A stretch of 64,000 nt of DNA from a virus: the IMG/VR virus record IMGVR_UViG_3300045988_173968; one strand, given 5' to 3'. The translations under genes and the position numbers were made by a program. Shown here piece after piece: positions 1 through 64,000 of this stretch. The notes below the pieces were generated by a model that was given only the letters and a program-made list of their open reading frames with translations, did no database searches and was not told where the DNA came from. The first letter of the stretch is position 1; each line of letters begins with the position of its first letter.

Positions 1-113
1 TAAGTTGGGTTTATTACGCCTGCCTCTTTCAAAGCCTTTTGAAGCTCTTTAGCGTCATCTCTTTTTAATGGCCCACGAAGTGGTTTAACCCGCATCAAGT
101 CAACATTTAGCAT
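1..113 (-). CDS. hypothetical protein, N-terminal part only (gene runs off the window start)
   Basis: ATG at 113-111, 2 nt after the TAA of the upstream gene. Translates MLNVDLMRVKPLRGPLKRDDAKELQKAL... with no stop to position 1. N-terminus resembles the 392-469 micro-ORF. Confidence 0.4.
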   Translation of the reverse strand, partial: MLNVDLMRVKPLRGPLKRDDAKELQKALKEAGVINPT

Positions 114-115
114 GT

Positions 116-391
116 TTACACCCCCAATAGATTAAATAGTTCCTTTGAGAAATCCGGTATAGCGGGCTCAAAAAGATCGAGATACGAAATAAAATCACTC
201 CGGTTTAATTCTGAACCACATCTAATATCAAGTCGATTGCCATTTATTTTGTATACAGATTTGTAGCTATCCATATGCCATCCGTCGAAATTGATTCCCG
301 CATCTTTCATTGCTTCAAGTATTGCTTCTCTGTATATGCCTTGTGGACAGGTAATCCAGTTATTCCGCATCAAGTCAAGGTTTGCTTCCAT
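116..391 (-). CDS. small early protein, LDL(M/L)R family, degenerate shared C-terminal tail (..DFSKELFNLLGV)
   Basis: ORF track 91 aa. TAAATG junction with the upstream micro-ORF. N-terminus MEANLDLMR resembles the 1575 and 1905 paralogs. Confidence 0.6.
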   Translation of the reverse strand: MEANLDLMRNNWITCPQGIYREAILEAMKDAGINFDGWHMDSYKSVYKINGNRLDIRCGSELNRSDFISYLDLFEPAIPDFSKELFNLLGV

Positions 392-469
392 TTAAATCAA
401 CTCCCATTGTTGTTCTTCCGTTAATGGCCCACGAAAATAATGGCTCCTAAGCAAATAAATGTCCAACAC
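392..469 (-). CDS. micro-ORF, 25 aa (MLDIYLLRSHYFRGPLTEEQQWELI)
   Basis: GTG start 8 nt after a GGAGG. Stop abuts the next ATG. Shares the L-x-x-x-L..RGPL pattern with the 1-113 ORF. Below the ORF-track size cutoff. Confidence 0.25.
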   Translation of the reverse strand: MLDIYLLRSHYFRGPLTEEQQWELI

Positions 470-488
470 AATTAACTCCTCCTATTTA

Positions 489-766
489 TTGCAACCTGAG
501 ATATCTGTTCCAAGTTTGGATCGCCTCTTCGTCGTCTTAAGTTGGGCTTCTGGCCCAATTAAGTCGGATTTGACTTAAGTTTGACTAGCCGAGGTGTGAA
601 CTCCTGTACTGTTTATCGGACTTTGACCTAGTATATGACCTCGGGCAGCAAGCTGCCGGCTTCTCGCCTTCGCTAATCAGACTCCCTGGCGTCCTTCTTG
701 CCCTCACAATGCGTTACAGCCGGTTATACCGAGCTGCTTTAGCAGTCGCTAAAAATATCGTTGCAA
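489..766 (-). ncRNA. structured non-coding cassette A (candidate RT-associated ncRNA)
   Basis: 278 nt with no ORF. On the minus strand it starts TTGCAACGATATTTTT and ends GATATCTCAGGTTGCAA, and these ends are inverted repeats. Internal stems include CCGAGGT/ACCTCGG, TTAAGTC/GACTTAA, TTGGGC/GCCCAA and GGCAG/CTGCC. About 75 nt is homologous to cassette B2, including an identical GGTATAACCG. Confidence 0.4.
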
Positions 767-775
767 TTTTTTTAA

Positions 776-976
776 TTATTTATTTTCTGAGAAAAGCTCG
801 TCCACCGTGGAATCAAGAGCAGAAGCAATTTTCTGATAGTTCTCCAATCTGGAGCGAGTAAAGTTCTTTTCGATTTTGGAAACGGTAGCGGTACAGAGCC
901 CAACCTTGTCGGCAAGGTCTTTCATGCCGTAGCCTTTCTCCATGCGCTTCTTCATCATTTCATAATTGTGTTTCAT
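776..976 (-). CDS. XRE/Cro-CI family helix-turn-helix regulator
   Basis: GGAGG RBS 7 nt before ATG 976. Sequence MKDLADKVGLCTATVSKIEKN...ENYQKIASALDSTVDELF fits the HTH_XRE pattern. The ORF-track start at 1003 is less likely. Confidence 0.75.
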   Translation of the reverse strand: MKHNYEMMKKRMEKGYGMKDLADKVGLCTATVSKIEKNFTRSRLENYQKIASALDSTVDELFSENK

Positions 977-996
977 AGTTAATACCTCCTTAAATG

Positions 997-1025
997 TTGA
1001 CAAGTTAGCAAAAATATACTACTAT
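997..1025 (+). promoter_or_regulatory. near-consensus sigma-70-type promoter facing rightward
   Basis: TTGACA (997-1002), a 17-nt spacer, then TACTAT (1020-1025). No plus-strand gene lies downstream; a terminator hairpin follows about 35 nt later. Confidence 0.35.
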
Positions 1026-1060
1026 GGTCGTAGCACATTCTTTCTGTTTCATGGTGTGCC

Positions 1061-1090
1061 GCCGCCCTTCATGGGCGGCTCCTTTCTTTT
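1061..1090 (+). terminator. intrinsic terminator-like hairpin
   Basis: GCCGCCC-TTCAT-GGGCGGC followed by TCCTTTCTTTT on the plus strand. It overlaps the stop codon of the minus-strand gene 1089-1562. Confidence 0.4.
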
Positions 1091-1562
1091 ATTCGTCCTC
1101 TTCGGTGTAATCTACCCAATAGATAGGGAGATTGATCCAATCTTCCTCACCGTCTGCCTTAGCATAAAAGAAGCCGCCCTCGCCAGATTCTCTAACTGTG
1201 GCAACTTCTTCCTCGGTAGCTTCGCGCCAATTTCCTTCGCCAAACTCGGCATTAAGTTCATTCTCGAGACACTCTTCAGAACAATATGTAACGCAATCGT
1301 CTTCGTTGTAGTATCCCTCGTTAATTTTTTCTCCACAGCAAGCGCAGGTCGTCTTAAAAACTGGGATTGCCAGGAATGCGTCAATTTTCTTTATGGCTTT
1401 GTTCAAATCAACTCCAGTGCTCTTGATTTGAATTGTCTTACCATCTTCCGCAAGGTATGCTTCCATACCCTCGCCTATCTCATCGGCGGAATAAATAGTT
1501 TCTTTATCTTCCATACCATTGAGTTTAAGATCAATGATCAGTCTGAGTTTTCTTGAAAACAT
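1089..1562 (-). CDS. hypothetical protein with CxxC...CxxxC zinc-ribbon-like motif and acidic C-terminus
   Basis: ORF track 157 aa. GGAGG RBS upstream of the ATG. Motif CACCGEKI...YCSEEC. Confidence 0.6.
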   Translation of the reverse strand: MFSRKLRLIIDLKLNGMEDKETIYSADEIGEGMEAYLAEDGKTIQIKSTGVDLNKAIKKIDAFLAIPVFKTTCACCGEKINEGYYNEDDCVTYCSEECLENELNAEFGEGNWREATEEEVATVRESGEGGFFYAKADGEEDWINLPIYWVDYTEEDE

Positions 1563-1574
1563 TTCACATCCTCC

Positions 1575-1892
1575 TTAATTATCTAAAAGTGTTTGAAGCT
1601 CGTTTGAAAAATCATAGCCACCTGACGGATTTGACATTTCGATCAATTCCTCGATAGTGATAACTGGGTATGGCGAAAAAGTAATAAAAGTGCAAAACAT
1701 CTCAAGAAAGCCTCCGACTGCTTCTTTTATAAAATAACAATCGCCATCCCAACACATATAACATTGCAAAGATTTTTCGCCATCGTAAGCATCTACGGCA
1801 TGCTGCATTGTTGCCGCCCATTTGCCTATATCCCCGTGGAAGAACACCGCATATTCCTTGAGCAGATCCAGGTTAATATAGGGGTAATCCAT
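1575..1892 (-). CDS. small early protein, LDLL(K/R) family, degenerate shared tail (..YDFSNELQTLLDN)
   Basis: ORF track 105 aa. GGAGGG RBS. Paralog of 1905-2210 and 116-391, with N-terminus YINLDLLKEYA. Confidence 0.65.
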   Translation of the reverse strand: MDYPYINLDLLKEYAVFFHGDIGKWAATMQHAVDAYDGEKSLQCYMCWDGDCYFIKEAVGGFLEMFCTFITFSPYPVITIEELIEMSNPSGGYDFSNELQTLLDN

Positions 1893-1904
1893 ACCATTCC
1901 CTCC

Positions 1905-2210
1905 TTATATTCCAAGCAACGCTGCAAGCTGTTCGGAGAAATCTTCCTGCGGAGAAGACATCTCAACGAATTCGTCCCATGTTATTACTGGTCTGTCTTC
2001 TTCAAAATTACACAAGTTTCTGCATAACATCGTATTATGCACGATATAATACACCGCTTTATCACAATTCCATTTCATGCCGCAACTCAAGAGACCCGTA
2101 TAACAACGAACAGAGTATTTCATCGTATCGACCATGGTTCTACTCCAATGGTCAATCTTCAGAGCATATGTCCTCAACAAATCCAAATCAACATAAAGAT
2201 ATTCCGGCAT
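1905..2210 (-). CDS. small early protein, LDLLR family, degenerate shared tail (..EDFSEQLAALLGI)
   Basis: ORF track 101 aa. AGGGGG RBS. N-terminus YVDLDLLRTYA. Confidence 0.65.
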   Translation of the reverse strand: MPEYLYVDLDLLRTYALKIDHWSRTMVDTMKYSVRCYTGLLSCGMKWNCDKAVYYIVHNTMLCRNLCNFEEDRPVITWDEFVEMSSPQEDFSEQLAALLGI

Positions 2211-2212
2211 AC

Positions 2213-2455
2213 TTATACCCCCTGAATTCCAAGAATCACATATCCGTCTTTAACAAAATCCGGGTCGGACAACGCATAGCAGATACGCATTGTCACAGAC
2301 TTTCCGGTATATTCACCGTTATACTCTTTCAGAATCAGAATATCTCCCACACGGAAGTCTCTGTCGTACTTACGAACCTCAAAAGTCTTAACTCCGTTCA
2401 CTACATCTCTGTAGTACGGTGGCCAGATTTTTAATTCATGTATCTTCGGATTCAT
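2213..2455 (-). CDS. ASCH/DUF3850-like (PUA-fold) protein
   Basis: ATGA start/stop overlap with the upstream gene. IHELKIWPPYYRDVVNGVKTFEVRKYDRDFRVGDILILKEY matches my recollection of the ASCH-like pattern. The ORF-track N-terminal extension is discounted. Confidence 0.55.
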   Translation of the reverse strand: MNPKIHELKIWPPYYRDVVNGVKTFEVRKYDRDFRVGDILILKEYNGEYTGKSVTMRICYALSDPDFVKDGYVILGIQGV

Positions 2456-2721
2456 ACGGCTGCACCTCCTAACAGTGTCATAAGCTCTTCTTCGAAAGTG
2501 AAAGGCTCCTCTACTTGAACTTTTTCGAGGAATGCAGGAACAGCCCATTCGATTCTTTCCCTACCAGAGTTTTCATGAATACAGATGCGATACTCGCGGT
2601 CGCTGAAACCAATAACCTCAATAAACTCAACACAACTACTGCGCCGATATTTATCAAGTCTCCAGGGCAATCTTTGATGGTTTACGATTTGCACAACATC
2701 TCCAACTTGAAACTTTCTCAT
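2452..2721 (-). CDS. small protein with SH3/KOW-like N-terminus (KFQVGDVVQIV) and shared tail ..FTFEEELMTLLGG followed by AAV
   Basis: ORF track 89 aa. GGAGGGG RBS. Lies immediately downstream of the RT gene. Confidence 0.7.
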   Translation of the reverse strand: MRKFQVGDVVQIVNHQRLPWRLDKYRRSSCVEFIEVIGFSDREYRICIHENSGRERIEWAVPAFLEKVQVEEPFTFEEELMTLLGGAAV

Positions 2722-2733
2722 ATACTCCCCTCC

Positions 2734-3882
2734 TTACGCAGCAACATCGTCTGCCATCATCTTGATGACATCGCAATGATACTTTTTGTTGTACCAAGAG
2801 ATCACATAATCAAAATACTCAGGTTCCACATTGCTATAATAAGAAAGCTTGCCACGCAGAGTCATTACTTCTTCCGGCGGCCAGCCCTTACCATCTTTTC
2901 TTGCAACTATGTAGTTATTCAGCATTGCCTTGAACACCTTTTTATTCTCGTGTCCAACAGTGATTTTGTTGTCTTTGTTGATCATCAAACCAAGACACCA
3001 GTTTCGACCTGCTCTGCTGCCGTAATGTGTTTTTTCTTTCTTAATGGTGTATGGCGCATCGAACTTCTTAAATACATCGTTCATCATCTCGATGACGCCC
3101 ATGAACAAGAAACCTTTCTTGGAAGAAACCGTAGCATCATCGGCGTAACGAGTGTAGACAAAATCGTTAGTCTCGCTGGCTCTCAATCGTCGAGAGATTT
3201 CATGGTCGATGGGAATCATAATGACATTAGTAAGAAGCGGAGAAATCGGAGTTCCCTGCGGCAGTCCACCATCGAGGAAACAGAGAGAGATAGCATCTCG
3301 TAGCGCTTTCTCGCCATCCTCATATTTAACAACCTCGCAGAAAGGATAAATCACGGATAACATCCGCATTGTGAATTCCAGCGTAGTCGAACCAAAGAAA
3401 TTGCTCAAGTCCGTCTTGAGGTACCAATTACTGTTGTTTCTTTGATGTACTTTCAGCGCATCAGTAGTGCTTCTGCCCTTGATGTACGCAAAAGCAGCCG
3501 TATGATATAGAACCTTAAAATCATTCTCGAAGATTGCCTTGAGACTATACAGAGCTTGTTTCAGTTCGTCATCCGGCGCATCGATCTGACGCCAACCGCC
3601 GGATTTCTTTGGAATTTTGAAAGAATTATAATGTTCTCGCATGTTGTTCGCATCAAATTTCGGCTGGTAAGTACGATTAAAACTCTTCAGCTTCCCGATA
3701 AGATACGGTGCTCGCGCCATTTCTTTTAGCTCCTGGGGGAGCTTTTTGTATTCGTAGGTTCTTGTGGATGTCCCGAAGTCCACTCCGTTAATATACGGGC
3801 TGAGATTTTTCACACCAAAGAGAACATCCTCAAGGGTAAGTTGCTTCTTTGCTCTTGTCATAAATGTGGTTACATATGGCAT
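2734..3882 (-). CDS. reverse transcriptase, retron-like/DRT-like, RT domain only
   Basis: 382 aa. AAGGAG RBS. Motifs: RQIDAPDDELKQALYSL, AYIKGRSTTDALKVH, LKTDLSNFF, GLPQGTPISPLLTN, YTRYADDATVSS. No maturase or endonuclease domain was recognised. Confidence 0.9.
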   Translation of the reverse strand: MPYVTTFMTRAKKQLTLEDVLFGVKNLSPYINGVDFGTSTRTYEYKKLPQELKEMARAPYLIGKLKSFNRTYQPKFDANNMREHYNSFKIPKKSGGWRQIDAPDDELKQALYSLKAIFENDFKVLYHTAAFAYIKGRSTTDALKVHQRNNSNWYLKTDLSNFFGSTTLEFTMRMLSVIYPFCEVVKYEDGEKALRDAISLCFLDGGLPQGTPISPLLTNVIMIPIDHEISRRLRASETNDFVYTRYADDATVSSKKGFLFMGVIEMMNDVFKKFDAPYTIKKEKTHYGSRAGRNWCLGLMINKDNKITVGHENKKVFKAMLNNYIVARKDGKGWPPEEVMTLRGKLSYYSNVEPEYFDYVISWYNKKYHCDVIKMMADDVAA

Positions 3883-3908
3883 ATAAAAACTCCTTTCTTT
3901 TGTGTCGA

Positions 3909-4175
3909 TAAAACAGTCTAAAACACTTTCCTGATGACGCTGGAGGCGCCTGAAGACTCGCTGTTCTGCTAGTTACGGCTTCTAGTGACGGCGTTCTAGA
4001 TGAAATAAGGCCATCTTGAGTGCAGCTTTCTAATGGTTTGAACCATTATTTGCCAGAAAAGATGATTCGAGCTCGCCAGTCGCTCCTGGATCAGCTCCGG
4101 CGTGCCTCTTGTCTGTGACTATGCGTACCATTCGGTTATACCAAAATGCGCTCAATGAGCTATAACACTGTTTTA
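3909..4175 (-). ncRNA. structured non-coding cassette B2, immediately upstream of the RT gene (candidate cognate ncRNA)
   Basis: No ORF. A 9-nt terminal inverted repeat reads TAAAACAGT (5') and ACTGTTTTA (3') on the minus strand. Homologous to cassette A over about 75 nt. Occupies the position of msr-msd in retrons. Confidence 0.45.
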
Positions 4176-4178
4176 CTT

Positions 4179-4479
4179 TTGCAACCTGAGATGTGTGCGA
4201 TGATCAGCTACTGAGCTCTGGAGACCGGCTCCTCGAGTTTACTGCTGTATTATGTTTGTCTTTACCGTGCGTTGGTTTCTGGATAAGCGGTGGATGTTAG
4301 CAGTTTTGCTTTCGCAGTTAACCTATATCTGTCTTGGTTAACGATGATGTTCCACTTCACCTCGCCTACGCCAGGTACCTGCAGGCTTCCTTCGTGGTAT
4401 CCCGTTCCTTTTCGCTGGCAATTCAGTACATTCGCTTAAAACGAAATGCTTTGTTTTGAAAACAAAAATATCGTTGCAA
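4179..4479 (-). ncRNA. structured non-coding cassette B1
   Basis: 301 nt with no ORF. Its boundary sequences are identical to those of cassette A (TTGCAACGATATTTTT ... ATCTCAGGTTGCAA), but the interior is unrelated. Confidence 0.35.
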
Positions 4480-4488
4480 AAAAATCAT

Positions 4489-5172
4489 TTAATAGGTATC
4501 AATGGCAAAATTAAAAGCGTCCACCAGAATAATCTTCTTAAGGACACCTTTATTTACAAAGTTTACGAAGTTGGAAACCCCAAAAGAAACGATAGTCCAA
4601 ATCGTTCCCGCAACTGAAAGAGATACATTGCAGGCAGATACAGGAGTTGCCGCTCTTGCTTCCTCCTCGGTAAACTCCATAGAGCGAAGCAGATTGTCCT
4701 GCATCTTAGGATCAGACCAGTTGGCTGCGTAGTGTTGAGCATCAGTAAGCCGTGTCCGGAAATCAAAGACAGCTTTGATGTTCATGTTTGTTGCGTTTTC
4801 CTTGACGATTCTCCGCCGAAGCTCAATGCTATCTACGCAGAGGAAAACATAGCCGCTCAGACGCTGCTTGTCATATCCCTTATCGAAGATTTTCAGCTCT
4901 GAATCGATATCTGGATTGATTTTATGAAGCATTTCGGCAACCGCCGCAGTCTTGGGCTTGCCAATATCCTCAGTCGTAAACATCTGATTGGCAAGGTTAT
5001 GTGCCTCAACGACATCGAAGTCGTAAAGAGAAATGTTCGTCAGCCCCAATCGGGCCAAACAAACCGCCAAAGTAGAACCGACGCTGCCACAGCCGATAAT
5101 ATGGATGCGGGTCTTCGCACACTTGTCTGGATTAAAGAACTCGAAGCTCTTTGACAAATCCATCATCTGCAT
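4489..5172 (-). CDS. ThiF/MoeB/E1-like adenylyltransferase-fold protein
   Basis: 227 aa. GGAGG RBS. Rossmann motif IHIIGCGSVGS, DFDVVEAHNLANQ, GKPK, LCVDS. No catalytic-Cys domain is visible. Confidence 0.8.
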   Translation of the reverse strand: MQMMDLSKSFEFFNPDKCAKTRIHIIGCGSVGSTLAVCLARLGLTNISLYDFDVVEAHNLANQMFTTEDIGKPKTAAVAEMLHKINPDIDSELKIFDKGYDKQRLSGYVFLCVDSIELRRRIVKENATNMNIKAVFDFRTRLTDAQHYAANWSDPKMQDNLLRSMEFTEEEARAATPVSACNVSLSVAGTIWTIVSFGVSNFVNFVNKGVLKKIILVDAFNFAIDTY

Positions 5173-6058
5173 ATTCCTCCTCTAAGTCAATATCTTCGGT
5201 AATTCCACCGCCTATAACCTCAGCTTTTACCGAGTTTTTGGTTTTGGAATAATCCTCACTTTCGTTTTTTTTATCCTGTTTCTTACCGTAGTTGCCATAC
5301 GGATAATCATAGTCGTCCCAAAAATCTTCCCATCGACTACCGCATCCTCCGTAACCACCATATCCGTAGTCATATGTGCCACTCTTTTTAGAGCTATTGT
5401 AAGCACCTGTACCATGATAGGTATATGTCTTTGCCTTTACGAGTTTTTTGGACTCCTCCAGGAACTCACCGTTATCGAACTCAATAGAGACATCTATATC
5501 TCCATTCTCATAAAGCACATTGTTAGCGAGGTCGTAAATCTTAGCATTGTGCTCGTTCTTTTTATTCCAAATCACAAACACCCAAAATGTATCAGGTGAG
5601 CTATTCCCTACCCTGGTTGCCTGGTCAGTGAGATCAGTACCACTCGGGCTTGTCCCCATATTTACATGGCTGTGACCTTGGAAACGGATACGGTTGTAGT
5701 CCTCATCGGGGATTTTCTCGAGAAAAGCTCTGTGCTCATCCTCATCCGTGTCCACATTCACACCAGTAACGACTTGCGGGTACACAAAAACATCTGAGAT
5801 TTTGAAGCCGGCATCACCCACTCTGTCTACATATCCATACCATGCTACCTCAGAGTCAAAATTGTTGACCAAAGTAATCATCTTGGAATAGGCTTCGGGG
5901 GTGAAAATAATCTTCGCTTTACCCGTCTTCTCGCTTTTGAACTCCTTGGTGTATGTAAACTTGCCACCCTCGAAGCTCTTAGCGGATGAGATCTTCTCCG
6001 TGAATTCTCGAATCATTTCCGCAATTGTCTCTTTGGGAATGTTAATCATTTTAGCCAT
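5132..6058 (-). CDS. JAB/MPN (JAMM) metallopeptidase with Tyr/Gly-rich low-complexity C-terminal region
   Basis: 308 aa. EVAWYG ... HSHVNMGTSPSGTD gives E...HxHx7Sx2D. Overlaps the E1-like gene by 41 nt and the upstream gene by 8 nt. Confidence 0.8.
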   Translation of the reverse strand: MAKMINIPKETIAEMIREFTEKISSAKSFEGGKFTYTKEFKSEKTGKAKIIFTPEAYSKMITLVNNFDSEVAWYGYVDRVGDAGFKISDVFVYPQVVTGVNVDTDEDEHRAFLEKIPDEDYNRIRFQGHSHVNMGTSPSGTDLTDQATRVGNSSPDTFWVFVIWNKKNEHNAKIYDLANNVLYENGDIDVSIEFDNGEFLEESKKLVKAKTYTYHGTGAYNSSKKSGTYDYGYGGYGGCGSRWEDFWDDYDYPYGNYGKKQDKKNESEDYSKTKNSVKAEVIGGGITEDIDLEEEYADDGFVKELRVL

Positions 6059-7403
6059 TCTTCAACACCTCCATAGCTTCTTTCACGGTATGCACCGAAC
6101 CATCCTCGAACTCAATGAAACGCTCATTAGAAGAGCAGATCTTTTCAATGAAATTGGCGCCAACCGTCGAGTCATCAAAGTTGATATTGTGAGTAGAACC
6201 AATAGCCTGTTCAACTGCCCCAAGGTAATTTCTCTCACCCATCATACGATCAATGATTCGAGCATTACCACCCATGCAATGGAAACCGCAGAGATGAGGG
6301 TGAGGCAGATAAGTCTTGAGCTCTGCCAGATTTGTCTCTCTTTTATCTGGTCTCAAGGTACCAGCAACATCCAAGACAAAATGTGCCCAGGTGCGAATCT
6401 TGAATTTCGGATTCTCCCCAAAGACGCTATCCAAGAACAGCTTCATATCATTTTTGGACTTGATGTTCTTCCGCTCGCCATAGTTGCCATAAAAATAGCT
6501 GTATTCGTTATTGAGGCAACGCTCGAAGCTATCCTCATCAAAAGAGTCCAAATAACCCTTGACATAAAAGGAGATAAGCTCTTCGTCCGCATCTTCCAGG
6601 ATGAGATCCTTGCACCGGAGAAAGAACTTGAGAAATTCCCCTTCGTTGCCATCATTACGGCGAATTTTTTCTTCAAGAGCCGCAATTTGCAGGGTGTTAA
6701 AATGGTCTTTGTCGTAAAGGTCATCGAGCTGCCGAAGAAGATTCTCTATGTTGCTCTTAATTCTCGTGTATTCACTTTTCATTCGCTCCAACGAACTCTT
6801 CTCGAATTTCACATCAATGTCACTGAGAGCAGAGCGGATGAACATCTCACGCAGGTCAAGACGGTCATACAGTTTCTGAGATGAATCAGCAAACATATTT
6901 TCATCATTGCGAGAAATCGATTTCACGAGATCAAGCTCGTCGTTGTCGAGAGGCTTGCCCGCAAAGGTCGCAGGGAAGAGCTTCTGCACAATGCAAGCCA
7001 ACATACGACCAAATGACGAATCGAGCTTTTCGCTGTAGATGATGGAACGATTATTGTTTTCATCAATAAATGCCCAACCGACATCTTTTTGTTTGGAAAC
7101 GAAAAGACTTACCGGCTCATTCTGCTTGTAGCCAGCCGCAATAATGTCGGATTTATTCTCGCCAAGCCAAGACAAAGCGTTTTCACCGGAAATCAAATAG
7201 ACCGTGTTCCGCTCAGTTGGAATTGCATAATTGCTTTTTGCAATTTGGAGGTTGTATGTATTTTCCTTATCTCTGGGGTAGACCAGTGCTCTCAAGACAT
7301 GAGAATAACACTCCTCTCCGCCGATTGGTGTTACTGGGATATTGGTGCAAATCGTAGAAAACTTGTTGTCCGTAAATGTTGTGTTGCGAATACTTCGAAT
7401 CAT
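6051..7403 (-). CDS. hypothetical 450-aa protein, first gene of the JAB/E1 operon
   Basis: Long clean ORF, translationally coupled to the JAB gene. Has a central coiled-coil-like region and a C-terminal PHPHLCGFHCMGG motif. Function unknown. Confidence 0.7.
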   Translation of the reverse strand: MIRSIRNTTFTDNKFSTICTNIPVTPIGGEECYSHVLRALVYPRDKENTYNLQIAKSNYAIPTERNTVYLISGENALSWLGENKSDIIAAGYKQNEPVSLFVSKQKDVGWAFIDENNNRSIIYSEKLDSSFGRMLACIVQKLFPATFAGKPLDNDELDLVKSISRNDENMFADSSQKLYDRLDLREMFIRSALSDIDVKFEKSSLERMKSEYTRIKSNIENLLRQLDDLYDKDHFNTLQIAALEEKIRRNDGNEGEFLKFFLRCKDLILEDADEELISFYVKGYLDSFDEDSFERCLNNEYSYFYGNYGERKNIKSKNDMKLFLDSVFGENPKFKIRTWAHFVLDVAGTLRPDKRETNLAELKTYLPHPHLCGFHCMGGNARIIDRMMGERNYLGAVEQAIGSTHNINFDDSTVGANFIEKICSSNERFIEFEDGSVHTVKEAMEVLKNG

Positions 7404-7436
7404 TTTACATTTCTCCTTTATATTTTATTTTATGAA

Positions 7437-7512
7437 TGGAGCTGGCGGACGGACTTGAACCCCCGACCTGATGCTTACAAAACATCTGCTCTACCAACTG
7501 AGCTACGCCAGC
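7437..7512 (-). tRNA. tRNA-Thr (anticodon UGU), CCA encoded
   Basis: Hand-folded cloverleaf: GCTGGCG/CGCCAGC acceptor, GCTC/GAGC D stem, anticodon loop TTTGTAA, T arm GGGGG-TTCAAGT-CCGTC. Confidence 0.85.
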
Positions 7513-7531
7513 AATGGTAACTAATTTGTGA

Positions 7532-8053
7532 TTAGGTTCCTTTGCGTGAAAGACGGCACGCAACAAATAAACCAATTGACATCACTATGGTATCCATCAC
7601 CGCTGCGACCATATTTTTCGGAATCTTTACTGCAAGGGGGATAGAAAAGAGCAAGCATTCGACAGCTGTTTTAACAACGCCGACGCCAAGTAAAACTGCC
7701 ACACCGGTTATTGCAATGTTTGACCCACACAAACTATCATTTTTCTGGTAGGCTTTCCCACAAATGATCCCAATCAGAACATTGCCAAGCATCCAACCAA
7801 GTGGAAACCAACCCGAAGAAAGCAAGCTTACGACAGTACACCCCGCACCGCCTACAATCGCGCCGCCAAGCATCCCGAACCTCATACAGCAAACCGCAAG
7901 CACTATATACCCAAGGTCAAGCGAAATATGGCCAATGCCAATCGGTATTTTGAGCACCATACTTACGACAACATACAGTGCAATACAAAGTGCAATTTGG
8001 CATATCCACATAGTGTTTTTTCTTATAGAATTTTCTTTAGTTGGTTTATTCAT
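7532..8053 (-). CDS. polytopic membrane protein, ECF-transporter S-component-like
   Basis: 173 aa with 5-6 hydrophobic helices rich in small residues (GGAIVGGAG, GWMLGNVLIGIICG). The family call is from pattern memory only. Confidence 0.45.
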   Translation of the reverse strand: MNKPTKENSIRKNTMWICQIALCIALYVVVSMVLKIPIGIGHISLDLGYIVLAVCCMRFGMLGGAIVGGAGCTVVSLLSSGWFPLGWMLGNVLIGIICGKAYQKNDSLCGSNIAITGVAVLLGVGVVKTAVECLLFSIPLAVKIPKNMVAAVMDTIVMSIGLFVACRLSRKGT

Positions 8054-8399
8054 CAGTCGATTCTCCTTTCAACTTTTTACTGTCTACATATACCTCTATT
8101 GCCCTGTGATGCGCAAACTGCTCAAGAAGTTCGTCAAAAGATACACCATTCACTTTTGCGTCCACTTTCATTGCAGAAAATTGATCTTTATATTTCTTAA
8201 CCATGCTCTCTAAAGCGAGAAAATGTTCTTTGTCTTTCGGATAAAAAGCGATATCCTCAATGCAAACTTTGCTGATATCTTTTTCGTGGTAAATCGCTCT
8301 CAAACAATTTTTACATGGTTCATCCTCCGGCGATAATGAGAAGTTAATGCAATCACCGCAATAGACGGTAACTCCATTCACCTTAATTGGCTTTACCAT
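8046..8399 (-). CDS. hypothetical protein with CxxC...CxxC zinc ribbon
   Basis: 117 aa. AGGGGG RBS. Motif YCGDC...CKNC. Contains an internal VSFDELLEQF that resembles the shared tail. Confidence 0.6.
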   Translation of the reverse strand: MVKPIKVNGVTVYCGDCINFSLSPEDEPCKNCLRAIYHEKDISKVCIEDIAFYPKDKEHFLALESMVKKYKDQFSAMKVDAKVNGVSFDELLEQFAHHRAIEVYVDSKKLKGESTDE

Positions 8400-8423
8400 T
8401 AAAAATACCCCCTAAATTTTTAT

Positions 8424-8498
8424 TGGAGCTGAAGCCCAGACTTGAACTGGGAACCTGCGCTTTACGAGTGCGCCACTCTACCTTTGAGTTACTTCAGC
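8424..8498 (-). tRNA. tRNA-Thr (anticodon CGU), CCA encoded
   Basis: Hand-folded: acceptor GCTGAAG/CTTCAGC, anticodon loop CTCGTAA, T arm CCCAG-TTCAAGT-CTGGG. One A-A mismatch at the base of the anticodon stem. Confidence 0.75.
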
Positions 8499-8532
8499 AT
8501 ATTGCCCCTCCGAAGAGGGGCATGAGGTATTA

Positions 8533-8760
8533 TCAGGCGTTGGAGGTCTTCGCAATGCAGGACAGGCGGCAGGACTCAGTAATGCCGTAGGAGGCAAAGG
8601 ACTTGTCCATCTCACCGGCACGCAACGGAGTACCATCCAGCGCGGGGGTGGCGGTAGAATAATCTACATTGTTCTCATCGAGAACCTCTCGAATGGTCTT
8701 CTCAGCGTCTACGAGCAGAGTCTTACGATCCATGTTGTTAGTCAGAGTAATGCTTACCAT
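8533..8760 (-). CDS. 75-aa protein, possible ubiquitin-like beta-grasp fold (no C-terminal GG)
   Basis: AAGGAG RBS. Its size and the pattern MVSITL..KTLLVDAEKTIREVL...ALDGTPL...DKSFASYGI resemble small Ubl/ThiS-type proteins. This is inference only. Confidence 0.4.
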   Translation of the reverse strand: MVSITLTNNMDRKTLLVDAEKTIREVLDENNVDYSTATPALDGTPLRAGEMDKSFASYGITESCRLSCIAKTSNA

Positions 8761-8859
8761 AATTTTTTCTCCTTTGTTATGTAAATTTAATTTTTAGGGA
8801 CATAGTTGCGCCCCGCAGCGGTTAGCCACGGGGCTTGATTGTACTGTGCTGTTTACGGC

Positions 8860-9255
8860 TTACTGGACATCGATGGCAGCCTGAACGGAAGCAACCTCAG
8901 CCTCGATCTCGGTGAGAGTAGTACCAAGAGTCTCCTCCAGAGCATTCATCTTCAGGATGATGGCACCGAACTTGTCCTCAGCGTAGGTTTTAGCCTCGGC
9001 GGCAGACATACCGGTGGGGATCATCTCGGTGTAGGTCGCGTAGCCATTCTCGTCGTGAGAAGCGCTTACGAACACAACGCCATTCTTATTGGCGCTGGCA
9101 GTCTTAGTGCCAACATCAATGCTGAAAACGGGGTTCTTTTCTTTGTCGCGCAGAACCAGAGCATCGGGACGATACTTCTTAGTCTTACGCAGGGTCTCCA
9201 GCTTCAGGCCGGAAGTGAGTACGAGTGCGTCTCCATGGATAGTGATCTTAGTCAT
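8860..9255 (-). CDS. hypothetical 131-aa protein
   Basis: AAAGGAG RBS before ATG 9255 (MTKITIHGDALVL...). The ORF-track start at 9285 is less likely. Confidence 0.6.
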   Translation of the reverse strand: MTKITIHGDALVLTSGLKLETLRKTKKYRPDALVLRDKEKNPVFSIDVGTKTASANKNGVVFVSASHDENGYATYTEMIPTGMSAAEAKTYAEDKFGAIILKMNALEETLGTTLTEIEAEVASVQAAIDVQ

Positions 9256-9317
9256 AGTTTGACTCCTTTCGCCCATTTTGGGCATTAAAATTATTTATGT
9301 ATAACCCTGTCTGGGTT

Positions 9318-9605
9318 TTACAACGAAAGTATGTTCGAGAGCTGGTCAAAAAAATCTTCGTATGCAATTTCAGGCTCTATGCAGTCAACATAAAAACGGC
9401 GGTTGATTTCCTTCGCTCCAGGGATATCACAACTCCATAAGCCTTCAAGATTGTGATTATCGAACATGATCGAAACACAATTCGACTTACATACTTCAAC
9501 AACCTCACCAGCCTCTCCAATGAAATGACTTTCATCTAATCCGCTGTGTGGGTTTTTCTTAACAACAACCACTCTGTCGCCTACTTTGAATTTTGCCATT
9601 ATCAT
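9318..9605 (-). CDS. small protein with SH3/KOW-like N-terminus (KFKVGDRVVVV) and degenerate tail ..YEDFFDQLSNILSL
   Basis: ORF track 95 aa. ATGA-type coupling with the upstream gene. Confidence 0.65.
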   Translation of the reverse strand: MIMAKFKVGDRVVVVKKNPHSGLDESHFIGEAGEVVEVCKSNCVSIMFDNHNLEGLWSCDIPGAKEINRRFYVDCIEPEIAYEDFFDQLSNILSL

Positions 9606-9829
9606 TCACCTCCAAATAATTTTAGTAATTCTTTCTCGAATGTTGGTTGTTCTTCCTCTGGCAAAAGGATAAGTTCATCCTTTGCAATTTCGTCTGCGGT
9701 CGGCATATAACAGTCTGCAGAATATGCAAATGTCCCTTCACACCTATTCTTACACGCCAAGTAATCGCAATTGTCAGGGTTGGCTGTTTCATTCTGACGG
9801 AATAGACAAAATTCATAAAAACAGTCCAT
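9602..9829 (-). CDS. Cys-rich small protein with shared tail ..PTFEKELLKLFGG followed by E
   Basis: ORF track 75 aa. TAATG overlap with the upstream small membrane ORF. Confidence 0.65.
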   Translation of the reverse strand: MDCFYEFCLFRQNETANPDNCDYLACKNRCEGTFAYSADCYMPTADEIAKDELILLPEEEQPTFEKELLKLFGGE

Positions 9830-9963
9830 TACTCAAGCTCCTCTTTCATTTTTTCATACAATTCGCTAAACCGCTTGCTCCACTTCCTTAGCCCGAAGAA
9901 AAAGCATACGCCCAGCACAATCCACAGACCGCTGGCGATGTTTATTAATAGATTATCCATCAT
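9829..9963 (-). CDS. small single-pass membrane protein (44 aa)
   Basis: MMDNLLINIASGLWIVLGVCFFFGLRKWSKRF... Start overlaps the stop of 9960-10307 and its stop overlaps the next ATG. Below the ORF-track cutoff. Confidence 0.4.
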   Translation of the reverse strand: MMDNLLINIASGLWIVLGVCFFFGLRKWSKRFSELYEKMKEELE

Positions 9964-10307
9964 TCTACCTCCTGCATCCAAAATTTACGACGGCAATCAG
10001 AGCATATCCGGTTTGAACAATTTCCGTATCTATCCCGACAATCAGCAGAAATGAGTTTTGGGCATAGCATCAAGCGCCCACATTTGTCAATTTCCGCCTC
10101 TGGATACTGTTCAAGAAACACGCTCTGCCTCGTCTTGCGTGGATGTGCAGCAGACCATTCCTCGACTATAGCAATCTGATCCGTAGCGTCCAGCGTTGAT
10201 ATGGTGGAAACCCCACAACCACCATTAGAAGCTGGGCACCCAGTACATTTATCACCAAAACTCTCGCACATCCTGTTGCGTTCCTCAATAAATTTTACAA
10301 CATCCAT
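9960..10307 (-). CDS. Cys-rich hypothetical protein
   Basis: GGAGG RBS 8 nt before ATG 10307 (MDVVKFIEERNRMC...). Multiple CxxC/CxxxxC clusters. Confidence 0.6.
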   Translation of the reverse strand: MDVVKFIEERNRMCESFGDKCTGCPASNGGCGVSTISTLDATDQIAIVEEWSAAHPRKTRQSVFLEQYPEAEIDKCGRLMLCPKLISADCRDRYGNCSNRICSDCRRKFWMQEVE

Positions 10308-10445
10308 TGAATTTTCCTCCATTTGCACCCGTCGCACGCGCCATTATGTGCGTGTTTGTACTTCCCGCAGTATTGTCATAACTCGTTGATAAGCGCCTTG
10401 CGGTCTGACGCCAGCTACATTGAACTTTATCTCCCATAGAAAATT

Positions 10446-10751
10446 TCATTCGGTACTCCCTCCCAATAATTTAAGAAGTTCGTCCTCAAAGGATTCTATT
10501 GGAGCAACTAACCGGATCTCATTTTCAAGAACCCAGCGGCAATTAGGATTATAAGCGTCAAGCTCCCAAGTGGACTCATAGGCATCCTCGAATGAGATGC
10601 AAAATTTTGCATTCAATATTCCATTAACATTTTCCGGTTCATTGAAATTAACATCAATAACAGTTCCAACAGCGCCAATTAAATCGTCACACGCATAATC
10701 GTCGTATGCAATATTCTCAACAATTTCTACATTATCGCCTACTGAAAACAT
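10446..10751 (-). CDS. small protein with SH3/KOW-like N-terminus (FSVGDNVEIV) and shared tail ..ESFEDELLKLLGG followed by STE
   Basis: ORF track 101 aa. AAGGAGG RBS. Confidence 0.7.
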   Translation of the reverse strand: MFSVGDNVEIVENIAYDDYACDDLIGAVGTVIDVNFNEPENVNGILNAKFCISFEDAYESTWELDAYNPNCRWVLENEIRLVAPIESFEDELLKLLGGSTE

Positions 10752-10814
10752 CTTCTTACCTCCTTTTCAAAAGTGGGGTTCTTCCCAGTCATGCACCCCT
10801 CGACTGCTTATTTG

Positions 10815-10849
10815 AAAGGAAAGGAGAAACACCATGAACAAGATGGTGT
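10815..10849 (-). terminator. intrinsic terminator closing the tRNA/ncRNA array
   Basis: On the minus strand: ACACCAT-CTTGTTC-ATGGTGT followed by TTCTCCTTTCCTTTC. Confidence 0.5.
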
Positions 10850-10990
10850 TGGGGGAAGGCTTGGGATTTGAACCCAACAATGCCTTTCGGCAACCTTCCG
10901 TATAGAGGCGGCTGTTGCACGCTGCGCACACGCATCGAAACCGCTAATCAGGGACTGTGCAAGCACCATCCCTTGGAAGGCAAACCCTTT
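10850..10990 (-). ncRNA. structured RNA ending in a 50-nt tRNA-like minihelix (acceptor stem, T arm, CCA) but lacking D and anticodon arms
   Basis: 3' module at 10850-10899: GGAAGGT/GCCTTCC acceptor, TGCC-GAAA-GGCA hairpin, TTGGG-TTCAAAT-CCCAA T arm, then C-CCA. Upstream hairpins include GGGA..GTGC-TT-GCAC..TCCC. A second CCTTCC copy upstream can pair alternatively with GGAAGG. Confidence 0.4.
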
Positions 10991-11016
10991 GACGCAACAT
11001 TTAATTCTCACTTACT

Positions 11017-11103
11017 TGGCGGAGAGGATGGGATTCGAACCCATGGCTCTGACGAGTCACCGGTTTTCAAGACCGGCTCCTTAAACCGCTCGGACACCTC
11101 TCC
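11017..11103 (-). tRNA. tRNA-Ser (anticodon UGA), long variable arm, CCA encoded
   Basis: Acceptor GGAGAGG/CCTCTCC, anticodon arm CCGGT-CTTGAAA-ACCGG, T arm ATGGG-TTCGAAT-CCCAT. Confidence 0.85.
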
Positions 11104-11560
11104 AGGTCTAGCTGGTTTTCTTGTTTCTCTCAAACCAGCAAAGCATCTATCTACGCAAGTTCAAACCGTAGCCATTGGATGAACTTTTTCTCGACCCGCA
11201 GGGTTAGATGCTTTACCCCGCTTGAACATTTTCGCAGTCCCTAGCGCCTCACCACAAAGTCTTTACTCTGTGGAGAGGTCTGAGCGTTAGGCAAGCTGTG
11301 TACACTATTGGCCAATTTATGCCATGCAATTAGCACTCGCCCTGCGGAATCGTACCGCACCCTCATAAACCGTACAGTATTAAGAATGGCCATTCCTACC
11401 CTCGGTGGTTTATGATTCGAACCTCGCTTTGCTGTACTGATGTAGTAATACGACTCGTGCCATCCAGCAGTTCACACGAGAAGTGTGGGTTGAAGATTTT
11501 TAATCGACCTTTTAGCTAGCTCTCACTTCTTGGATTAGCGCGACCCACAAATTGATATTT
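11104..11560 (-). ncRNA. large (about 455 nt) non-coding, hairpin-rich RNA candidate embedded in the tRNA array
   Basis: No credible ORF on either strand. Bounded directly by tRNA-Ser and a tRNA-like gene on the same strand. Many local stems, for example GCGG-TACGATT-CCGC and GTGGGT...ACCCAC. Confidence 0.4.
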
Positions 11561-11629
11561 TGGTTTCGGGTGGACTTGAACCACCGACGCACTGGCTCCC
11601 AGCTGCTCTACCTCCTGAGCTACGAAACC
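11561..11629 (-). ncRNA. tRNA-like gene with truncated anticodon arm (5-bp stem closed by a 3-nt GAG loop)
   Basis: Normal acceptor (GGTTTCG/CGAAACC), D arm (GCTC-AGGAGGTA-GAGC) and T arm (GGTGG-TTCAAGT-CCACC). The anticodon arm is GCTGG-GAG-CCAGT. Total 69 nt, no CCA encoded. Confidence 0.55.
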
Positions 11630-11744
11630 ATATTTAATTGGACAGTCTTTCTGAATCTAGTGTGCGCATTGCGCCTTCATCTCTCTCCGCAACTGTCCGG
11701 GATGCGTCAAATCCATCCGCGTGGCTGTCCCGGGAACAGCTAAT

Positions 11745-11820
11745 TGGTACGCCATCAGGGATTCGAACCCCGAACTAGCCGGATATAAGCCGGATACTCT
11801 GACCGTTGAGTTAATGGCGC
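11745..11820 (-). tRNA. tRNA-Ile (anticodon UAU), CCA encoded
   Basis: Acceptor GCGCCAT/ATGGCGT, anticodon loop CTTATAT, T arm CGGGG-TTCGAAT-CCCTG. One mismatch at the 27-43 pair. Confidence 0.75.
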
Positions 11821-11846
11821 ATTTAAGCAGGCAAGCCTTGGCACCT

Positions 11847-12359
11847 CTAAACGAGGTGCCGCCTGTTGGTTCGATATGTATTGATTTCTTCTTGAAGCTC
11901 GTCCATGATGTCGGTAAGGATCTCCACATAGTTTTCATCTTGGCAGTAGCGATAAGCCACATCTTCAAGTTTCGAACCTGTGTACTTCCAGGAATCTGGA
12001 TTGTTGTATTCCAACAGCCCTTCCGCAATGAACCAGATACATTCTTCAACGGAGTCGAACGACCGGAAACTGCCATCATATTGACGCCAACCTCCGATGT
12101 TATTTTTCTCCTTGAAGTAGGTTGATGTTCCCCATCCGCTCTCCAATCCGAATTTTGCAAGTAAGTACAGCGGGTTTATTCCGTAATACTTCCCTGTTTC
12201 GAGGATTGTCCAAGCATATGGGGACAGCCCTTCTCGAAGATTTGTCAGTACATACTCGAATTCTTCCAATGTGTAGTCCGTTTCATCGGTAAAGACTTCG
12301 TACCCATACGCCGGAACTACTATCAGAAGCGCTAAGAGGATTGCAATGATTTTACGCAT
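11847..12359 (-). CDS. secreted GH73-type N-acetylglucosaminidase-like peptidoglycan hydrolase
   Basis: 170 aa. Signal peptide MRKIIAILLALLIVVPAYG. LAKFGLESGWGTS...NNIGGW matches the glucosaminidase pattern. It is the only gene here that ends at TAG (11847-11849); a TAA follows 7 codons later at 11823-11825. Confidence 0.65.
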   Translation of the reverse strand: MRKIIAILLALLIVVPAYGYEVFTDETDYTLEEFEYVLTNLREGLSPYAWTILETGKYYGINPLYLLAKFGLESGWGTSTYFKEKNNIGGWRQYDGSFRSFDSVEECIWFIAEGLLEYNNPDSWKYTGSKLEDVAYRYCQDENYVEILTDIMDELQEEINTYRTNRRHLV

Positions 12360-12391
12360 TTAATACCTCCTGAATTTTTGCCCTTGCGGGC

Positions 12392-12468
12392 TGGTCGGGA
12401 TGACAGGATTTGAACCTGCGACCTCGTACTCCCAAGGCACGCGCTCTACCAAGCTGAGCCACATCCCG
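12392..12468 (-). tRNA. tRNA-Pro (anticodon UGG), CCA encoded
   Basis: CGGGATG/CATCCCG acceptor, anticodon arm CGTGC-CTTGGGA-GTACG, T arm GCAGG-TTCAAAT-CCTGT. Confidence 0.85.
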
Positions 12469-12639
12469 ATAAAGAAAGAGCCTGCGGTTTTTCTACGCCA
12501 CAGGCTCTTCCACAGAAAGGGGGCGATGCACATCCCTGCATCTGGGGCTCTTTTTCCGGCTTGCATTTCGCAAGTCGCCTCTCGCACGAGCAGTGCTAAG
12601 GTTATCTCGAAAGGAGGTGCGGGGGAATGACGACCCCCG

Positions 12640-12726
12640 TGGTGCCGCTGGCGGGATTTGAACCCGCACGATGTTTCCATCGAGGGATTTTAAGTCCCTT
12701 TCGTCTGCCAATTCCGTCACAGCGGC
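12640..12726 (-). tRNA. tRNA-Leu (anticodon UAA), long variable arm, CCA encoded
   Basis: GCCGCTG/CAGCGGC acceptor, anticodon arm AGGGA-CTTAAAA-TCCCT, variable arm TCGATGGAAACATCGT, T arm GCGGG-TTCAAAT-CCCGC. Confidence 0.85.
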
Positions 12727-12729
12727 ATT

Positions 12730-13194
12730 TTAATCATCTCTTCTTGCGCACTTCCCATCAACAAAGTGATAATCTCCAGCATATGCACAATCAGCACAAT
12801 CGTTTGTCTCGTCACCGCCGAGAGGGCAAAGAAGATTCATAAGCTCATCCTCGAAATAGAATTTTTGTTTTAACTCCGGTCGATATTTCATAATGAAATC
12901 ATCAACAGGGATTACATACCATCCATCGTAAAGTTCAGTTTTCTGATAATATTCCAAGTAACAAAACGAACCCCACTTAAGGCTTCCATTTTGCATCACA
13001 AGGATAGCAACTGTATCACTGCTCATTCGACCGAATTGCTTCCCTATTGCCTCAATGTCACTCTTTGGGAAAACTCTGACTTCATGATCTTCAGACCAGT
13101 CATCTGGGCTCAAAACTCCGTCGAAGATTTCTACAAATTCCTCAACCGTAGTCTCTCGATTAAAGTAGACGAGGAGCTTCTTTTCAATTTCCAT
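12730..13194 (-). CDS. early protein with shared tail ..FYFEDELMNLLCPLGG followed by a 27-aa Cys-rich extension
   Basis: ORF track 154 aa. Paralog of the 13196 and 13560 genes. Post-GG peptide is DETNDCADCAYAGDYHFVDGKCARRDD. Confidence 0.7.
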   Translation of the reverse strand: MEIEKKLLVYFNRETTVEEFVEIFDGVLSPDDWSEDHEVRVFPKSDIEAIGKQFGRMSSDTVAILVMQNGSLKWGSFCYLEYYQKTELYDGWYVIPVDDFIMKYRPELKQKFYFEDELMNLLCPLGGDETNDCADCAYAGDYHFVDGKCARRDD

Positions 13195-13195
13195 T

Positions 13196-13558
13196 TCATC
13201 CTCCTATCAGTGCCATTAGTTCATCCTCAAAGATTATTGGTTCCCGTAGGTCGGGGCGAAAAACATCAATGAATTCATCGATAGTATAGACAGGCGCTCT
13301 TTCATAGCCGTGCTCCTTATACCAAGACAGAGAGCAATAACCTTCCCATTTGATGGGATCATCATCTGAAACAATAAGAGATATAGTATCATCCTCTCTT
13401 CCAGAATCAAGAATATTTCGAGCCACTACGGAATGTATATCGACTGCGAAGAACTTTTTCGTGCCATTTCTATCATAAACTTCTGACATCGCATCGAAGA
13501 ATTCCGATTCTGTCATCTGTCTATCGAAGTGAACGAGAATTAACCCAGTTTTATCCAT
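13196..13558 (-). CDS. early protein ending exactly in the shared tail ..PIIFEDELMALIGG
   Basis: ORF track 120 aa. Tandem paralog of its neighbours. Confidence 0.7.
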   Translation of the reverse strand: MDKTGLILVHFDRQMTESEFFDAMSEVYDRNGTKKFFAVDIHSVVARNILDSGREDDTISLIVSDDDPIKWEGYCSLSWYKEHGYERAPVYTIDEFIDVFRPDLREPIIFEDELMALIGG

Positions 13559-13559
13559 T

Positions 13560-13880
13560 TTACCCTCCTAATAGTTGCATCAGCTCGTCCTCGAATGGCT
13601 CAGACTCTTTAATGCCAAGAAGCTCAAGGAACTGATCAAGGTTGATTTCAGTGTAACCTGATATATAATGGCTTCCCTGTGGAGTATGATAAAATTCATA
13701 GTTGGCATATCCAAGACATTTGAAATTACCATTAAACCGAAGCCCTACGCCTCTTTTAAACTTTGCTACAACATAATCATTACTACTAAAGAGAGATCTG
13801 TCTATTTTTACACCAGCAAACATTATTTCGTCTATAAGGTTCTCGTCGAGAGCCTCGTGCAAGACCAAAAGATATTTCAT
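13560..13880 (-). CDS. early protein ending exactly in the shared tail ..EPFEDELMQLLGG
   Basis: GGAGGGG RBS before ATG 13880 (MKYLLVLHEAL...). ATGA overlap with the upstream ORF. Confidence 0.7.
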   Translation of the reverse strand: MKYLLVLHEALDENLIDEIMFAGVKIDRSLFSSNDYVVAKFKRGVGLRFNGNFKCLGYANYEFYHTPQGSHYISGYTEINLDQFLELLGIKESEPFEDELMQLLGG

Positions 13881-14071
13881 CCCAACCCCTCCATGATAAT
13901 CCGCCTGCAAATCTGATCGACTTCAATTTCGGAATTGCAAGCGTACAGTTTCTCTTTGTCTTTCTTTTTGAGTTTAATGCGGAAGTCCTTGATCATTTCG
14001 AGCTTTTTTTCTATGTACTTCTCCTTATCGGAAGTGATTTTTATGACCTTGAAATGCACCTTTAATTGCAC
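13877..14071 (-). CDS. Lys-rich small hypothetical protein
   Basis: ORF track 64 aa. ATGA coupling to the downstream gene. The start codon (GTG 14071) is poorly supported. Confidence 0.35.
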   Translation of the reverse strand: MQLKVHFKVIKITSDKEKYIEKKLEMIKDFRIKLKKKDKEKLYACNSEIEVDQICRRIIMEGLG

Positions 14072-14153
14072 CTCCTATGCAGGTAATGATGATTGTTGCC
14101 ATTAAGACAATCAGCGGAGAAGCCGCGATTAGAATTACATCAGTCATCGGCAT
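14025..14153 (-). CDS. small membrane protein (42 aa)
   Basis: GAGGA RBS before ATG 14153. MPMTDVILIAASPLIVLMATIIITCIGGAIKG... is a single hydrophobic helix. The longer ORF-track version is discounted. Confidence 0.4.
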   Translation of the reverse strand: MPMTDVILIAASPLIVLMATIIITCIGGAIKGAFQGHKNHFR

Positions 14154-14268
14154 ACCCCATTTCCTCAAGGTCTTTGCGGGCTTCTTTGGTATCATCGGCG
14201 CTGAAAAGGAACACGCCGTCGCCGTACACTTCCACATGCCCTTGAACATATTTCATTGTGATGCTCAT
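14140..14268 (-). CDS. small acidic hypothetical protein (42 aa)
   Basis: AAGGAGG RBS 8 nt before ATG 14268. MSITMKYVQGHVEVYGDGVFLFSADDTKEARKDLEEMGYADD. Below the ORF-track cutoff. Confidence 0.4.
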   Translation of the reverse strand: MSITMKYVQGHVEVYGDGVFLFSADDTKEARKDLEEMGYADD

Positions 14269-14280
14269 CGCAAAGCCTCC

Positions 14281-14580
14281 TTATTCAAATGTGTAGCCCC
14301 ATCCCGCAAGATTGAGAAATCCATCGTGAGGATTTTCAAATACATCAAGCTTAACCGGCTGTTGACACAGGAATGTGCCTGCATGATTAACAAATACTCT
14401 CTTTTCGAGTGTGCAGAAGTCGCCCTCATCTCCATGCCGTATATCATACGCATACCAGCCATCTGGAACTGTGTTTTTATCTACACGGCAGTTTGTGAAG
14501 AAGCCTCTTACCTCACGCTCTGTGTCCGGCGCTACTACAAAGGCTTGGTTTTCCTCCAGCGCCTCTTGAAATGTGATCAT
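14281..14580 (-). CDS. hypothetical protein (accessory type common in phages and conjugative elements)
   Basis: ORF track 99 aa. GGGAGG RBS. Confidence 0.6.
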   Translation of the reverse strand: MITFQEALEENQAFVVAPDTEREVRGFFTNCRVDKNTVPDGWYAYDIRHGDEGDFCTLEKRVFVNHAGTFLCQQPVKLDVFENPHDGFLNLAGWGYTFE

Positions 14581-14583
14581 TTT

Positions 14584-14778
14584 TTAGTCCTCCCAGTTGT
14601 CCAAGAATGTTTCCCCGTCAATGAAATACCACTCATCGGCAACAAGAATATCTTCTTCATCGACGCCGTTTTCTATGAGAGATCGAACTCGAGCTGTCGC
14701 TTTTTCGGTGAATTCCACCCGTTCTACCCGGAGGTGGTTATCCTCCGGGTCTGGGTAGATGATGTAGTAGGTGTACAT
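14584..14778 (-). CDS. small acidic hypothetical protein
   Basis: ORF track 64 aa. TAATG overlap with the upstream gene. Confidence 0.55.
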   Translation of the reverse strand: MYTYYIIYPDPEDNHLRVERVEFTEKATARVRSLIENGVDEEDILVADEWYFIDGETFLDNWED

Positions 14779-15005
14779 TACGCTTTCATCACCGCCTTAA
14801 ACATGTAAGGGGTGCGCTCTCCGAGCAGACCACGATAGTCGCTCTCCTTATAGACACCATTCTCCCATTTTTCCTCACGCTGCTTGCGCTCGGCTTCGGT
14901 GAAAGGGGTCATGTTCAGACCGTAGCAGAACTTGCTGTTGTTGCCGGCAGCTTTTTCTGCCTTTTCCTTAAGGATAATTTCTGCGTTGCGGGTTCTCTTT
15001 TCCAT
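14778..15005 (-). CDS. hypothetical protein
   Basis: GGAGG RBS 8 nt before ATG 15005 (MEKRTRNAEIIL...). TAATG overlap with the upstream gene. Confidence 0.55.
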   Translation of the reverse strand: MEKRTRNAEIILKEKAEKAAGNNSKFCYGLNMTPFTEAERKQREEKWENGVYKESDYRGLLGERTPYMFKAVMKA

Positions 15006-15328
15006 TATGCGTACCTCCATGTGTTCAAAAAATGTGTGTATTTCTCGATGAGATCATCGGGAATGCTTACGAAATCTTCTTCGCCCAGCCCACAGATAAA
15101 GACCGAACCGAAGATGATGTCCTTTACTGCTCCGGCTTCATCAGCCATCATCAGGCAGGCTTTGCTGCCATCGAATTTTCCCTCCTCATTGCAGATGAGT
15201 GCAACGGGGTCGTCAAACGGGAATATTGCCTCTATGGGGCCTTTTACGATTTCCTGCATAGATTTGAGGCTGCCGTCGACCTCAACGATCTGGGGCTTTC
15301 TATGCGGCTCTAACGCAAGAATTTTCAC
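15005..15328 (-). CDS. DUF3846-like protein
   Basis: 107 aa. GTG start after GAGGAGG. ILALEPHRKPQIVEVDGSLKSMQEIVKGPIEAIFPFDDPVALICNEEGK matches my recollection of that family. Confidence 0.55.
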   Translation of the reverse strand: MKILALEPHRKPQIVEVDGSLKSMQEIVKGPIEAIFPFDDPVALICNEEGKFDGSKACLMMADEAGAVKDIIFGSVFICGLGEEDFVSIPDDLIEKYTHFLNTWRYA

Positions 15329-15332
15329 CCTA

Positions 15333-15581
15333 TCACTCCTCCTCTCGGAGATACAGGACTTCTCCGGTACTGTTGTCCGTGAGGGCGTTCAATCCTTTAA
15401 TCGGGACAATGACTTTACAGCCGGCAAGGTTGATGTATGCGGCGTTTACCTTGCCCTCGTCGGATTTCTTGATGAGCATGAGCATCGGCTCACTCAGCAC
15501 AACCACACAGCCGTGGTAACAAGCTGTGATGCCATTGGGAAGAATGTGGATACCGGTCTGTACGAATTCATTGATTGTCAT
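15333..15581 (-). CDS. hypothetical protein
   Basis: ORF track 82 aa. AAAGGAG RBS. Confidence 0.55.
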   Translation of the reverse strand: MTINEFVQTGIHILPNGITACYHGCVVVLSEPMLMLIKKSDEGKVNAAYINLAGCKVIVPIKGLNALTDNSTGEVLYLREEE

Positions 15582-15677
15582 TTTTGCTTACTCCTTTCAG
15601 TCTCTGCGCTCAAGGCGCTTTTCGCTTATTATTTTCTCGCTTATTCGGGCTTCGCCCTCATTGCGTTCGAGATGTAT

Positions 15678-15702
15678 CAAAAAAGCACCCTTTGTGGGTG
15701 CT
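15678..15702 (-). terminator. intrinsic terminator (hairpin usable on both strands)
   Basis: AGCACCC-TTTGT-GGGTGCT flanked by an A-run on one side and a T-run on the other. Lies 18 nt downstream of the stop of 15720-15971. Confidence 0.6.
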
Positions 15703-15719
15703 AATTTTGCATTTGATTT

Positions 15720-15971
15720 TTACGCCTCAACGACAGTCCAGCTTTTGCCGGAAGCCGTATCGACCACTTTTTTGATTTTTCTTGCGTTAAACACGGATAC
15801 CGCCCCATCATCAAAAGTGAACGCAACCGCATTTGCGGAGCTGCTGAAGCTGAACCGCTTTACGGTTGAAAATTCTTTTGTCTTTTTAGTACAGTCGGTC
15901 AGGACGATACCTTTTGCCATAGGCGCATCAAGTCCTCCAAGGATTGCGCCGTAATCAGTTTTTAGGAACAT
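15720..15971 (-). CDS. hypothetical protein
   Basis: ORF track 83 aa. AGGAGGAG RBS. Confidence 0.6.
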   Translation of the reverse strand: MFLKTDYGAILGGLDAPMAKGIVLTDCTKKTKEFSTVKRFSFSSSANAVAFTFDDGAVSVFNARKIKKVVDTASGKSWTVVEA

Positions 15972-15995
15972 TTTTGCTCACTCCTCCTAAATGCT

Positions 15996-16115
15996 TCAGC
16001 CAAAAGCGGCGAACATTACGAACACAAATCCCCAGAAGAAAGCCCCTCCGAGGATCACTCCAAGGACGATTTTTACCCAGTCCATCAGGGTAAAATCCTT
16101 TGTTGCTTCAAGCAT
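15996..16115 (-). CDS. small membrane protein (39 aa)
   Basis: GGAGG RBS. MLEATKDFTLMDWVKIVLGVILGGAFFWGFVFVMFAAFG. Below the ORF-track cutoff. Confidence 0.4.
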   Translation of the reverse strand: MLEATKDFTLMDWVKIVLGVILGGAFFWGFVFVMFAAFG

Positions 16116-16291
16116 GATTTTTACCTCCATACAGACTATTGCTCCAAACAGGCTTAATAGCATTTTTGCCATCTGGAATGCTTGCTTTCAGCCGCTTTTA
16201 CGCCTAAACAATTGGCATAAAAGCGTTGCCCGATACCCGGCACGAGGAGCCATCAAGCATGGGTATCTTTTCGCTCATTAAGGGATAAAGC

Positions 16292-16320
16292 AAAGCCCCG
16301 ACAGCATAAGCCATCGGGGC
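16292..16320 (-). terminator. terminator-like hairpin after the 16336-17274 gene
   Basis: GCCCCGA-(12-nt loop)-TCGGGGC, with T-rich flanks on both strands. Confidence 0.5.
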
Positions 16321-16335
16321 TTTTCCCATTCGTTT

Positions 16336-17274
16336 TTACGCGGCAGCTTTAGCGGACTTCTTGCCTTTGCCGCCTTTGCCCTTTTTGGGAGCGGGCGCGG
16401 GGGTAGCGGCAGCCTCAGCCTTTGCAACAGCAGCCTTTTCCTCAGCAACCTTAGCAGCAGCCTCAGCCTTAGCAGCCTTTTCATCGGCATTTTTCTTAGA
16501 CCATTCATCAGCGGTGAGACCCTTAATCTCATCGAGCTTTTTCTGGGCATCATCGACTTTCTTCTGGAATTGGGCGATTTTGGCATCGCAGATATCGGAG
16601 AGAGCCTTAAACTCTGCCTTTACAGCTTCAGAGGAATTTTTTGCAGCACGAACCTCATAGGCGGATTTGTTGGCTTTTTCCGCTTCAATGTTGGCATTAT
16701 TCTTGCGAATAGTGCCTACGAGCTTATTCAGGGCACGGAGAAACTCACGCTCATTATCAGTCATAACCTCGGCTTGGTTCATACGGATACCGAGAATGGT
16801 TTCAACCTTATTGCGGAAAATGCCCTCGGGTACGGTTGCCCAGACCTTTTGCGCAACAAAATTTTCGTCCATATCGGTGTTCACAGCATTCGCCTGAAAT
16901 CTCTGAACGACGGTCATCAGATCCTCAATGTCGCGGGGGTGGACGATAATGCGTCTCTGATCCTTTTCTGCTTCACCCCAGTCCAAAATCTGACGCCACA
17001 GGTCAAAAACCTTGTTGCGACGCTCTTTCAGAGCCTTTTCATGCTCCATGGGATTGGTCATGAAGTCCTTAGACTTGCCATAGCGAACATAGTCGCAGAG
17101 TGCCTCATACAGGACAGAAATGCTATCCTTGTAGATGGCAAACTGACTTTCAGTCACATTGTTCAGAATAGCCGCCTCAGACTTGATTGCACCACGGTTT
17201 CCATTGTCATAGGCGCTCAGCAGAGCATCGTGCATCCAGTTAATGCAGTGAACTTTCTTTTCAGTGTTAGCCAT
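16336..17274 (-). CDS. hypothetical protein with Ala/Lys-rich (histone-H1-like) C-terminal tail
   Basis: AAGAGG RBS before ATG 17274 (MANTEKKVHCINW...). The C-terminus ...AEKAAKAEAAAKVAEEKAAVAKAEAAATPAPAPKKGKGGKGKK suggests nucleic-acid binding. Confidence 0.65.
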   Translation of the reverse strand: MANTEKKVHCINWMHDALLSAYDNGNRGAIKSEAAILNNVTESQFAIYKDSISVLYEALCDYVRYGKSKDFMTNPMEHEKALKERRNKVFDLWRQILDWGEAEKDQRRIIVHPRDIEDLMTVVQRFQANAVNTDMDENFVAQKVWATVPEGIFRNKVETILGIRMNQAEVMTDNEREFLRALNKLVGTIRKNNANIEAEKANKSAYEVRAAKNSSEAVKAEFKALSDICDAKIAQFQKKVDDAQKKLDEIKGLTADEWSKKNADEKAAKAEAAAKVAEEKAAVAKAEAAATPAPAPKKGKGGKGKKSAKAAA

Positions 17275-18103
17275 AATAATACCTCTTTCATCAAAATGCG
17301 TGCTATTGCACATTTTCTTATGCTCGAACACTCATGAGCATACCAATGCCCCCAATGGCAAGCATCAGGGGCACGCCGTATGCTCACGAATAAGCCCTCA
17401 GAGGTATTCACGATTAGAGCCATCAGGACAATCATTTTCGCTTGCTCACCGTGTTCGCGGCGCTCAAGCCATTAGCGCAGGTTCGGATCAACTTAATGCC
17501 ATATGGTCTGCAAGATTGTTCATCAGGTTCCAACCAATCCTACCCATCAAGCCATTCTCAAGCACGAGATTTTTCACTCGCTCGATACTCTCGCATCGCT
17601 CAAGTGTTCATTGATAAAGAGGTGGTTTTCTCCATCTCGCCTCAGCATTTCCTCAAGCCGAGTTTAGGTTATGCAGGCATAAACCTCTGGGCATTTTCAC
17701 CATCTGCTCCAGCGACGGCCTCGAGCTTAAACCACTTCCCAGCGGGTTTCATAGGTCACGCGGTTGTGGCGCTTTTGGCTTGTTTTTTGTTTCCCCCGCC
17801 GCCCGCCGCTTGCTTTCGTTTCGCGGCGGGGCGGGGCGGGGGGCTTTCGCTGTGGGGGCTTGCGCCCCGCACCTACTATGTATTTGAAACGCACATAACC
17901 GACATACTAATTTTGCTATATTTATATAACAGTTTTGTTATATACGCACCGCCCCATATACGCGCGGGCGGAAAAGTGCCTGCAATCGCTTGCAAGGCGG
18001 CAAATTTGCGCCGTGCGCGGTTTTTGTGCGCGGCGCGTAAAATTTTACGATTGAAACAGAAAGCCGCCGTAAAACGCATTCACGGCGGCGCGGCGAAAGG
18101 CAT

Positions 18104-18133
18104 AAAAAAAGCCCCCCGCAAAAAGCGGGGGGC
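18104..18133 (-). terminator. strong intrinsic terminator of the GC-rich gene
   Basis: On the minus strand: GCCCCCCGC-TTTTT-GCGGGGGGC followed by TTTTTTT, 12 nt after the TAA at 18145. Confidence 0.75.
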
Positions 18134-18144
18134 GGGGGGTAAAA

Positions 18145-19029
18145 TTAGAGGGTAAAGGCGGCGCGGGCGGCGGTGAAAATTCTTTCAATCATCTTTTGTT
18201 CCGCGCCTGAAAGCGCTTTCATATTGCGGGCGGCCCCATTGTATGCGGCCCATGCTTTTTCGCGGGGGATTTTACCCTTGCAATAGCTTTCAATCCATTC
18301 CACGACGGCGGCGCACTCCGCGGCTGTTTCCGTATTATCGCGGGCTTTCAGATTGACAATATAGATATTGCTATCGTCATCATCGGCGGCGGGTGCATAG
18401 TCCATTTTAACGGCCTGAGCGCGGGCGGCGTTGATATTGCGCCATACTGCTTTCATTCCCTCTTTCAGTATATCGGCGTCGGGGGCGGCGGTGAGCATTG
18501 CGACAATGGCGTCTTGTACCATATCGCAACAGATACCGCCCGCCATATACGCGGCTATGCTTCCGTCATTCCATGCGGCGGCGGCGGTGCTTTCGCGGTT
18601 TGCGCGGGCGGCTTTCGCTATCTTGCTTTCAGCTTTCATGCGTACTTTCGCGCGGCTATCGGCTTTCGCGGCTTTCACGGCGGGGGCACTGTTTTTGGGG
18701 GCGCGGATTGCCTTGCAAGCCTTTTCCGCTTTCGCTTTCGCGTTTACGGCGGCGGTATTCATGCGGCGCACTTTATACCGCGCGGCTTTCGTTCCATAAT
18801 GGGCGGCGGCCGTTTCCATGCGTTTCACATAGGCGGCGGCGCGGCATAATTCATTGTAGTACTCACGCATTGTTTCCGCGCCATTGCTTTCGGCTTTCCC
18901 GCCGCGATACAAATATCGAACGGCGTACATTGTCGCTTTCAGCCCATAGTAGTAGGGGCGGGCATTGATGGCGGCGGGGGTAACAGTTTCGCGGGCGGTG
19001 CTTTCGGTTTTGTTCATGTTCTCTTTCAT
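18145..19029 (-). CDS. Ala-rich hypothetical protein in a GC-rich island (weak sigma-factor-like hints only)
   Basis: Long ORF (track 18145-19083). AGGA RBS before ATG 19029. GCG/GCC-rich codons are unlike the rest of the window, and all six frames are open locally, so frame choice relies on the start, RBS and terminator. Confidence 0.5.
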   Translation of the reverse strand: MKENMNKTESTARETVTPAAINARPYYYGLKATMYAVRYLYRGGKAESNGAETMREYYNELCRAAAYVKRMETAAAHYGTKAARYKVRRMNTAAVNAKAKAEKACKAIRAPKNSAPAVKAAKADSRAKVRMKAESKIAKAARANRESTAAAAWNDGSIAAYMAGGICCDMVQDAIVAMLTAAPDADILKEGMKAVWRNINAARAQAVKMDYAPAADDDDSNIYIVNLKARDNTETAAECAAVVEWIESYCKGKIPREKAWAAYNGAARNMKALSGAEQKMIERIFTAARAAFTL

Positions 19030-19468
19030 GGTATTCCTTTCTTTCGTGCCTTTCGCCTTTTGGGGCTGTTTGGCATTGTGCATGGTTATTTGGTATCCGC
19101 CCCCATGCGGGCGGTATTTTGGGCGGGGGATTATCCCCCTTGCCTATTGTATCAGTTTTCCGCACCCATTGCAATACCCTTTTTGCAGATATTCACACGC
19201 CCCATTTTCACATTTTGGGGTATGGGGGGGTATTTTTCACCGCATACCCCGCCGCTTTTGCCCAGCCAGATGCTAGCTGTTCATTCCCGTTCAGTCAATT
19301 CACTAATCCCCTCACCCATAGCGAAAAAGCCCAGTTTCAACGCAAAAACAGCCACTACACCAATTAAACCTTACAGAGAAAAAATACCACTTTTCAGTGG
19401 CAAACTTCAAAAAATCCCGTTTCACCGGTAACAACCGTATATTTATACGGCAAATTCTCCAAACGCCA

Positions 19469-19497
19469 TATACAAATACCTTTTTTGATGATATAAT
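19469..19497 (+). promoter_or_regulatory. candidate promoter of the integrase gene
   Basis: TATACA (-35, 4/6 match), 17-nt spacer, extended -10 TGATATAAT (19489-19497), 35 nt upstream of the integrase ATG. Confidence 0.45.
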
Positions 19498-19531
19498 ATA
19501 CTCAGAAACTAAGGTTCAAGGAGGTACATAT

Positions 19532-20326
19532 ATGGAGAGAATTGCAAAGGTTGAGTTAGAGGAAATCGAAGAGAAGGAGCTTGCGGAGAGCAAAGCAGCT
19601 GAGCCTATTAAGGACAAGGAAGACATTCGCCGTATATCGGAGTATCTGGTAGAGCAAGGCCGGTACAGAGACAACATGCTGTTTATTGTAGGGATCAATG
19701 TAGGACTGAGAGTTAGCGACCTGATAGAGCTACGGTTCAGTGACTTTATTGATGCCGATGGCAAGTACAAGACAGAGTTTGATGTATTTGAGCATAAGAC
19801 TCGCAAGAGCCGCAAGAACCCAAAGAATAGACGGATAGGTATTAACGAAGCAGTGGTTTGGGCTATTGATGAATACCTGAACAATGAAGCCCGCAAGGGC
19901 AATAAAATAAAACTAAATGAATATTTATTTCCGGCGACCAGGAGCGACACAGAGACTGGGCATATAAACCGGAAAACTGTGGACATGATGATTAAGGGAG
20001 TTATTAAGGATTTAGGTATTCAGGTTAAGGCAAGCACACACACCTTACGCAAGACATTCGGGTATCAGATGATGGAAGCAGCTCCGGTTGGCAAAAAGGA
20101 AGCTACTCTGTTACTGCTTCAGGAGATTTACGGGCATTCCGACAGCCGTACAACTAGACGATACATTGGCATTACTCAGGATGATATTACGGATGCGTAC
20201 TTGGGATTAAACCTTGGATTAGGCCCAAGACTGCAAAAGTGGTATGAAGGCCACCCCGCCAATGAACAAGGTGATCAAGTGAAATTTATTGATTTTTGTT
20301 CAGGAAAAAATGTGATTAACGGATAA
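19532..20326 (+). CDS. int: tyrosine recombinase / phage integrase
   Basis: GGAGG RBS. 264 aa. GLRVSDLIELR (Arg), HTLRKTFGYQMM (H-x-x-R), YGHSDSRTTRRYI (His...Tyr). Confidence 0.9.
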   Translation: MERIAKVELEEIEEKELAESKAAEPIKDKEDIRRISEYLVEQGRYRDNMLFIVGINVGLRVSDLIELRFSDFIDADGKYKTEFDVFEHKTRKSRKNPKNRRIGINEAVVWAIDEYLNNEARKGNKIKLNEYLFPATRSDTETGHINRKTVDMMIKGVIKDLGIQVKASTHTLRKTFGYQMMEAAPVGKKEATLLLLQEIYGHSDSRTTRRYIGITQDDITDAYLGLNLGLGPRLQKWYEGHPANEQGDQVKFIDFCSGKNVING

Positions 20327-20598
20327 TAGCCCATATTTTTTGCATTCTAACTGCAAAATTTGCAAACTGGTTGCAAAAAATTTTTAGAAAACCGCTTGAT
20401 CAATAGGCTTTACGGTACCTGTCCCTTAAAAGGAAATTATAAAGGCTAACAGTTTAACGAAAAATGGGCAAGGGTACATACGCAGGAAGAGGACGCTACC
20501 ATACCACTTGCCCCCAAGCCCCCATTGTATGTGCATGGTGGATACTGTACGCCAATGGAGGACAGTCATTATTATCTTTCGAGGACATATGTTTGTCC

Positions 20599-21846
20599 AT
20601 GAAATACACTTTTGGAAAGAAGGAATGTTTATTGAAGACAGTAAAAGTCTGCGACTCTATCATGGGCTCAGGCAAGACGAGTGCAGCGATACGGATGATG
20701 AACGAGGAAAGGGATAAGAGATTCATCTTTATTACTCCGTTCCTTGCTGAAGCTGACCGCATCGCAGAGGAATGCGAAAGCAGAGGTTTTACGGTTCCTG
20801 TTAAGGTTAAGGGCAGGAAACAGGAATGTCTGCACCAACTGTTGCGGGAAAAGAGGAATGTGTCCACCACTCACGCACTGTTTCTGGACAGTACGGAGGA
20901 GACTATCCGGTTAATTGAAGAAGGCGGATACACATTAGTTCTCGACGAGGTACTTGAACTGTTCGAGAGCAAGGACATCTCGGAGGACGATGTGAACCTG
21001 TTGCAGATTGGCGGAGTAATTGAGATTAAGGAGAACGGTTCTGTTGTCTGGCTAAACGAAGAGTATGATGGTGTGTTTGCGGACTATAAGGAGATGGCAC
21101 TGACTGGCGAACTTTATTACATCAATGATCGGCTGATGTTTTACTCCTATCCTGCTGATGTACTTAAGGCGTTTGAGGAAGTGTATGTGCTAACTTACAT
21201 GTTCGCCGCCCAGACACAAAGATACTACTTTGACATGCGCGGTATTGGTTATGAGTACATCGGAACAAAGAAGCTGCCGGACGGGGGGTACATTTTCACC
21301 GAACGGGCGGAGGTACCTGAGTACGCTAGACACCTTAAGGAAAAGATACATATTGTGGACAGTGAGAAGATGAACAGTGTAGGTAATGGGAAGTATGCCT
21401 TGTCTATGAGATAGTTCCAAGAGAGAGCCGAGCCGGAAGCCGTCGAGCAGATTAAAAAGAACCTACTAAATTATTTTCAAGCAATTAGTGGTTCCAAGGC
21501 ATCTGACCGCTTGTGGGCAACATACAACGTTTCCAAGGATAAGTTGCAGGGGCGTTATGGTCAAAGCTTTCTCTCCTTCAACTCTCGTGCGACAAATAGC
21601 TACAGAGACAAGACCTGTCTGGCGTATCTAGTAAATGTATTTATGAATCCATTTGAGTACAACTTCTTTACGGCGCAGGGCGTCCAGCCAGACCAAGATG
21701 GGTATGCACTGTCTGTTATGGCTCAGTGGATCTGGCGGTCGGCTATCCGCGAGGGCAAAGACATTGAGATTTACATACCGTCCAAGCGAATGCGAGACCT
21801 GTTGATTGCATGGTGCGATAGACTGGAGAAGGGAGAGATGCGGTAA
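20599..21846 (+). CDS. P-loop NTPase / SF2-helicase-like replication protein; one in-frame TAG (21412-21414)
   Basis: Walker A MGSGKTSAAI, Walker B LVLDEV. ORF-track pieces 20464-21414 and 21511-21846 share a frame with only the TAG between them. The start is uncertain (ATG 20599 preferred over 20464). Confidence 0.7.
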
Positions 21847-21847
21847 T

Positions 21848-22240
21848 ATGGAGCCTGCTTATAAGATATTGGCCGTTGAGTTTGATGAAACCATCTTCCG
21901 GCGAGACCTGAAGACATGGAAGTACGAAGCCAACTGGGAAGTCGTACAGTACATACGGCAAAAAGCCAAAGAGGGCTGGGACATCGTTCTGATAACAAAC
22001 CGTTTCAATAAGTGGACACTGAATGAGGCAATTAAGCTGTGTGAAAATGTTGATATACGGTTTTCTGAGATCAACGATAACCCATGGTGGGTGTATGCCA
22101 TTAAGGGACAGCCAAATAAGATTTACTGGAATGAGCTAATTGACCGCTGGGGTTTCCATGAGGCGAAAGGTTGCGAGATTCCCGAAGGATTTGACGAGAA
22201 CTGGGGGTTAGAAGATGAGACGAAAAATATTAGCAGTTGA
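21848..22240 (+). CDS. HAD-superfamily phosphatase-like protein
   Basis: ILAVEFDETIF (DxDxT-like). Tandem paralog of the next gene. Confidence 0.55.
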   Translation: MEPAYKILAVEFDETIFRRDLKTWKYEANWEVVQYIRQKAKEGWDIVLITNRFNKWTLNEAIKLCENVDIRFSEINDNPWWVYAIKGQPNKIYWNELIDRWGFHEAKGCEIPEGFDENWGLEDETKNISS

Positions 22241-22562
22241 TTTTGATGACACTTTGTTTTGGACAGATTACTACAGTTATGAATACGAGCCGAACTGGCC
22301 GGTGATCAATTATGTCCGTAAGCGCCAGAAAGAAGGGTGGATCATCATCCTGTGGACTTGTCGGTATAGAGAGGAAGCTGTGGCAGAAGCAGTAGCAAAG
22401 TGTGAAGAGTACGGGATTAAACCTGACTATGTAAATGAAAACGCCGCCCAAACGATTGAGCGGTATGGCGACCCAAGAAAAATTTTGTGTGACGAGCTGA
22501 TTGATGATACGGTTCGGCACACGGTAAAGGAGATTTATAAGAATGTAGGGAATCTATTATGA
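22215..22562 (+). CDS. HAD-superfamily phosphatase-like protein (paralog)
   Basis: ILAVDFDDTLF DxDxT motif. ORF track 115 aa. Confidence 0.6.
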   Translation: MRRKILAVDFDDTLFWTDYYSYEYEPNWPVINYVRKRQKEGWIIILWTCRYREEAVAEAVAKCEEYGIKPDYVNENAAQTIERYGDPRKILCDELIDDTVRHTVKEIYKNVGNLL

Positions 22563-22593
22563 AAGCAATGACGGTACCTCTCGGAAGATTGGG

Positions 22594-22755
22594 ATGGTGA
22601 GTAAGTTTGATGACTATTGGGATATAGTCAAAAAGGACTTCGCTGTACGAGGGATAACTCCGTACTATTACCGCTACTGGGGCGATGAGAACGAGATGAC
22701 TGTTGATTTCGGGAGCTGGTCAACATTCATTAAGGTGCGGAAGGAGGAACCGTGA
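22594..22755 (+). CDS. small hypothetical protein (53 aa)
   Basis: ATG 22594. Its TGA overlaps the next ATG. Weak RBS. Below the ORF-track cutoff. Confidence 0.3.
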   Translation: MVSKFDDYWDIVKKDFAVRGITPYYYRYWGDENEMTVDFGSWSTFIKVRKEEP

Positions 22756-23324
22756 TGAACTACTATATTGCTGACACCCACTTTGGGCACCGCAATATCA
22801 TCAACTTTGATGGTCGCCCTTTCCACGACATTACTGAAATGAAGCTTGCGTTGATTGCTCGCTGGAATAAACGAGTTACCAGCGAGGATACCGTATTTAT
22901 CCTTGGCGACTTTTGCTGGGGTAAGGCCCCGGAGTGGATAGAACTGCTTTCTGCTTTGAACGGCAATAAGGTTCTCATTCGTGGCAACCACGACCTGCGA
23001 AATATGCCGGCTGAGCTTCGTCATATGTTTGCCGATGTGAAGGACTACAAGGAGGTAAAGGACGGGGATAGACTGGTCATTATGTGCCACTACCCTATCC
23101 CCTGCTATAAAAAGGACTATGACCCGAATGTATACATGCTCCACGGACATGTCCACGAAACGCAGGAGTGGGCTCACACTCACACCATTGTGAGCTTTAT
23201 GAAAGAATCCAATCCGGGAAAGTATCAAGGTAATGTGTACAATGTCGGAGCAATGATGGATTACATGGACTACACTCCAAGAATTCTGGACGAAATCATT
23301 GCCGGAGGAAGCAAATATTATTAA
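22755..23324 (+). CDS. calcineurin-like metallophosphoesterase
   Basis: AAGGAGG RBS. IADTHFGH, ILGDF, RGNHD, LHGHVH motifs. Confidence 0.8.
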   Translation: MNYYIADTHFGHRNIINFDGRPFHDITEMKLALIARWNKRVTSEDTVFILGDFCWGKAPEWIELLSALNGNKVLIRGNHDLRNMPAELRHMFADVKDYKEVKDGDRLVIMCHYPIPCYKKDYDPNVYMLHGHVHETQEWAHTHTIVSFMKESNPGKYQGNVYNVGAMMDYMDYTPRILDEIIAGGSKYY

Positions 23325-23342
23325 GAAAGGACTACATAAATT

Positions 23343-23603
23343 ATGAAGTACCGAAAGCTCCCTGTTGTAATCGAAGCATTTAAGCTCGGATCTCAGCCAA
23401 CTCCCCCATGGTTCCTTAACGCTGTACGGGATGGTCGCGTACAGATGCACTACGATGAGAAATTGTGGTGTGAGGTAAATACGCTGGAAGGTATTATGAC
23501 AGCTTCCCAGTGTGAAGACTACATAGTGCAAGGCATAGACGGCGAACTCTATCCTTGCAAAGCAAACATATTTGAGAAAACATATGAGGAGGTCGTTGAA
23601 TGA
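23343..23603 (+). CDS. conserved phage hypothetical protein
   Basis: ORF track 86 aa. The pattern PVVIEAFKL...[32 protein letters not shown] recurs in phage genomes as far as I recall. Confidence 0.6.
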
Positions 23604-24103
23604 GTGTAGTTTGTGCGAGAAAGTATGAAGATAAAATAATTATGGCTGCTGACTCGATTCTTTGCCAAGGCGATATGAAACGCACAAAAGGGGATGTCGT
23701 AAAGCTTCGCTCTATCAATGGAATGGGGATTGGCGGATGTGGGATGGCGCAGGAGATTAGCCTTATGTTTCGGTTTGCTGATACTCACCTCCCATCTTCC
23801 GCTACAGAAGCTGGAATGCAGGATTTTATCGTTGAGTTTTCCAAATAGAAGCATGGTTACGATGGAGATTATAGTGTCGAAAATGTATATCTGATTACAT
23901 ACAAGGGCCATTTATTCTGTGTTGAAGATTTTCTCGTTTATGAGGTGAAAGAATACGAAGCTATCGGAGCCGGAATGTATTACGGTTTGACTGCTTTGTA
24001 TCTTGGACACACGCCAAGAGAAGCCGTAAAAGTATCGTGTGACCTGTGCTGCTATGTGGCAGAGCCAATTATTGAGGTAGAGTTCCCGAGAGAGGAGGAA
24101 TGA
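23600..24103 (+). CDS. HslV/proteasome-beta-like Ntn-hydrolase; one in-frame TAG (23846-23848)
   Basis: N-terminal [15 protein letters not shown], then after the TAG ...[25 protein letters not shown]. Same frame throughout, ending at TGA 24101-24103. Confidence 0.6.
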
Positions 24104-24107
24104 CCAA

Positions 24108-24209
24108 GTGGATAACGATTACATCGTCGATGTGAATACTCGGGACGGCAGCCGATTTATGGCTGAGTAGAATGAGTACATAGAAGAATGGGAGGGTGAG
24201 CAACAGTGA
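24108..24209 (+). CDS. 33-codon ORF with in-frame TAG (24168-24170)
   Basis: GTG start 9 nt after a GGAGG. Its TGA overlaps the GTG start of the next gene (GTGA). Confidence 0.35.
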
Positions 24210-27013
24210 GCTTAACTGACCAGATAAATATCTATGCCGTAGATTCTGACGCATTCTACAACGAGGAAGAACGGGATATCAGTATTCAGCTCAATAATCT
24301 GCGCACCAGAAAGAAGAATTTGAAAGAGGAGTTACGAATTGCTGAGCAGTTTCTGGGTGGTTCCCTTCCGGAGAAGTCATAGGCTACCCGATATCGTGAG
24401 ATATACCGGTTGCGTAAGGAAATTGAGATTGACCCGCCTACACAGGATGTGGTTGAGATTCTCAATGAGCAAATTGCTACCTTGACCCCTATTATCACGG
24501 GGCTCAAAAACGAGCTTAAGGATAAACTGGAGAGCCATTCCGGAATTCGCGCCCTTGACCCTCGTGCGCTCTCCCCTAAAAATGTTATATCGGTGTTTGA
24601 ATCCGCCATGACAAGAGTGTTTGGCTTCGAGAAGGATCAGTTATACGATGATGTAATTGTTGTTCGGGCGTATTACTACGAGGTGCTGAAAGACATCATG
24701 CGGGATGGATTTCTTCACAATGGTGAGCGGTATGTGGTGTTTACGGCATCCGCAGGACAGATCCGAACCAAAAGAACCGTCTTTGTTAAGGAATCTCTGC
24801 TTGAGAAGCATCGTCTGACACTCATGTGTGGGCTTACGGTTGACCATATCAATGAGCTGGGCGGTGTCAATGTCAATAAGTATCTGGCTTATTTGGCTTT
24901 GAGTAACTCTGCCACTGATATTTGGGAAGGGTTCGATATTGATAAGTCCATCGTTGTAGAAGACTTTGAGACGCTCGTAAATGGCACCGTAGACTACATT
25001 GATGGTACTACATATGAAATCACTCGCAAGGAAATGGGCGTTCCCATAACGCACACAGATGGCTGTGGAATGATGCTGCCGAGCATCAGTTGGAAGAACA
25101 TGATGGTGCGGCTCCCATGGGTAAAGGGATTGCTCGCCTCTTTCGACTTCAAGAAGTTCATTCGAGAGGCTAATGAGAGAGAACCGGAGATAAACCATGG
25201 TCTCGTCAGAGATATCTACGGCAAAGAATGGGATATTCTGCGAGACGATATCCGTTGTATTTTCACTAAGAGTCAGTTCAAAATGTAGAAATATTACGAC
25301 AATTGGCAGGATTATGTCGATAAATTTAAACATTATGGGTGTCTGGCGTGTAAGTGCAACGAAGAAGAGAGCTTCATCCCCAACGCCAAACTGAACTACC
25401 AGATGTTGCAGACTCTGACCGATATATCAGATGAGGAGTTGCGGGCTCTCGCTGAAAAGTCAGTCAAAAAGCTGGACAACATTGCAGCGGATAAGGATAC
25501 CATGCTCCGAGTATTTGGTGTTAAGGACAGCAACCGAGAGAAGAATCACTTTCAGAAATGTGTCGGTATCTATAATGAACTTCTCTGCCAGGAGTATTCC
25601 AAGGAAACCTTAAAACAGATAAAAAAGAGCCTCGTCAATGACTATCGGGCGGGAAAATTTGATGTTGATGGCAAATATCTGTTTATTATTCCGGATCTGT
25701 ACGCATTTTGCGAGCATCTGTTCCTTGGCATTGAAGTGCCGCAGGGGCTGCTTAAGGACGGTGAAGTGTCGGCAAGAGTGTTCGCCAAGCGGGAGAAGCT
25801 GGATTGCCTGCGGAGTCCACACCTCTACCGCGAGCATGGTGTTCGCCGTAATGTGGTCAACGAGGATACGAAGAAGTGGTTCCGTACTGATGCTCTTTAT
25901 ACAAGCTCTTATGATTTAATTAGCAAATTATTGCAATTCGATTGCGACGGAGATAAGAGCTTAGTGGTCGCTGACGAACTATTTGTCAGCATAGCAGAAC
26001 GAAACATGCATGGTATTGTCCCCCTCTATTACGAGATGGCGAAGGCGGGACAGATGCATATTGACAATATGAAGATCTACGATGGTTTGCAGGCTGCCTA
26101 CAGCGGTGGCAATATCGGTGAGATCAGCAATACTATTACGAAGATTTGGAACAGTGGCGAAATGACGCAGGATAAACTTGATGTGATTAAGTGGTTATGC
26201 TTCGAGAATAATGCAACAATTGATTACGCAAAAACATTGTAGAAGCCCATCCGCCCACATTATGTTGATAAAGCCATTAAATCCTGCGCCAACTATAAGC
26301 CACCCCAATTCTTTATTTACGCTAAAGATAAAACCCAGGAACAAGTAGAACCACGCAATGACAGCATCGTCAACAAGTTGTTTGACATTATCCCCGATAA
26401 GAGAATGCGTTTTACGGCTGCCAACCTCGGGAAGTTCGATTATAAGGTACTGATGCGAAATCCCATCGTTTCTATTGACCCTCGTGTCATTGAGAAATTC
26501 AAAGATCTTGACGCCAGAAAGAACTTGTCTTTGTCTTACGGTTCCAACGAGGAGAACTATGCATTCTTCCGTACAACCGTTAGATGTGAGCTGTATGCTA
26601 TTAACCCGAATGTGAACGCCGTCTGTGATATGCTTGTGGCTCACTTCTTCCGGGACAAGAAAAGTAAGAGCCTTAATACATTCTGGCTGTGCTATGGTGA
26701 CATAGTGTTCCAGAATATTCGAAACAACATCGAGAAAGATTACATACAGTGCAGTTGCTGCGGCAAACGGTTCTGGAGAACCTCTTATAAGAACCAGATT
26801 TGCGAGGCATGCATTGAGAAGATGTCTAATCCAAATCTGCCAAAACCAATTAGATACAAGGTAAAGGTCTGCATTGATTGTGGTAAAGAGTTCAAGACAG
26901 TTTCTACCGCAAGACGAGCTTGTCGTTGCACCGAGTGTAGCAAAATACGGAAGAGGAAAAATACAGCTAAGCGCGTATCACTCTTCCGGAGCAAAGAAAG
27001 TAACGCTTTATAA
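24206..27013 (+). CDS. YonO / eukaryotic-type RdRP-like (double-psi beta-barrel, DxDGD) RNA polymerase candidate with C-terminal zinc ribbons; three in-frame TAGs (24380, 25286, 26240)
   Basis: The segment 24206-24379 upstream of the first TAG (below the ORF-track size cutoff) and three ORF-track pieces (24410-25288, 25403-26242, 26378-27013) share one frame, separated only by TAG. Motifs: VFTASAGQIRTKRTVFV, LRSPHLYREHG, QFDCDGDKSLVV. C-terminal CSCCGK..CEAC and CIDCGK..CTEC. Confidence 0.6.
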
Positions 27014-27188
27014 AAAAAGCGAGAAGTCCATAAAACCGCTTAAAATAAGGCTTTTTTGTCTCCGTTATTATTTAAAAATGCCGAAAAGTGCCTATTTCAA
27101 CGCATTTATCGGCATTTTCATTAAATTACAATACGGGAGGCTAATGGGCGAATTGTATGAATGTGAAGCCGCTTGTTCCCCACACTCT

Positions 27189-27307
27189 GGGCGGAGCAGC
27201 AACTCCGCCCGGTCAGCCACACCCGCCCACCGTTGGCGGCAATACAAATGAACGGCTCGATAAATACCGTCCGCTTACCACCACCGGCGGCAATACAAAT
27301 TGGTGGT
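27189..27307 (+). promoter_or_regulatory. hairpin cluster with two hairpins displaying the same 15-nt loop GGCGGCAATACAAAT
   Basis: GGGCGGAG-CAGCAA-CTCCGCCC (27189-27210). CCGTT-[GGCGGCAATACAAATG]-AACGG (27230-27255). ACCACC-[GGCGGCAATACAAATT]-GGTGGT (27280-27307). The two stems differ in sequence but both pair. Confidence 0.5.
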
Positions 27308-27484
27308 TTAAAACAGAACAGGACTTCCTGGCACGCGCTGCAAGGCAGTGAAACACAGGGAGACATTTTGCTTAAAAGGGAGCGGTGCGCGTACACTGCT
27401 CCCCTATTCTTTATCTGCTATGGGATGGCTGACCAATAAACAGCCAAGGCTATATGCCGTAATATTTAAGGAGATTAAATTAAA

Positions 27485-27688
27485 GTGTTTAAGATCGGAA
27501 AAGATGAAGTAAAGGCGGTGCAGAAGCTTGCACCAAAAAACAAACTCAAGGTGTTGTCTCGCCGCAAGAATTCCAGAGGGCATACATACCTCGTTCTTGA
27601 TGATGATTATGATACCCTGCGCGTTCTCTCAAGCCTTCGTGGCAAGTCTATCCGAGACATCCTGGCGGACGAGTACCGCTACATTTAA
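27485..27688 (+). CDS. small basic hypothetical protein
   Basis: ORF track 67 aa. GTG start after AAGGAG. Confidence 0.5.
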   Translation: MFKIGKDEVKAVQKLAPKNKLKVLSRRKNSRGHTYLVLDDDYDTLRVLSSLRGKSIRDILADEYRYI

Positions 27689-27699
27689 GGAGGTCTGGC

Positions 27700-28983
27700 A
27701 TGATAGATTTCAAGAGAAAGGAAAACGAAACAGAAAATCAGTACCTGTGGCGGGTTGGCGTAGCTATTGAAAATGGTTCTGCTGGACTGACATAGGATGA
27801 GGCTGCTCCGCTTATCAATAAGGAATGGCGCGAAGATGAATCTGAATATCGTACATCTTCTGCTTACCGTAAGCCGGTGCAGTATGCCCTCCGTTTTATG
27901 GAGGACGGTGTGTTTGATGGCAAGAAGGATGGATTGTCCGAAGAACTAATCGAACAGAAATACGAGCTGACCAAGGAGCGTATGCGTCTGCGTGATGAGC
28001 GTCGAGCAATCAACGACCGCCTGCGGTCTGCCGCTCGCTTAGATCACCGTCTGGATTACCTCGGTGAACTTATTGAGAGCAATGGCCATGCGTCTTTTGG
28101 CAATATCCAGTTGCCGGAGCAGAGAACTATCAATCGCCGTAAGGCTGACATTATTGTTTCTTTGGCTGATTTGCACATCGGCGCATCATACTATAATTAT
28201 AATGGTGTGTATGACAGCGAGATGGCAAAGAAACGGCTTGTAGAATACTTGTCGTATGTCAAGGAAATAAAGGATACACACGACCCAGAGAATTGCCACA
28301 TCGTAATTCTCGGTGATTGCATTTCCGGCAATATACATAAGAATCTATCCGTTACGAATGGCGAGAGTGTTGTAGCACAGATTCAGCTCATGTGCGACTA
28401 TGTGAGCGAGTTCTGCGGCAGAGTTGGCGAGATGTTCGGTCAGACTGGCGGCAATGTAACTATTCATTGTGTTGCTGGAAACCATACTCGTCTCGATAAG
28501 AAGGAAGATGCTCTTCACGACGAGCGCCTGGATGATTTACTTCTTTGGTATCTGAGCAGATTCTTTGCAAAGGTTCCCAATGTGTCCGTTTCCGAAGAGC
28601 GCCTCGATAACGGGATTGACCAATTCATTATTCGTGGTCGTAGCTATGTCGCAGTGCATGGCGATTTCGACGGCTTCAACGAAGCTGGCGTATCCAAACT
28701 GGCGATGTTCCTTGGGTACAAACCAAATGTTGTACTGTATGGGCACAGGCACTTCCCTGCCATGACAGAATGTTCCGATGTGGTAATGGTGCAGAGCGGC
28801 AGCTTGGGCGGTAGCGGGGATCAGTTCACACTGGAGCATCGGATGCGTTCAATGCCTGCTCAGTCCGTTCTCGTTGTTAATAGCGATGGCGTTGTTGCTC
28901 ATTATCCTGTTAAGCTTGGTATTATTCCCTGTCTCTCCTACGACCTGGAAAAGTATCCTGCGGAGGAGGATGATATCCTGTGA
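27700..28983 (+). CDS. SbcD/Mre11-type metallophosphoesterase (nuclease-like); one in-frame TAG (27793-27795)
   Basis: AAGGAGG RBS before ATG 27700, in the same frame as ORF 27877-28983. Motifs: LADLHIG, ILGDCISG, AGNHTR, AVHGDF, YGHRH. Confidence 0.75.
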
Positions 28984-29303
28984 ACAAACATAAATTCATA
29001 CGCTATGTATCCGACGAAACAAGGATTCGCGTGAACGAGTGCGATTATATGGTCAACGCTATTCTCCGGTGTATTAAGGATGTGTTAGCAACCGGCGAAG
29101 ATCTCTACTTAAATGACTTTGGCAAATTCATTGTCGAGCGTCGAGACCCAAGGAAGTGCATTCTGCCAGATGGCGCTGAGTGTATGGCACCTGGCAAGAT
29201 CATTATTAAGTTTCGACCTTCGGTTTCTTTGAAGGAAGAAATGGAATATGTCCCTAATCCTGAAAATCTTCGCAAGAACGGTGGCGGAGACGCAGCTAAA
29301 TAA
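28980..29303 (+). CDS. HU/IHF-family DNA-binding protein
   Basis: 107 aa. ...LYLNDFGKFIVERRDPRKCILPDG...IIIKFRPSVSLKE matches the HU beta-arm pattern. GTGA overlap with the upstream gene. Confidence 0.75.
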   Translation: MNKHKFIRYVSDETRIRVNECDYMVNAILRCIKDVLATGEDLYLNDFGKFIVERRDPRKCILPDGAECMAPGKIIIKFRPSVSLKEEMEYVPNPENLRKNGGGDAAK

Positions 29304-29390
29304 ATGTCTGGTGAACTTGTATTAAAGGTGTACCCTACCTTAGTGGGAGCTAAAAAAGCGGTGTTGCTCAGCCGAAATTGGGCAGAGTGA

Positions 29391-29418
29391 GGGAGCGTCC
29401 GAAATGGCGCTCCCTTTT
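29391..29418 (+). terminator. intrinsic terminator
   Basis: GGGAGCG-(10-nt loop)-CGCTCCC followed by TTTT. Confidence 0.6.
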
Positions 29419-29446
29419 CATATGAGCGATTAAGAGGAGTGATTAA

Positions 29447-30574
29447 ATGACCGCACCTACAAAGAGGAGCCTTAAGCCAGCGATTGGTGCGGCTAAGGAA
29501 CCTGCTTTTGAAAAGCGAAATGAAAAGTACGAATGTGTTTGCTGCCACGAAGAAAAGAAGCCTACTGATTTCTACAAATCCCCTACTGCGGCGTTTTGGG
29601 ACTACCCCGGCAGCATTACACTTGTGTGCAAGCAATGCGTCCGTAAGCAGTTTGATCGTGATGTGGATCAATACGGTCTTGACAATGCAATTATGTTTAC
29701 CTGCTATCGTCTTGACCAGCCATATATCAAGTCAACTGCAGAGGATGTTAAGGTCAACACAAACCCGTTTGATATTGGTGTTTACCTTGGCTCTGTTTCT
29801 CGTGCTGCCTATACCGGCAAATCTTTCGCGTGGTCTCTCCTTTCCGGAGAAATTAACCGTGACGATGACAATAGTGTCAAGGAAGAGAGAGAAGATAAAT
29901 GGTCTAAGCGAGACCGCCAGAATATGAACTATGTCATATCGATTATTGGGTATGACCCGTTTGATGACGCTGGCCTTAGTAATATGGACAGAAAGTATTG
30001 CTACAATGTCCTTTCATCTTACCTTAATACACCTTATATTACGGACGATTCTCACAAGATGCAGTCCGTTATCCAGCTTACCAATACATTGTTGCAGGTT
30101 CGCAAGATTGACGAAGCAATCAACAGAGAGCAGCTGAAGGCAAACACTAATACCGATACTCTCACCAATATGGTCATGGCGAGAAAGAACCTGCAGACCA
30201 TTGTAAATGCCATTGTAAAAGACAACAATATTGCCTCGCAGTATTCCAAGGAAAAGACCGGCGGGGAAAATACCTTGACCGGCAAGATGCGGGAGCTAAC
30301 CAATAATGGCTATGAAGCAATGAAGGTTAATCTATTTGATATTAAAACCTCTGAGGCTATGAAGCAAATCGCTGATCTTAGTAACTCGAGCATCATGGAA
30401 CAGCTCTCTCTAGATGCCAACGACTATACCGAAATGCTGAAAGAGCAACGCACCATGCTGACTGACCTGCGAGAAAAGGCGGATGCGCTTGAGGAGGAAA
30501 ATAGACAGCTCAAGAATAATCTTGAAAATCTGATTTCGGAATCATCAGCTAAGAGAAAGCGTGGTGGTTCATAA
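29447..30574 (+). CDS. hypothetical protein with zinc ribbon and C-terminal coiled coil; small-terminase candidate by position only
   Basis: 375 aa. AGAGGAG RBS. CVCCHEEK...LVCKQC. TAATG overlap with terL. Confidence 0.6.
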   Translation: MTAPTKRSLKPAIGAAKEPAFEKRNEKYECVCCHEEKKPTDFYKSPTAAFWDYPGSITLVCKQCVRKQFDRDVDQYGLDNAIMFTCYRLDQPYIKSTAEDVKVNTNPFDIGVYLGSVSRAAYTGKSFAWSLLSGEINRDDDNSVKEEREDKWSKRDRQNMNYVISIIGYDPFDDAGLSNMDRKYCYNVLSSYLNTPYITDDSHKMQSVIQLTNTLLQVRKIDEAINREQLKANTNTDTLTNMVMARKNLQTIVNAIVKDNNIASQYSKEKTGGENTLTGKMRELTNNGYEAMKVNLFDIKTSEAMKQIADLSNSSIMEQLSLDANDYTEMLKEQRTMLTDLREKADALEEENRQLKNNLENLISESSAKRKRGGS

Positions 30575-32400
30575 TGGAAATTTATGTGCCAACTACACCA
30601 TCCGAATGGTCTCAGCGCAAGGTCGAGGAATATGAAAAGGCGGCAAAAGTAATCAATTAGGGGCGAGAAAACCCTGTTCGCTTTGCGGAGGAAGTGTTCG
30701 GCATTGCCATGATCGACTATCAGAAGTGGTCTTTCATGGAGAGCTGGTGGCGGCCATATGTTCTTTGGCTCTGTAGCCGTTCAGCCGGTAAGACAACCGA
30801 GGCTGCAATCTTCTTGCAAACGAAGTGCTTCCTTATACCGAACTATACGGTCTGGATCTTTACAAACAGCGCCGGTCAGTCTATTGAGTGCTTCAAGAAA
30901 ATCGAGGATATCGCCTTGCAGAAGATTCCTTCATTTAGAACCTGTACGGACATCTTCGCTTCCGAAATCGAGAGAAACTCCAATTCCCCTACTGGGTTTA
31001 TTCATGACCCTGCGGGTCATCACTTCTCTCTGTTTAATAATTCTGGTGTGACTACCCTGTCTTCAAACCTTAACGCCATTCGTGGTAAGCGTGGTTCTAT
31101 ATTCTACGACGAGACTGGTTGGATGGGCAAAGAAGAATTTGCAACCACTGAACCATTCGCTTCACAGGACGCGAGTTGGGGTATCGGCGTCTCTAAAGGC
31201 CCTAAGTATTACGAGCCGCAGGCGATGCCTTTGCAGAGACTGTACGCTAGTTCCGCAAGTGATGTGACATATCCGTTTTACGAGAAGTATCGTGATTTCT
31301 CTAAGAAAATGATTCTTGGGCATCCTGACTACTTCGTTTGCGATATCAACGCTAACACTATTTTAGATTTCTCTACTCTTAATGGCGAACAGATCCCTTC
31401 TCACTTACAGCGAGAAGAAATCATCCGAAAGATGGACGAAGACCCGGATATGGCAGAGCGCGAATACTTCAACAAATTCTCAAAAGGCGGCGCTCAAAAC
31501 AGTGTTGTCCGTATGGAGACAATGATCCGGAACTCTTTTGTTTATCCTCCGGTTATGTGCAACGATACTGGTAAGCGTAAATTCATCTTTACATATGACC
31601 CTGCTCGCAACTTCGATGGAAGTGTCCTTTCTATTTTTGAGCTTATTGAGGACGAAAAAGTTGGATTGAAGTTGCGGTATGTGCGGTGTATTTCCTTTGT
31701 CGATACAGAAACGCGCAAGAAAACTCCATTGCCGATGAACGAGCAGGTCAAAATAATCAAAAAACTGCTCGTTGATTACAACGGGCCGAACGCTGCTGAC
31801 TGGGAAAATATCGAGGTTTATATCGATGCCGGTGCCGGTGGTGGCGGTATCTCTGCCGTGGCTGATAACCTTATGGAGGATTGGGAAGACAGTTCCGGGC
31901 AGGTGCATCGTGGCATGGTTGATCCGGAACATAAACAGTATGAGACTTCCAGGGCAAATTATCCTAATGCTCTTCCCTGCATTCATCTGATTGAACCTGC
32001 TTCTCATAAGCGGCTTATCTTTGATGCGCTGGAGAATATGACAAAGTTTGACCTGATTGAGTTTCCTGATTATGACGGCAAGGATGTTATAACCATAGTA
32101 AATGCCGATGGCAGCTATCAGGATTATGAGCTTTCCTTCCCAGAGCGGCTTGCCCTGGTGCAGTGCAATCTTGCCAAAACTGAAATCACCTATATGCGAA
32201 AGTATATTTCCGCCAATGGGCAGACATCATACGATCTCGCTAAGGATAAGAAAAACACAATGCATGATGATCGTTGTTACACCGTAGCCATGGCTGCATG
32301 GGTTCTTTCTCAAAAGAGAAGAACCGATTTAATCAATTCCAATGTCCAAACAGATGACGATTTTTCTGAATTCTGTTTCCGGGCGCCAAAAGTAAAATAA
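30574..32400 (+). CDS. terL: terminase large subunit; one in-frame TAG (30658-30660)
   Basis: ATG 30574 is in frame with ORF 30694-32400. Walker A LCSRSAGKTT, FYDETGW Walker-B-like motif, C-terminal nuclease-like HDDRCY. Confidence 0.85.
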
Positions 32401-32416
32401 GGGAGGTGCGCAGTGC

Positions 32417-33922
32417 TTGCAAAAATATGCAAATCGTAAAGACATGATGAACCGTCGTAAGGGCGAATCACACCCTGAGCCAGTTGTAGATCCACCTATG
32501 ATGTTTGCAAATCTCAATCATGTTATTTATCGTGATTTGAATGGCACGACTCGTGCCCCGACTTTCGCAAAATACTCGAGAGAAGAAATTATCACTTATC
32601 TCTCAAATCCGTACAGATATAAAACACAGCTTCGCAATGCTGTTATCTATATGTATGGAGCCAGTTCCAACTTCCGCCGCCTAATCCAATATTTCGTCGG
32701 GCTGAACGATTTCTCATATATCGTTACGCCATACCGAATGGATTATGACAGCGCTGAAACCAAAGGCACTACATATAAGAAGAACTACATCAAAACTCTT
32801 GATTTTCTGTCCACTATGAACATTAAGACGCAGGGGGCCAAGATTTTGACTGTGTGCCTGCGGGAAGATGTGTTCTATGGCACTTGCCATGTCACAAAAG
32901 ACGATATCACTATTCAGCAGTTGCCTTCCGAGTATTGCGATATCACATCCGTTGAGGGAAATGTCTTCAATGTATCGTTCAATTTTAGCTATTTTGATTC
33001 GAGAAAGGATCTTTTGCCGTTTTATCCGCCGGAGTTTGAGCGTAGATACAACGACTACACCGATAGCTCGAAGAAAGACATCGGCAAATGGCAGGAGCTT
33101 GACTCTCCAACATCCTTTGCTATCAAAGTTAATAGTGATGTTCCAGACTATCCTATTCCGCCGTTTGCTGGCATTCTTCCCAATCTCTATGATATCTCGG
33201 ACTATCAAAGCCTGAAAATGACAAAAACCGAGCTGGAGAACTACGCAATTCTGGCGATGTATCTTGAAAAAGATCCCGATGGCAGATGGCAGATGGACTT
33301 CGGCAAGGCGGAAAAGTATTGGCGTAACCTCGATGGTGTTCTGCCAGATGAGGTTGGTTCTATTCTGTCGCCTATGAAGCTTGAGAAAATCAGCTTTGAC
33401 AGGGCTGGAGGCACTTCCACTTCCGATACTGTTTCCGACGCGGAAGAGCACATGTTTAGTTCTGCTGGTGTATCTTCTCAAATTTTCTCTAGCAAGAATG
33501 CCACATCGAGCAATGCAATGCTCCTTTCTATCAAGGCAGACCAAAACATTACTTTTGGCATTGTTCGTATGATTGAAGACGCCATCAACCGAATACTGCA
33601 CGAACAATCTGCATCTAAGAACTTCTCTATTCGTTTCTTGGATACTTCTTGCTATAACCGCAAGGAAGCCGCAGAGGTCTACCTTAATGGTTGTCGATCT
33701 GGTGCGCCTTTTGTATCCGCCTACTGTGCAGTTGCGGCTGGCCTTAATCCGGAGGAGATGGATGGTCTTTGTTGGATTGAGCAGAAGGGTTTTGATTTCG
33801 TGTCGAAGTTTAACCCACTGCGGATGTCGTCTACTCAGTCCGGCAATGGGGGAAATGGTCGTCCTGAGTCTAATCCCGATACGCTCACGGATGAGGGCGA
33901 GCGCTCCAGAGAGAAGAATTGA
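32417..33922 (+). CDS. portal protein
   Basis: 501 aa immediately after terL. Size, position and the acidic C-terminus are typical. The start codon (TTG 32417 versus ATG 32444) is uncertain. Confidence 0.7.
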   Translation: MQKYANRKDMMNRRKGESHPEPVVDPPMMFANLNHVIYRDLNGTTRAPTFAKYSREEIITYLSNPYRYKTQLRNAVIYMYGASSNFRRLIQYFVGLNDFSYIVTPYRMDYDSAETKGTTYKKNYIKTLDFLSTMNIKTQGAKILTVCLREDVFYGTCHVTKDDITIQQLPSEYCDITSVEGNVFNVSFNFSYFDSRKDLLPFYPPEFERRYNDYTDSSKKDIGKWQELDSPTSFAIKVNSDVPDYPIPPFAGILPNLYDISDYQSLKMTKTELENYAILAMYLEKDPDGRWQMDFGKAEKYWRNLDGVLPDEVGSILSPMKLEKISFDRAGGTSTSDTVSDAEEHMFSSAGVSSQIFSSKNATSSNAMLLSIKADQNITFGIVRMIEDAINRILHEQSASKNFSIRFLDTSCYNRKEAAEVYLNGCRSGAPFVSAYCAVAAGLNPEEMDGLCWIEQKGFDFVSKFNPLRMSSTQSGNGGNGRPESNPDTLTDEGERSREKN

Positions 33923-33932
33923 GGTGGCGCGT

Positions 33933-34121
33933 ATGGAATTTATTTATGTTCTTAATCCCAAAGCCGCAGAAGAACTGATGGCTCAGGGGTTTGGATATAC
34001 TACTTCGACCATGAACGGAAACTTGGTTTGGATTTTTGATTACAACGATGAGCTGCAGCGGTTTACGCTGTCCCGCTATTCCGATGATCAATATTTCATT
34101 TCCGACACGATGTTCATTTGA
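33933..34121 (+). CDS. small hypothetical protein (62 aa)
   Basis: GAGGTGG RBS before ATG 33933. It is the C-terminal part of ORF-track entry 33573-34121. Confidence 0.5.
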   Translation: MEFIYVLNPKAAEELMAQGFGYTTSTMNGNLVWIFDYNDELQRFTLSRYSDDQYFISDTMFI

Positions 34122-34168
34122 GGTGGTACTATGAAGATTTTTCAAAATGGAGGAGGTGAAAACGAAAA

Positions 34169-35740
34169 GTGGAACAAATAAATTTAAGTTTTTCCTCCAA
34201 ATTGACTGAGTTTTCAAAACTTAATGAGCAATTTATCAAAGCATCCTGTTATGTAATGGCTCTTGGGAAAAACCGCAACGGCTCACACTTCTCAAAAGAA
34301 GCAGTGGTTGATGCCTTAGATTCGCTCTATTTTATTCCTGTCGTTGCTCACCTGCTTTATGATGAGGACAACAACAAGTGGTATGTGGGTGGACATGATA
34401 GAGAGCTTGTGGTTACAGAAAATGGGCTTATGCTGAAAGATGTGACCGTTCCGTTCGGTTGCGTTATCCCCGAGAATACTGAGTTTGTAGAGGTTGAGGA
34501 AGACAACGGGACGCAAGCTACATATCTTAAGTGTTCTATTGTGATTTGGGCTGGAAGATACCCGAATCTCATGGAAAGTATCTATAGCAGCGATCTCTAC
34601 TGGGGTCAATCCATGGAGATCAAGGCTAAATCAATCCGTCCTTTGCCGAGTGATAAGAAGTATAGAGACATCACTGAATTCACATTCTCATGTTTAACAC
34701 TACTTGGCAAGGACGATAACCCCGAATACCATACAGAACCATGCTTCCCATCTGCTTGTGTGGTGCCTGTAGAGTATTCTTTGGGAGAAAACTTTAAATC
34801 TGAATTTGAACTTATGAAGAACCAGCTCAAAGAGCTGGCCTTTTCTTTTAGTCCGGATTCAAGAACTGGAGGGAAAGACTTGGAAGACAAGAAAGCTTTA
34901 ATTGCAGAGTTTGGCCTGAACGAGGATCAGCTTGATTTTGAAATTAGCGATGAAATGAGTCTCGACGAGCTGCGGGAGAAGCTTACTGCATTTGCGGAAG
35001 CACACAGCTCCCAGTCCGGCAGTAATGACATCGAGTTTGGCGCTACTTTTAATGAACGCCGTGACGCTCTGTCTGCAGCTGTAACCGATGACTATGTTCG
35101 CAATGAGTCTGGCGATGTAACTGAGTACATCAGCCGCTGGCTCTTTGATTTCGATGACAAGTACATCTTCGTGAATGGCTACCACTATGTTGTCGCTGAC
35201 AACACAGAGACCCGCTTCTATGCAAGAGTGCCCTATTCCTTTGATGAGGAGAACAAGGTCGCTTCTTTAACCGGTGAGTATGAGCATATGTTTATGACTT
35301 TGCTGACTAACGAAGAGAAACAGGCCGTGGACAATGCGCGCGCCGAACAGGAGAACTATGTTGCTACCCATTCCTACAGCAACGAGGAGTACGAGGCCCT
35401 GAAGGCATATAAAGACGAGAAGGAAACCGAGGCTCGTAATGCTGAATTTGATGCGGTGATTGCCGAGTATGCAGAGATTGCCGAGATGCCTGAGTTTAAG
35501 GCTATTGCTGAATCTGTATATTCCTACGAGAATTCTGATGCTCTCCGCATGGCTTGTGATGCTGCCTATGGCAAATTCAAGCGTGAGCAAGCTGCTGTTG
35601 TTGCCCAGAACTTTTCTGCTGTCGGTGGCGAGAAAAAGGCTACTGGCAAGCTGAAAATGCCCACGGATTCTGCGTCTATTGACGGCAAAGGTGACAGCCG
35701 CCCCTACGGCGATCTGTTCGAAAAATACGGTAAGAAATAA
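34169..35740 (+). CDS. head morphogenesis protein (scaffold and/or prohead protease candidate, by position)
   Basis: 523 aa. GGAGGAGG RBS, GTG start. Acidic coiled-coil C-terminal half. Lies between the portal and capsid genes. Confidence 0.6.
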   Translation: MEQINLSFSSKLTEFSKLNEQFIKASCYVMALGKNRNGSHFSKEAVVDALDSLYFIPVVAHLLYDEDNNKWYVGGHDRELVVTENGLMLKDVTVPFGCVIPENTEFVEVEEDNGTQATYLKCSIVIWAGRYPNLMESIYSSDLYWGQSMEIKAKSIRPLPSDKKYRDITEFTFSCLTLLGKDDNPEYHTEPCFPSACVVPVEYSLGENFKSEFELMKNQLKELAFSFSPDSRTGGKDLEDKKALIAEFGLNEDQLDFEISDEMSLDELREKLTAFAEAHSSQSGSNDIEFGATFNERRDALSAAVTDDYVRNESGDVTEYISRWLFDFDDKYIFVNGYHYVVADNTETRFYARVPYSFDEENKVASLTGEYEHMFMTLLTNEEKQAVDNARAEQENYVATHSYSNEEYEALKAYKDEKETEARNAEFDAVIAEYAEIAEMPEFKAIAESVYSYENSDALRMACDAAYGKFKREQAAVVAQNFSAVGGEKKATGKLKMPTDSASIDGKGDSRPYGDLFEKYGKK

Positions 35741-35761
35741 AAATACTGGAGGAATTTAATT

Positions 35762-36265
35762 ATGGCTAATTATGGCGTTGTTCGCCTGGACAATATGTCC
35801 GGCACCACTGATGGTACCCTGCTGCGCTCTGTTCGTTTCTATGATGGCGACAAAGAGGCTGCTATTGAAAATGGTCGCGTTGTTCTGATTGGCGACCTGC
35901 TGGATGGTCAGCGTGAGGTTCGTAAGGCTACTGCTCCTGCGGCTACTTCTCCCCTGACTCATATTGGTCTGGTTGCTACTCCCGAACTGATGTATGACGA
36001 GCGCAAGCGCAACCTTACCGAGTTCATCAACGAGGCTGGTGAAAATGTTCGTGTTTACATTCTCCATGTAGGCGGTATCTTCTCTGTTACCGCTGAGGAT
36101 CTGGATGCGGCCGCTGCTATTGCTAAGGGCAACCTGGTTGAACTGCAGGCTGGCACTAAGCTGAAGGTTGTTGCTACTGCCACTGACAAGTCTACTCAGG
36201 TTGGCAAGATTATTGACATCGAGACCGTAGGTTCCCTGACCTACTATGTCATCGAGGTCGGCTAA
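35762..36265 (+). CDS. head accessory / decoration-like protein
   Basis: 167 aa directly upstream of the major capsid gene. GGAGG RBS. Confidence 0.55.
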   Translation: MANYGVVRLDNMSGTTDGTLLRSVRFYDGDKEAAIENGRVVLIGDLLDGQREVRKATAPAATSPLTHIGLVATPELMYDERKRNLTEFINEAGENVRVYILHVGGIFSVTAEDLDAAAAIAKGNLVELQAGTKLKVVATATDKSTQVGKIIDIETVGSLTYYVIEVG

Positions 36266-36300
36266 GAGTAACGGAAGTATCTAATTAGGAGGAAAATGAT

Positions 36301-37299
36301 ATGAATGAGAAAAATTCTATTGTAAAGCTCGCAACCGACATGCTGCATGGCAAGGTTGAGACCTATGATTCCAAGAGCTCTGAAGATGTACTGCGTGAAG
36401 CTCTGATTGCCGCCAACGGCGGTTCTTCCAAACTGAATGTTAAGGCCCTGCGCCGCAACAAGGTTGAGATCTTCGAGATTATCGAGGAGCTGGTTCCTCT
36501 GATGGTTAATGAGGGTCTGAAGGGCGATGAGTTCTTCATGAATTATGTTGAGGAGCGCAATCTTGCCGAGGGCGACAAAAATGAGTTTGTTGCTCCCGAT
36601 AACAGCACTTTCATCGTTTCCGAGATTGCTAACGGCATCGCTACTCCTCGTCGTCAGAGAATTGGTGAGAAGACCGTTGTGAGCGTTAAGACTACCGTTC
36701 ATGCTATTCGCATGTATGAGGAGTTCTCTCGTTTCATGGCTGGTCGTATCGACTGGAACGAACTGGTTGCTAAGGTAGCCGAGGCTTTTAAGGCTGCTAT
36801 TTACAACGACATCTACACTGCCTTCAAGGGCATTAGTGCCACTACTGTTGGTCTGAGCAATGCCTATGTTGGCACCGGCACCGCTGACGCCGAGAAGATC
36901 CTGGCTATCGTTGAGCACACCGAGGCTGCTAACGGCGAGTCTGCTGTTATCGTTGGTACCAAGGCTGCCCTGCGTAAGTGCCCCGGCGCTGAGCTTGGCG
37001 ACAATGCTAAGACTGACCTGTACAACGCTGGTTACTTCGGCAAGTTCTATGGCACTCCCATGGTGGCCGTAAAGAATCGCCACAAGGTTGGCACTGATGA
37101 GTTTATCTTTGATGATAACACCATCTATGTATTTGCCGGCGGCGACAAGTTCGTTAAGTTCGTCCGTGAGGGTGAGTCTTATATCGTTGAGACCCAGACC
37201 GGTAATGCTGACATGTCTGTGGAGTATCTGTACACTGACAAGTACGGTGTTGCCATTCTGGTTAACGGCAAGCTGGGCAAGTACACCATCACCGGCTAA
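36301..37299 (+). CDS. major capsid protein
   Basis: 332 aa. AGGAGG RBS. Position, size and high-expression codon style are typical. The antisense 273-aa ORF is a shadow. Confidence 0.75.
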   Translation: MNEKNSIVKLATDMLHGKVETYDSKSSEDVLREALIAANGGSSKLNVKALRRNKVEIFEIIEELVPLMVNEGLKGDEFFMNYVEERNLAEGDKNEFVAPDNSTFIVSEIANGIATPRRQRIGEKTVVSVKTTVHAIRMYEEFSRFMAGRIDWNELVAKVAEAFKAAIYNDIYTAFKGISATTVGLSNAYVGTGTADAEKILAIVEHTEAANGESAVIVGTKAALRKCPGAELGDNAKTDLYNAGYFGKFYGTPMVAVKNRHKVGTDEFIFDDNTIYVFAGGDKFVKFVREGESYIVETQTGNADMSVEYLYTDKYGVAILVNGKLGKYTITG

Positions 37300-37320
37300 T
37301 AAAGGGCTGGTGAGTATTGG

Positions 37321-37515
37321 GTGGAGCGAAAAAGAAAAGGATTCGACAGAGAATATGCGACCTCGTTTAGACGCGAGGTCGCTTTTCTTGCTGAGTGCGG
37401 TATTCGCTACACCTTTGTAAAAAGAGTTCAGGAGGTATCCGTGTATAAATACGAGAAGACTCCTGAACTCTTCGCAAAGTTAGCAGAATTCTATGCTCAG
37501 AAAATTAGTGATTAA
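37321..37515 (+). CDS. small hypothetical protein
   Basis: ORF track 64 aa, GTG start. Confidence 0.45.
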   Translation: MERKRKGFDREYATSFRREVAFLAECGIRYTFVKRVQEVSVYKYEKTPELFAKLAEFYAQKISD

Positions 37516-37532
37516 AATGGAGGATTAAATAT

Positions 37533-38117
37533 ATGGCACAGCAAACGAAGGGCACTAAAAAGCCCCAGACTTCTGCTACTAAACCTGCAGAGGCTAAAGA
37601 AACGAAACCTGTGGTCGAGCAGGCTCCTGTCGTCGAGAAGAAGCCGATTTATCGCACTTTGAGAAAGGTTTCTCCCGATGAGCTCGTAGATGTACAGTCC
37701 TGTACCTATGGCAATATGCTTTATATTTCAAAGCGTACTGGTAATAGAGTCGAGTGGGAGGATTTCGGGGATATCCAGACAATGACTGTTGGCGAACTTC
37801 AGATCATGAAGGGTTCACAGCCGCTGTTCTTTGAGCGCAAGTTGATTATGATTGTCGGTGAAAATGCCAAGGATGTTATCGACTATCTGCAGCTTAATAA
37901 ATACTATGCAGATTTTGGTTCTATCGATGAGATTGATGCGATTTTTGAAGCTTCTCCGGAAGAGATCAAGCGTATCGTTGCAAATCTGCCTGATAAGGCA
38001 ATTGAGACAATTGCTCGTCGGGCATATGCGCTTATTGAAGATGGTACTATCGACAGCCAGCGTGTTATCAACGCTTTGCAGGATTCTCTCGGTTACGAGC
38101 TGGTGGACAATGACTAA
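37533..38117 (+). CDS. hypothetical head-module protein
   Basis: 194 aa. GGAGG RBS. Confidence 0.6.
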   Translation: MAQQTKGTKKPQTSATKPAEAKETKPVVEQAPVVEKKPIYRTLRKVSPDELVDVQSCTYGNMLYISKRTGNRVEWEDFGDIQTMTVGELQIMKGSQPLFFERKLIMIVGENAKDVIDYLQLNKYYADFGSIDEIDAIFEASPEEIKRIVANLPDKAIETIARRAYALIEDGTIDSQRVINALQDSLGYELVDND

Positions 38118-38135
38118 TTAAAGGAGGTGGTTGCG

Positions 38136-38576
38136 ATGGTTTCATACGATGTATTCAAGCGATACTTCAAATCTAAGATTAGCCAGTATTCTTTCAGTGA
38201 TTACGGTTATGACGAAGAGATGGATGAAATCGACCGCTTTCTGCACCTTGCTATTGCCGAATTCAAGAATATCTGCGTAGTCGATTTATCGGATCGAGAT
38301 GATGATGCTCGTGTGTTCAATTCTGACGATGTGAACGATGACGAGATTATTGATATTTTGACTGACGGGATGGTCTGTGTCTGGCTTCGCAAAATTAAGA
38401 ACGAGCCACAAAACCTGCAGAACTACCTTGACACGAAGGATTTTCAATTGGCGGCGTCTCCTGCAAATGTGCTGAAGGAAGTGCGTACCACCTATGAGGT
38501 TGAATATAACATCTTTGTTGGAAAGATGCTTGAATATTCCTACAATCACGGGGATATTTCGAGTCTTCATATGTGA
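38136..38576 (+). CDS. head-tail joining region protein (by position)
   Basis: AAGGAGG RBS 8 nt before ATG 38136. Confidence 0.55.
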   Translation: MVSYDVFKRYFKSKISQYSFSDYGYDEEMDEIDRFLHLAIAEFKNICVVDLSDRDDDARVFNSDDVNDDEIIDILTDGMVCVWLRKIKNEPQNLQNYLDTKDFQLAASPANVLKEVRTTYEVEYNIFVGKMLEYSYNHGDISSLHM

Positions 38577-38587
38577 GAGGTGCTTTT

Positions 38588-39250
38588 ATGTCTGAGATGC
38601 AGAGAAGTGACTGGCTCACAAGTATGAAATCCACCCATCGTAGATTTGGCCCATCTTCACTATCGTGTAAGGATGTTGTGGTCAATGGCGAAGATCGGAA
38701 GATTATGATAATCAATTCTGATGACTTCGACCTTAAGTATGCTCATTGTATTTTTGATGACTTCCTTATTGTAGGCTCGTACATTGAATGGAATGACGAG
38801 ACCTGGATTGTCACTAAGGAGGGCGGGCAAAAAGATGTCTATCCTTCCTATGAGCTTCAAAAGTGCAACTATGAGCTTAAGTGGGTTAAGGATGGCGAAA
38901 CCATCACCAAAAAAGCGTATGCTTCCGACATGACCTATTCGCAGGTTGGTGTGCAGCATACTGACTATATGGTTTACGGTGATTCTCGGTACCGCGTCAT
39001 CATTCCAAAAGATGATGACACTACTAAGATCCGTCGTGGTGATAGATTCTACATCGACGATGGTGACAGCGAGGACGACCACCCTATTTATGAAGCAACA
39101 AAGATCGATAGAATTACCCGTATGTACAATGGCAACGGTGTTTACACTTTGATGCTTGTTGAGTGCAATGAACACCCAACCGATAATTCTGATTCTATGG
39201 TTGCCGATAACAATAATAAAACTGAGCTTGAGGAAGGAGAGTGGGTCTAA
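38588..39250 (+). CDS. head-tail joining region protein (by position)
   Basis: GAGAGG RBS before ATG 38588. Confidence 0.55.
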   Translation: MSEMQRSDWLTSMKSTHRRFGPSSLSCKDVVVNGEDRKIMIINSDDFDLKYAHCIFDDFLIVGSYIEWNDETWIVTKEGGQKDVYPSYELQKCNYELKWVKDGETITKKAYASDMTYSQVGVQHTDYMVYGDSRYRVIIPKDDDTTKIRRGDRFYIDDGDSEDDHPIYEATKIDRITRMYNGNGVYTLMLVECNEHPTDNSDSMVADNNNKTELEEGEWV

Positions 39251-39726
39251 TGGGTTATATGTCAATGTTTAAGGATTATAGAAATACTCTCATGAAGGCT
39301 CTGTGCTCTTCTAAGGATATCGTTAATCTTTTAAAGAACACAAACGAGGACTCCCCTACCCTTCCCGACAAGTCTCTTTTATATGACCATATTTACCCTT
39401 ATCCATTCATTCCACAAGCAGACGAGGCGGCCAAGACCTATGTTGGTGTCCGCTTGACCGTACCACAGGTTGGGAGCAAAACATTCAAAACCATACGCCT
39501 TACCGCTTTCATCTTCACGCATTACAGTTTGATGAGAGCTCCTGGCGGTCTTCGCGTTGATCTTTTGGCTGATGCGATTGATTCCGTATTAAACGGATCT
39601 CTCGAGTATGGCCTTGGTCATGTCGAGTTAAAAGATGTCGATGATGTTCACCCCGCTAAGGATTATTACGGCGTCGTGCTCACTTATGATATTACAGACT
39701 GGAATCGGGTGAGCAAACTACAATGA
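39250..39726 (+). CDS. head-tail joining region protein (by position)
   Basis: ATG 39250 overlaps the upstream TAA. The ORF-track GTG start at 39241 is less likely. Confidence 0.55.
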   Translation: MGYMSMFKDYRNTLMKALCSSKDIVNLLKNTNEDSPTLPDKSLLYDHIYPYPFIPQADEAAKTYVGVRLTVPQVGSKTFKTIRLTAFIFTHYSLMRAPGGLRVDLLADAIDSVLNGSLEYGLGHVELKDVDDVHPAKDYYGVVLTYDITDWNRVSKLQ

Positions 39727-40433
39727 GGTTAGGTTTGATATCGAAAAGGGATCACAAAATCAATAACTATATCACGGTTCATGTCCCAACCCTCGGCGAG
39801 ATCTTCGACTTTGGGCAAAGCGAGTATATGAGTATCGTTAGCTCTCTGGTTGCAACTCCGTATGAGGCAATGGTTATGCTGGATGATATGGGTGTTGATT
39901 TTACAACTGTTGATGAGTGGTTCGTGTTTGAATTGATGTTTTCATACTTCGCTAAGAAGTACAAACGCATAAGGATTATCTTTGGCAATCTGGATTTATC
40001 CCTTTTTGAAAGGGCAATAAACAAAGAGACCGGAGAAGATATTCTTTATGACTTCGAACATGGCTACATCATCGATAGGCTTGCCCAGGAACAAATCAGC
40101 TCCGTATTGCGGGAAATTCTGCAATTTGAAAAGCATGATAAAATTCCTGGCAACGCTATAACCAAGAAGTATCTAATTGATCGTGAGCGGAGGCGTCTTC
40201 GCAGGGCGGCAGATCAAGAGAAAGAGCAACTCGAGGACTTGATTCTTGCGCTCGTAAACACACCAGAGTACAAATACAATTTTGAACAATCGATGGAGTT
40301 GACTCTGTATCAGTTCAACGCCTGCGTAAAACAGATTCAGAAGAAAATTTCTTTTGACCATCGGATGAGCGGTATTTATGCCGGTACGGTAGATGCTTCA
40401 AAAATTAGCAAAGAAGACCTGACTTGGATTTGA
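39723..40433 (+). CDS. hypothetical tail-module protein
   Basis: 236 aa. ATGA overlap with the upstream gene. Confidence 0.55.
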   Translation: MRLGLISKRDHKINNYITVHVPTLGEIFDFGQSEYMSIVSSLVATPYEAMVMLDDMGVDFTTVDEWFVFELMFSYFAKKYKRIRIIFGNLDLSLFERAINKETGEDILYDFEHGYIIDRLAQEQISSVLREILQFEKHDKIPGNAITKKYLIDRERRRLRRAADQEKEQLEDLILALVNTPEYKYNFEQSMELTLYQFNACVKQIQKKISFDHRMSGIYAGTVDASKISKEDLTWI

Positions 40434-40468
40434 GTCGGGTCATTTATTTTAGAAAGGAAGATATAACT

Positions 40469-41266
40469 ATGGTTAATGTTAATGAACTTACCCTGACTTC
40501 CCTCGAAAGAATCATTGGCTATAACCTGGGCGGTGAGTATCTCTGGACTCTGGACGAGCTGCAGAATGCTACCATCAGCAACACCCAGGAGAAGGTCGAT
40601 ATCACTGGTAAGCAGGGCCGCAAGCTGAATTCTCTTAAGAGAAATAAGGCTGTAAAGGTTACTGGTACCAATGGTATGCTGAGCCTTGGTCTGATTGCTA
40701 CTGATACTGGTACTGAAGTTTCCCGTGATGAGAATGTTCAGTATAAGTGGTATGAGATTGTCGATATCGAAGAAAATGCTGCTTCTACTACTTACACCGC
40801 CGTTGGCACTGTTGGCGCTGAAATTGATGCCCTGTACATCGTGAATGTTGATGGTACTCGTGGGGTTAAGCTGGAGCAGGACGCTACCGCAACTGAAGGT
40901 ACCTTCACTTATACTCCTGGCACGAAGAAGCTGGCTTTCCTTGCTGACGCTTACAACGGTCAAAAAGCTGTTGTGTATTACACTCGTAAGGTGAACGCTG
41001 CCGTTATTTCCAATGATTCCGGCAAGTATTCTCAGAAATGCACTCTGTATATCGATGCTCTCGCTGAGGATAAGTGCAATAAGTGCTATCTGGTTCAGTT
41101 CGTGATTCCTGTTGCTGACTTCTCTGGCAACTTTGATATTGCCATGGGCGATAATCAGGCTACTCATTCCTTTGAGGCGGATTCTCTGTCCTCTGGTTGC
41201 AGCGGCGGTGGTATCCGGCTGTGGGATATGCTCGTTATCGAAGACGGTACCGCTGATGTCACCTGA
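40469..41266 (+). CDS. major tail (tube) protein candidate
   Basis: AAAGGAAG RBS before ATG 40469. 265 aa, Thr/Gly/Val-rich beta-type composition. The antisense 320-aa ORF is a shadow. Confidence 0.55.
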   Translation: MVNVNELTLTSLERIIGYNLGGEYLWTLDELQNATISNTQEKVDITGKQGRKLNSLKRNKAVKVTGTNGMLSLGLIATDTGTEVSRDENVQYKWYEIVDIEENAASTTYTAVGTVGAEIDALYIVNVDGTRGVKLEQDATATEGTFTYTPGTKKLAFLADAYNGQKAVVYYTRKVNAAVISNDSGKYSQKCTLYIDALAEDKCNKCYLVQFVIPVADFSGNFDIAMGDNQATHSFEADSLSSGCSGGGIRLWDMLVIEDGTADVT

Positions 41267-41285
41267 TTGAATTGAGGTGACAACT

Positions 41286-41654
41286 ATGGCGAAGTGTAAA
41301 GTCTGTGGTAAGGAATTTACGCCTTGCCGCACCAACACGCCTCTGAATTGGAGGCGTGTTGCCTGTTGCGCTGAGCATGGGGCTATTTGGTTTGAAAAAA
41401 TCGAAGCGGCTCGTATTGCTCAGCCAAATGTCGAGCCCGAGCATAACGAGGAGCTGCAAGCTTTGCTTTCCGTTGAAGAGCCAATAGAGCCTGTAGAGGC
41501 TGAGCCAGTGGAGGAAATCGTTGAGATTTCCGAACCGGAACAGCCAGATACGGTATTGCAAGCTTTTGAAGGATCTGAAGCCATTGAGGAACAGGAACCT
41601 ACGCAGGAAGATGAGGAATCTCCCGAGTATTACAAAGGGAGAAAACACAGATAA
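41286..41654 (+). CDS. zinc-ribbon protein with highly acidic Glu/Pro-rich C-terminus
   Basis: ATG 41286 after GAGGTG. CKVCGKEF...ACCAEHG. Confidence 0.5.
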   Translation: MAKCKVCGKEFTPCRTNTPLNWRRVACCAEHGAIWFEKIEAARIAQPNVEPEHNEELQALLSVEEPIEPVEAEPVEEIVEISEPEQPDTVLQAFEGSEAIEEQEPTQEDEESPEYYKGRKHR

Positions 41655-41663
41655 AAGCATTTT

Positions 41664-41690
41664 GGGGACTGCATTTTGCAGTCCCCCTTT
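41664..41690 (+). terminator. intrinsic terminator
   Basis: GGGGACTGC-ATTTT-GCAGTCCCC followed by CTTT. Confidence 0.6.
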
Positions 41691-41707
41691 CTGTGCGGTG
41701 AAATGAA

Positions 41708-42199
41708 ATGATTAAATTTATAGCTCTTGATCAGGCGACCAAATACACCGGATATTCGGTTTGGGTTCTGAGCAAAAAAGGCGAGCTTAAGCTCTTGGAG
41801 CATGGTGTGTTTAAGGCCAATGTTAAAAATGATGTTATTTCCAGAATGTGCGAAATGTACAACGATATCAAGGGCTTAATTTTTACACACAAACCTAACT
41901 ATGTGTTTTTTGAGGCGACACAGTTTCAGTCTAACCAGCGTGTGTACAGCACATTGTCCCAGCTGCAAGGTATCGTAATGGCAATTCTGTTTGAAAAAGA
42001 CATTGGATTCAGCATTATAGAACCGTCTTCGTGGAAGTCGTACTGTGGTATTACTGGGAGAAAGCGCGAGGAGCAGAAGGCAAAGTCCATAGCCATTGCT
42101 TCCAAACAATTTGGCTTATCTGACCTTACGGACGATGTGGCTGACGCTATTCTTATTGGATACTACGGTGCCCATATTTTAAACAATGAAAAGGGGTGA
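41708..42199 (+). CDS. RuvC-like Holliday junction resolvase
   Basis: IALDQATKYTGYSVW (Asp), FFEATQFQ (Glu), DDVADAILIGYYG (Asp). 163 aa. Confidence 0.7.
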   Translation: MIKFIALDQATKYTGYSVWVLSKKGELKLLEHGVFKANVKNDVISRMCEMYNDIKGLIFTHKPNYVFFEATQFQSNQRVYSTLSQLQGIVMAILFEKDIGFSIIEPSSWKSYCGITGRKREEQKAKSIAIASKQFGLSDLTDDVADAILIGYYGAHILNNEKG

Positions 42200-42542
42200 A
42201 GATGTGGCGGAAAACAAAAATCTTAACATCATCTATCGTGACTCCACTCCGTTTATTTCTTTCCCCTGCGACTTCGATGTATCTATTCTGAGTTCTGGGG
42301 TTGAAGATATCGAGATCGTATTCTCGCAAGATGGAGCCGAAAAATTTACAAAAAGAGGAGACCAAGTTGAAGTATGTGTTGAATTAAATTCAATCATTAC
42401 TTCGTTAAGCCGGAATGACACAAGCAAGCTAAAGAGCCGTTTGGAGACTACAATGCAGATTTTCATTCACATGGAAGATGGCGCTGTTATTCCGAGCAAT
42501 ATTATGGTTGCAAACACCGGTTATATCTTAGAACGGAGGTGA
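42186..42542 (+). CDS. hypothetical protein
   Basis: ORF track 118 aa. Start uncertain. Confidence 0.5.
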   Translation: MKRGEDVAENKNLNIIYRDSTPFISFPCDFDVSILSSGVEDIEIVFSQDGAEKFTKRGDQVEVCVELNSIITSLSRNDTSKLKSRLETTMQIFIHMEDGAVIPSNIMVANTGYILERR

Positions 42543-42832
42543 CGGGTGCCGTGAGCGATTTTTCTACCAAGAATAACTTTAGTGCTACTTTTGGCACTTT
42601 TTACAACCTCGGCGGAGATTACAAGATTATCCGCAAGAACAGTCTTTCAGAGTTTCCGGCTGTAGGAAACGAAAAGTATCTATATGTAGCCAACGATACA
42701 AATCTTATGTATTTCTGGGACGACGAGAATAAATCGTTTGTTTCAGCAAAATCTGAAAGCTCCGTTATATTCCCCGATGTTCTAAAAATAAACGGTGGTA
42801 ATGCAGGAAGCATATATGAAGAAAATGAATAA
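42539..42832 (+). CDS. hypothetical protein
   Basis: ORF track 97 aa. GTG at 42539 or 42551, after GGAGG. Confidence 0.5.
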   Translation: MTGAVSDFSTKNNFSATFGTFYNLGGDYKIIRKNSLSEFPAVGNEKYLYVANDTNLMYFWDDENKSFVSAKSESSVIFPDVLKINGGNAGSIYEENE

Positions 42833-42847
42833 TAAGGAGTGGGTTTC

Positions 42848-44113
42848 ATGAACAAGGAAATTCTGACCAAAGTGATCCTTCGGAACGACAGTACCGCGAA
42901 TTGGGACACTAAAAACCCCGTCCTTGATAAGGGCGAGATTGGTTTCGAGTTCACCGCTGACGGTGCCGTTCTTACCAAGGTTGGCGATGGTGCGACGGCT
43001 TGGAAACAGCTTGGCTACAGCGGCGTTGACGAGGACAAAATCAATACACTGATTGGGCAGGCTCGTGACAGCTATTATACTGTTGTTCGTAACGATGGCG
43101 AAACCGATAATGAAGCTATTACACGCGCTCTCGGCGAGTCTGTTGCCGCAAAGGGCGATGTATGCGCGATCAAAACTGCGCTTGGTACTACCCCTGAGAG
43201 TTACTCTTATATGGGCTATGTATTTGACGGCGAGAACTGGGGTGCCATGGATGGCAACATCAACTCTGAAAATGTAATTATCGGCAAGGATCTGGTTTTC
43301 GCCGGCAGTTATACTTCTGTTGGCAATGTATCCAAGGGCACTACTATTCAGAAAGGCAAAACTCTGGATCAGCTTCTGACCGCAATGTTTACTCAGGAGC
43401 TCAATCCCCCCAAGCCTACTCCAACCTGCTTTGTCACTCTGACCGGCGCTGGTGCTAAGGAGGTTGGCGAAACCTTTACTCCTGCTTATACTACCGCTTT
43501 TGACCCGAAGACATATGCTTACGCCCCCACCGCTACTGGCGTCACTGCTACTGGCTGGGAAGTAAGTGATAGCGCCGGTGCCAAGAAGACTACGGCTACC
43601 GGTTCCTTTGATGGTTTCACTGTCGAAGATAATACGAACTATAAGTTAACTGCTAAGGCTACATATGGTGATGGTAATGTTCCTAAAACAAACCTCGGCA
43701 ATGACTACCCGGCATCACAAATTAAAGCTGGCACTACTGCGGCTGCTTCTTCCGCTGCCGTTACTGGCTATCGTAAGTGGTTTACTTATGTTGGTACTGA
43801 TCTGACCGCTCTGACCAGCAATGTGATCCGTACTAAGGGTACAAGCAAGGGCGCTGCTGGCTCAAACTTCAATGTTAACCTGGCTATCCCTGCCGGCACT
43901 AAGCGTGTCTATGTTGCTATTCCCGCATCCAAGAACAAGGCTCTGTCTTCTGTAATAGATGTGGACGGTATGGGTCTGGATGTAAAGGGCAATTTTACAA
44001 AGCAGACTGTATCTGTTGAAGGTGCTAATGGCTATACTGCCGTTGACTATGATGTATTCATTGTGGAAAACCTGGCTGGTTTGGCTGCTACTACCTATCA
44101 GATCAAGTTTTGA
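42848..44113 (+). CDS. tail fibre protein 1 (shared N-terminal fibre-anchor module)
   Basis: AAGGAG RBS. N-terminus LRNDSTANWDTKNPVLDKGEIGFE....KVGDGATAWKQLGY recurs in the 46614 and 47783 genes. Confidence 0.65.
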   Translation: MNKEILTKVILRNDSTANWDTKNPVLDKGEIGFEFTADGAVLTKVGDGATAWKQLGYSGVDEDKINTLIGQARDSYYTVVRNDGETDNEAITRALGESVAAKGDVCAIKTALGTTPESYSYMGYVFDGENWGAMDGNINSENVIIGKDLVFAGSYTSVGNVSKGTTIQKGKTLDQLLTAMFTQELNPPKPTPTCFVTLTGAGAKEVGETFTPAYTTAFDPKTYAYAPTATGVTATGWEVSDSAGAKKTTATGSFDGFTVEDNTNYKLTAKATYGDGNVPKTNLGNDYPASQIKAGTTAAASSAAVTGYRKWFTYVGTDLTALTSNVIRTKGTSKGAAGSNFNVNLAIPAGTKRVYVAIPASKNKALSSVIDVDGMGLDVKGNFTKQTVSVEGANGYTAVDYDVFIVENLAGLAATTYQIKF

Positions 44114-44132
44114 GTAAAGGGGGATAAATAAT

Positions 44133-46550
44133 ATGGCTATTAAGAATTGGAACAATGGCAAGCCCAGCTTCAGTTATGAAGGTCATGCTAATCTGGGTGT
44201 AAACCTTAACCGCCAGAAGAATGCCCCGCTTGATATCTCTTGCGAGTATTCCTCTGTCAAGGATATGCTTTACTATGTAACAGAGGGTCGCTTCCCCGCT
44301 AATGGCACTGGTGTATCTGCCGCTGTTAAGGATATGAAGAAGTATCCCTACCTCGGTCAGGTTATTGCTCTGGTTAATCCAGAAACCGAGGAGGTTGCTC
44401 TGTATTATGTAAAGACTGCTGAGTATGATGCTACTCTCGCTACTGACGATGCCATGTTTGAGCATTATTTCGAGGCGGTCGGTCGTGCTACCCTTGGCGA
44501 CAATGTTACTATTGTTCGTAACGAGGAAACTGGTGTTCTCTCTATTAAGGGCTACGCCGCCGCAGAGACTGGTGCTCAGCTCGTAAAGACTGCAAATGGC
44601 CTTGAATGGGTTAAGCCGGACAATACAACCGTCGAAGGTTTGAATACCGCTGTTGCCGCTATTGAAAGTACCATCGGCGAGGACGACACTCAGGGTCTGC
44701 GTCTGCGCATTAAGACTAATGAGGATGACATTGGTACACTTGGTGGTAAAGTCGCAACTCTTATTGGCGAAGATGCCGGCAAGTCAGCTCGTGCCATTAG
44801 CGCCGAAGAGGTCGCCAAAATTGTCGCCGGTGCCGATAAGGACTATGACACTCTGAAGGAAATTGCGGACTATATTAACTCCGATAAGACCGGTGCTGCT
44901 CAGATGCAGACAGACATTTCTACGATTAAGTCTGACCTGAACACTGCAGAAACTGGTCTGAAAGCTCGCATGACTGCAGCTGAGGGTGAGATTGATGCTC
45001 TGCAGGAGTCAGTTGCTGGTATCCACAGTCACGACAATAAGACTGTTCTCGATGGAATTACTGCCGAGAAGGTTGCCGCGTGGGATGCTGCAGAGACTAA
45101 TGCGAAGACCTTCACTACTACCAAGATTGGGCTGACGAAGGAGGATGGCGGCGATTCCGCTACTGAAGCTCCTACCGTCAAGGCATATGTCGATGGTAAG
45201 GTTACTGCCCTGAATACTGCTATTGGTACTCAGAAAGACCGTATTGACAATCTTGGTGCTCTTGCCTCCAAGAGCGAAGTTGGCGAGACTGATCTTGCCG
45301 CCGCTCTGGCTACCAAGATCAATGGCAAAGCAGACTCCGCTACTACTCTGGCTGGTTACGGCATCGGGAATGCCTACACTAAAACTGAGGTTGATGATGC
45401 GATCACTGCGGCGAAGGAAGCTGCCGCTACCGATGCTACCACTAAGGCTAACACCGCTGAGCAGAACGCAAAGGATTATGCTGATGGTCTCGCTGGCAAT
45501 TACGATGCCAAGGGCGCTGCTGATGCAGTTCAGAAGAATGTTGATAAGGTTAACGAAGCCGTTACTACTGTTCAGGGTCAGGTAAATACCCTAAATGGCG
45601 ATGCGACCACGGTTGGCTCCGTAGCGAAAAAGATTGCTGACGCGCTTGATGGCCTTGCTCTTGGCGATACCTATGCGCCTAAGACCCATAATCATACCAT
45701 TGCTCAGGTCACTGGTCTGCAAGATGCTCTGGACGAAAAGGCTGTTGCGACTCAGGTTGCTACCGACATTACCGCCGCTAAGACTGCTGTTCTTGGTGAG
45801 GCTGACTATGCTCATACCGTAAAGGATGCCTATGAGCTCGCCAACGGTAAGGTTACTATGGCTGATGTCGAGGGGAAGGGTTATGCCGTTAAGACCGAGG
45901 TTGAGGCCAGCATCAAGGCTGTTGATGACAAGATTGGTGCCGCCAATACCGCCGCCACTAAGCTGACTGAGCGTGTTACTGCAAATGAGACTGCCATTAC
46001 TAAGCTGAACGGCACTGGCGAGGGTTCCGTCGCTAAGACTGTTGCAGACAAAATCGCAGAAGTTGTTGCAGGTGCTGACAAAGACTTTGACACCCTGAAG
46101 GAGATTGCTGATTGGATTATGAGCGACACCACTGGTGCTGCTAAGATGCAATCCGACATCAGTTCTCTGAAGACACTTGTTGGCGATACAGCTGTCGCCA
46201 CTCAGATTGATAATGCGCTGAAGGTCGATGGCGTTGACAAGTATGCTCTGGCTTCTGAGCTGAAGGCTGTCGCAGATAAGGCTCACGAGCATGCCAATAA
46301 GGCCGTTCTCGATGGCATTACCGCCGAAAAGGTAACTGCTTGGGACGCTGCCGAGACTAACGCCAAGGCTTACACCGACGAGAAGGTTGGTGCTATTCCC
46401 GCTGCTACCGCCGCGGCTCTCGGCCTCGTTAAGGTCGATGATGTTACTATCAAGGTAGCCGCTGACGGCACCATTGGTGTTAAGGCAATCAGCACCGACC
46501 TGCTGACTCAGGGCACTGATACTCTGGTGTTTAATTGCGGACACGCTTGA
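44133..46550 (+). CDS. long fibrous tail fibre protein (805 aa) with an internal duplication
   Basis: AAGGGGG RBS. Ala/Thr/Lys-rich coiled or fibrous composition. HSHDNK/HEHANK motifs. The antisense 550-aa ORF is a shadow. Confidence 0.7.
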   Translation: MAIKNWNNGKPSFSYEGHANLGVNLNRQKNAPLDISCEYSSVKDMLYYVTEGRFPANGTGVSAAVKDMKKYPYLGQVIALVNPETEEVALYYVKTAEYDATLATDDAMFEHYFEAVGRATLGDNVTIVRNEETGVLSIKGYAAAETGAQLVKTANGLEWVKPDNTTVEGLNTAVAAIESTIGEDDTQGLRLRIKTNEDDIGTLGGKVATLIGEDAGKSARAISAEEVAKIVAGADKDYDTLKEIADYINSDKTGAAQMQTDISTIKSDLNTAETGLKARMTAAEGEIDALQESVAGIHSHDNKTVLDGITAEKVAAWDAAETNAKTFTTTKIGLTKEDGGDSATEAPTVKAYVDGKVTALNTAIGTQKDRIDNLGALASKSEVGETDLAAALATKINGKADSATTLAGYGIGNAYTKTEVDDAITAAKEAAATDATTKANTAEQNAKDYADGLAGNYDAKGAADAVQKNVDKVNEAVTTVQGQVNTLNGDATTVGSVAKKIADALDGLALGDTYAPKTHNHTIAQVTGLQDALDEKAVATQVATDITAAKTAVLGEADYAHTVKDAYELANGKVTMADVEGKGYAVKTEVEASIKAVDDKIGAANTAATKLTERVTANETAITKLNGTGEGSVAKTVADKIAEVVAGADKDFDTLKEIADWIMSDTTGAAKMQSDISSLKTLVGDTAVATQIDNALKVDGVDKYALASELKAVADKAHEHANKAVLDGITAEKVTAWDAAETNAKAYTDEKVGAIPAATAAALGLVKVDDVTIKVAADGTIGVKAISTDLLTQGTDTLVFNCGHA
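44803..45113 (+). repeat. intragenic repeat module, copy 1
   Basis: Encodes AEEVAKIVAGADKDYDTLKEIADYINSDKTGAAQMQTDIS...HSHDNKTVLDGITAEKVAAWDAAETNAKTF. Coordinates approximate. Confidence 0.6.
46041..46373 (+). repeat. intragenic repeat module, copy 2
   Basis: Encodes VADKIAEVVAGADKDFDTLKEIADWIMSDTTGAAKMQSDIS...HEHANKAVLDGITAEKVTAWDAAETNAKAY. Coordinates approximate. Confidence 0.6.
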
Positions 46551-46613
46551 TATGACATTCTGGGATCGCCCATGTGGCGATCCCTCCTTATATAAAAGAA
46601 AGGATTGATTATT

Positions 46614-47714
46614 ATGGCTGAAAAGACTTTGCAGACACGGATACAGCTTAAGTATGATACTTGGGCGAACTGGAATACCGAAGCTGGCAAGGCTGTTGTA
46701 CTTAAAAAGGGCGAAATAGCTTTTGTTGAGGTTCCTTCTGCCACAGGTGATATTACTCAAACTCCTGCATTGCTTGCAAAGGTTGGCGATGGGGTTAAAA
46801 CATTTAGTGCTCTCCCCTGGCTGAAAGCTACTGCTGCAGATGTTTTCCCATGGGCCAAGGCAGAAACAAAGCCTACCTATGAAGCGTCCGAGATTTCTGG
46901 GCTTGACGCTTTTATCAAAGGACTCGCCGACAAGGATACAGACACGCAATACCAGCTTGTTGAAGTAAAAACGAACAATGTTGTCACTGGTTATAAACTG
47001 CAGAGCAAATCCAAGGGTGGCACCTTTGCTGACATTTCCGGTTCTCCTGTCATTGATGTTATGACGGAAGCGGAAGTAAACGCTCTGATTGACACTAAGC
47101 TGAACGGCAAGAACTTCGGTGATATTATCACTCATAACGCCTCTGAATTTGCCGCTACTTCTCACACGCATAAAATGGCAGATGTATCTGGCTTGCAGAC
47201 TTACATTGATGAGAAAACTGCTGGTCTGACCGGGGCCATGCACTTCGTCGGTACAGCTACTGCCAATCCTACAAGTGAGTCCGGGCCTGCCGTGACCGGC
47301 GTTACCAACTTTGCCAAAGGTGATGTTGTTGTCTGGAATAAGCAGGAGTATCTTTGTACGACTGCTGGTACCAACAAAACTGCTGTGTGGCAGCTTTTCG
47401 GTGATGAGGGTTCTTACGCTGTAAAAGGCAGTATTAAGAATGCAGATATTGCTTCCGATGCCGCTATTGATCAGAGCAAGATTAGTGGTTTATCTACTAC
47501 TCTTGGCAACAAGGTCGATAAGGTGGCCGGCAAGGGATTGAGCGCCACAGATGTCACAAAGACTATGACTGATAAGTGGGATGCTGCATATAAGCACTCT
47601 CAGACTGCTCATAACTATGCGGCTGCTTCCCATAAGCACAACCAGGCCGATATTGTTCAGGCTACTGGCGATATCCTGATTCTTGATTGTGGCAGCGCTA
47701 CTAAGAATATTTAA
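46614..47714 (+). CDS. tail fibre protein 3 (shared N-terminal module)
   Basis: ATG 46614. N-terminus LKYDTWANWNTEAGKAVVLKKGEIAFVE...KVGDGVKTFSALPW. HTH and HKH motifs. Confidence 0.65.
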   Translation: MAEKTLQTRIQLKYDTWANWNTEAGKAVVLKKGEIAFVEVPSATGDITQTPALLAKVGDGVKTFSALPWLKATAADVFPWAKAETKPTYEASEISGLDAFIKGLADKDTDTQYQLVEVKTNNVVTGYKLQSKSKGGTFADISGSPVIDVMTEAEVNALIDTKLNGKNFGDIITHNASEFAATSHTHKMADVSGLQTYIDEKTAGLTGAMHFVGTATANPTSESGPAVTGVTNFAKGDVVVWNKQEYLCTTAGTNKTAVWQLFGDEGSYAVKGSIKNADIASDAAIDQSKISGLSTTLGNKVDKVAGKGLSATDVTKTMTDKWDAAYKHSQTAHNYAAASHKHNQADIVQATGDILILDCGSATKNI

Positions 47715-47727
47715 AAATTTGCTCTTT

Positions 47728-47758
47728 GGGTCGTTGGTTAATTCCAACGGCCCTTTTT
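47728..47758 (+). terminator. intrinsic terminator
   Basis: GGGTCGTTGG-TTAATT-CCAACGGCCC followed by TTTTT. Confidence 0.65.
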
Positions 47759-47782
47759 GAGCATTGTTGAGGAGGTTTCTTA

Positions 47783-48472
47783 ATGGCTCAAAAAATTATA
47801 AATGCAAGAGCTAAAAACAAGCGCGATACAAGCGCCAATTGGACTGCCGCAGATCCCGTGTTGCTCGATGGAGAAATCATTATTGTTGATACAGCGGAAG
47901 GCGAAGTTCGCACGAAGATCGGTGATGGTACAAAGAAGTATTCCCAGCTTCCGTTCGAGGATGAAAAATTGAGAAGTCTCCTGAACAATAAGCTGGATAA
48001 AAACGGGAAAGTTGATTGGAGCAACATAGAGAATGCTCCAACAATTCCATCTAATCTTGACAATGTTGTTACATACGATGAAGGTGGTATTGTAGATGCG
48101 GCAGATCCAATCGACGCCGACACTCTCGGTGGGTATAGCGCTGCGTATTTTGCGACGAAATCATCTGTTGATGCTACAAATTCGAGCCTTTCTTCTTTGC
48201 AGACATCTGTATCCAATGCTGAATCCAGTATCACCAGCTTGCAAGAGTCCGTAGCTTCTGCACAGTCAGACATTGGCACATTGCAAACATCTGCAGAGAA
48301 TCTGTCCTCTTCCAAAGTTGACAAGGCTGGTGGCACTATGAATGGCAAGCTTATAGCTCAAAATAATGCTGATTATGCCGTTAAGCAGATGCGCAATATT
48401 TTCATTTCTACTGCTGCACCTACTGCATCTGATGGTGCCAATGGCGATATTTGGCTTAAGTATGAAGCGTGA
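47783..48472 (+). CDS. tail fibre protein 4 (shared N-terminal module)
   Basis: GAGGAGG RBS. N-terminus KNKRDTSANWTAADPVLLDGEIIIVD...KIGDGTKKYSQLPF. Confidence 0.65.
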   Translation: MAQKIINARAKNKRDTSANWTAADPVLLDGEIIIVDTAEGEVRTKIGDGTKKYSQLPFEDEKLRSLLNNKLDKNGKVDWSNIENAPTIPSNLDNVVTYDEGGIVDAADPIDADTLGGYSAAYFATKSSVDATNSSLSSLQTSVSNAESSITSLQESVASAQSDIGTLQTSAENLSSSKVDKAGGTMNGKLIAQNNADYAVKQMRNIFISTAAPTASDGANGDIWLKYEA

Positions 48473-48488
48473 AGGGAGTGGTGTTTAA

Positions 48489-50027
48489 ATGGCGACGGCT
48501 GATGCGGTTAAAGCTGTTCCTTCTGGTAAGCACATCTTGACCAATCTGCTTCCCCATAGCAGTTTTGATAATGCCGGATGGACTTCTGGGGCAAATTGTA
48601 CTGTATCTTATGATAGCACAATCAAGAAGTACGGAAATTATTCCTTAAAAGTCACAAGCACTGCTTCAAGCACTACGGAAAATTTATTCTACTCCTCTTC
48701 CCTACCATACCAGACGAAAGGCCACATTTACTACTGTAGATGCGAAATGTATCAAACTGTTGCTGGGGCGTCTTCTGGTATGCAAGCATATTGGCCAGAG
48801 GCTGAACCTTTCATGGGAACAAGTACATACGATTCCGCTAAGATAAACACATGGCAAATACAAAGCTTTAGAATTGTTCGTAGTTCATGGGCATCTGGAA
48901 ATCAAAAATTTAGATTTGATGTTGAAGCCATGAAGTCTCCAAGTTTTATTTACATTGACGGTGCAATGCTCATTGATCTTACTGCAACATACGGCTCCGG
49001 TAATGAGCCTACTCAGGCGTGGTGCGATGCAAACATTCCATATTTTAGCGGAACACTCGTAATCGGAAAGCTAAGCCCCGGAGATATTATTAACTTTGAT
49101 TATTCAGGGGCAGGAAATTTCATTGAACTTCCTGCTGGCAAATATAAACTCGAAGCATGGGGGGCTCAGGGAGGTAATTATTCATCCTATAAGGGTGGAT
49201 ATGGCGGTTATTCTGTCGGCGTTCTAAGTCTTGCTAAGAAAACACCACTTTATGTTTATTCTGGCGAGCAGGGTAGTTCCTCTGCTATAACTGGGGGATT
49301 TAATGGTGGCGGTAGCGGAAGAACATCTGGTCGCGGTGGCGGCGGTGCCTCCGATATTAGAATCGCACAAGATTCACTGTACGCTCGTGTAATCGTAGCG
49401 GGCGGCGGTGGCGGTTCCGGTGTTACATCCAGCGGTAGCGGCAAAGGTGTTGGCGGCGGTACAACCGGTCTTGGAGGCTACACGAACGAAACTACGCTTG
49501 CTGGAGGCAATCGTAGCGGCGGTGGCGGCACTCAGACAGAAGGCGGCATATCGTGGAATAACCAAAGCTCTACGAAGGGCACCTTCGGAAATGGCGGTAA
49601 CGGAACCGGATATAGCTGCGGAGGCGGCGGTGGCGGTTGGTACGGCGGTGGCGGCGCATACGACAACGACAGTGACTCTGATGGTCGTAACGGCGGCGGT
49701 GGTTCTGGTTACATCTATACAGCATCCACTGCATCAAATTACCCTTCTGGGTGTCTCTTGAACAGCTCTCATTATCTTTCTGACGCACAAACTGCGACGG
49801 GAGCAACATCGTTTCCGTCCCCTACTGGCGCTAATGAAACAGGCCATACAGGGAATGGATATGCTCGCATAACAGTAATCGAAGTTTCTCCGACCTTTTC
49901 TGCTCCAGTTAAAATTAGCGGCAACTGGAAAGTAGCTTCTGATGGTCTCGTTAAAATAAATGGTGCTTGGAAATCCGTTGAACAAGGCTTTGTAAAAATA
50001 AACGGTACCTGGAAAGAGATTTCATAA
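48489..50027 (+). CDS. receptor-binding-type fibre protein with glycine-rich domain
   Basis: 512 aa. AWGAQGGN..GGYGGYS..GGFNGGGSG..GGGGASDIRI..VAGGGGGSG matches the glycine-rich-domain pattern seen in phage fibres. Confidence 0.6.
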   Translation: MATADAVKAVPSGKHILTNLLPHSSFDNAGWTSGANCTVSYDSTIKKYGNYSLKVTSTASSTTENLFYSSSLPYQTKGHIYYCRCEMYQTVAGASSGMQAYWPEAEPFMGTSTYDSAKINTWQIQSFRIVRSSWASGNQKFRFDVEAMKSPSFIYIDGAMLIDLTATYGSGNEPTQAWCDANIPYFSGTLVIGKLSPGDIINFDYSGAGNFIELPAGKYKLEAWGAQGGNYSSYKGGYGGYSVGVLSLAKKTPLYVYSGEQGSSSAITGGFNGGGSGRTSGRGGGGASDIRIAQDSLYARVIVAGGGGGSGVTSSGSGKGVGGGTTGLGGYTNETTLAGGNRSGGGGTQTEGGISWNNQSSTKGTFGNGGNGTGYSCGGGGGGWYGGGGAYDNDSDSDGRNGGGGSGYIYTASTASNYPSGCLLNSSHYLSDAQTATGATSFPSPTGANETGHTGNGYARITVIEVSPTFSAPVKISGNWKVASDGLVKINGAWKSVEQGFVKINGTWKEIS

Positions 50028-50044
50028 TGAAAGGAGTTGTTTCA

Positions 50045-50575
50045 ATGGCAAAGAAAGCTAATTTAAAAGATCCACTTGGAAATATTTTATACCCTTATAC
50101 TTTGGTTGACAGTGTTCGTGATGAAGCTGGGAGGGTGCTTAGTTCTCTTGTATTAAGAAAAGACAATACGACAGAATTTACTCCATCTGCGGATTATCAT
50201 CCGTCAACAAAGAAATATGTGGATGAAACCGCTGCAGCTAAGCAGCCAAAAATCACATCTTCCGGCATCCTTATGGGCAATGGTTCTGGTGGAGTGTCCG
50301 CTGCTACAGCAAACACTGATTATCTTCCCGTGTCAAACGCTAACCTTAAAGGAACGCCTACCGCACCAACTGCAGCAAAGGGAACCAATACCACACAAGT
50401 TGCTACAACTGCTTTTGTCCAAAACGCTTTATCTGGCATAAGTGCCAAGGGATTTGAGTTTGGCACCACTGCTCCGACAAACACCAACCTGTTATGGATT
50501 GATACGACCAACGGAAGCATCCTCAAGTATTACAATGGGTCTGCATGGACAGCCGTAAATGCTGTATTTAAGTAA
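50045..50575 (+). CDS. fibre-associated protein (shared C-terminal module LWIDTTNGSILKYYNGSAWTAV)
   Basis: AAAGGAG RBS before ATG 50045. Confidence 0.55.
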   Translation: MAKKANLKDPLGNILYPYTLVDSVRDEAGRVLSSLVLRKDNTTEFTPSADYHPSTKKYVDETAAAKQPKITSSGILMGNGSGGVSAATANTDYLPVSNANLKGTPTAPTAAKGTNTTQVATTAFVQNALSGISAKGFEFGTTAPTNTNLLWIDTTNGSILKYYNGSAWTAVNAVFK

Positions 50576-50587
50576 GGTGGTGATGAT

Positions 50588-51082
50588 ATGTCTTTATTAA
50601 GCAAGCTCATCATCAACATCCTGACTAAGGCGCAGTTGAATGGGGCGTCTGGTGTTACAACTTCTAAAAAGGATTTGTATTATGGAAGTAATGATCAGAT
50701 CTACCTTGTTCCGCATGAGCAGGAAGCTCCAAATATTGATGTCGGCACAGTGACATCGGGTACTTCTCCCGCTGTCACTGTTTCCATATCTGGGGATAAG
50801 GCACTTCTCAACTTTGTGCTACAAAAAGGCGACAACGGTAAAGATGGAACGAATGGCACTAATGGTACAAGTGCCTATGAGGCCGCTAAAACCGGCGGCT
50901 ATACTGGCTCTGAAACAGACTTTAATTCATCATTGGCCACTGTCCCCTCCTACTCTCCTTTTGTGTACTCGAGCTCGGCTCCCTCTGATACTAAGAAGCT
51001 TTGGATTGATACAGCAAACAGTAATATTATGAAGTTCTATAATGGTACTGCTTGGACTCCCATAGGCTCTGTATTTTCTTAA
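50588..51082 (+). CDS. fibre-associated protein with short collagen-like GxT run (shared C-terminal module LWIDTANSNIMKFYNGTAWTPI)
   Basis: AAGGTGG RBS. GDNGKDGTNGTNGTS. Confidence 0.55.
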   Translation: MSLLSKLIINILTKAQLNGASGVTTSKKDLYYGSNDQIYLVPHEQEAPNIDVGTVTSGTSPAVTVSISGDKALLNFVLQKGDNGKDGTNGTNGTSAYEAAKTGGYTGSETDFNSSLATVPSYSPFVYSSSAPSDTKKLWIDTANSNIMKFYNGTAWTPIGSVFS

Positions 51083-51099
51083 GACGGGAGGAAGACGCT

Positions 51100-51390
51100 A
51101 TGGAAACGATAGACTTAATTATAAAAATTGCAGCTTTGATTACTGCGGTTGCGACTTGCTTTGCGTTGGTTAAGCAGATACATAGGGCAGTAAAGTGGGT
51201 CGAACATTTGGCTCAACAGTGTGACGAGAATGTTTTAAGCATTTTACGGCTCACTATTGTGTCTACTGAGATGCCAATGTCTGAACGCATTGCCGCCGGA
51301 GATAAGTACATTAAGCTTGGCGGTAATGGCGCTGTTAAACATTTGTATCAGAGTTTGGTTGATGAGAACGCTAAAGACGAGAAAATTTAA
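51100..51390 (+). CDS. small membrane protein, holin-like candidate
   Basis: GGGAGG RBS before ATG 51100. N-terminal TM helix IIKIAALITAVATCFALV. The function is a guess from size and topology. Confidence 0.4.
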   Translation: METIDLIIKIAALITAVATCFALVKQIHRAVKWVEHLAQQCDENVLSILRLTIVSTEMPMSERIAAGDKYIKLGGNGAVKHLYQSLVDENAKDEKI

Positions 51391-51404
51391 GAAGGAGGGA
51401 TTAT

Positions 51405-51911
51405 ATGGTTGATTTAAGCTTTTATAGCCTGCTTGTGGCTGTAAAATCGTTTGAACCTGTTACAGAAAATTTGGTTGCTGATTACTACGCACAAAGCAAT
51501 CATCTTAGTATTGACGATTTATTTATGGTGCTCGCCGATGGAAGCGATCGTTATAAAGATAAAACACTTGATGAGATCTTAGAGTATTGTTCCTCTGCAG
51601 CGAGCTCAATCTGTGCTGGCTATGGTGTTGCTGAGAGGTTTTCCCCTATTTTTAAAGCATATTTGATTCCATACGATTGTAGCACTTCTACCGACGAAGA
51701 TAGAAGTAAACTAATCTCTCTTTATGAGTCTGCTGCGTGCATCGATGTTTCAAATAATGATCCTGCGTGGTATCTTAGGGAAAATATTAGATATCGCCTG
51801 ATGAGTATTTATGTTGTTTCTTCGAACGATATTGACAAGATAAAAGAATTGCTCCCAAAGGTGAAGGCTGGTAAAGAACAGTATAGCAAATGGCTTGTAA
51901 AAGAGAGGTGA
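51405..51911 (+). CDS. hypothetical protein, helper family 1 of the Cys-ladder cassette
   Basis: AAGGAGGG RBS. 168 aa. Weak similarity to 52663-53175 (L-x-YCS....I.A..G). Confidence 0.6.
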   Translation: MVDLSFYSLLVAVKSFEPVTENLVADYYAQSNHLSIDDLFMVLADGSDRYKDKTLDEILEYCSSAASSICAGYGVAERFSPIFKAYLIPYDCSTSTDEDRSKLISLYESAACIDVSNNDPAWYLRENIRYRLMSIYVVSSNDIDKIKELLPKVKAGKEQYSKWLVKER

Positions 51912-51917
51912 GGTTAA

Positions 51918-52532
51918 GTGTCTTTAGAATCGAAAAACACAATCCTCGCTTCTGATTTCGTGTCCCTCAAAGCTCGTGTTAAAGCTGAAATGAATCGAAG
52001 ACAATATGTGGGTTCGTTGGTTTCTTATGCCGGAACTGCCTATGATTATTCAGTAATACCAATAAGTGGTGGCGTTATTTCAACTGAACATATCAATAAG
52101 CTTGTAACTCCAGTGAATGCAATCGCAGCGAGTGGATATACAGCCAAAAATTCAGGAGATATAGTTCAGGAGCTTTCGGCTTTTAGCACTAAACTTAAGG
52201 CTCATGAAAGTCAGGCGCTGTATGGAGCAACAGACTGCGCGAGTAGCTGTTCTGGGTTGTGTAGTTCTGCTTGCAGTGGCACTTGCTCCGGTTGTAGCGG
52301 TTGTTCTGGTTGCGGAGGATGTGACACAACTTGCAGCGGCTCTTGCAGCGGCGGTTGTGAAGGTTGCGGATCTGGTTGTAACGCAGGTTGTGCGCCGTCT
52401 TGTGCGGGTGGCTGCTGGAATGATGGATGTACCAGCAGTTGTACTGCAACATGCCGAACTTGCGCGGGAGTATGCGGTAACGGTTGTGGATATAATTGTG
52501 GTTCGAATTGCAGCGGGGGCAACACAAAATGA
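51918..52532 (+). CDS. Cys-ladder protein A: about 110-aa globular N-domain plus about 95-aa Cys/Gly/Ser tail with 25 Cys, mostly C-x3-C
   Basis: 204 aa. GTG start after GAGGTGAGG. Tail CASSCSGLCSSACSGTCSGCSGCSGCGGC...CGSNCSGG. The N-domain is about 60% identical by eye to 54819-55469. Confidence 0.7.
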   Translation: MSLESKNTILASDFVSLKARVKAEMNRRQYVGSLVSYAGTAYDYSVIPISGGVISTEHINKLVTPVNAIAASGYTAKNSGDIVQELSAFSTKLKAHESQALYGATDCASSCSGLCSSACSGTCSGCSGCSGCGGCDTTCSGSCSGGCEGCGSGCNAGCAPSCAGGCWNDGCTSSCTATCRTCAGVCGNGCGYNCGSNCSGGNTK

Positions 52533-52662
52533 TTCATAAATCAGAATTTAGTCCTTTGGGATAGCTTGATTTTAAAAAGAACTGAGAACCACTTCGCATA
52601 GGAACGAAAGTTATGGAATTGTTGTTGTCGCAGTGGTTGTAGTTTTAATTGGGGAGTTGTAT

Positions 52663-53175
52663 ATGTTTGGAATTTCGATGGCAAATGTATCTGTGAAAAT
52701 CGCCGAGTTAAAAGATATTGTGATTGACGAGATTCAGGAGTGTATTGATGAAGGTAATATAAAGCCAGAATATGCCCCGTATTATATCTTGGTTTATTAT
52801 TCGACTCAGAGCAAAATTTCAGAATCTCGTAGCAATCTTTTGACTTATTGTTCTAACATAGTCAATGTTATTGAAGCGGCGACAGGCATAACATATGACG
52901 ATAATTTTAAAAATGTTGTTATTGATTTCTTTATTGCTTTTAGATCCATAGAAAATATAGATATTGATAAACGGATCGAAGAGCTTGAGGGAATCATTAG
53001 CAAATACAAAAACCTCACTGTTGGTAGTATTGAATGGTTTTTGATTGAATTTATGAAAAGAGAACTCCTTGGCCGTTATGCTGGTGATGCTAAGTATTTT
53101 GAAAAGATGAAACTGTTAGTCGCCGAGTCATCACCCACAGACAATATATATAAAGAGTTCTCAAGCCAAGTATGA
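52663..53175 (+). CDS. hypothetical protein, helper family 1 paralog
   Basis: GGGGAG RBS before ATG 52663. Confidence 0.55.
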   Translation: MFGISMANVSVKIAELKDIVIDEIQECIDEGNIKPEYAPYYILVYYSTQSKISESRSNLLTYCSNIVNVIEAATGITYDDNFKNVVIDFFIAFRSIENIDIDKRIEELEGIISKYKNLTVGSIEWFLIEFMKRELLGRYAGDAKYFEKMKLLVAESSPTDNIYKEFSSQV

Positions 53176-53194
53176 TATGTATTGGAGGATTAAC

Positions 53195-53479
53195 ATGAAA
53201 GAGATTAAGGTACAATTAACAAGCAAAGAAAGCACATATATTGAGAGACTTTGGTATGAATACAATGCTTCTCTGAACATTCTGAGATTTTTGATGTCTC
53301 AGGATACCGTACTGGAACAGCATCTGCAAAAGTATTTGGATAGTTCGGAAGCAAAATACGCGGAGCTCGAGATGGCCAAGGATAGTGTCAGTAAGGCACA
53401 TAAGCCCGAGGAGATTACTGGAGAATATGATTATCGATTCGACTTTGACGAAGAATGCTTAATTTACAAGGAGAAATAA
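53195..53479 (+). CDS. small helical hypothetical protein
   Basis: GGAGG RBS before ATG 53195. 94 aa. Confidence 0.55.
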   Translation: MKEIKVQLTSKESTYIERLWYEYNASLNILRFLMSQDTVLEQHLQKYLDSSEAKYAELEMAKDSVSKAHKPEEITGEYDYRFDFDEECLIYKEK

Positions 53480-53480
53480 G

Positions 53481-54797
53481 ATGAAGAAGAGAGTCGATAT
53501 TGGTTATCACGATTATGTATATAAATTATTTTTTGAGCCAGGCTTAGATCTTGCGCCTAACGAGAGCCTGACAAGAAATATTACCTTTCAGGTAACTGAT
53601 GACTGCTGTATGAATTGCTCCTACTGTTACCAAGGTCATAAAGGTCATCGCATCATGTCTAAGGAGGTCGCCCGCAAGGGAGTTGACCTCCTTTTTGATA
53701 TGTATGAGAAAAATGATAGCCCATTTATCAACAAAAAGACCAAGGCCATCATCCTCGACTTCATTGGCGGTGAACCGTTAATGGCGGTTGATGTTATCGA
53801 TTACATCTGTACCTATTTTGTGCAGAAATGTCTTGAGCTTGATCACCCGTGGCTATATACATGGCGTGCCTCGATGACATCAAACGGCGCTTTGTATTTT
53901 GAGCCAGCTGTTCAGAATTTTCTGAAAAAGTTCCGTGGCAATGTGAGCTTCTCAATCACTCTTGATGGCCCTAAAGAAATTCACGATGCTTGTCGAGTTT
54001 ACCACGATGGTCGTGGTAACTTTGATGATGCCTATGCTGCGATGAAGCATTTTAATTCGCACTACTACGAAGAGCTTGGCACTAAGGTTACTATTGCGCC
54101 GGAAAATCTGCATAATCTTAATAAAATCGTAGATTTCTTTCTTGCGGAAGGCATGAATCTTATTCACGCAAATTGCGTGTATGAAGCAAAGTGGACTTAT
54201 GAACAAGCAAGCGTATTTTACGATGAGTTAAAAAAGATGGCCGACAAGTTGCTTGAACGCAATGATGAAACTACTGTGAGCCTGTTTGATGAAGCGTTCT
54301 TCAGACCATTACCGCCAGAAGAAAATTCAAATTGGTGTGGAGGGGATATGAAAATGTTGGCATTTGACCCGGCTGGCATTGCATATCCGTGTTTGCGATA
54401 TATGTCATCATCTCTTGGAACTGATAGAGCCCCAATTATAGTTGGCTCAGTAGATGGGCTCTTTGTTACGGAAGAGCAAAAGAACATCAAAGAATACATG
54501 GATAAAATAACACGCCGTTCTCAGTCTACGGATGAATGCTTTAATTGCCCGATAGCGGGCGGCTGTGCTTGGTGCTCCGCTTGGAATTACCAAGAAACTG
54601 GTTCCGTTAACAAGCGCAGTACAAATATTTGTGCAATGCACAAAGCCAGGTCTTTAGCTAATGTGTATTACTGGAACAAGTGGTATAAGCAGAACGGTAT
54701 CGACAAGGTATTCAAGATGTATCTGCCCAAAGAAGAAGCCTTAAAGATCATCAACGAGCAGGAATACGATATGCTTGCTGAACTCAGCAAAGAGTAA
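53481..54797 (+). CDS. radical SAM enzyme with C-terminal SPASM-type auxiliary cluster domain (anSME/peptide-maturase-like)
   Basis: 438 aa. CCMNCSYC (CX3CX2C), GGEPLM, C-terminal CFNCPIAGGCAWC ... NICAMH. Confidence 0.85.
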   Translation: MKKRVDIGYHDYVYKLFFEPGLDLAPNESLTRNITFQVTDDCCMNCSYCYQGHKGHRIMSKEVARKGVDLLFDMYEKNDSPFINKKTKAIILDFIGGEPLMAVDVIDYICTYFVQKCLELDHPWLYTWRASMTSNGALYFEPAVQNFLKKFRGNVSFSITLDGPKEIHDACRVYHDGRGNFDDAYAAMKHFNSHYYEELGTKVTIAPENLHNLNKIVDFFLAEGMNLIHANCVYEAKWTYEQASVFYDELKKMADKLLERNDETTVSLFDEAFFRPLPPEENSNWCGGDMKMLAFDPAGIAYPCLRYMSSSLGTDRAPIIVGSVDGLFVTEEQKNIKEYMDKITRRSQSTDECFNCPIAGGCAWCSAWNYQETGSVNKRSTNICAMHKARSLANVYYWNKWYKQNGIDKVFKMYLPKEEALKIINEQEYDMLAELSKE

Positions 54798-54818
54798 AAA
54801 TGAAAGGAGGTCATATCT

Positions 54819-55469
54819 ATGGCTCTTGAATCAAAGAATCAGACGCTTGCCTCCGATTTTATATCTCTTAAAGCAAGAGTAAAAGCTGAAATGCAACGCC
54901 GTAAATATAACGGTGATCTTACAAAATACGCTGGAGCCGAATGGGATTATGTTGTTCAGCCGACTGCCGGTGGGAAACTTCTGCCGGAACACTATAATAA
55001 AATCATTGAACCGCTGAATGCTATTGCACCGACTGGGTTTAATGCCCCCATAAGGCAAGGCGATCATGCAATTGCTATTAAGGTTGCAGTGGACAAACTG
55101 GAAGAATACGAGAAGAAGTCTCCATCGAGCGGAGCAAATGACTGTGCTGTGAGTTGCTCTGGGAGATGCACCACGAGCTGCGGGAGTAATTGTTACAAAG
55201 TCTGCCATGGCGGTTGTAGTTATGGGTGCGGTGTTGGCTGTAGCGGCGATTGTGATGGTGGATGTGAAGGTGATTGCAATACGACTTGTTCTGGAACATG
55301 CAAAACTGGTTGTGGTGGAGGATGTAAAGGAACATGCAAAGGTGGTTGCAGCAATGGCTGCAGTCAGTATTGCAACTTGTCTTGCGGCTACGGTTGCGGC
55401 ATGGGCTGCGGTAATGGTTGTGGCGGGAGTTCAGGCGGCGGAACCACTAATCCTGGCACCGGAGCCTAA
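54819..55469 (+). CDS. Cys-ladder protein B: paralog of 51918-52532 with 24 Cys in a near-perfect C-x3-C register
   Basis: 216 aa. AAAGGAGG RBS. Tail CAVSCSGRCTTSCGSNCYKVCHGGCSYGCGVGCSGDC...CGNGCGG. Confidence 0.75.
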   Translation: MALESKNQTLASDFISLKARVKAEMQRRKYNGDLTKYAGAEWDYVVQPTAGGKLLPEHYNKIIEPLNAIAPTGFNAPIRQGDHAIAIKVAVDKLEEYEKKSPSSGANDCAVSCSGRCTTSCGSNCYKVCHGGCSYGCGVGCSGDCDGGCEGDCNTTCSGTCKTGCGGGCKGTCKGGCSNGCSQYCNLSCGYGCGMGCGNGCGGSSGGGTTNPGTGA

Positions 55470-55496
55470 ACAATGATTAACTTGGAGGATTAAAAT

Positions 55497-55973
55497 ATGG
55501 AAACTGTAAAATGTTCTTTCTTTTACGAAGGCGAAGAGTACGAGTTTGAGATGCGCAACCGCATCTCTTTCACCGAGATGGCTGTTCTTTGCCACAATGT
55601 TGTTGGGGAGATGTTCTCTAATGGAGAATACTTCCCTGAGTTCCGTGATTTCGCTATGTGGAAGGAGATCATTCGCGCATATACCAATGTGTCTCTGTGG
55701 GATGATTCCGAGGACATTAACGAAATGAACAAGAATTACGAGCTCATCTTCGGATCTACCATCTGCGACGAAATTCGCAGCATCGCTGGCGAACAGATTG
55801 ATCGCCAGATCGAGGAGTATATAGACAAGCTGGAACAGCGTGAGCTAAATAAGACCAGGCTGGATATGCTTATCGATGAGATAATTGGAGATCCATCCGT
55901 AACAGCGGCTTTGAAACAGGTTGCGGATACTTTGTCCGTAGCTCAGCAAGCTGATGAAGAGAAAACTGAATAA
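55497..55973 (+). CDS. acidic hypothetical protein, last gene of the cassette
   Basis: 158 aa. GGAGG RBS. Confidence 0.6.
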   Translation: METVKCSFFYEGEEYEFEMRNRISFTEMAVLCHNVVGEMFSNGEYFPEFRDFAMWKEIIRAYTNVSLWDDSEDINEMNKNYELIFGSTICDEIRSIAGEQIDRQIEEYIDKLEQRELNKTRLDMLIDEIIGDPSVTAALKQVADTLSVAQQADEEKTE

Positions 55974-55985
55974 GACACGATTAAG

Positions 55986-56014
55986 CGGGGCCCTTATTGG
56001 GCCCCGTAGTTTTA
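55986..56014 (+). terminator. intrinsic terminator closing the Cys-ladder cassette
   Basis: CGGGGCCC-TTATT-GGGCCCCG followed by TAGTTTT. Confidence 0.6.
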
Positions 56015-56035
56015 ACGCTGAAAGGAGGCGACTTT

Positions 56036-56689
56036 TTGGCTACTATATATTTTAACAATGACGCCGAATTTGTGAATTACTTCAACTCCCAAGAAGGGAA
56101 AAAGGTCGCCAAGCAACTCGTAAGACGAGCAAAAGCATCCAAGAGCGGCGTTGTTGGCAAGAGTTCTGGCATTGAATTTTCGGCAGCCGATGGGGATAGT
56201 AGAACGCAAGAGGAAATTATGTTTGATGAAGCAAATCGGTTGCGCGATTTGATTATGAAATGGATTCGGCTTTTCCTTAACTTAAAGTCTCATAAGGATG
56301 GCGTTTATTGGGGCATCTATAGAACAAATGAATACTGGCGAACTGGAAAATTAAAGCGTTCTGTTAAAGAGGTTGAGCCCAATTTTGTTCGAATAACCCA
56401 AGGACAACATGAACAGCTTTCAATCGATATTGATTTTGATCAAGAAAGCATTATGCACGAGTCGATTTTGAACGAGTGGTATCCTGGGGAATATGAAGAT
56501 CGATATCAAGGCGATGTTTATAAACTGATTCGTTACGGTTGGAGAGTTCGAAAAGATGTTTGGTTCAAGAATATACCTGATTTTGGTTATTTTGATGGCT
56601 TTGACTTTGTTGATATGGCTGTAAAAGAGTTTAATTCCAACAATCCGTACAAAATAAAGGTTGCATTGTCTGATGCATTCTATAAGTAA
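56036..56689 (+). CDS. hypothetical tail-module protein
   Basis: AAAGGAGG RBS 7 nt before TTG 56036 (..ATIYFNNDAEF). The ORF-track N-terminal extension spans the terminator and is discounted. Confidence 0.55.
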   Translation: MATIYFNNDAEFVNYFNSQEGKKVAKQLVRRAKASKSGVVGKSSGIEFSAADGDSRTQEEIMFDEANRLRDLIMKWIRLFLNLKSHKDGVYWGIYRTNEYWRTGKLKRSVKEVEPNFVRITQGQHEQLSIDIDFDQESIMHESILNEWYPGEYEDRYQGDVYKLIRYGWRVRKDVWFKNIPDFGYFDGFDFVDMAVKEFNSNNPYKIKVALSDAFYK

Positions 56690-56703
56690 AAAGAGGTGGT
56701 TAT

Positions 56704-59700
56704 GTGGCTGATAATTATAAGATAAGACTTATTGGTGAGTTGGACGCTGAAACAACCACCTCGAATATAAAAAAACAACTCGAAGGAATAAAGATTAAGG
56801 CAAACATTCTTGAAGGCGGTTTTACCGCGGAGAGTATAGAGAAGCTTTCCGAGCAAATCTCCAATGCAGTAGATGCTTATCAGAAGAAAAGCGAAAAATC
56901 TCCTATACGGGTTCCAATTAAAATCTCCAAGGTTGATGGAAGTGAAGCTATTGCTGTATTCAAGAATCAGCTTAGCAAGGAGATCAATGCTCTGAACATT
57001 GCCTCTCCTGGTACGCACGATGTGCATTTGGAAATCAAGGATTCCGAGTAGGGCAAAGAAAAGGCTGCAGCTCTTAAACAAGAAGCAAATGAGCAAGCGG
57101 CTAAGGCTGCCGAAAAAGAATTAAAGGCTCATCAGGCTACAAATACTGCTTTGCAAAATGAGATTGATAAGCTCAAGGAGAAGTTCCAAGAGCAGCAAAA
57201 AGCTAACGCAGAAGCACTGGCTGAAGAGCGTCAGGCGAGAAAAAAGGCTGAAGCCGAAGCGGCTGTGACAAACGAGAAGAAAAAGCAGCAGGAAGCTGAA
57301 GTTGCCGCTCAAGCCGCCCAAAAAAGAACTAACAAACTGATTCAGGATTCTATAAGTTTACTTAATAAACAGACTGTTTATTTCAAGAAAAACCCCGTTG
57401 TATATAACGGAAACATACTTGACGCTAACCGTTGGAAATACCAGTTAAACAATATCATCAATGGCAAGGTTACAAATCCTGATGAAGCGGCAGATATCGT
57501 TTCAAAATATCGTCAGTGGTTTGACGGTATGAAAACATCCGCTATTGAAGCTGGCATAACTGGCGCAACGGCCATCGATAAGATAAAGCAGGCTATTACT
57601 AAGTTTGGCAGTTGGAACATCATGACTTTTGCCATCACCAAACTTAAGCGCGGCCTTGTTGATATCGTTAAAAATGTCAAAGAGCTTGATGCTGCGATGA
57701 CGGAGCTGCAAAAAGTTACGGATGAAACATCCAACCGATACGAGCGCTTTGTTAAGGACGCTGCTGCTTCCGCCAAGCAACTTGGTACTACCCTTGTCGG
57801 TATCGTAAACGCTACGAGCACATTTGCTCGACTTGGCTACAATATAGATGATGCTTCTGAATATGCAAAAATCGCAACCGTCTATAAGAATGTTGGCGAC
57901 TCTATTGAAAGTATCGATGATGCTGCAAGCAGTCTTGTCTCTACGATGAAAGCATTTAAGCTTGAGAGTATTAGTGACGCTTGGGGTATTATTGATCTGT
58001 TTAACGAGGTTGGCAACTCCTTTGCGACTACATCCGGAGACATCGGCGAAGCGATGAAGCGCTCTGCCTCTGCTTTGTATGAAGCGGGCAATACGATTGA
58101 GCAGTCTGTTGGTTTGTATACTGCAGCGCAAACGATTGTACAGGATGCTGATGTAGTTGGTACGGCATTAAAGACTCTTTCTATGCGCTTGCGTGGCACA
58201 AAAACTGATCTTGAAGCCGCTGGACTTGATGTCGATGGGCTTGCATCTTCTACATCTGCGTTAAGAGGTGAGATCCTTGCCCTTACCAATGTGGATATTA
58301 TGAAGAGCGCTACCGAGTTCAAGTCTACATATGAAATGTTGCAGGATTTGAGCAAGGTATGGGATAAGCTCGAAGAAACCTCTCGTGCCAGAGTTCTTGA
58401 ACTCGTTGCCGGTAAGCGAATGGCTTCCACAGTTGCGGCCATTATCAATAATTTCGACATTGCTGAAGAAGTTACTGGATTGAACTATTCCGGCAGTGCC
58501 TTAAAAGAAAATGAGAAATACCTCGAAAGTATCAATGGACGCATTGATGTACTTAAAGCTTCTTATGAGGAACTTTCTCAAACCGTGCTCGATAGTGGTC
58601 TTGTTAAAGCATTTGTAGATATCGGGAATGCAGCTATCAATGCATTTAACTGGCTTTATAGCGCAGAAATTAGTTCTGACTCTCCGATTGGCAAATTAGG
58701 CAACATTTCAAAAAGTGTATATGAAATCAAAGATGCTATAACTTCCTTAATCCCATCCTTAGATCATGTTTCGAAGATAAAGCTGTGGGGCATCTTGCCA
58801 ACAATCATTCCTGCTATTACTGCCATTTCCAATGTACTAAGCAAAGGAAATGATAACGGGTATGTACAGGTAAAAAGAGAAGGAACATCATTAAGGCTTG
58901 CTGGCACTGATCGCTGGGCGAACGAAAAGGAAGCACTATCAGAAAAAGACTACCTTGACTTCTTAGGGTTTGGAGATTATACAAAGGCTGAAAAGTATCT
59001 CAAGAAAAATAAAGATAAATTTGACGGGTTATTTAAAGAGATTCTCACATGGAAATACGATTCGACTGATCTTGATCCAGACACGCTACTTCCAAAGAAA
59101 AAATTCAAACCCCTCTTTGAAACTGACCCTCAAAAATATCAGGAGAAGATAAAGCAATTTGGCGCTTATGCTGATGCGGCTGATCAAATTGCCCATAGCA
59201 CTGAGCAAGCAGCGGAAGCTACTGATATGATGGGCGAAGCCGTTGTTCGAGACACCTTTAAATATAAAGCTTTTACTGTTGCTGCTAAAGCGGCCAATGT
59301 AGCTTTATCAACGCTTAAGAGTCTCGCTATCTCATTTGCTATTCAGCTCGCTATAAACGCGGTAGTTGCTCTTGTCGATGAACTTAAAAATGGCATGAGC
59401 AACGCTGTTGAACGAGTGAGCGATGCCAAATCTGCTCTTGAAAGTGTTGACGAAAAAATCTCCGATACAACAAAAGAACTTGAAGAGGCTCAGAGCAGGA
59501 TTAAAGATATTCAAAATCTTGGAAAACTGTCAATTACGGATGCATCTGATCTCCGTAATCTTCAGTTATCCAATGCTCAACTTCTTGTACAGCTTTCGTT
59601 GCTCGAAAAGGAAAAAGAGCTTAAAGAAGCTGAACTTAATGCTGGCAAGAATGCCGTTTGGAATCGTTTTCAAAATTCACGGTGGGATGGATATTACACA

Positions 59701-61920
59701 AGACCCCAGGAAAAGTTAACTCAAGAAGAATATGTTAACTACATGCGTGATCAGCTTCCTAAAAAATACGAGCGTATTGCGGCACTCAATCAACTGGCTT
59801 CCCAAAGAGATTTGACCGCCGCCGAGAAGGGCGAGCTAAAATTATTGCAGTCCGGGATTGAAAAGGCACAAACCAATCTTCTTGAAATTGCTGAAAACCT
59901 GAAGGATATTGACAGTGAGCAGTCTAACGCTGTCATTGCAATGATTGCATGGCTGACTTCCAACAGTAAAACACAGCTCGAATTGTTTAATACCTACGCT
60001 GGTTCTATATCTGAGGGAGTACAGAAATCGTTGCTTGATATGGCATCGGCTGGAACCTTAACGGAAGAAAGTCTTAAAAGGGTTGTCCCCGAGCAAACGC
60101 TCGAAGCCATGGTTGCCCTTTGCGGCTCTATTGAGAATGTTATCTATCAATATGAGAACATGGCAAATAGCGGAGCGGATGTTACTGGCTCTCTGTATGC
60201 ACAGGCTCGTGAGCTTGAATCTATCAACGAAGATATGGATTCCTTGCAAAGCTCATATAAAACGCTCGTCGCGGCCATAAGCGAATATAATGCAAATGGC
60301 TACATGACTGTTGATACATTGCAGTCTTTCCTGTCCTTGTCTGACGACTATATTGAGGCTCTCACGCTTGAGAATGGACAGCTTGTTCTGAACACTGATA
60401 GTATCATCGCCTTGGCAAATGCTCGACTCGACGAAATGCTTGCGAAGAAGTGGAATCAGACTGTCGAAGTTATTGATACTCTCATTAAAGAGAAGAGTAG
60501 TACCGAAGAGACTACGGAGTCTATTCAAGATAAGACATACGCCATTGAAGATATGACGGATGCCGCTCTTGAGAATTACATTGTGGAACAGCTTGGGCTT
60601 AAGAGTAACCAAGAAATCAACAGTGAACTTCGTGCGGCTATCGACTCATTTAATATCTATAAGGCGATGATTGATTCTACTCGAAAAGGTCTTGGACGGT
60701 ACACCAATACCACTTTCGGAGCCGCAGACGCAACAAAATCTCTAACCGATGCAATTAAGGATCAATATGATAAGCTACTTGATAAGGAGAAAGCCCGTAT
60801 CAATGCTGCCAAAGAAGTTCTCGAGGATAGAAAGAAAGATCTTCAAGATGAACTTGATGCCCTTGAGGAGCAGTACGAAGCCGAGGATAAACTCCTCGAA
60901 TTGCAAAAGGCAAAAGACCGTTATGAAGCGGCTAAGGCGAACAAGAATACTCGGCTTTATACGGCTGATAAGGGATGGCAGTGGGTATCCGATCCACAAG
61001 AACTTGAGGACGCAAAGAGTAGCCTTGATGAACTCCACAAAGAGATGGAGCGAGATGAGGCTAAGAAGGCTATTCAAGACCAAATCGACGCTATCGATAA
61101 CCTAATTGATAAGTGTGACGATGCGCTGGATATTCTCGGGCAAGACTGGGATGATTACATTGAGCATTTGAATCTTGTCGCTGAGATGCAAGGTCTTACT
61201 ATGGATCAGTTGGGCGATCAGGTCGAAGGATTTGTTGACCGCGCAATAGACCTCATCAGGCAGTATTCCAATGCCTTGAAAGAAGCAGCGGCAGCTGAAA
61301 GTATGCTCGGTAATGGCAATGGTAAAAAGAATGCCGGAGATAACGACAAGCCAGTAGAAAAGGATTTCTGGAAAGATACAAAGGCTGGCACAATAATCTC
61401 TGATGTAATTGCGAAAAGCAAGCAGCAGGAGAATTGGTATCGTAATAATCTGCCGAATTCCATTACTAACCCATTCCCGAACGGAGTAAGTGGTGTATCG
61501 GGCACAAAGATTGCAGGTAAGATAGTAGATGATATTGCTAAGGGAAAGCGCGCTCCGCTCGCTACCGGCGTTAAGTATGTTTCCTCATCCGGTATTTACA
61601 ATGTCGATGATGGAAACGGCCCAGAAATCATCGCTCGTCGCGGCAGATATACTCGACTTGAAGTTGGCGATGGTGTTGTACCAGCAGATTTAACTGCTCG
61701 GTTATTTGCTCTTGCCAAATCTCCAGAGGAATACATTATGCCTAAAGTAAGCGGACTGTTTGCTATTTTGGCTGCCAATTTGATTGGCCGTCCCGGTCAG
61801 GTACAGCAATCTGCTCAACAGCCTATCTATATCGCTAAGGTAGAAGTTACTGGTGTTGAGGATGTTGATGGGTTCCTTGACGAATTAACTAAAATCGTAA
61901 ATCGTAAGAGAAAGGTGTGA
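56704..61920 (+). CDS. tail tape measure protein; one in-frame TAG (57049-57051)
   Basis: ORF-track pieces 56704-57051 and 57151-61920 share a frame with only the TAG between them. About 1738 codons. Long Ala/Lys/Glu coiled coils and central hydrophobic segments are typical of tape measure proteins. Confidence 0.8.
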
Positions 61921-61926
61921 TAATTT

Positions 61927-63279
61927 ATGGCTTTGATTTATAAACCGCTGCGGCAATTTATGAGGCCGTGTGATACAGTAATTGACCCAAAGAGCAAGGA
62001 AGAAAATGTCTTTAGCCTTACTGTCGATGGCCAAATTTGCACCGCATACCGTTTTGTAGTTTATGATCTGCGCGGTAACATCAATAATTCTCTTACGACC
62101 GGTTTGGTTGAGCTTGATACGCCGTTGTACGATGGAGACACCTTGGAGCACGAGGTGTCTCCGAATTCTTTTACCGCTGGTGAAACATATCGGTGGCAGG
62201 TGTGCCTTCTTGCTTCAAAAATGGTCGTAGAGAGTGTAGATGCAACTGAAAAGACCTACAAGGTTGCAAACCACAACCTTGTGACAGGCGATTCCATTTT
62301 CGTCTTTTCCTCTGGCTCGCTGCCTACTGAACTGACTGCGTGGAAGCTGTATTATATACGCCGCATCGACAAAGATAATATAGCACTGTTCGAGTATATT
62401 GACGGTGCAAAGAACGATGCCGGTAGAGTGGAAGTAACTGCTCCTGCCGATGGAGCAACATTGTCTATTTATAATGGGGTTCAATCGGAACACATTGTAT
62501 TTGATGTATATGACTCCCCTACCCTGTCGTTGACATCGGAAGAAATAACGGGGCATGAATACACATGGAAACCAGAGTATTCCCATCCACAAGGGGTTAT
62601 GGTTAATCATTGGGAAGCATTCATTGCAGACCCAAATTCTGCAGAATCTGATATTGTCAGCAGCGGTGATGTGTATTCTTCAAAGATCGAGTGGAAATAC
62701 GATGGTCTGATGAGTGGAACTACATACTGGGTATGGTTTAAAATAGTCACGAATATTGGGCAGACCTATTACTCTCCCAGAGTGCCTTTCCGGGTTGTAT
62801 ATTCTGATGTATCTGTAGGTATGGTACCTTCTGCTACCAATAGCGAAGACGAATCGCATGTTCTTGTCCGCTGGTCTTCACTGATAGAGAATATTGGGAA
62901 AATTACAGGTGATTACTCGTTCATTGACTATTTGGATAAACCAAACAAGGGGCTTTATCTGCATGCAGGAGCTGAGCTCTCATACGAGGAGCTCAAGGTC
63001 AACGCAGAAGAAAGTTCAGTCCCAATGTTTATGTGGACTCCTCGAAGCTCTGACTTTGACGGCGTAATCATGAAGGCAGAGAACTCATTAACTACCGAAA
63101 CCCTTGAGATAGGATATGATTCCACACTGCAGTGTTTCTGGTTCTCTATTAACGGTAATGAACCCCGGTACAATGCGGTACATGCCATTTATCCAAACAC
63201 TTCGTATGCGATTGGCATGGCCGGAGAACAGCTTGTCGTCAATGTTGTTGGCAATGTGGAGGTGAATTGGAATGAATAA
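61927..63279 (+). CDS. distal tail / baseplate protein (by position after the tape measure)
   Basis: ORF track 450 aa. Confidence 0.6.
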   Translation: MALIYKPLRQFMRPCDTVIDPKSKEENVFSLTVDGQICTAYRFVVYDLRGNINNSLTTGLVELDTPLYDGDTLEHEVSPNSFTAGETYRWQVCLLASKMVVESVDATEKTYKVANHNLVTGDSIFVFSSGSLPTELTAWKLYYIRRIDKDNIALFEYIDGAKNDAGRVEVTAPADGATLSIYNGVQSEHIVFDVYDSPTLSLTSEEITGHEYTWKPEYSHPQGVMVNHWEAFIADPNSAESDIVSSGDVYSSKIEWKYDGLMSGTTYWVWFKIVTNIGQTYYSPRVPFRVVYSDVSVGMVPSATNSEDESHVLVRWSSLIENIGKITGDYSFIDYLDKPNKGLYLHAGAELSYEELKVNAEESSVPMFMWTPRSSDFDGVIMKAENSLTTETLEIGYDSTLQCFWFSINGNEPRYNAVHAIYPNTSYAIGMAGEQLVVNVVGNVEVNWNE

Positions 63280-64000
63280 TTACTTCAATACTGCCGCATC
63301 CGGCCTTGCGGTTGCTTCTTCTCATAATCCAACAGTACCAAAGATCTCGGTTTACGATAAAGTAACATTCTATGCTCAAGAAGGATGTGTACTCGATAAG
63401 ATTTATGGCGTTAATCGCATTTTGACCAGAGAAGAAATCGACGAGAATAGCACGCCTCAATTTTCTCCGAAGTGGGAGCCAGATGTGTACCTCATCTGCG
63501 AGTTTAACGGTGGTATTTCTGGTGGCAATGTTGAGAATATTACCTCTAAGGTTAAGAAATGGCTGTTATACAGAGGATTGCAAGGTGCTTCGAGCATGAA
63601 GCTCGTGAGTGTCTTAGAAGCGAATGAAACATTCTTCAAAGACTTCACTGCTTCCAAAACGCATAATTACCAGTATAGGTTGTTTGCACAAACGGAAAAT
63701 GAAATGTCTGTTCCAATGGATACCAATGTGGTTTACTGCAATTACTTTGGTTGGTTCCTTATCGATGAGGAAAACCAGGTGGCGTATAGCTTTGGTAACA
63801 ATCTTGAAGACACAACCATTTCTCAGGTCGAAGATGTTACTGAGTATTCAACCAACAAACGGTTTAGTGTTCACAGCCGTGGCAATATGGATTACCTCTC
63901 CGGCTCAGTAACTGCTGTTGTAACAGATAATTGTTCTGCGCAGATCCAAACTGTTGAACATCTTGAAGAACTTCGCAACTTCATTCTTAGTGATCGTCCA
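63272..64000 (+). CDS. tail/baseplate protein, N-terminal part (runs off the window end)
   Basis: ATG 63272 after GGAGGTG overlaps the upstream stop. 243 codons open to the window end (MNNYFNTAASGLAV...). Not in the ORF track because no stop is reached. Confidence 0.6.
   Translation, partial: MNNYFNTAASGLAVASSHNPTVPKISVYDKVTFYAQEGCVLDKIYGVNRILTREEIDENSTPQFSPKWEPDVYLICEFNGGISGGNVENITSKVKKWLLYRGLQGASSMKLVSVLEANETFFKDFTASKTHNYQYRLFAQTENEMSVPMDTNVVYCNYFGWFLIDEENQVAYSFGNNLEDTTISQVEDVTEYSTNKRFSVHSRGNMDYLSGSVTAVVTDNCSAQIQTVEHLEELRNFILSDRP

What the first reader, a model, noticed from the sequence alone, without database searches (positions are those of the whole stretch)
20599..61920. TAG is a sense codon in the rightward arm: nine in-frame TAGs, and no rightward gene ends at TAG
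Seen. In nine places an ORF-track ORF stops at TAG and coding resumes in the same frame with no other stop. The TAGs are at:
- 21412 (helicase-like)
- 23846 (HslV-like)
- 24168 (small ORF)
- 24380, 25286 and 26240 (RNA-polymerase-like)
- 27793 (SbcD-like)
- 30658 (terL N-terminus)
- 57049 (tape measure)

Conserved motifs and RBS-linked start codons lie on the far sides of these TAGs. Every plus-strand gene end I call uses TAA or TGA. The leftward arm has no internal TAG that I could detect. Only the GH73 gene ends at TAG (11847), and a TAA follows 7 codons later.

Established. Reassignment of TAG (usually to Gln, translation table 15) is documented in gut phages and is proposed to gate late-gene expression (Ivanova et al. 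2014; Borges et al. 2022).

Inference. The same logic applies here. The standard-code early arm carries the tRNAs, while the recoded arm carries replication, transcription and structural genes. Sequence context does not identify the inserted amino acid; Gln fits most sites and Trp is conceivable at two. No CUA tRNA was found in the window.
Basis: partly seen in the sequence, partly recalled or inferred. Interest (0 to 1): 0.75.

Follow-up and report, generated by a model that had tools for sequence, protein, structure and literature searches.

The report
Phage reads TAG as tryptophan
In this gut phage, a relative of Bacillus phage SPbeta, the stop codon TAG is used as a rare sense codon that almost certainly means tryptophan rather than the glutamine reported for other recoded phages, and the roughly 105-kb genome carries no tRNA able to read it.

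Summary
All nine TAGs are at the stated coordinates, in frame, inside seven genes. Full-length standard-code homologs span the TAGs in six of these genes. Substitutions just after the TAGs fall mainly on third codon positions. None of the 49 rightward genes ends at TAG.

The interpretation needs three corrections.

1. The amino acid is tryptophan, not glutamine. Standard-code homologs have W or another aromatic residue at seven of the nine sites (HslV-like W 110/150, SbcD-like W 43/46), and SPbeta itself has W at three. A log-odds score over ten sites gives W +23.8, Y -2.7, Q -13.6. Every TAG-to-sense swap seen between close relatives in rightward genes is TGG<->TAG; none is CAG.

2. The recoding is not specific to one arm. 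Leftward-strand replication genes just outside the window (primase-helicase, PolIII alpha) also carry in-frame TAGs at W positions.

3. It does not gate late genes. The TAGs lie in replication, RNA polymerase, terminase and tape-measure genes, and the 24-kb structural block has none.

Overlapping near-identical contigs close into a circle of about 105 kb with no CUA-anticodon tRNA, so the decoder is probably supplied in trans (inferred). TAG->Trp is otherwise known only from Balanophoraceae plastids. This is a new variant of phage stop-codon recoding.

The parts
20464..21846 (+). Helicase gene (SPbeta YonV homolog, DEAD-like) with in-frame TAG at 21412-21414.
   Evidence: PF00270. Homologs have W or S at the site, and SPbeta YonV has W. 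L004 and L042 have TAG where the window has W at residue 196.
23600..24103 (+). 167-aa 'HslV-like' gene with in-frame TAG at 23846-23848.
   Evidence: Full-length homologs of about 165 aa have W in 110 of 150, Y in 18 and F in 13. The TAG is kept in L001-L004 and L042. Substitutions downstream fall 12/7/46 by codon position.
24108..24209 (+). 33-codon small ORF with in-frame TAG at 24168-24170.
   Evidence: It has an RBS (GAGAGGAGG) upstream of a GTG start. Substitutions fall 8/4/18 by codon position. The TAG is kept in L003 while the flanking residues change. No distant homolog was found.
24206..27013 (+). YonO-type single-subunit RNA polymerase gene (PF05183, catalytic DxDGD motif) with in-frame TAGs at 24380, 25286 and 26240.
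   Evidence: 54.7% identity to SPbeta yonO. Homolog residues at the three sites are A or variable; Y69/W57/H25; and Y151/F7. L004 and L042 have TGG at 26240. L001 and L002 have TAG where the window has TGG at 25229.
27700..28983 (+). SbcD-like / YonJ-like metallophosphoesterase gene with in-frame TAG at 27793-27795.
   Evidence: Metallophos. Homologs have W in 43 of 46, and SPbeta YonJ has W.
30574..32400 (+). Terminase large subunit gene (YonF position) with in-frame TAG at 30658-30660.
   Evidence: Homologs have W8/Y2/F1. Synteny with SPbeta.
56704..61920 (+). Tape measure gene with in-frame TAG at 57049-57051.
   Evidence: PF10145 on the downstream part. Four homologs align across the site, but in a coiled-coil region, so the residue is uninformative. 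The TAG is kept in L164 and L165. Substitutions are biased to the third codon position.
21824..21826 (+). TGG codon in the window that is TAG in relative L003 (gene 21806-22240).
25229..25231 (+). TGG codon in the RNA polymerase gene that is TAG in L001 and L002.
53862..53864 (+). TGG codon in the radical-SAM-like gene (53481-54797) that is TAG in L164.
63780..63782 (+). TGG codon (gene 63609-63911) that is TAG in L164.
11847..11849 (-). TAG that ends the GH73 (glucosaminidase) gene 11847-12359, followed eight codons downstream by a TAA.
7437..12726 (-). tRNA cluster: Thr-UGU, Thr-CGU, Ser-UGA, Ile-UAU, Pro-UGG and Leu-UAA, plus one tRNA-like gene with a 3-nt anticodon loop. None has a CUA anticodon.

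Best explanation
The window comes from a temperate phage of gut Clostridia that resembles SPbeta. It has a YonO-type RNA polymerase and the gene order yonO-yonN-yonJ-yonG-yonF-yonE. Its nearest standard-code relatives sit in Oscillospiraceae genomes.

In this narrow lineage UAG is a rare sense codon, about 5% of Trp codons (10 TAG against 176 TGG in the right arm), and it is translated as tryptophan.

Shown:
- The TAGs interrupt single conserved genes.
- Translation continues in frame past them.
- TAG exchanges with TGG between close relatives.
- TAG sits where homologs have W or another aromatic residue.
- TAG is not used as a terminator in the rightward arm.

Also shown: the roughly 105-kb circular genome, rebuilt from near-identical contigs, has no tRNA with a CUA anticodon.

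Inferred: the decoder is a UAG-reading tRNA charged by TrpRS and supplied in trans by the host or by a co-resident element. The phage would then behave like a natural set of amber mutants. Its replication, transcription, packaging and tail genes could be completed only in a cell that inserts Trp at UAG. I hold the decoder step at about 0.45. The confidence given below is for the core claim that TAG is a Trp sense codon.
For: Single genes:
- Full-length homologs span the TAGs.

Read-through rather than restart:
- The stretches between each TAG and the next possible start codon show substitutions biased to the third codon position. HslV-like gives 12/7/46 and 4/1/28. RNA polymerase gives 0/2/12, 1/1/8 and 2/0/6.
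- Conserved residues lie directly after the TAGs.

Trp:
- HslV-like W 110/150.
- SbcD-like W 43/46, TerL W 8/11, helicase W 20/S 20, RNA polymerase site 2 Y69/W57/H25.
- Primase-helicase W 10/F 6, and PolIII alpha PHP domain W 37/38.
- SPbeta YonV, YonO and YonJ have W.
- Log-odds over ten sites: W +23.8, Y -2.7, Q -13.6 nats.
- Six of six TAG<->sense swaps in + arm genes are TGG<->TAG, and none is CAG despite 262 CAG codons.

Specific to TAG:
- No in-frame TGA or TAA was seen, although TGG->TGA is as easy a mutation as TGG->TAG.

No terminator use:
- 0 of 49 genes, against 9% in relatives.

No decoder in the genome:
- ARAGORN (with and without introns) and Rfam were run on the window and on loci that tile the rest of contig IMGVR_UViG_3300045988_150250.
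- The right end joins the far-left end in L381 and L219.

Precedent:
- Balanophora and Thonningia plastids read TAG as Trp, and Thonningia keeps only trnE (PMC10268348).
Against: - There is no protein-level evidence. The amino acid is inferred from alignments and codon swaps.
- Three window sites are uninformative: RNA polymerase 24380 (mostly A), the tape measure, and the small ORF.
- RNA polymerase site 26240 is Y in 151 of 158 distant homologs, so Tyr or a mixture cannot be excluded at single sites.
- The swap at 26240 lies in a more divergent recombinant allele, not on an otherwise identical background.
- No host genome was identified, so a host tRNA(CUA) is pure inference.
- A host that reads UAG as Trp would also read through its own TAG terminators.
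- The anticodon is a TrpRS identity element, so charging a CUA tRNA with Trp is not guaranteed (my own knowledge).
- The genome outside the window was read from near-identical contigs, not from the window's own molecule, and these genomes differ in cargo.
- A few left-arm genes, such as GH73, do end at TAG.
Confidence: 0.78

Rival explanations
1. Code 15. TAG is read as glutamine by a suppressor tRNA, as in crAss-like, Lak and phAss phages.
For: This is the only TAG reassignment reported for phages in the papers I read. Public gene callers translated the closest relatives with TAG=Q. Q is a minor residue (6 of 26) at one variable site outside the window, c92311.
Against: Q is essentially absent from homolog columns at the informative sites. 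The log-odds for Q is -13.6 against +23.8 for W. No CAG<->TAG swap was seen, while six TGG<->TAG swaps were. The Q in P0001-P0003 comes from TAG in the DNA. No suppressor tRNA is present.
Confidence: 0.05
2. RNA-level recoding. The A of UAG is deaminated to inosine in the mRNA, and UIG is read as UGG (Trp). This happens at the hepatitis delta amber/W site and in fungal stop-codon editing. No special tRNA would be needed.
For: It would explain both Trp specifically and the lack of a CUA tRNA. The TGG<->TAG equivalence is exactly what editing predicts.
Against: The nine sites share no sequence motif or local structure. Their contexts differ, and the folding energy lies within the spread of TGG control sites. 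No deaminase domain was found among the 25 window proteins scanned with Pfam, or in the off-window proteins, which I judged only by eye. Known bacterial mRNA editing by TadA needs a UACG loop, which is absent here (my own knowledge). Many ORFs were left unscanned.
Confidence: 0.07
3. Ambiguous or different decoding. UAG is read by near-cognate tRNAs when RF1 is limiting, giving a Tyr/Trp/Gln mixture, or by a host pyrrolysine tRNA. TAG then persists only at positions that tolerate bulky or aromatic residues.
For: Several sites are Y, F or H in homologs, and RNA polymerase site 26240 is Y in 151 of 158. No dedicated tRNA is in the phage.
Against: Sites with W in nearly all homologs (SbcD-like 43/46, PolIII alpha 37/38) argue for a defined Trp; the HslV-like site has W in 110/150. 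The swaps are only with TGG, never TAY. Three TAGs in one essential polymerase require efficient decoding. No pyl genes were seen in the phage proteins examined.
Confidence: 0.07
4. The TAGs are real stops. The genes are split into separately translated pieces, or this is a decaying prophage that is accumulating nonsense mutations.
For: Start codons exist 10-46 codons downstream of some TAGs. The element is temperate, with integrase genes.
Against: Only TAG interrupts genes, never TGA, TAA or a frameshift. Purifying selection acts on the residues between a TAG and any restart codon. The TAGs are conserved in relatives with 90% protein identity and in a 49%-identical allele. A catalytic polymerase cut into four pieces inside conserved blocks is implausible.
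Confidence: 0.03

Closest known systems
Stop-codon-recoded gut phages (Ivanova 2014; Borges 2021/2022; crAss-like, Lak, Garnet/Topaz, phAss-1): TAG->Gln, NCBI table 15
   Same: In-frame TAG occurs in conserved phage genes of a gut phage whose relatives use the standard code. TAG is avoided as a terminator. Like roughly half of the reported TAG-recoded phages, this one has no suppressor tRNA of its own.
   Different: The inferred amino acid is Trp, not Gln. Borges et al. state that they see only TAG->Gln and TGA->Trp. TAG density is very low: about 10 per 14,000 codons, so coding density hardly changes between table 11 and TAG-as-sense ORF calling (95.1% to 97.6% of the right arm). The TAGs sit in replication, transcription, terminase and tape-measure genes on both strands rather than in late or lysis genes. 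The phage is a roughly 105-kb SPbeta-like temperate phage.
Balanophoraceae plastid code (TAG->Trp; NCBI table 32 from my own knowledge; PMC10268348)
   Same: The codon has the same meaning. TAG is absent from 3' termini. The recoded genome does not encode the decoder.
   Different: The plastid case is driven by extreme AT bias, with TGG nearly lost. Here the GC content is 45% and TGG remains the main Trp codon, 176 against 10. The biological setting is unrelated.
Bacillus phage SPbeta (Spbetavirus) and its YonO RNA polymerase
   Same: The YonO homolog is 54.7% identical over the central 317 aa. The gene order yonO-yonN-yonJ-yonG-yonF-yonE is conserved, and YonV-like helicase and integrase genes are present.
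   Different: SPbeta uses the standard code and has W (YonV, YonO, YonJ) or F (YonO) where this phage has TAG. The host clade differs: Clostridia rather than Bacillus.
Laboratory amber mutants grown on suppressor hosts (for example E. coli su7, a tRNA-Trp CUA derivative; my own knowledge)
   Same: Essential phage genes carry UAG and depend on a decoder supplied by the cell.
   Different: Here the state is natural, involves many sites, and is conserved across samples. E. coli su7 inserts mainly Gln, whereas the evidence here points to Trp.

Membership tests
TAG-recoded phages, code 15 (TAG->Gln) | In-frame TAG inside conserved single genes | tested here: met
TAG-recoded phages, code 15 (TAG->Gln) | TAG aligns with Gln in standard-code homologs | tested here: not met
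   W or aromatic residues dominate. Log-odds W +23.8, Q -13.6.
TAG-recoded phages, code 15 (TAG->Gln) | Phage-encoded tRNA-Sup(CUA). This is frequent but not universal: 35-52% of reported cases. | tested here: not met
   None found in the window or in loci that tile a near-identical genome of about 105 kb.
TAG-recoded phages, code 15 (TAG->Gln) | Recoded codons concentrated in late, structural or lysis genes | tested here: not met
   The TAGs are in helicase, RNA polymerase, SbcD-like, primase-helicase and PolIII alpha genes as well as TerL and the tape measure. None lies in 32.4-56.7 kb.
TAG-recoded phages, code 15 (TAG->Gln) | TAG not used as a terminator in recoded modules | tested here: met
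   0 of 49 + strand genes.
TAG->Trp code (Balanophoraceae plastid type) | TAG aligns with Trp and is interchangeable with TGG | tested here: met
TAG->Trp code (Balanophoraceae plastid type) | No TAG at gene 3' ends anywhere in the genome | tested here: inconclusive
   True for the + arm. In the left arm, GH73 and two small ORFs end at TAG.
TAG->Trp code (Balanophoraceae plastid type) | Extreme AT bias with loss of TGG | tested here: not met
   GC 45%; 176 TGG against 10 TAG.
TAG->Trp code (Balanophoraceae plastid type) | Trp at UAG shown at the protein or transcript level | not testable with these tools
   Needs proteomics or RNA-seq.
SPbeta-like phages with YonO RNA polymerase | YonO-type two-barrel RNA polymerase with a DxDGD motif | tested here: met
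   PF05183. 'FDCDGD' is present. 54.7% identity to yonO.
SPbeta-like phages with YonO RNA polymerase | Conserved gene order around yonO (yonN, yonJ, yonG, yonF, yonE) | tested here: met
Pyrrolysine decoding of UAG | pylT/pylS genes and Pyl-type usage | not tested
   ARAGORN found no CUA tRNA (which it would label Pyl) in this lineage. The host genome is unknown.

The most novel reading that the evidence does not exclude
A bacteriophage lineage has reassigned UAG to tryptophan, a meaning not reported for any phage or bacterium, without encoding the decoder. This implies one of two things. Either some gut Clostridia carry a Trp-inserting UAG decoder that phages exploit as a host-dependence switch, or a mechanism not based on a tRNA, such as A-to-I editing of UAG to UIG, operates in bacteria.
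Probability: 0.7. Interest if true: 0.85.

Novelty: new variant of a known kind. Interest (0 to 1): 0.75.

Why it matters
Phage stop-codon recoding has so far been described as TAG->Gln or TGA->Trp. A third assignment, TAG->Trp, matters in three ways.

1. It would widen the set of natural genetic codes in the bacterial world.

2. Current pipelines mistranslate these genes. Public databases already hold versions of these proteins with Q at the TAG sites.

3. It raises a sharp, testable question about what reads UAG. A complete genome of about 105 kb lacks a suppressor tRNA, yet the phage's replication, transcription, packaging and tail genes all need one.

The very low TAG density also means that screens based on coding density will miss such lineages. 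Recoding may therefore be more common, and more varied, than surveys suggest.

Tried and rejected
1. Coding density under different stop sets barely separates the codes, because TAG is so rare.

2. Megablast of 24.2-32.4 kb against GenBank phages found no close relative.

3. I walked the whole genome through IMG/VR contigs looking for a CUA tRNA and found none. ARAGORN with intron search and Rfam at permissive thresholds also found none.

4. I scanned IMG/VR for the anticodon arm of a Trp-like tRNA mutated to CUA (CGGTCTCTAAAACCG). The arm is shared by more than 120 unrelated suppressor tRNAs of many body types, so it says nothing about Trp ancestry, and no hit came from this lineage.

5. The tRNA-like gene at 11561-11629 was considered as the decoder and rejected. 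It has a 3-4-nt anticodon loop, no CUA, and no similarity to Trp tRNAs.

6. An editing motif or hairpin around the TAGs was not found.

7. A DGR explanation for the A/G variation was rejected. The reverse-transcriptase locus has no template/variable repeat pair in the window, and the TAG sites are scattered over many genes.

8. Hypermutation by a cytosine deaminase (TGG->TAG) was rejected. The TAGs are conserved across relatives with about 90% protein identity, and at 26240 the inferred order is TAY->TAG->TGG.

9. The apparent TGG<->TAG swap at 11243 in the left arm lies inside a RAGATH-36-like RNA, not a gene.

10. Phrase searches of the literature for TAG->Trp in phages returned nothing relevant.
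Full report
**What is in the window.** Bases 1-19,250 are read leftward. They hold accessory genes and a tRNA cluster. From 19,400 onward the window is read rightward.

The rightward arm opens with these genes:
- an integrase;
- a YonV-like helicase;
- a metallophosphatase;
- a 167-aa 'HslV-like' protein;
- a YonO-type single-subunit RNA polymerase (PF05183);
- an SbcD/YonJ-like nuclease;
- an HU protein;
- terminase, portal, structural genes and a 1,738-codon tape measure.

The polymerase is 54.7% identical to SPbeta yonO over its centre, and the gene order matches yonO-yonN-yonJ-yonG-yonF-yonE. The nearest standard-code relatives (52-54% identity in the polymerase) lie in Oscillospiraceae, other Clostridia and Paenibacillus genomes. 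The element is therefore an SPbeta-like temperate phage of gut Clostridia.

**Checking the observation.** All nine TAGs are at the stated coordinates. Each joins two table-11 ORFs in one frame with no TAA or TGA between them.

The evidence that these are single genes is as follows.
- Homologs of about 925 aa cover 98-100% of the merged polymerase.
- Homologs of about 165 aa cover the merged HslV-like protein.
- tblastn alignments to standard-code relatives run through the TAG in the helicase, SbcD-like and TerL genes.
- For the tape measure, four homologs align across the site, but in a low-complexity region.
- The small ORF at 24108-24209 has an RBS and third-position-biased substitutions (8/4/18), and keeps the TAG in a relative whose flanking residues have changed.

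Translation continues past the TAGs rather than restarting. The stretches between each TAG and the first possible restart codon show the substitution pattern of coding sequence in the upstream frame. Counts by codon position are 12/7/46 and 4/1/28 for HslV-like, and 0/2/12, 1/1/8 and 2/0/6 for the polymerase. Blocks conserved across the family, such as 'KYYDNW' and 'KPxRP', begin directly after the TAG.

With TAG read as sense, the 49 rightward genes end at TAA (28) or TGA (21), and none has a TAG near its end. Standard-code relatives end 9% of long ORFs at TAG, so zero of 49 has a probability of about 0.01.

Only TAG interrupts genes. No TGA, TAA or frameshift was seen, although TGG->TGA is as easy a mutation as TGG->TAG.

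The same TAGs occur in independent assemblies from IMG/VR, ENA and Logan, down to 90% protein identity.

**Which amino acid.** The three closest database proteins show Q at two polymerase sites. Their DNA has TAG there, and the tool reports that the gene does not translate to the stored protein under table 11. Those proteins were therefore called with code 15, and the Q is not evidence.

Residues in standard-code homologs opposite each TAG:

| Site | Homolog residues |
|---|---|
| HslV-like 23846 | W 110/150, Y 18, F 13 |
| SbcD-like 27793 | W 43/46 |
| TerL 30658 | W 8, Y 2, F 1 |
| Helicase 21412 | W 20, S 20 |
| Polymerase 25286 | Y 69, W 57, H 25 |
| Polymerase 26240 | Y 151, F 7 |
| Polymerase 24380 | variable, mostly A |

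SPbeta itself has W in YonV, W and F in YonO, and W in YonJ at these positions.

A log-odds score over ten sites (six in the window, four just outside) gives W +23.8 nats, Y -2.7 and Q -13.6. The score was computed before the HslV-like site was added.

Close relatives give independent evidence. Every TAG-to-sense difference inside rightward genes is TGG<->TAG:
- 21824 (L003);
- helicase residue 196 (L004, L042);
- 25229 (L001, L002);
- 26240 (L004, L042, read directly);
- 53862 and 63780 (L164).

None is CAG<->TAG, although CAG is the commoner codon, 262 against 176. If TAG meant Gln, CAG<->TAG would be the silent, frequent change. TAG makes up about 5% of Trp codons in this arm.

**Not specific to one arm, and not a late-gene gate.** I rebuilt the rest of the genome from near-identical IMG/VR and ENA contigs. 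Leftward-strand genes 20-25 kb beyond the window's left edge also carry in-frame TAGs:
- a primase-helicase with an intein has three, and the one outside the intein is at a W/F position;
- the PHP domain of PolIII alpha has one, at a position that is W in 37 of 38 homologs;
- a PD-(D/E)XK nuclease has one;
- a MazF-like gene has one;
- a 370-aa gene has two, both conserved in a 49%-identical allele.

Inside the window, the 24-kb structural block at 32.4-56.7 kb has none. The TAGs therefore mark replication, transcription, packaging and tape-measure genes on both strands. They do not mark a late or rightward module.

**What reads UAG.** The window has six ordinary tRNAs and one tRNA-like gene with a 3-nt anticodon loop. 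None has a CUA anticodon.

Loci that tile contig IMGVR_UViG_3300045988_150250 (106,237 nt) and its relatives add only a tRNA-Met. An intron-aware search adds nothing.

The right end of the phage in L381 continues into the far-left end seen in L219, and L164 shows the same join. The map is therefore a closed circle of about 105 kb with no unexplored segment.

Relatives with 64-71% identity in a shared protein show no in-frame TAG in the genes compared, and several of them carry a tRNA-Trp(CCA) that this lineage lacks. One relative with about 65% identity in the same protein carries a 94-nt tRNA(CUA).

I found no deaminase, TrpRS or release-factor domain. Pfam was run on 25 window proteins. The off-window proteins were judged only by eye. 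There is no shared motif or structure at the TAG sites that would suggest RNA editing.

The decoder is therefore inferred, not shown. I favour a Trp-charged UAG-reading tRNA supplied by the host or by a co-resident element, at about 0.45. A-to-I editing and ambiguous near-cognate decoding are live alternatives.

**Comparison with what is known.** Borges et al. report only TAG->Gln and TGA->Trp in phages whose code differs from their host's. The phAss-1 and Pharokka-gv papers likewise treat TAG as Gln. My phrase searches found no report of TAG->Trp in phages.

TAG->Trp is established in Balanophora and Thonningia plastids. Thonningia keeps only trnE, so that genome also lacks the decoder. That case is driven by extreme AT bias, which is absent here.

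This lineage works like the known recoded phages. It fails the test of membership in code 15 on the defining feature, the amino acid.

**Verdict.** The best reading is a new variant of phage stop-codon recoding: low-density TAG->Trp with no decoder encoded in the genome. The main weaknesses are the lack of protein-level data and an unidentified host.

Noticed in passing
window 11561-11629 (-): A tRNA-like gene scores 50.8 bits against the Rfam tRNA model, with perfect acceptor, D and T arms, but its anticodon loop has only 3 nt (GAG). In relatives L168 and L170 the loop has 4 nt. It differs from the relatives' copy at about 10% of positions, while flanking genes are 98-99% identical. It has no CUA and no clear parent tRNA. 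It could be a decoy for anticodon nucleases or a decayed gene.
   Followed up: partly
window 11221-11362 (-): A match to RAGATH-36 RNA (55.5 bits, E = 2e-8, below the gathering score of 70) lies between tRNA-Ser and the odd tRNA. It overlaps a mechanical ORF whose 'in-frame TAG' is therefore not coding.
   Followed up: no
window 16180-16267 (-): A match to the HDV-like ribozyme of Faecalibacterium prausnitzii (38.9 bits against a gathering score of 44, E = 0.001). If real, it is a self-cleaving ribozyme in the leftward arm and a hint that the host is close to Faecalibacterium/Oscillospiraceae.
   Followed up: no
window 2734-5172 (-): A reverse-transcriptase gene (RVT_1, 382 aa, 2734-3882) is preceded by about 600 nt with no convincing ORF (3883-4488) and by a ThiF-family gene (4489-5172). 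No template/variable repeat pair was found in the window, so it is probably not a DGR. It could be a retron or a defence-type RT with its non-coding RNA.
   Followed up: partly
L004 11738-12020, L001 2860-3142 (between window 25942 and 25943): Relatives carry a 283-nt insertion exactly between the F-D and C-D-G-D codons of the polymerase's catalytic motif. The 5' exon ends in T and the insert ends in G, as in group I introns, and the insert folds strongly (-101 kcal/mol). No Rfam family matches it. The window lacks the insertion.
   Followed up: partly
contig IMGVR_UViG_3300045988_150250 92637-95561 and 97357-99816; L383, L384 and L388 (homologs of window 53481-54797): Inteins sit in the primase-helicase (in the Walker A site, with a LAGLIDADG endonuclease), in PolIII alpha (judged by eye only, not tested), and, in some relatives, in the radical-SAM-like gene (Hint/LAGLIDADG Pfam marks). 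Two of the three TAGs in the primase-helicase lie inside its intein.
   Followed up: no
window 7513-8423 (-), compared with L170 6289-6442: The two tRNA-Thr genes are adjacent in relative L170 (contig 150250). In the window they are separated by about 0.9 kb that carries an ECF riboflavin-transporter S-component gene (7532-8053) and a 117-aa ORF. Most near-identical relatives (L167, L169-L171) also have a tRNA-Met(CAU) between Leu and Pro that the window lacks.
   Followed up: no
window 45591-47243 (-): A 550-aa ORF lies antisense to the 805-aa and 369-aa rightward genes (44133-46550 and 46605-47714). It is unusually long for a chance antisense ORF.
   Followed up: no
L380 and L381 18125-20537 (about 8-10 kb beyond the window's right end): Downstream of the M23 peptidase (lysin) the phage carries a RelA_SpoT (toxSAS) gene with a SocA_Panacea antitoxin, and a ToxN toxin gene. 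Their presence varies between relatives.
   Followed up: no
P0001-P0003 (public protein clusters); L001-L003: Public protein databases hold these phage proteins translated with TAG=Q (code 15). If TAG is Trp, the stored sequences are wrong at every TAG.
   Followed up: yes
L260-L379 (IMG/VR): More than 120 viral contigs carry CUA tRNAs that share the identical anticodon arm CGGTCTCTAAAACCG on many different tRNA bodies. These include many tRNAs of about 90 nt with a long variable arm containing CCCTCTGAAGGAGG. The pattern looks like convergence on one amber-suppressor anticodon arm.
   Followed up: partly
L246 and L253 (IMG/VR relatives, 30-44% protein identity): Other members of the wider family have in-frame TAGs at positions where this phage has Q, M or T. 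TAG recoding has therefore probably arisen more than once in this family, perhaps with a different meaning.
   Followed up: no

Follow-up and report, generated by a model that had tools for sequence, protein, structure and literature searches.

A phage-borne CXXX-repeat radical SAM system with cysteine-ladder proteins as predicted substrates in tail-fibre gene modules

Introduction

The CXXX-repeat system, which Haft and Basu reportedly defined in silico in 2011, comprises target proteins (TIGR04114 and TIGR04117), a radical SAM enzyme (TIGR04115), a small protein (TIGR04116) and a SPASM-only maturase (TIGR04119). NCBIfam describes TIGR04115 as "radical SAM peptide maturase, CXXX-repeat target family". 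The small partner TIGR04116 counts 7,086 clusters, the system being very common in gut Prevotella, and our search of the literature found no experimental paper on either the chemistry or the function of the TIGR04115 family. In the cellular cluster used here for comparison (L002), TIGR04117/TIGR04114, TIGR04115, TIGR04119 and TIGR04116 are all present; its precursor, which starts MNNKIQSRREFFK..., carries a Tat signal and is followed by TatA/TatC-like ORFs recognized by eye.

Among the characterized SPASM radical SAM enzymes, PapB works on repeated C-x3-D units, a period similar to that of the proteins described below. The QhpD/QhpC and HxsB/HxsC-HxsA pairs are precedents for maturation in which the target is a functional protein and not a small peptide for secretion. 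QhpC is a full-size protein, the thioether-cross-linked subunit of the periplasmic quinohemoprotein amine dehydrogenase. On the phage side, the gp38 adhesins of T2/S16-like phages and the Tfa proteins are ~200-260 aa long and encoded directly after the fibre gene. HxsA, also a full-size protein matured by a SPASM radical SAM enzyme, is a repeat protein and an antiphage effector (PMC13128918). The Qhp and Hxs systems have other substrates and other repeat types than the locus described here, and neither is phage-encoded or virion-associated.

Results

The locus belongs to a gut phage and lies in a window of 64,000 nt, the whole stretch of DNA analyzed (IMG/VR record IMGVR_UViG_3300045988_173968). 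Positions 51405-55973 contain seven ORFs on the + strand (Table 1), with the order and coordinates reported in an initial annotation of this DNA. The cassette sits within the structural/tail region, preceded by fibre-like genes and followed by genes coding for a virion structural protein (phrog_7299) and then the tape measure protein (phrog_4211), in agreement with its earlier placement inside the tail module. The description of the cassette as terminator-bounded was not borne out: a scan of the + strand found no terminator-like site at 51390-51405 or 55973-55997, the closest convincing one lying at 47728-47753. The seven-part composition stood only in part, as the core of the system is the ladder protein, p94 and the radical SAM enzyme, the helpers being accessory and the acidic protein lineage-specific.

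Table 1. Features of the cassette and of the adjacent fibre-like genes (positions in the window).
Feature	Position	Strand	Length (aa)	Remarks
Small fibre-like protein B	50027-50575	+	182	Module HMM at residues 141-182, E = 2e-22
Small fibre-like protein C	50588-51082	+	164	Module HMM at residues 122-164, E = 1e-23
Helper 1	51405-51911	+	168	Acidic, pI 4.8; accessory
Ladder protein A	51918-52532	+	204	Predicted radical SAM substrate; weak TIGR04117 match
Helper 2	52663-53175	+	170	Length from ATG 52663, ORF opens at 52633; accessory
p94	53195-53479	+	94	Third core component; present in 11/11 lineages
Radical SAM/SPASM maturase	53481-54797	+	438	TIGR04115 member
Ladder protein B	54819-55469	+	216	Second predicted radical SAM substrate; weak TIGR04114 match
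Acidic protein	55497-55973	+	158	Window's own lineage only (L013, L022)

The radical SAM enzyme, which had been described by its motifs and left for later classification, matched TIGR04115 over profile positions 1-359 of 359 with a score above the cut-off (386.6 bits versus 350, E = 1.5e-115). The runner-up family was PapB (162.9 bits versus a cut-off of 340), followed at a distance by the SCIFF maturase profile (91 bits versus 425), QhpD (TIGR03906, 83 bits) and Hxs (TIGR03978, 72 bits); among PHROGs it matched phrog_1802. The possibility that it is a housekeeping maturase with another substrate does not hold, since the targets by which TIGR04115 is defined are CXXX-repeat proteins. The radical SAM cluster motif CX3CX2C (C42/C46/C49) and GGEP are present, and the SPASM-like cluster proved to be a full 7-Cys set (C286, C304, C353, C356, C362, C365 and C384). 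All ten cluster cysteines and GGEP are invariant across 11 phage and cellular homologues; judging from these residues, the phage enzyme has all three of its Fe-S cluster sites intact. The enzyme shares the CX3CX2C and 7-Cys SPASM architecture with CteB/SCIFF and PapB. The best match among solved structures was CteB (5WGG, E = 5.4e-20), and because this alignment starts only at CteB residue 92, the phage enzyme lacks the N-terminal RRE domain; it thus differs from CteB and PapB both in this respect and in scoring far under the cut-offs of their families. The TIGR04115 profile gave 300.6 bits for a phage orthologue (L001), below the cut-off, and 630 bits for the cellular enzyme of L002. Since the window's enzyme lies above the cut-off and that of L001 below it, the phage clade straddles the boundary of the family. 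Among the PADLOC defence models, the sole match in the cassette was that of the enzyme to pVip (residues 34-116, E = 7.5e-9), a generic radical SAM similarity, the six other proteins having none.

With 50% identity (E = 9e-46 by pairwise comparison), ladder proteins A and B are paralogues, which confirms the shared N-domain seen initially; the counts of 25 and 24 cysteines also hold. Their N-termini read MSLESKN... and MALESKN...; in A, a helical N-domain (residues 1-105) is followed by the junction D-C-A-S-S-C-S-G-L-C and a CXXX/CXX ladder, and in B the same N-domain leads to the junction D-C-A-V-S-C-S-G-R-C. The tails, of 92-93 residues each, consist for the most part of Cys, Gly, Ser and Thr, and their spacing is also as first described: the gaps of A are 17 C-x3-C, 6 C-x2-C and 1 C-x4-C, and all 23 gaps of B are exactly C-x3-C. 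This periodicity is far beyond chance, and it is kept at the protein level, since a DNA-level tandem repeat was sought in the ladder genes and none was found. The consensus junction motif, [D/G]-C-x-[S/A]-S-C-[T/S]-G-[L/M]-C, is common to 107 phage proteins and the cellular precursor, each position being conserved at 84-100%. The repeats have no fixed acceptor residue and no conserved Asp, Glu or Thr acceptor. AlphaFold2 modelled ladder A as three helices (pLDDT 55-76) with a tail of pLDDT about 28, and a structure search with the N-domain model, which is of moderate confidence, returned no match. On the profiles of the cellular targets, A scored 17.1 bits on TIGR04117 (cut-off 50) and B 14.3 bits on TIGR04114 (cut-off 20), both below; the Cys region of B matches phrog_6085.

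The ladder, p94 and radical SAM genes were found together in 11 of the 11 independent phage lineages with enough flanking DNA. A ladder ORF lies upstream of the enzyme gene in all 24 loci anchored on the radical SAM gene, and in the window ladder genes lie on both sides of it. Every adequately flanked ladder locus has the enzyme; the co-occurrence that the initial annotation proposed to look for is therefore found in other phages, and its converse, ladders commonly standing without such a neighbour, is not. The ladder is carried by 103 of 110 full-length N-domain members, and the phage ladder proteins range from 187 to 543 aa. Because the defined target of TIGR04115 consists of CXXX-repeat proteins, the designation of the ladders as substrates, first made from the sequence, is strongly supported, and we consider it, together with membership of the enzyme in TIGR04115, very probable. 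The pairing of such an enzyme with a Cys ladder had been taken as essentially new; this must be revised, as a curated four-part system abundant in Prevotella exists, so that the pairing is not new in kind and it is the phage form that appears undescribed. The view that the substrates are unusually large is likewise tempered: the cellular targets are about 100-175 aa long, and full-size proteins have precedents in HxsA and QhpC.

The regular cysteines could alternatively bind metal or Fe-S clusters, as a metallothionein-like or multi-cluster module, next to an enzyme that does not cross-link but, for example, converts Cys to formylglycine as anSME does. CxxC and CxxxC are spacings that metal sites typically show, the Tat route taken by the cellular homologues is characteristic of proteins loaded with a cofactor, and anSME is a detectable relative of the enzyme (TIGR03942, E = 3e-12). 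The anSME score is nevertheless 46 bits against a cut-off of 349, far under those of the thioether-forming relatives; metal binding alone needs no dedicated radical SAM enzyme, yet one is present in 11 of 11 lineages; and the prediction leaves the tail without structure and without any cluster-like grouping of motifs. We therefore regard a metal-binding role of this kind as very improbable.

The phage cassette resembles the cellular CXXX-repeat system in its C-x3-C/C-x2-C ladder with the opening motif CxxSCxGLC, in its above-cut-off TIGR04115 enzyme, and probably also in a ~90-aa partner, p94, that aligns end-to-end with TIGR04116. The p94 gene is always directly upstream of the radical SAM gene (11/11 independent phage lineages), and in one protein (P0071) p94 is fused to a ladder protein (hhalign 92.5%, E = 4.8e-7). 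Although a scan of NCBIfam with p94 gave no match even at E ≤ 10, a profile of its family aligned with TIGR04116 members over their whole length (hhalign 72%, E = 3.4e-5), which suggests that p94 is probably a remote homologue of this "CXXX repeat peptide modification system protein". AlphaFold2 predicts a three-stranded sheet with a helical hairpin (pLDDT 94.4); p94 is not recognizable as a PqqD-type RRE. We propose that it is the substrate-handling partner of the enzyme.

In several respects the phage form departs from the cellular one. A ~105-aa helical N-domain takes the place of the Tat signal peptide, no TatA/TatC lies near the phage ladders as it does in L002, and no protein of the cassette matches TIGR04119. 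The phage form also resides in tail-fibre modules, beside a fibre protein with a matched C-terminal module, and adds a novel ~170-aa helper. The two helpers of the window, first described as paralogues, are weakly similar by BLASTP (22% identity, E = 3e-4) and clearly so by hhalign (96.4%, E = 1.3e-9 over 154 columns). Helper 2 comes after ladder A, as in single-ladder phages, and has orthologues in L003-L015 and L028 (31-35% identity, E about 1e-27 to 4e-32); orthologues of helper 1 follow the ladder in L017-L021 (22-27% identity, E down to 2e-20), and helper 1 has no Pfam, NCBIfam, PHROG or PDB match. Helper type tracks the type of ladder tail, not that of the N-domain. Each helper contains just 2-4 Cys and no SPASM motif, and helpers are missing from 3-4 phage lineages, which makes them accessory. 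The acidic protein, counted initially as a component of the cassette, is confined to the window's own lineage, is not a helper homologue (hhalign 0.1%) and has no family match in Pfam, NCBIfam, PHROG or PADLOC; its association with the system is doubtful.

Upstream of the cassette, fibre-like proteins B and C both end in a ~42-aa C-terminal module, "LWIDT..KYYNGxAW". In nearly all related loci, the gene immediately before the ladder likewise terminates in a WIDT..YYNGxxW module, L001 having none. Two modules accompany two ladders in the window, L013 and L022 only, the remaining phage lineages being 1:1, and in the window the second module, that of C, goes with the second ladder; fibre-like protein B is proposed to be the partner of a ladder protein. 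In a myovirus-like prophage (L056), the ladder gene stands downstream of Baseplate_J and Mu-gp48-like genes, in the slot of the fibre. P0079 combines a ladder protein with the N-terminal domain of the window's own fibre protein (34% identity, E = 2e-17), and P0077 contains a CBM_4_9-like insert, a weak match. In P0053, the N-domain is joined to a C-terminal region devoid of Cys that, to the eye, looks like a phage tail-fibre repeat, a likeness that family searches did not support; no radical SAM gene lies within 850 nt downstream of it. The ladder and helper genes vary most within the cassette and are mosaic, against a conserved enzyme, a pattern that host-range regions would be expected to show. 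Since the model of the N-domain reaches only moderate confidence and resembles no structure searched, it is from gene adjacency and number matching that we infer docking of the N-domain onto the fibre module.

The same surroundings bear on a different reading, in which the ladder protein is a RiPP-like cargo, that is, a precursor with a long leader whose Cys-rich, cross-linked product would serve as a bacteriocin, signal or metal chelator, released at lysis, absent from the virion and of benefit to the phage or lysogen. Within the SPASM enzymes, this one falls in the peptide-maturase branch, the product of the cellular relatives is exported through Tat, the core region varies in the manner of RiPP families, and there are precedents for long folded leaders, Nif11 and NHLP among them. 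Furthermore, L016, L052 and L056 have the cassette one to three genes from holin/endolysin, in the interval from fibre to lysis genes, which is a classic site for cargo or moron genes. Against this, structural genes flank the cassette on both sides in the window, L001 and L025, the ladder strictly adjoins and number-matches the fibre-protein module, and some members have fibre-type or CBM-like domains joined to the N-domain. Unlike a classical RiPP cluster, with its short precursor and its leader peptidase and/or dedicated exporter, neither the cassette nor any of the 11 related phage lineages was found to code for a protease, exporter/transporter, immunity gene or signal peptide, and the precursors are of 187 aa or more. 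Released cargo is thus unlikely. Of the two outcomes envisaged in the initial annotation, the context favours a fibre-associated protein domain over a RiPP released at lysis.

An assembly chaperone would also fit a gene at this position, because Tfa-like chaperones, like adhesins, directly follow fibre genes. The ladder protein would then be a Tfa-like factor binding the C-terminal module of the fibre during folding, and its modified Cys domain would have no function in the mature virion. A location directly downstream of the fibre gene, a length of about 200 aa and a one-to-one correspondence with a fibre module are hallmarks of Tfa-type chaperones, and the ladder gene displays all three. There is, however, no obvious need in a chaperone for about 24 modified cysteines and a dedicated three-cluster enzyme, and the members fused to putative carbohydrate-binding domains point to an exposed position in contact with a ligand. 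We consider a pure chaperone improbable; because some Tfa proteins remain on the fibre, the distinction from a fibre-tip component is one of overlap.

Discussion

We propose that the cassette is a phage-adapted, reduced CXXX-repeat radical SAM system whose substrate is a protein associated with the tail fibre and not a peptide destined for export, a chain of events that, taken as a whole, could as easily prove wrong as right. During late gene expression in the cytoplasm of an anaerobic host, p94 would present the ladder to the radical SAM enzyme, which lacks the recognition domain fused to CteB, and the junction motif may serve as the entry or recognition site. The 5'-deoxyadenosyl radical chemistry of the enzyme would then install many sulfur-to-carbon (thioether-type) cross-links along the ladder. 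This step is modelled on the nearest characterized relatives, CteB/SCIFF, PapB and QhpD, and by that analogy thioether formation has an even chance of being correct; the phage substrate differs from those of CteB and PapB in its ~200 aa, its about 24 cysteines, its lack of a conserved acceptor and the absence of apparent leader cleavage. The product would be a compact domain whose cross-links are redox-independent, unlike disulfides, which are unreliable in the reducing gut.

As no protease or exporter is present, the N-domain would stay uncleaved and dock the product onto the module with which the neighbouring fibre protein ends, and through this docking the cross-linked ladder would end up at the fibre tip as an adhesin-like or stabilizing element, as gp38- and Tfa-type proteins do. 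A virion location of the ladder protein is, in our estimate, evenly poised. The likeness to gp38/Tfa is a functional analogy only, made of an N-terminal attachment part, a Gly-rich C-terminal part, a conserved scaffold with variable positions, and number matching; no sequence or fold similarity was found between them and the ladder proteins. The ladder scaffold is moreover Cys-based and tied to a radical SAM enzyme, unlike gp38, which needs no enzymatic maturation. The helpers would be tail-specific accessory factors. Extended further, and more tentatively than its parts, the proposal is that many phages of gut anaerobes may build part of their fibre tip from a poly-thioether (or otherwise radical-cross-linked) ladder made by a phage-encoded radical SAM enzyme, a covalent scaffold that would replace disulfides and display variable receptor-binding residues.

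If this is correct, radical SAM chemistry would be seen for the first time in the maturation of a virion structural protein. In keeping with the initial annotation, our search of the literature found no description of a phage structural protein matured in this way. If correct, the proposal would also give the CXXX-repeat family its first assigned function and chemistry, and for this family the phage branch offers a tractable handle, with a compact three-gene core and a predictable site, the fibre tip. Were the ladder virion-borne, radical SAM cross-linking would join the known ways in which phages harden and diversify their receptor-binding apparatus and would explain fibre stability in the reducing, protease-rich gut; anyone engineering phages by exchanging such fibres could then have to move the maturase along with them.

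No cultured phage in INPHARED has the cassette, the matches above 30% identity being two unannotated faecal contigs. The N-domain family is almost absent from reference genomes: among 185,579 species, the single match is a metagenome-assembled genome of Ruminococcus, an anaerobe. The N-domain profile search nonetheless yielded 409 clusters at 50% identity, which points to a sizeable blind spot in gut virome annotation.

A phage branch of the CXXX-repeat maturase family

The seven ORFs of the cassette are all present on the + strand as the initial annotation had placed them (see table). Its claim that the cassette is terminator-bounded was not confirmed, because a scan of the edges revealed no + strand terminator-like site. 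The radical SAM/SPASM enzyme (rSAM) scored 386.6 bits against NCBIfam TIGR04115 ('radical SAM peptide maturase, CXXX-repeat target family'; curated cut-off 350), while the second-best family, PapB, was distant (163 bits versus a cut-off of 340), and on its sequence we class the enzyme as a TIGR04115 member. The CX3CX2C motif (C42/C46/C49), GGEP and seven SPASM cysteines are invariant in 11 phage and cellular homologues. Of the solved structures, that of CteB, a SCIFF thioether maturase, is the nearest (5WGG, E=5.4e-20); since the alignment begins at CteB residue 92, the phage enzyme lacks a CteB-type N-terminal recognition domain.

Four rSAM orthologues carry inteins, inserted exactly inside CX3CX2C (..CSY | C-LTGDT...VHN | C-YQGH..), so that the third cysteine of the cluster serves as the +1 extein residue. 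Flanking genes of L013 are 96-100% identical to those of the window, whose copy is intein-free; the intein is therefore polymorphic among near-identical phages.

Features of the window and of related loci on other contigs
Contig	Feature	Position	Strand	Remark
Window	six tRNA genes	7437-12726	-	Thr-TGT, Thr-CGT, Ser-TGA, Ile-TAT, Pro-TGG, Leu-TAA
Window	fibre-like genes, cassette, tape measure gene	42839-61920		unusual order
Window	512-aa fibre-like protein	48489-50027
Window	112-aa ORF	51052-51390		~97 aa from ATG
Window	helper 1	51405-51911	+	ORF
Window	ladder A	51918-52532	+	ORF
Window	helper 2	52663-53175	+	ORF
Window	p94	53195-53479	+	ORF
Window	radical SAM enzyme	53481-54797	+	ORF
Window	ladder B	54819-55469	+	ORF
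Window	acidic protein	55497-55973	+	ORF
Window	tape measure gene	57151-61920		1589 aa
L022	rSAM with intein	6001-7749		mini-intein, ~144 aa
L021, L020	rSAM with intein	4780-7170		~359 aa, LAGLIDADG endonuclease
L013	rSAM with intein	4771-7173		Hint+LAGLIDADG insertion; gene split into three ORFs
L051	three extra genes	1917-3650		~185-197 aa each
L051	paralogous pair (by eye)	1917-2474, 3096-3650
L057	TAG-containing genes	198-632, 1416-1991, 2250-3536, 3529-4194		end in TGA or TAA
L002	CXXX-repeat cluster	2222-6270		MT837480.1

The cellular form of the CXXX-repeat system is illustrated by the faecal contig L002, which codes for a precursor with 32 Cys and a Tat signal (TIGR04117/04114), an rSAM (630 bits to TIGR04115), a SPASM-only protein (TIGR04119), a 91-aa protein (TIGR04116) and TatA/TatC-like ORFs identified by eye only. 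Although deposited as 'Bacteriophage sp.', L002 contains no phage genes, resembles a bacterial (Prevotella/Bacteroidales-type) cluster and is probably a misbinned cellular fragment. At 90% identity the small partner TIGR04116 falls into 7,086 clusters, many of which bear Prevotella names. Given the curated TIGR04115 family and the abundant cellular form, the pairing of enzyme and Cys ladder is already of a known kind. In contrast to the cellular system, the phage system lacks the TIGR04119 protein and Tat export, and it has an extra N-terminal domain (N-domain), a helper and a fibre context. Literature searches returned no paper on the chemistry or function of the TIGR04114-04119 family and nothing on a phage version, and a Bacteroidales RiPP-mining paper does not mention the family. 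While the enzyme family is already curated, its phage-fibre context looks undescribed, and the phage branch is a large family that offers a directly testable idea.

Ladder proteins, p94 and rSAM travel together

The enzyme, used as query against viral contigs, recovered 22 loci sharing 67-99% identity and, at 40%, a faecal phage from GenBank; a ladder ORF lies just upstream of rSAM in 24 of 24 loci. Gene mapping gave the conserved order fibre gene, ladder, helper, p94 (the 94-aa protein), rSAM; the second ladder, second helper and acidic protein occur only in the window and its nearest relatives, L013 and L022. As a 5-sequence N-domain profile, run on viral contigs, mostly returned the same contigs, we sampled diversity through contigs encoding divergent N-domain members. 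Downstream of the ladders of P0079, P0005, P0071 and P0145, p94 and rSAM were again found. The initial annotation had proposed the ladders as substrates of the enzyme and had named ladders common without an rSAM as evidence to the contrary; such is not the case, since ladder, p94 and rSAM occur together in 11 of 11 independent phage lineages (the helper being absent from 3-4).

An exhaustive search with the N-domain profile yielded 409 clusters (50% identity), of which 177 had E<=1e-10. Among the best 150 matches, 110 proteins are full-length, and 103 of these carry a ladder with 8 or more Cys (median 23, range 9-68), with 1,775 x3 and 481 x2 spacings; several ladder-less proteins look like frameshifted ladders. 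Among 185,579 species genomes, a single one encodes the N-domain: a Ruminococcus MAG, on a contig arranged in the same way but lacking the helper.

In L051, the locus of P0079, the three extra genes lie between ladder and p94 and may represent an expanded helper set. In L057 (logan SRR26629433_49667), four of six genes, including helper and rSAM, hold 4-6 in-frame TAG codons while closing with TGA or TAA, suggesting that this phage has reassigned the TAG stop codon; the ladder and p94 genes have none.

Sequence of the ladders and helpers

Ladder A has 25 Cys (17 x3, 6 x2 and 1 x4 gaps) and ladder B has 24, with 23 of 23 gaps exactly x3. Their tails, 92-93 residues each, consist chiefly of C, G, S and T, and the two proteins share 50% identity (E=9e-46). 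The ladders showed no underlying DNA tandem repeat, and a DNA-repeat origin is not supported. The opening motif of the ladder, [D/G]-C-x-[S/A]-S-C-[T/S]-G-[L/M]-C (Cys 96-100%, Gly 97%, Leu/Met 84%), is conserved in 107 family members, and the cellular precursor carries the same signature (CNGSCYGLC). Between the cysteines of the C-x3-C units, the first residue is mostly S/T, the second is G in 43% of units and the third is G/S/T; for C-x2-C units, C-[S/T]-G-C is the usual form. Unlike PapB and SCIFF substrates, the phage ladders have no fixed Asp, Glu or Thr acceptor, so the cross-link pattern is not predictable. AlphaFold2 left the tail unstructured (pLDDT about 28), a prediction that fits a domain gaining shape only after modification; a metal-binding domain is a rival reading of this Cys-rich tail. 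The N-domain model was of moderate confidence, and Foldseek found nothing like it in the PDB (best E=3.2).

BLASTP detected weak kinship between helpers 1 and 2 (E=3e-4) and their orthologue profiles aligned clearly (hhalign 96.4%, E=1.3e-9), identifying them at the sequence level as true paralogues. Neither matched Pfam, NCBIfam, PHROG or PDB profiles. The acidic protein was ruled out as a third helper (hhalign 0.1%). The 112-aa ORF between fibre protein C and helper 1 has an N-terminal hydrophobic helix, matches phrog_32121 (unknown function), is kept in L013 and L022 only and could be holin-like or membrane-associated.

p94 is probably a remote relative of TIGR04116

Always directly upstream of rSAM, p94 is fused to the ladder protein in P0071 (hhalign 92.5%, E=4.8e-7). 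Its family profile aligned end to end with TIGR04116 members (hhalign 72%, E=3.4e-5), including a common C-terminal element 'x-F-D-F-x-x-C-x-I/Y'. This relationship was detected by profiles only: no p94 family member matched the TIGR04116 model directly, and BLASTP gave no alignment with the cellular 91-aa protein. The p94 model (pLDDT 94.4, pTM 0.81) is a three-stranded sheet on a long helical hairpin, matched in BFVD only by three uncharacterised gut-phage proteins (TM 0.8-0.9). A PqqD-type RRE was dropped as a candidate, as the PDB held neither a sequence match nor a significant fold match. A role in substrate handling is inferred for p94, which would serve an enzyme devoid of a fused recognition domain.

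A proposed association of the ladder protein with tail fibres

In nearly every lineage, the gene directly upstream of the ladder ends in a module of ~42 aa (..APxxxxLLWIDTxxxxLLKYYNGxAWxPI..). Counted with an HMM of this module, modules equal ladders in number (2:2 in the window, L013 and L022, 1:1 elsewhere), except in L001 and in L057, the apparently TAG-recoded phage. In the temperate myovirus-like element L056, a ladder-p94 fusion occupies the fibre slot: tape measure, LysM, sheath initiator, Baseplate_J and Mu-gp48-like genes are followed by a 216-aa module protein, the fusion, rSAM, a 110-aa gene and a GH25 lysin. P0079 joins to a ladder protein the N-terminal domain of the window's 512-aa fibre-like protein (34% identity, E=2e-17), which comprises that jelly-roll/CBM-like domain, an ALK/LTK glycine-rich domain (PF12810, E=3.7e-45) and C-terminal 'K-I-N-G-x-W-K' repeats. 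P0077 has 68 Cys and a CBM_4_9-like insert (weak match, E=4.6e-4). P0053 retains the N-domain with a Cys-free C-terminal region in the ladder's place, likened to a phage tail-fibre repeat by eye only, and has no rSAM within 850 nt downstream. In the window, fibre-like proteins lie upstream of the cassette and phrog_7299 and the tape measure downstream.

The evidence fits best with a reduced CXXX-repeat system, adapted to phage, that matures a fibre-associated protein. The ladder protein would be matured in the host cytoplasm, receiving thioether-type cross-links by analogy with the nearest characterised relatives CteB, PapB and QhpD, and its retained N-domain may dock onto the C-terminal module of the fibre. 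QhpC is a full-size protein matured by a SPASM enzyme. HxsA provides another such precedent (PMC13128918). The same proximity to fibre genes would suit a Tfa-like assembly chaperone, a rival role for the ladder protein. Alternatively, the ladder could be a RiPP-like cargo product freed at lysis; the cassette encodes no protease, exporter or signal peptide. Within one phage cluster, mean pairwise identity was 94.5% for rSAM, 90.7% for p94, 85.5% for the N-domain, 83.6% for the ladder tail (78.7% at non-Cys positions) and 74.4% for the helper. N-domain and tail recombine independently, with tail type tracked by helper type; such mosaicism is typical of host-range regions, but RiPP cores also vary. 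Membership of a defence system was ruled out, as no cassette protein belongs to a defence family.

Fibre genes lie downstream of the tape measure in most tailed phages, whereas in the window the tape measure gene follows the fibre-like genes and the cassette. The six tRNA genes fall in the leftward-transcribed part of the window, and GC skew changes sign near 18-20 kb, a switch that fits divergent transcription modules.
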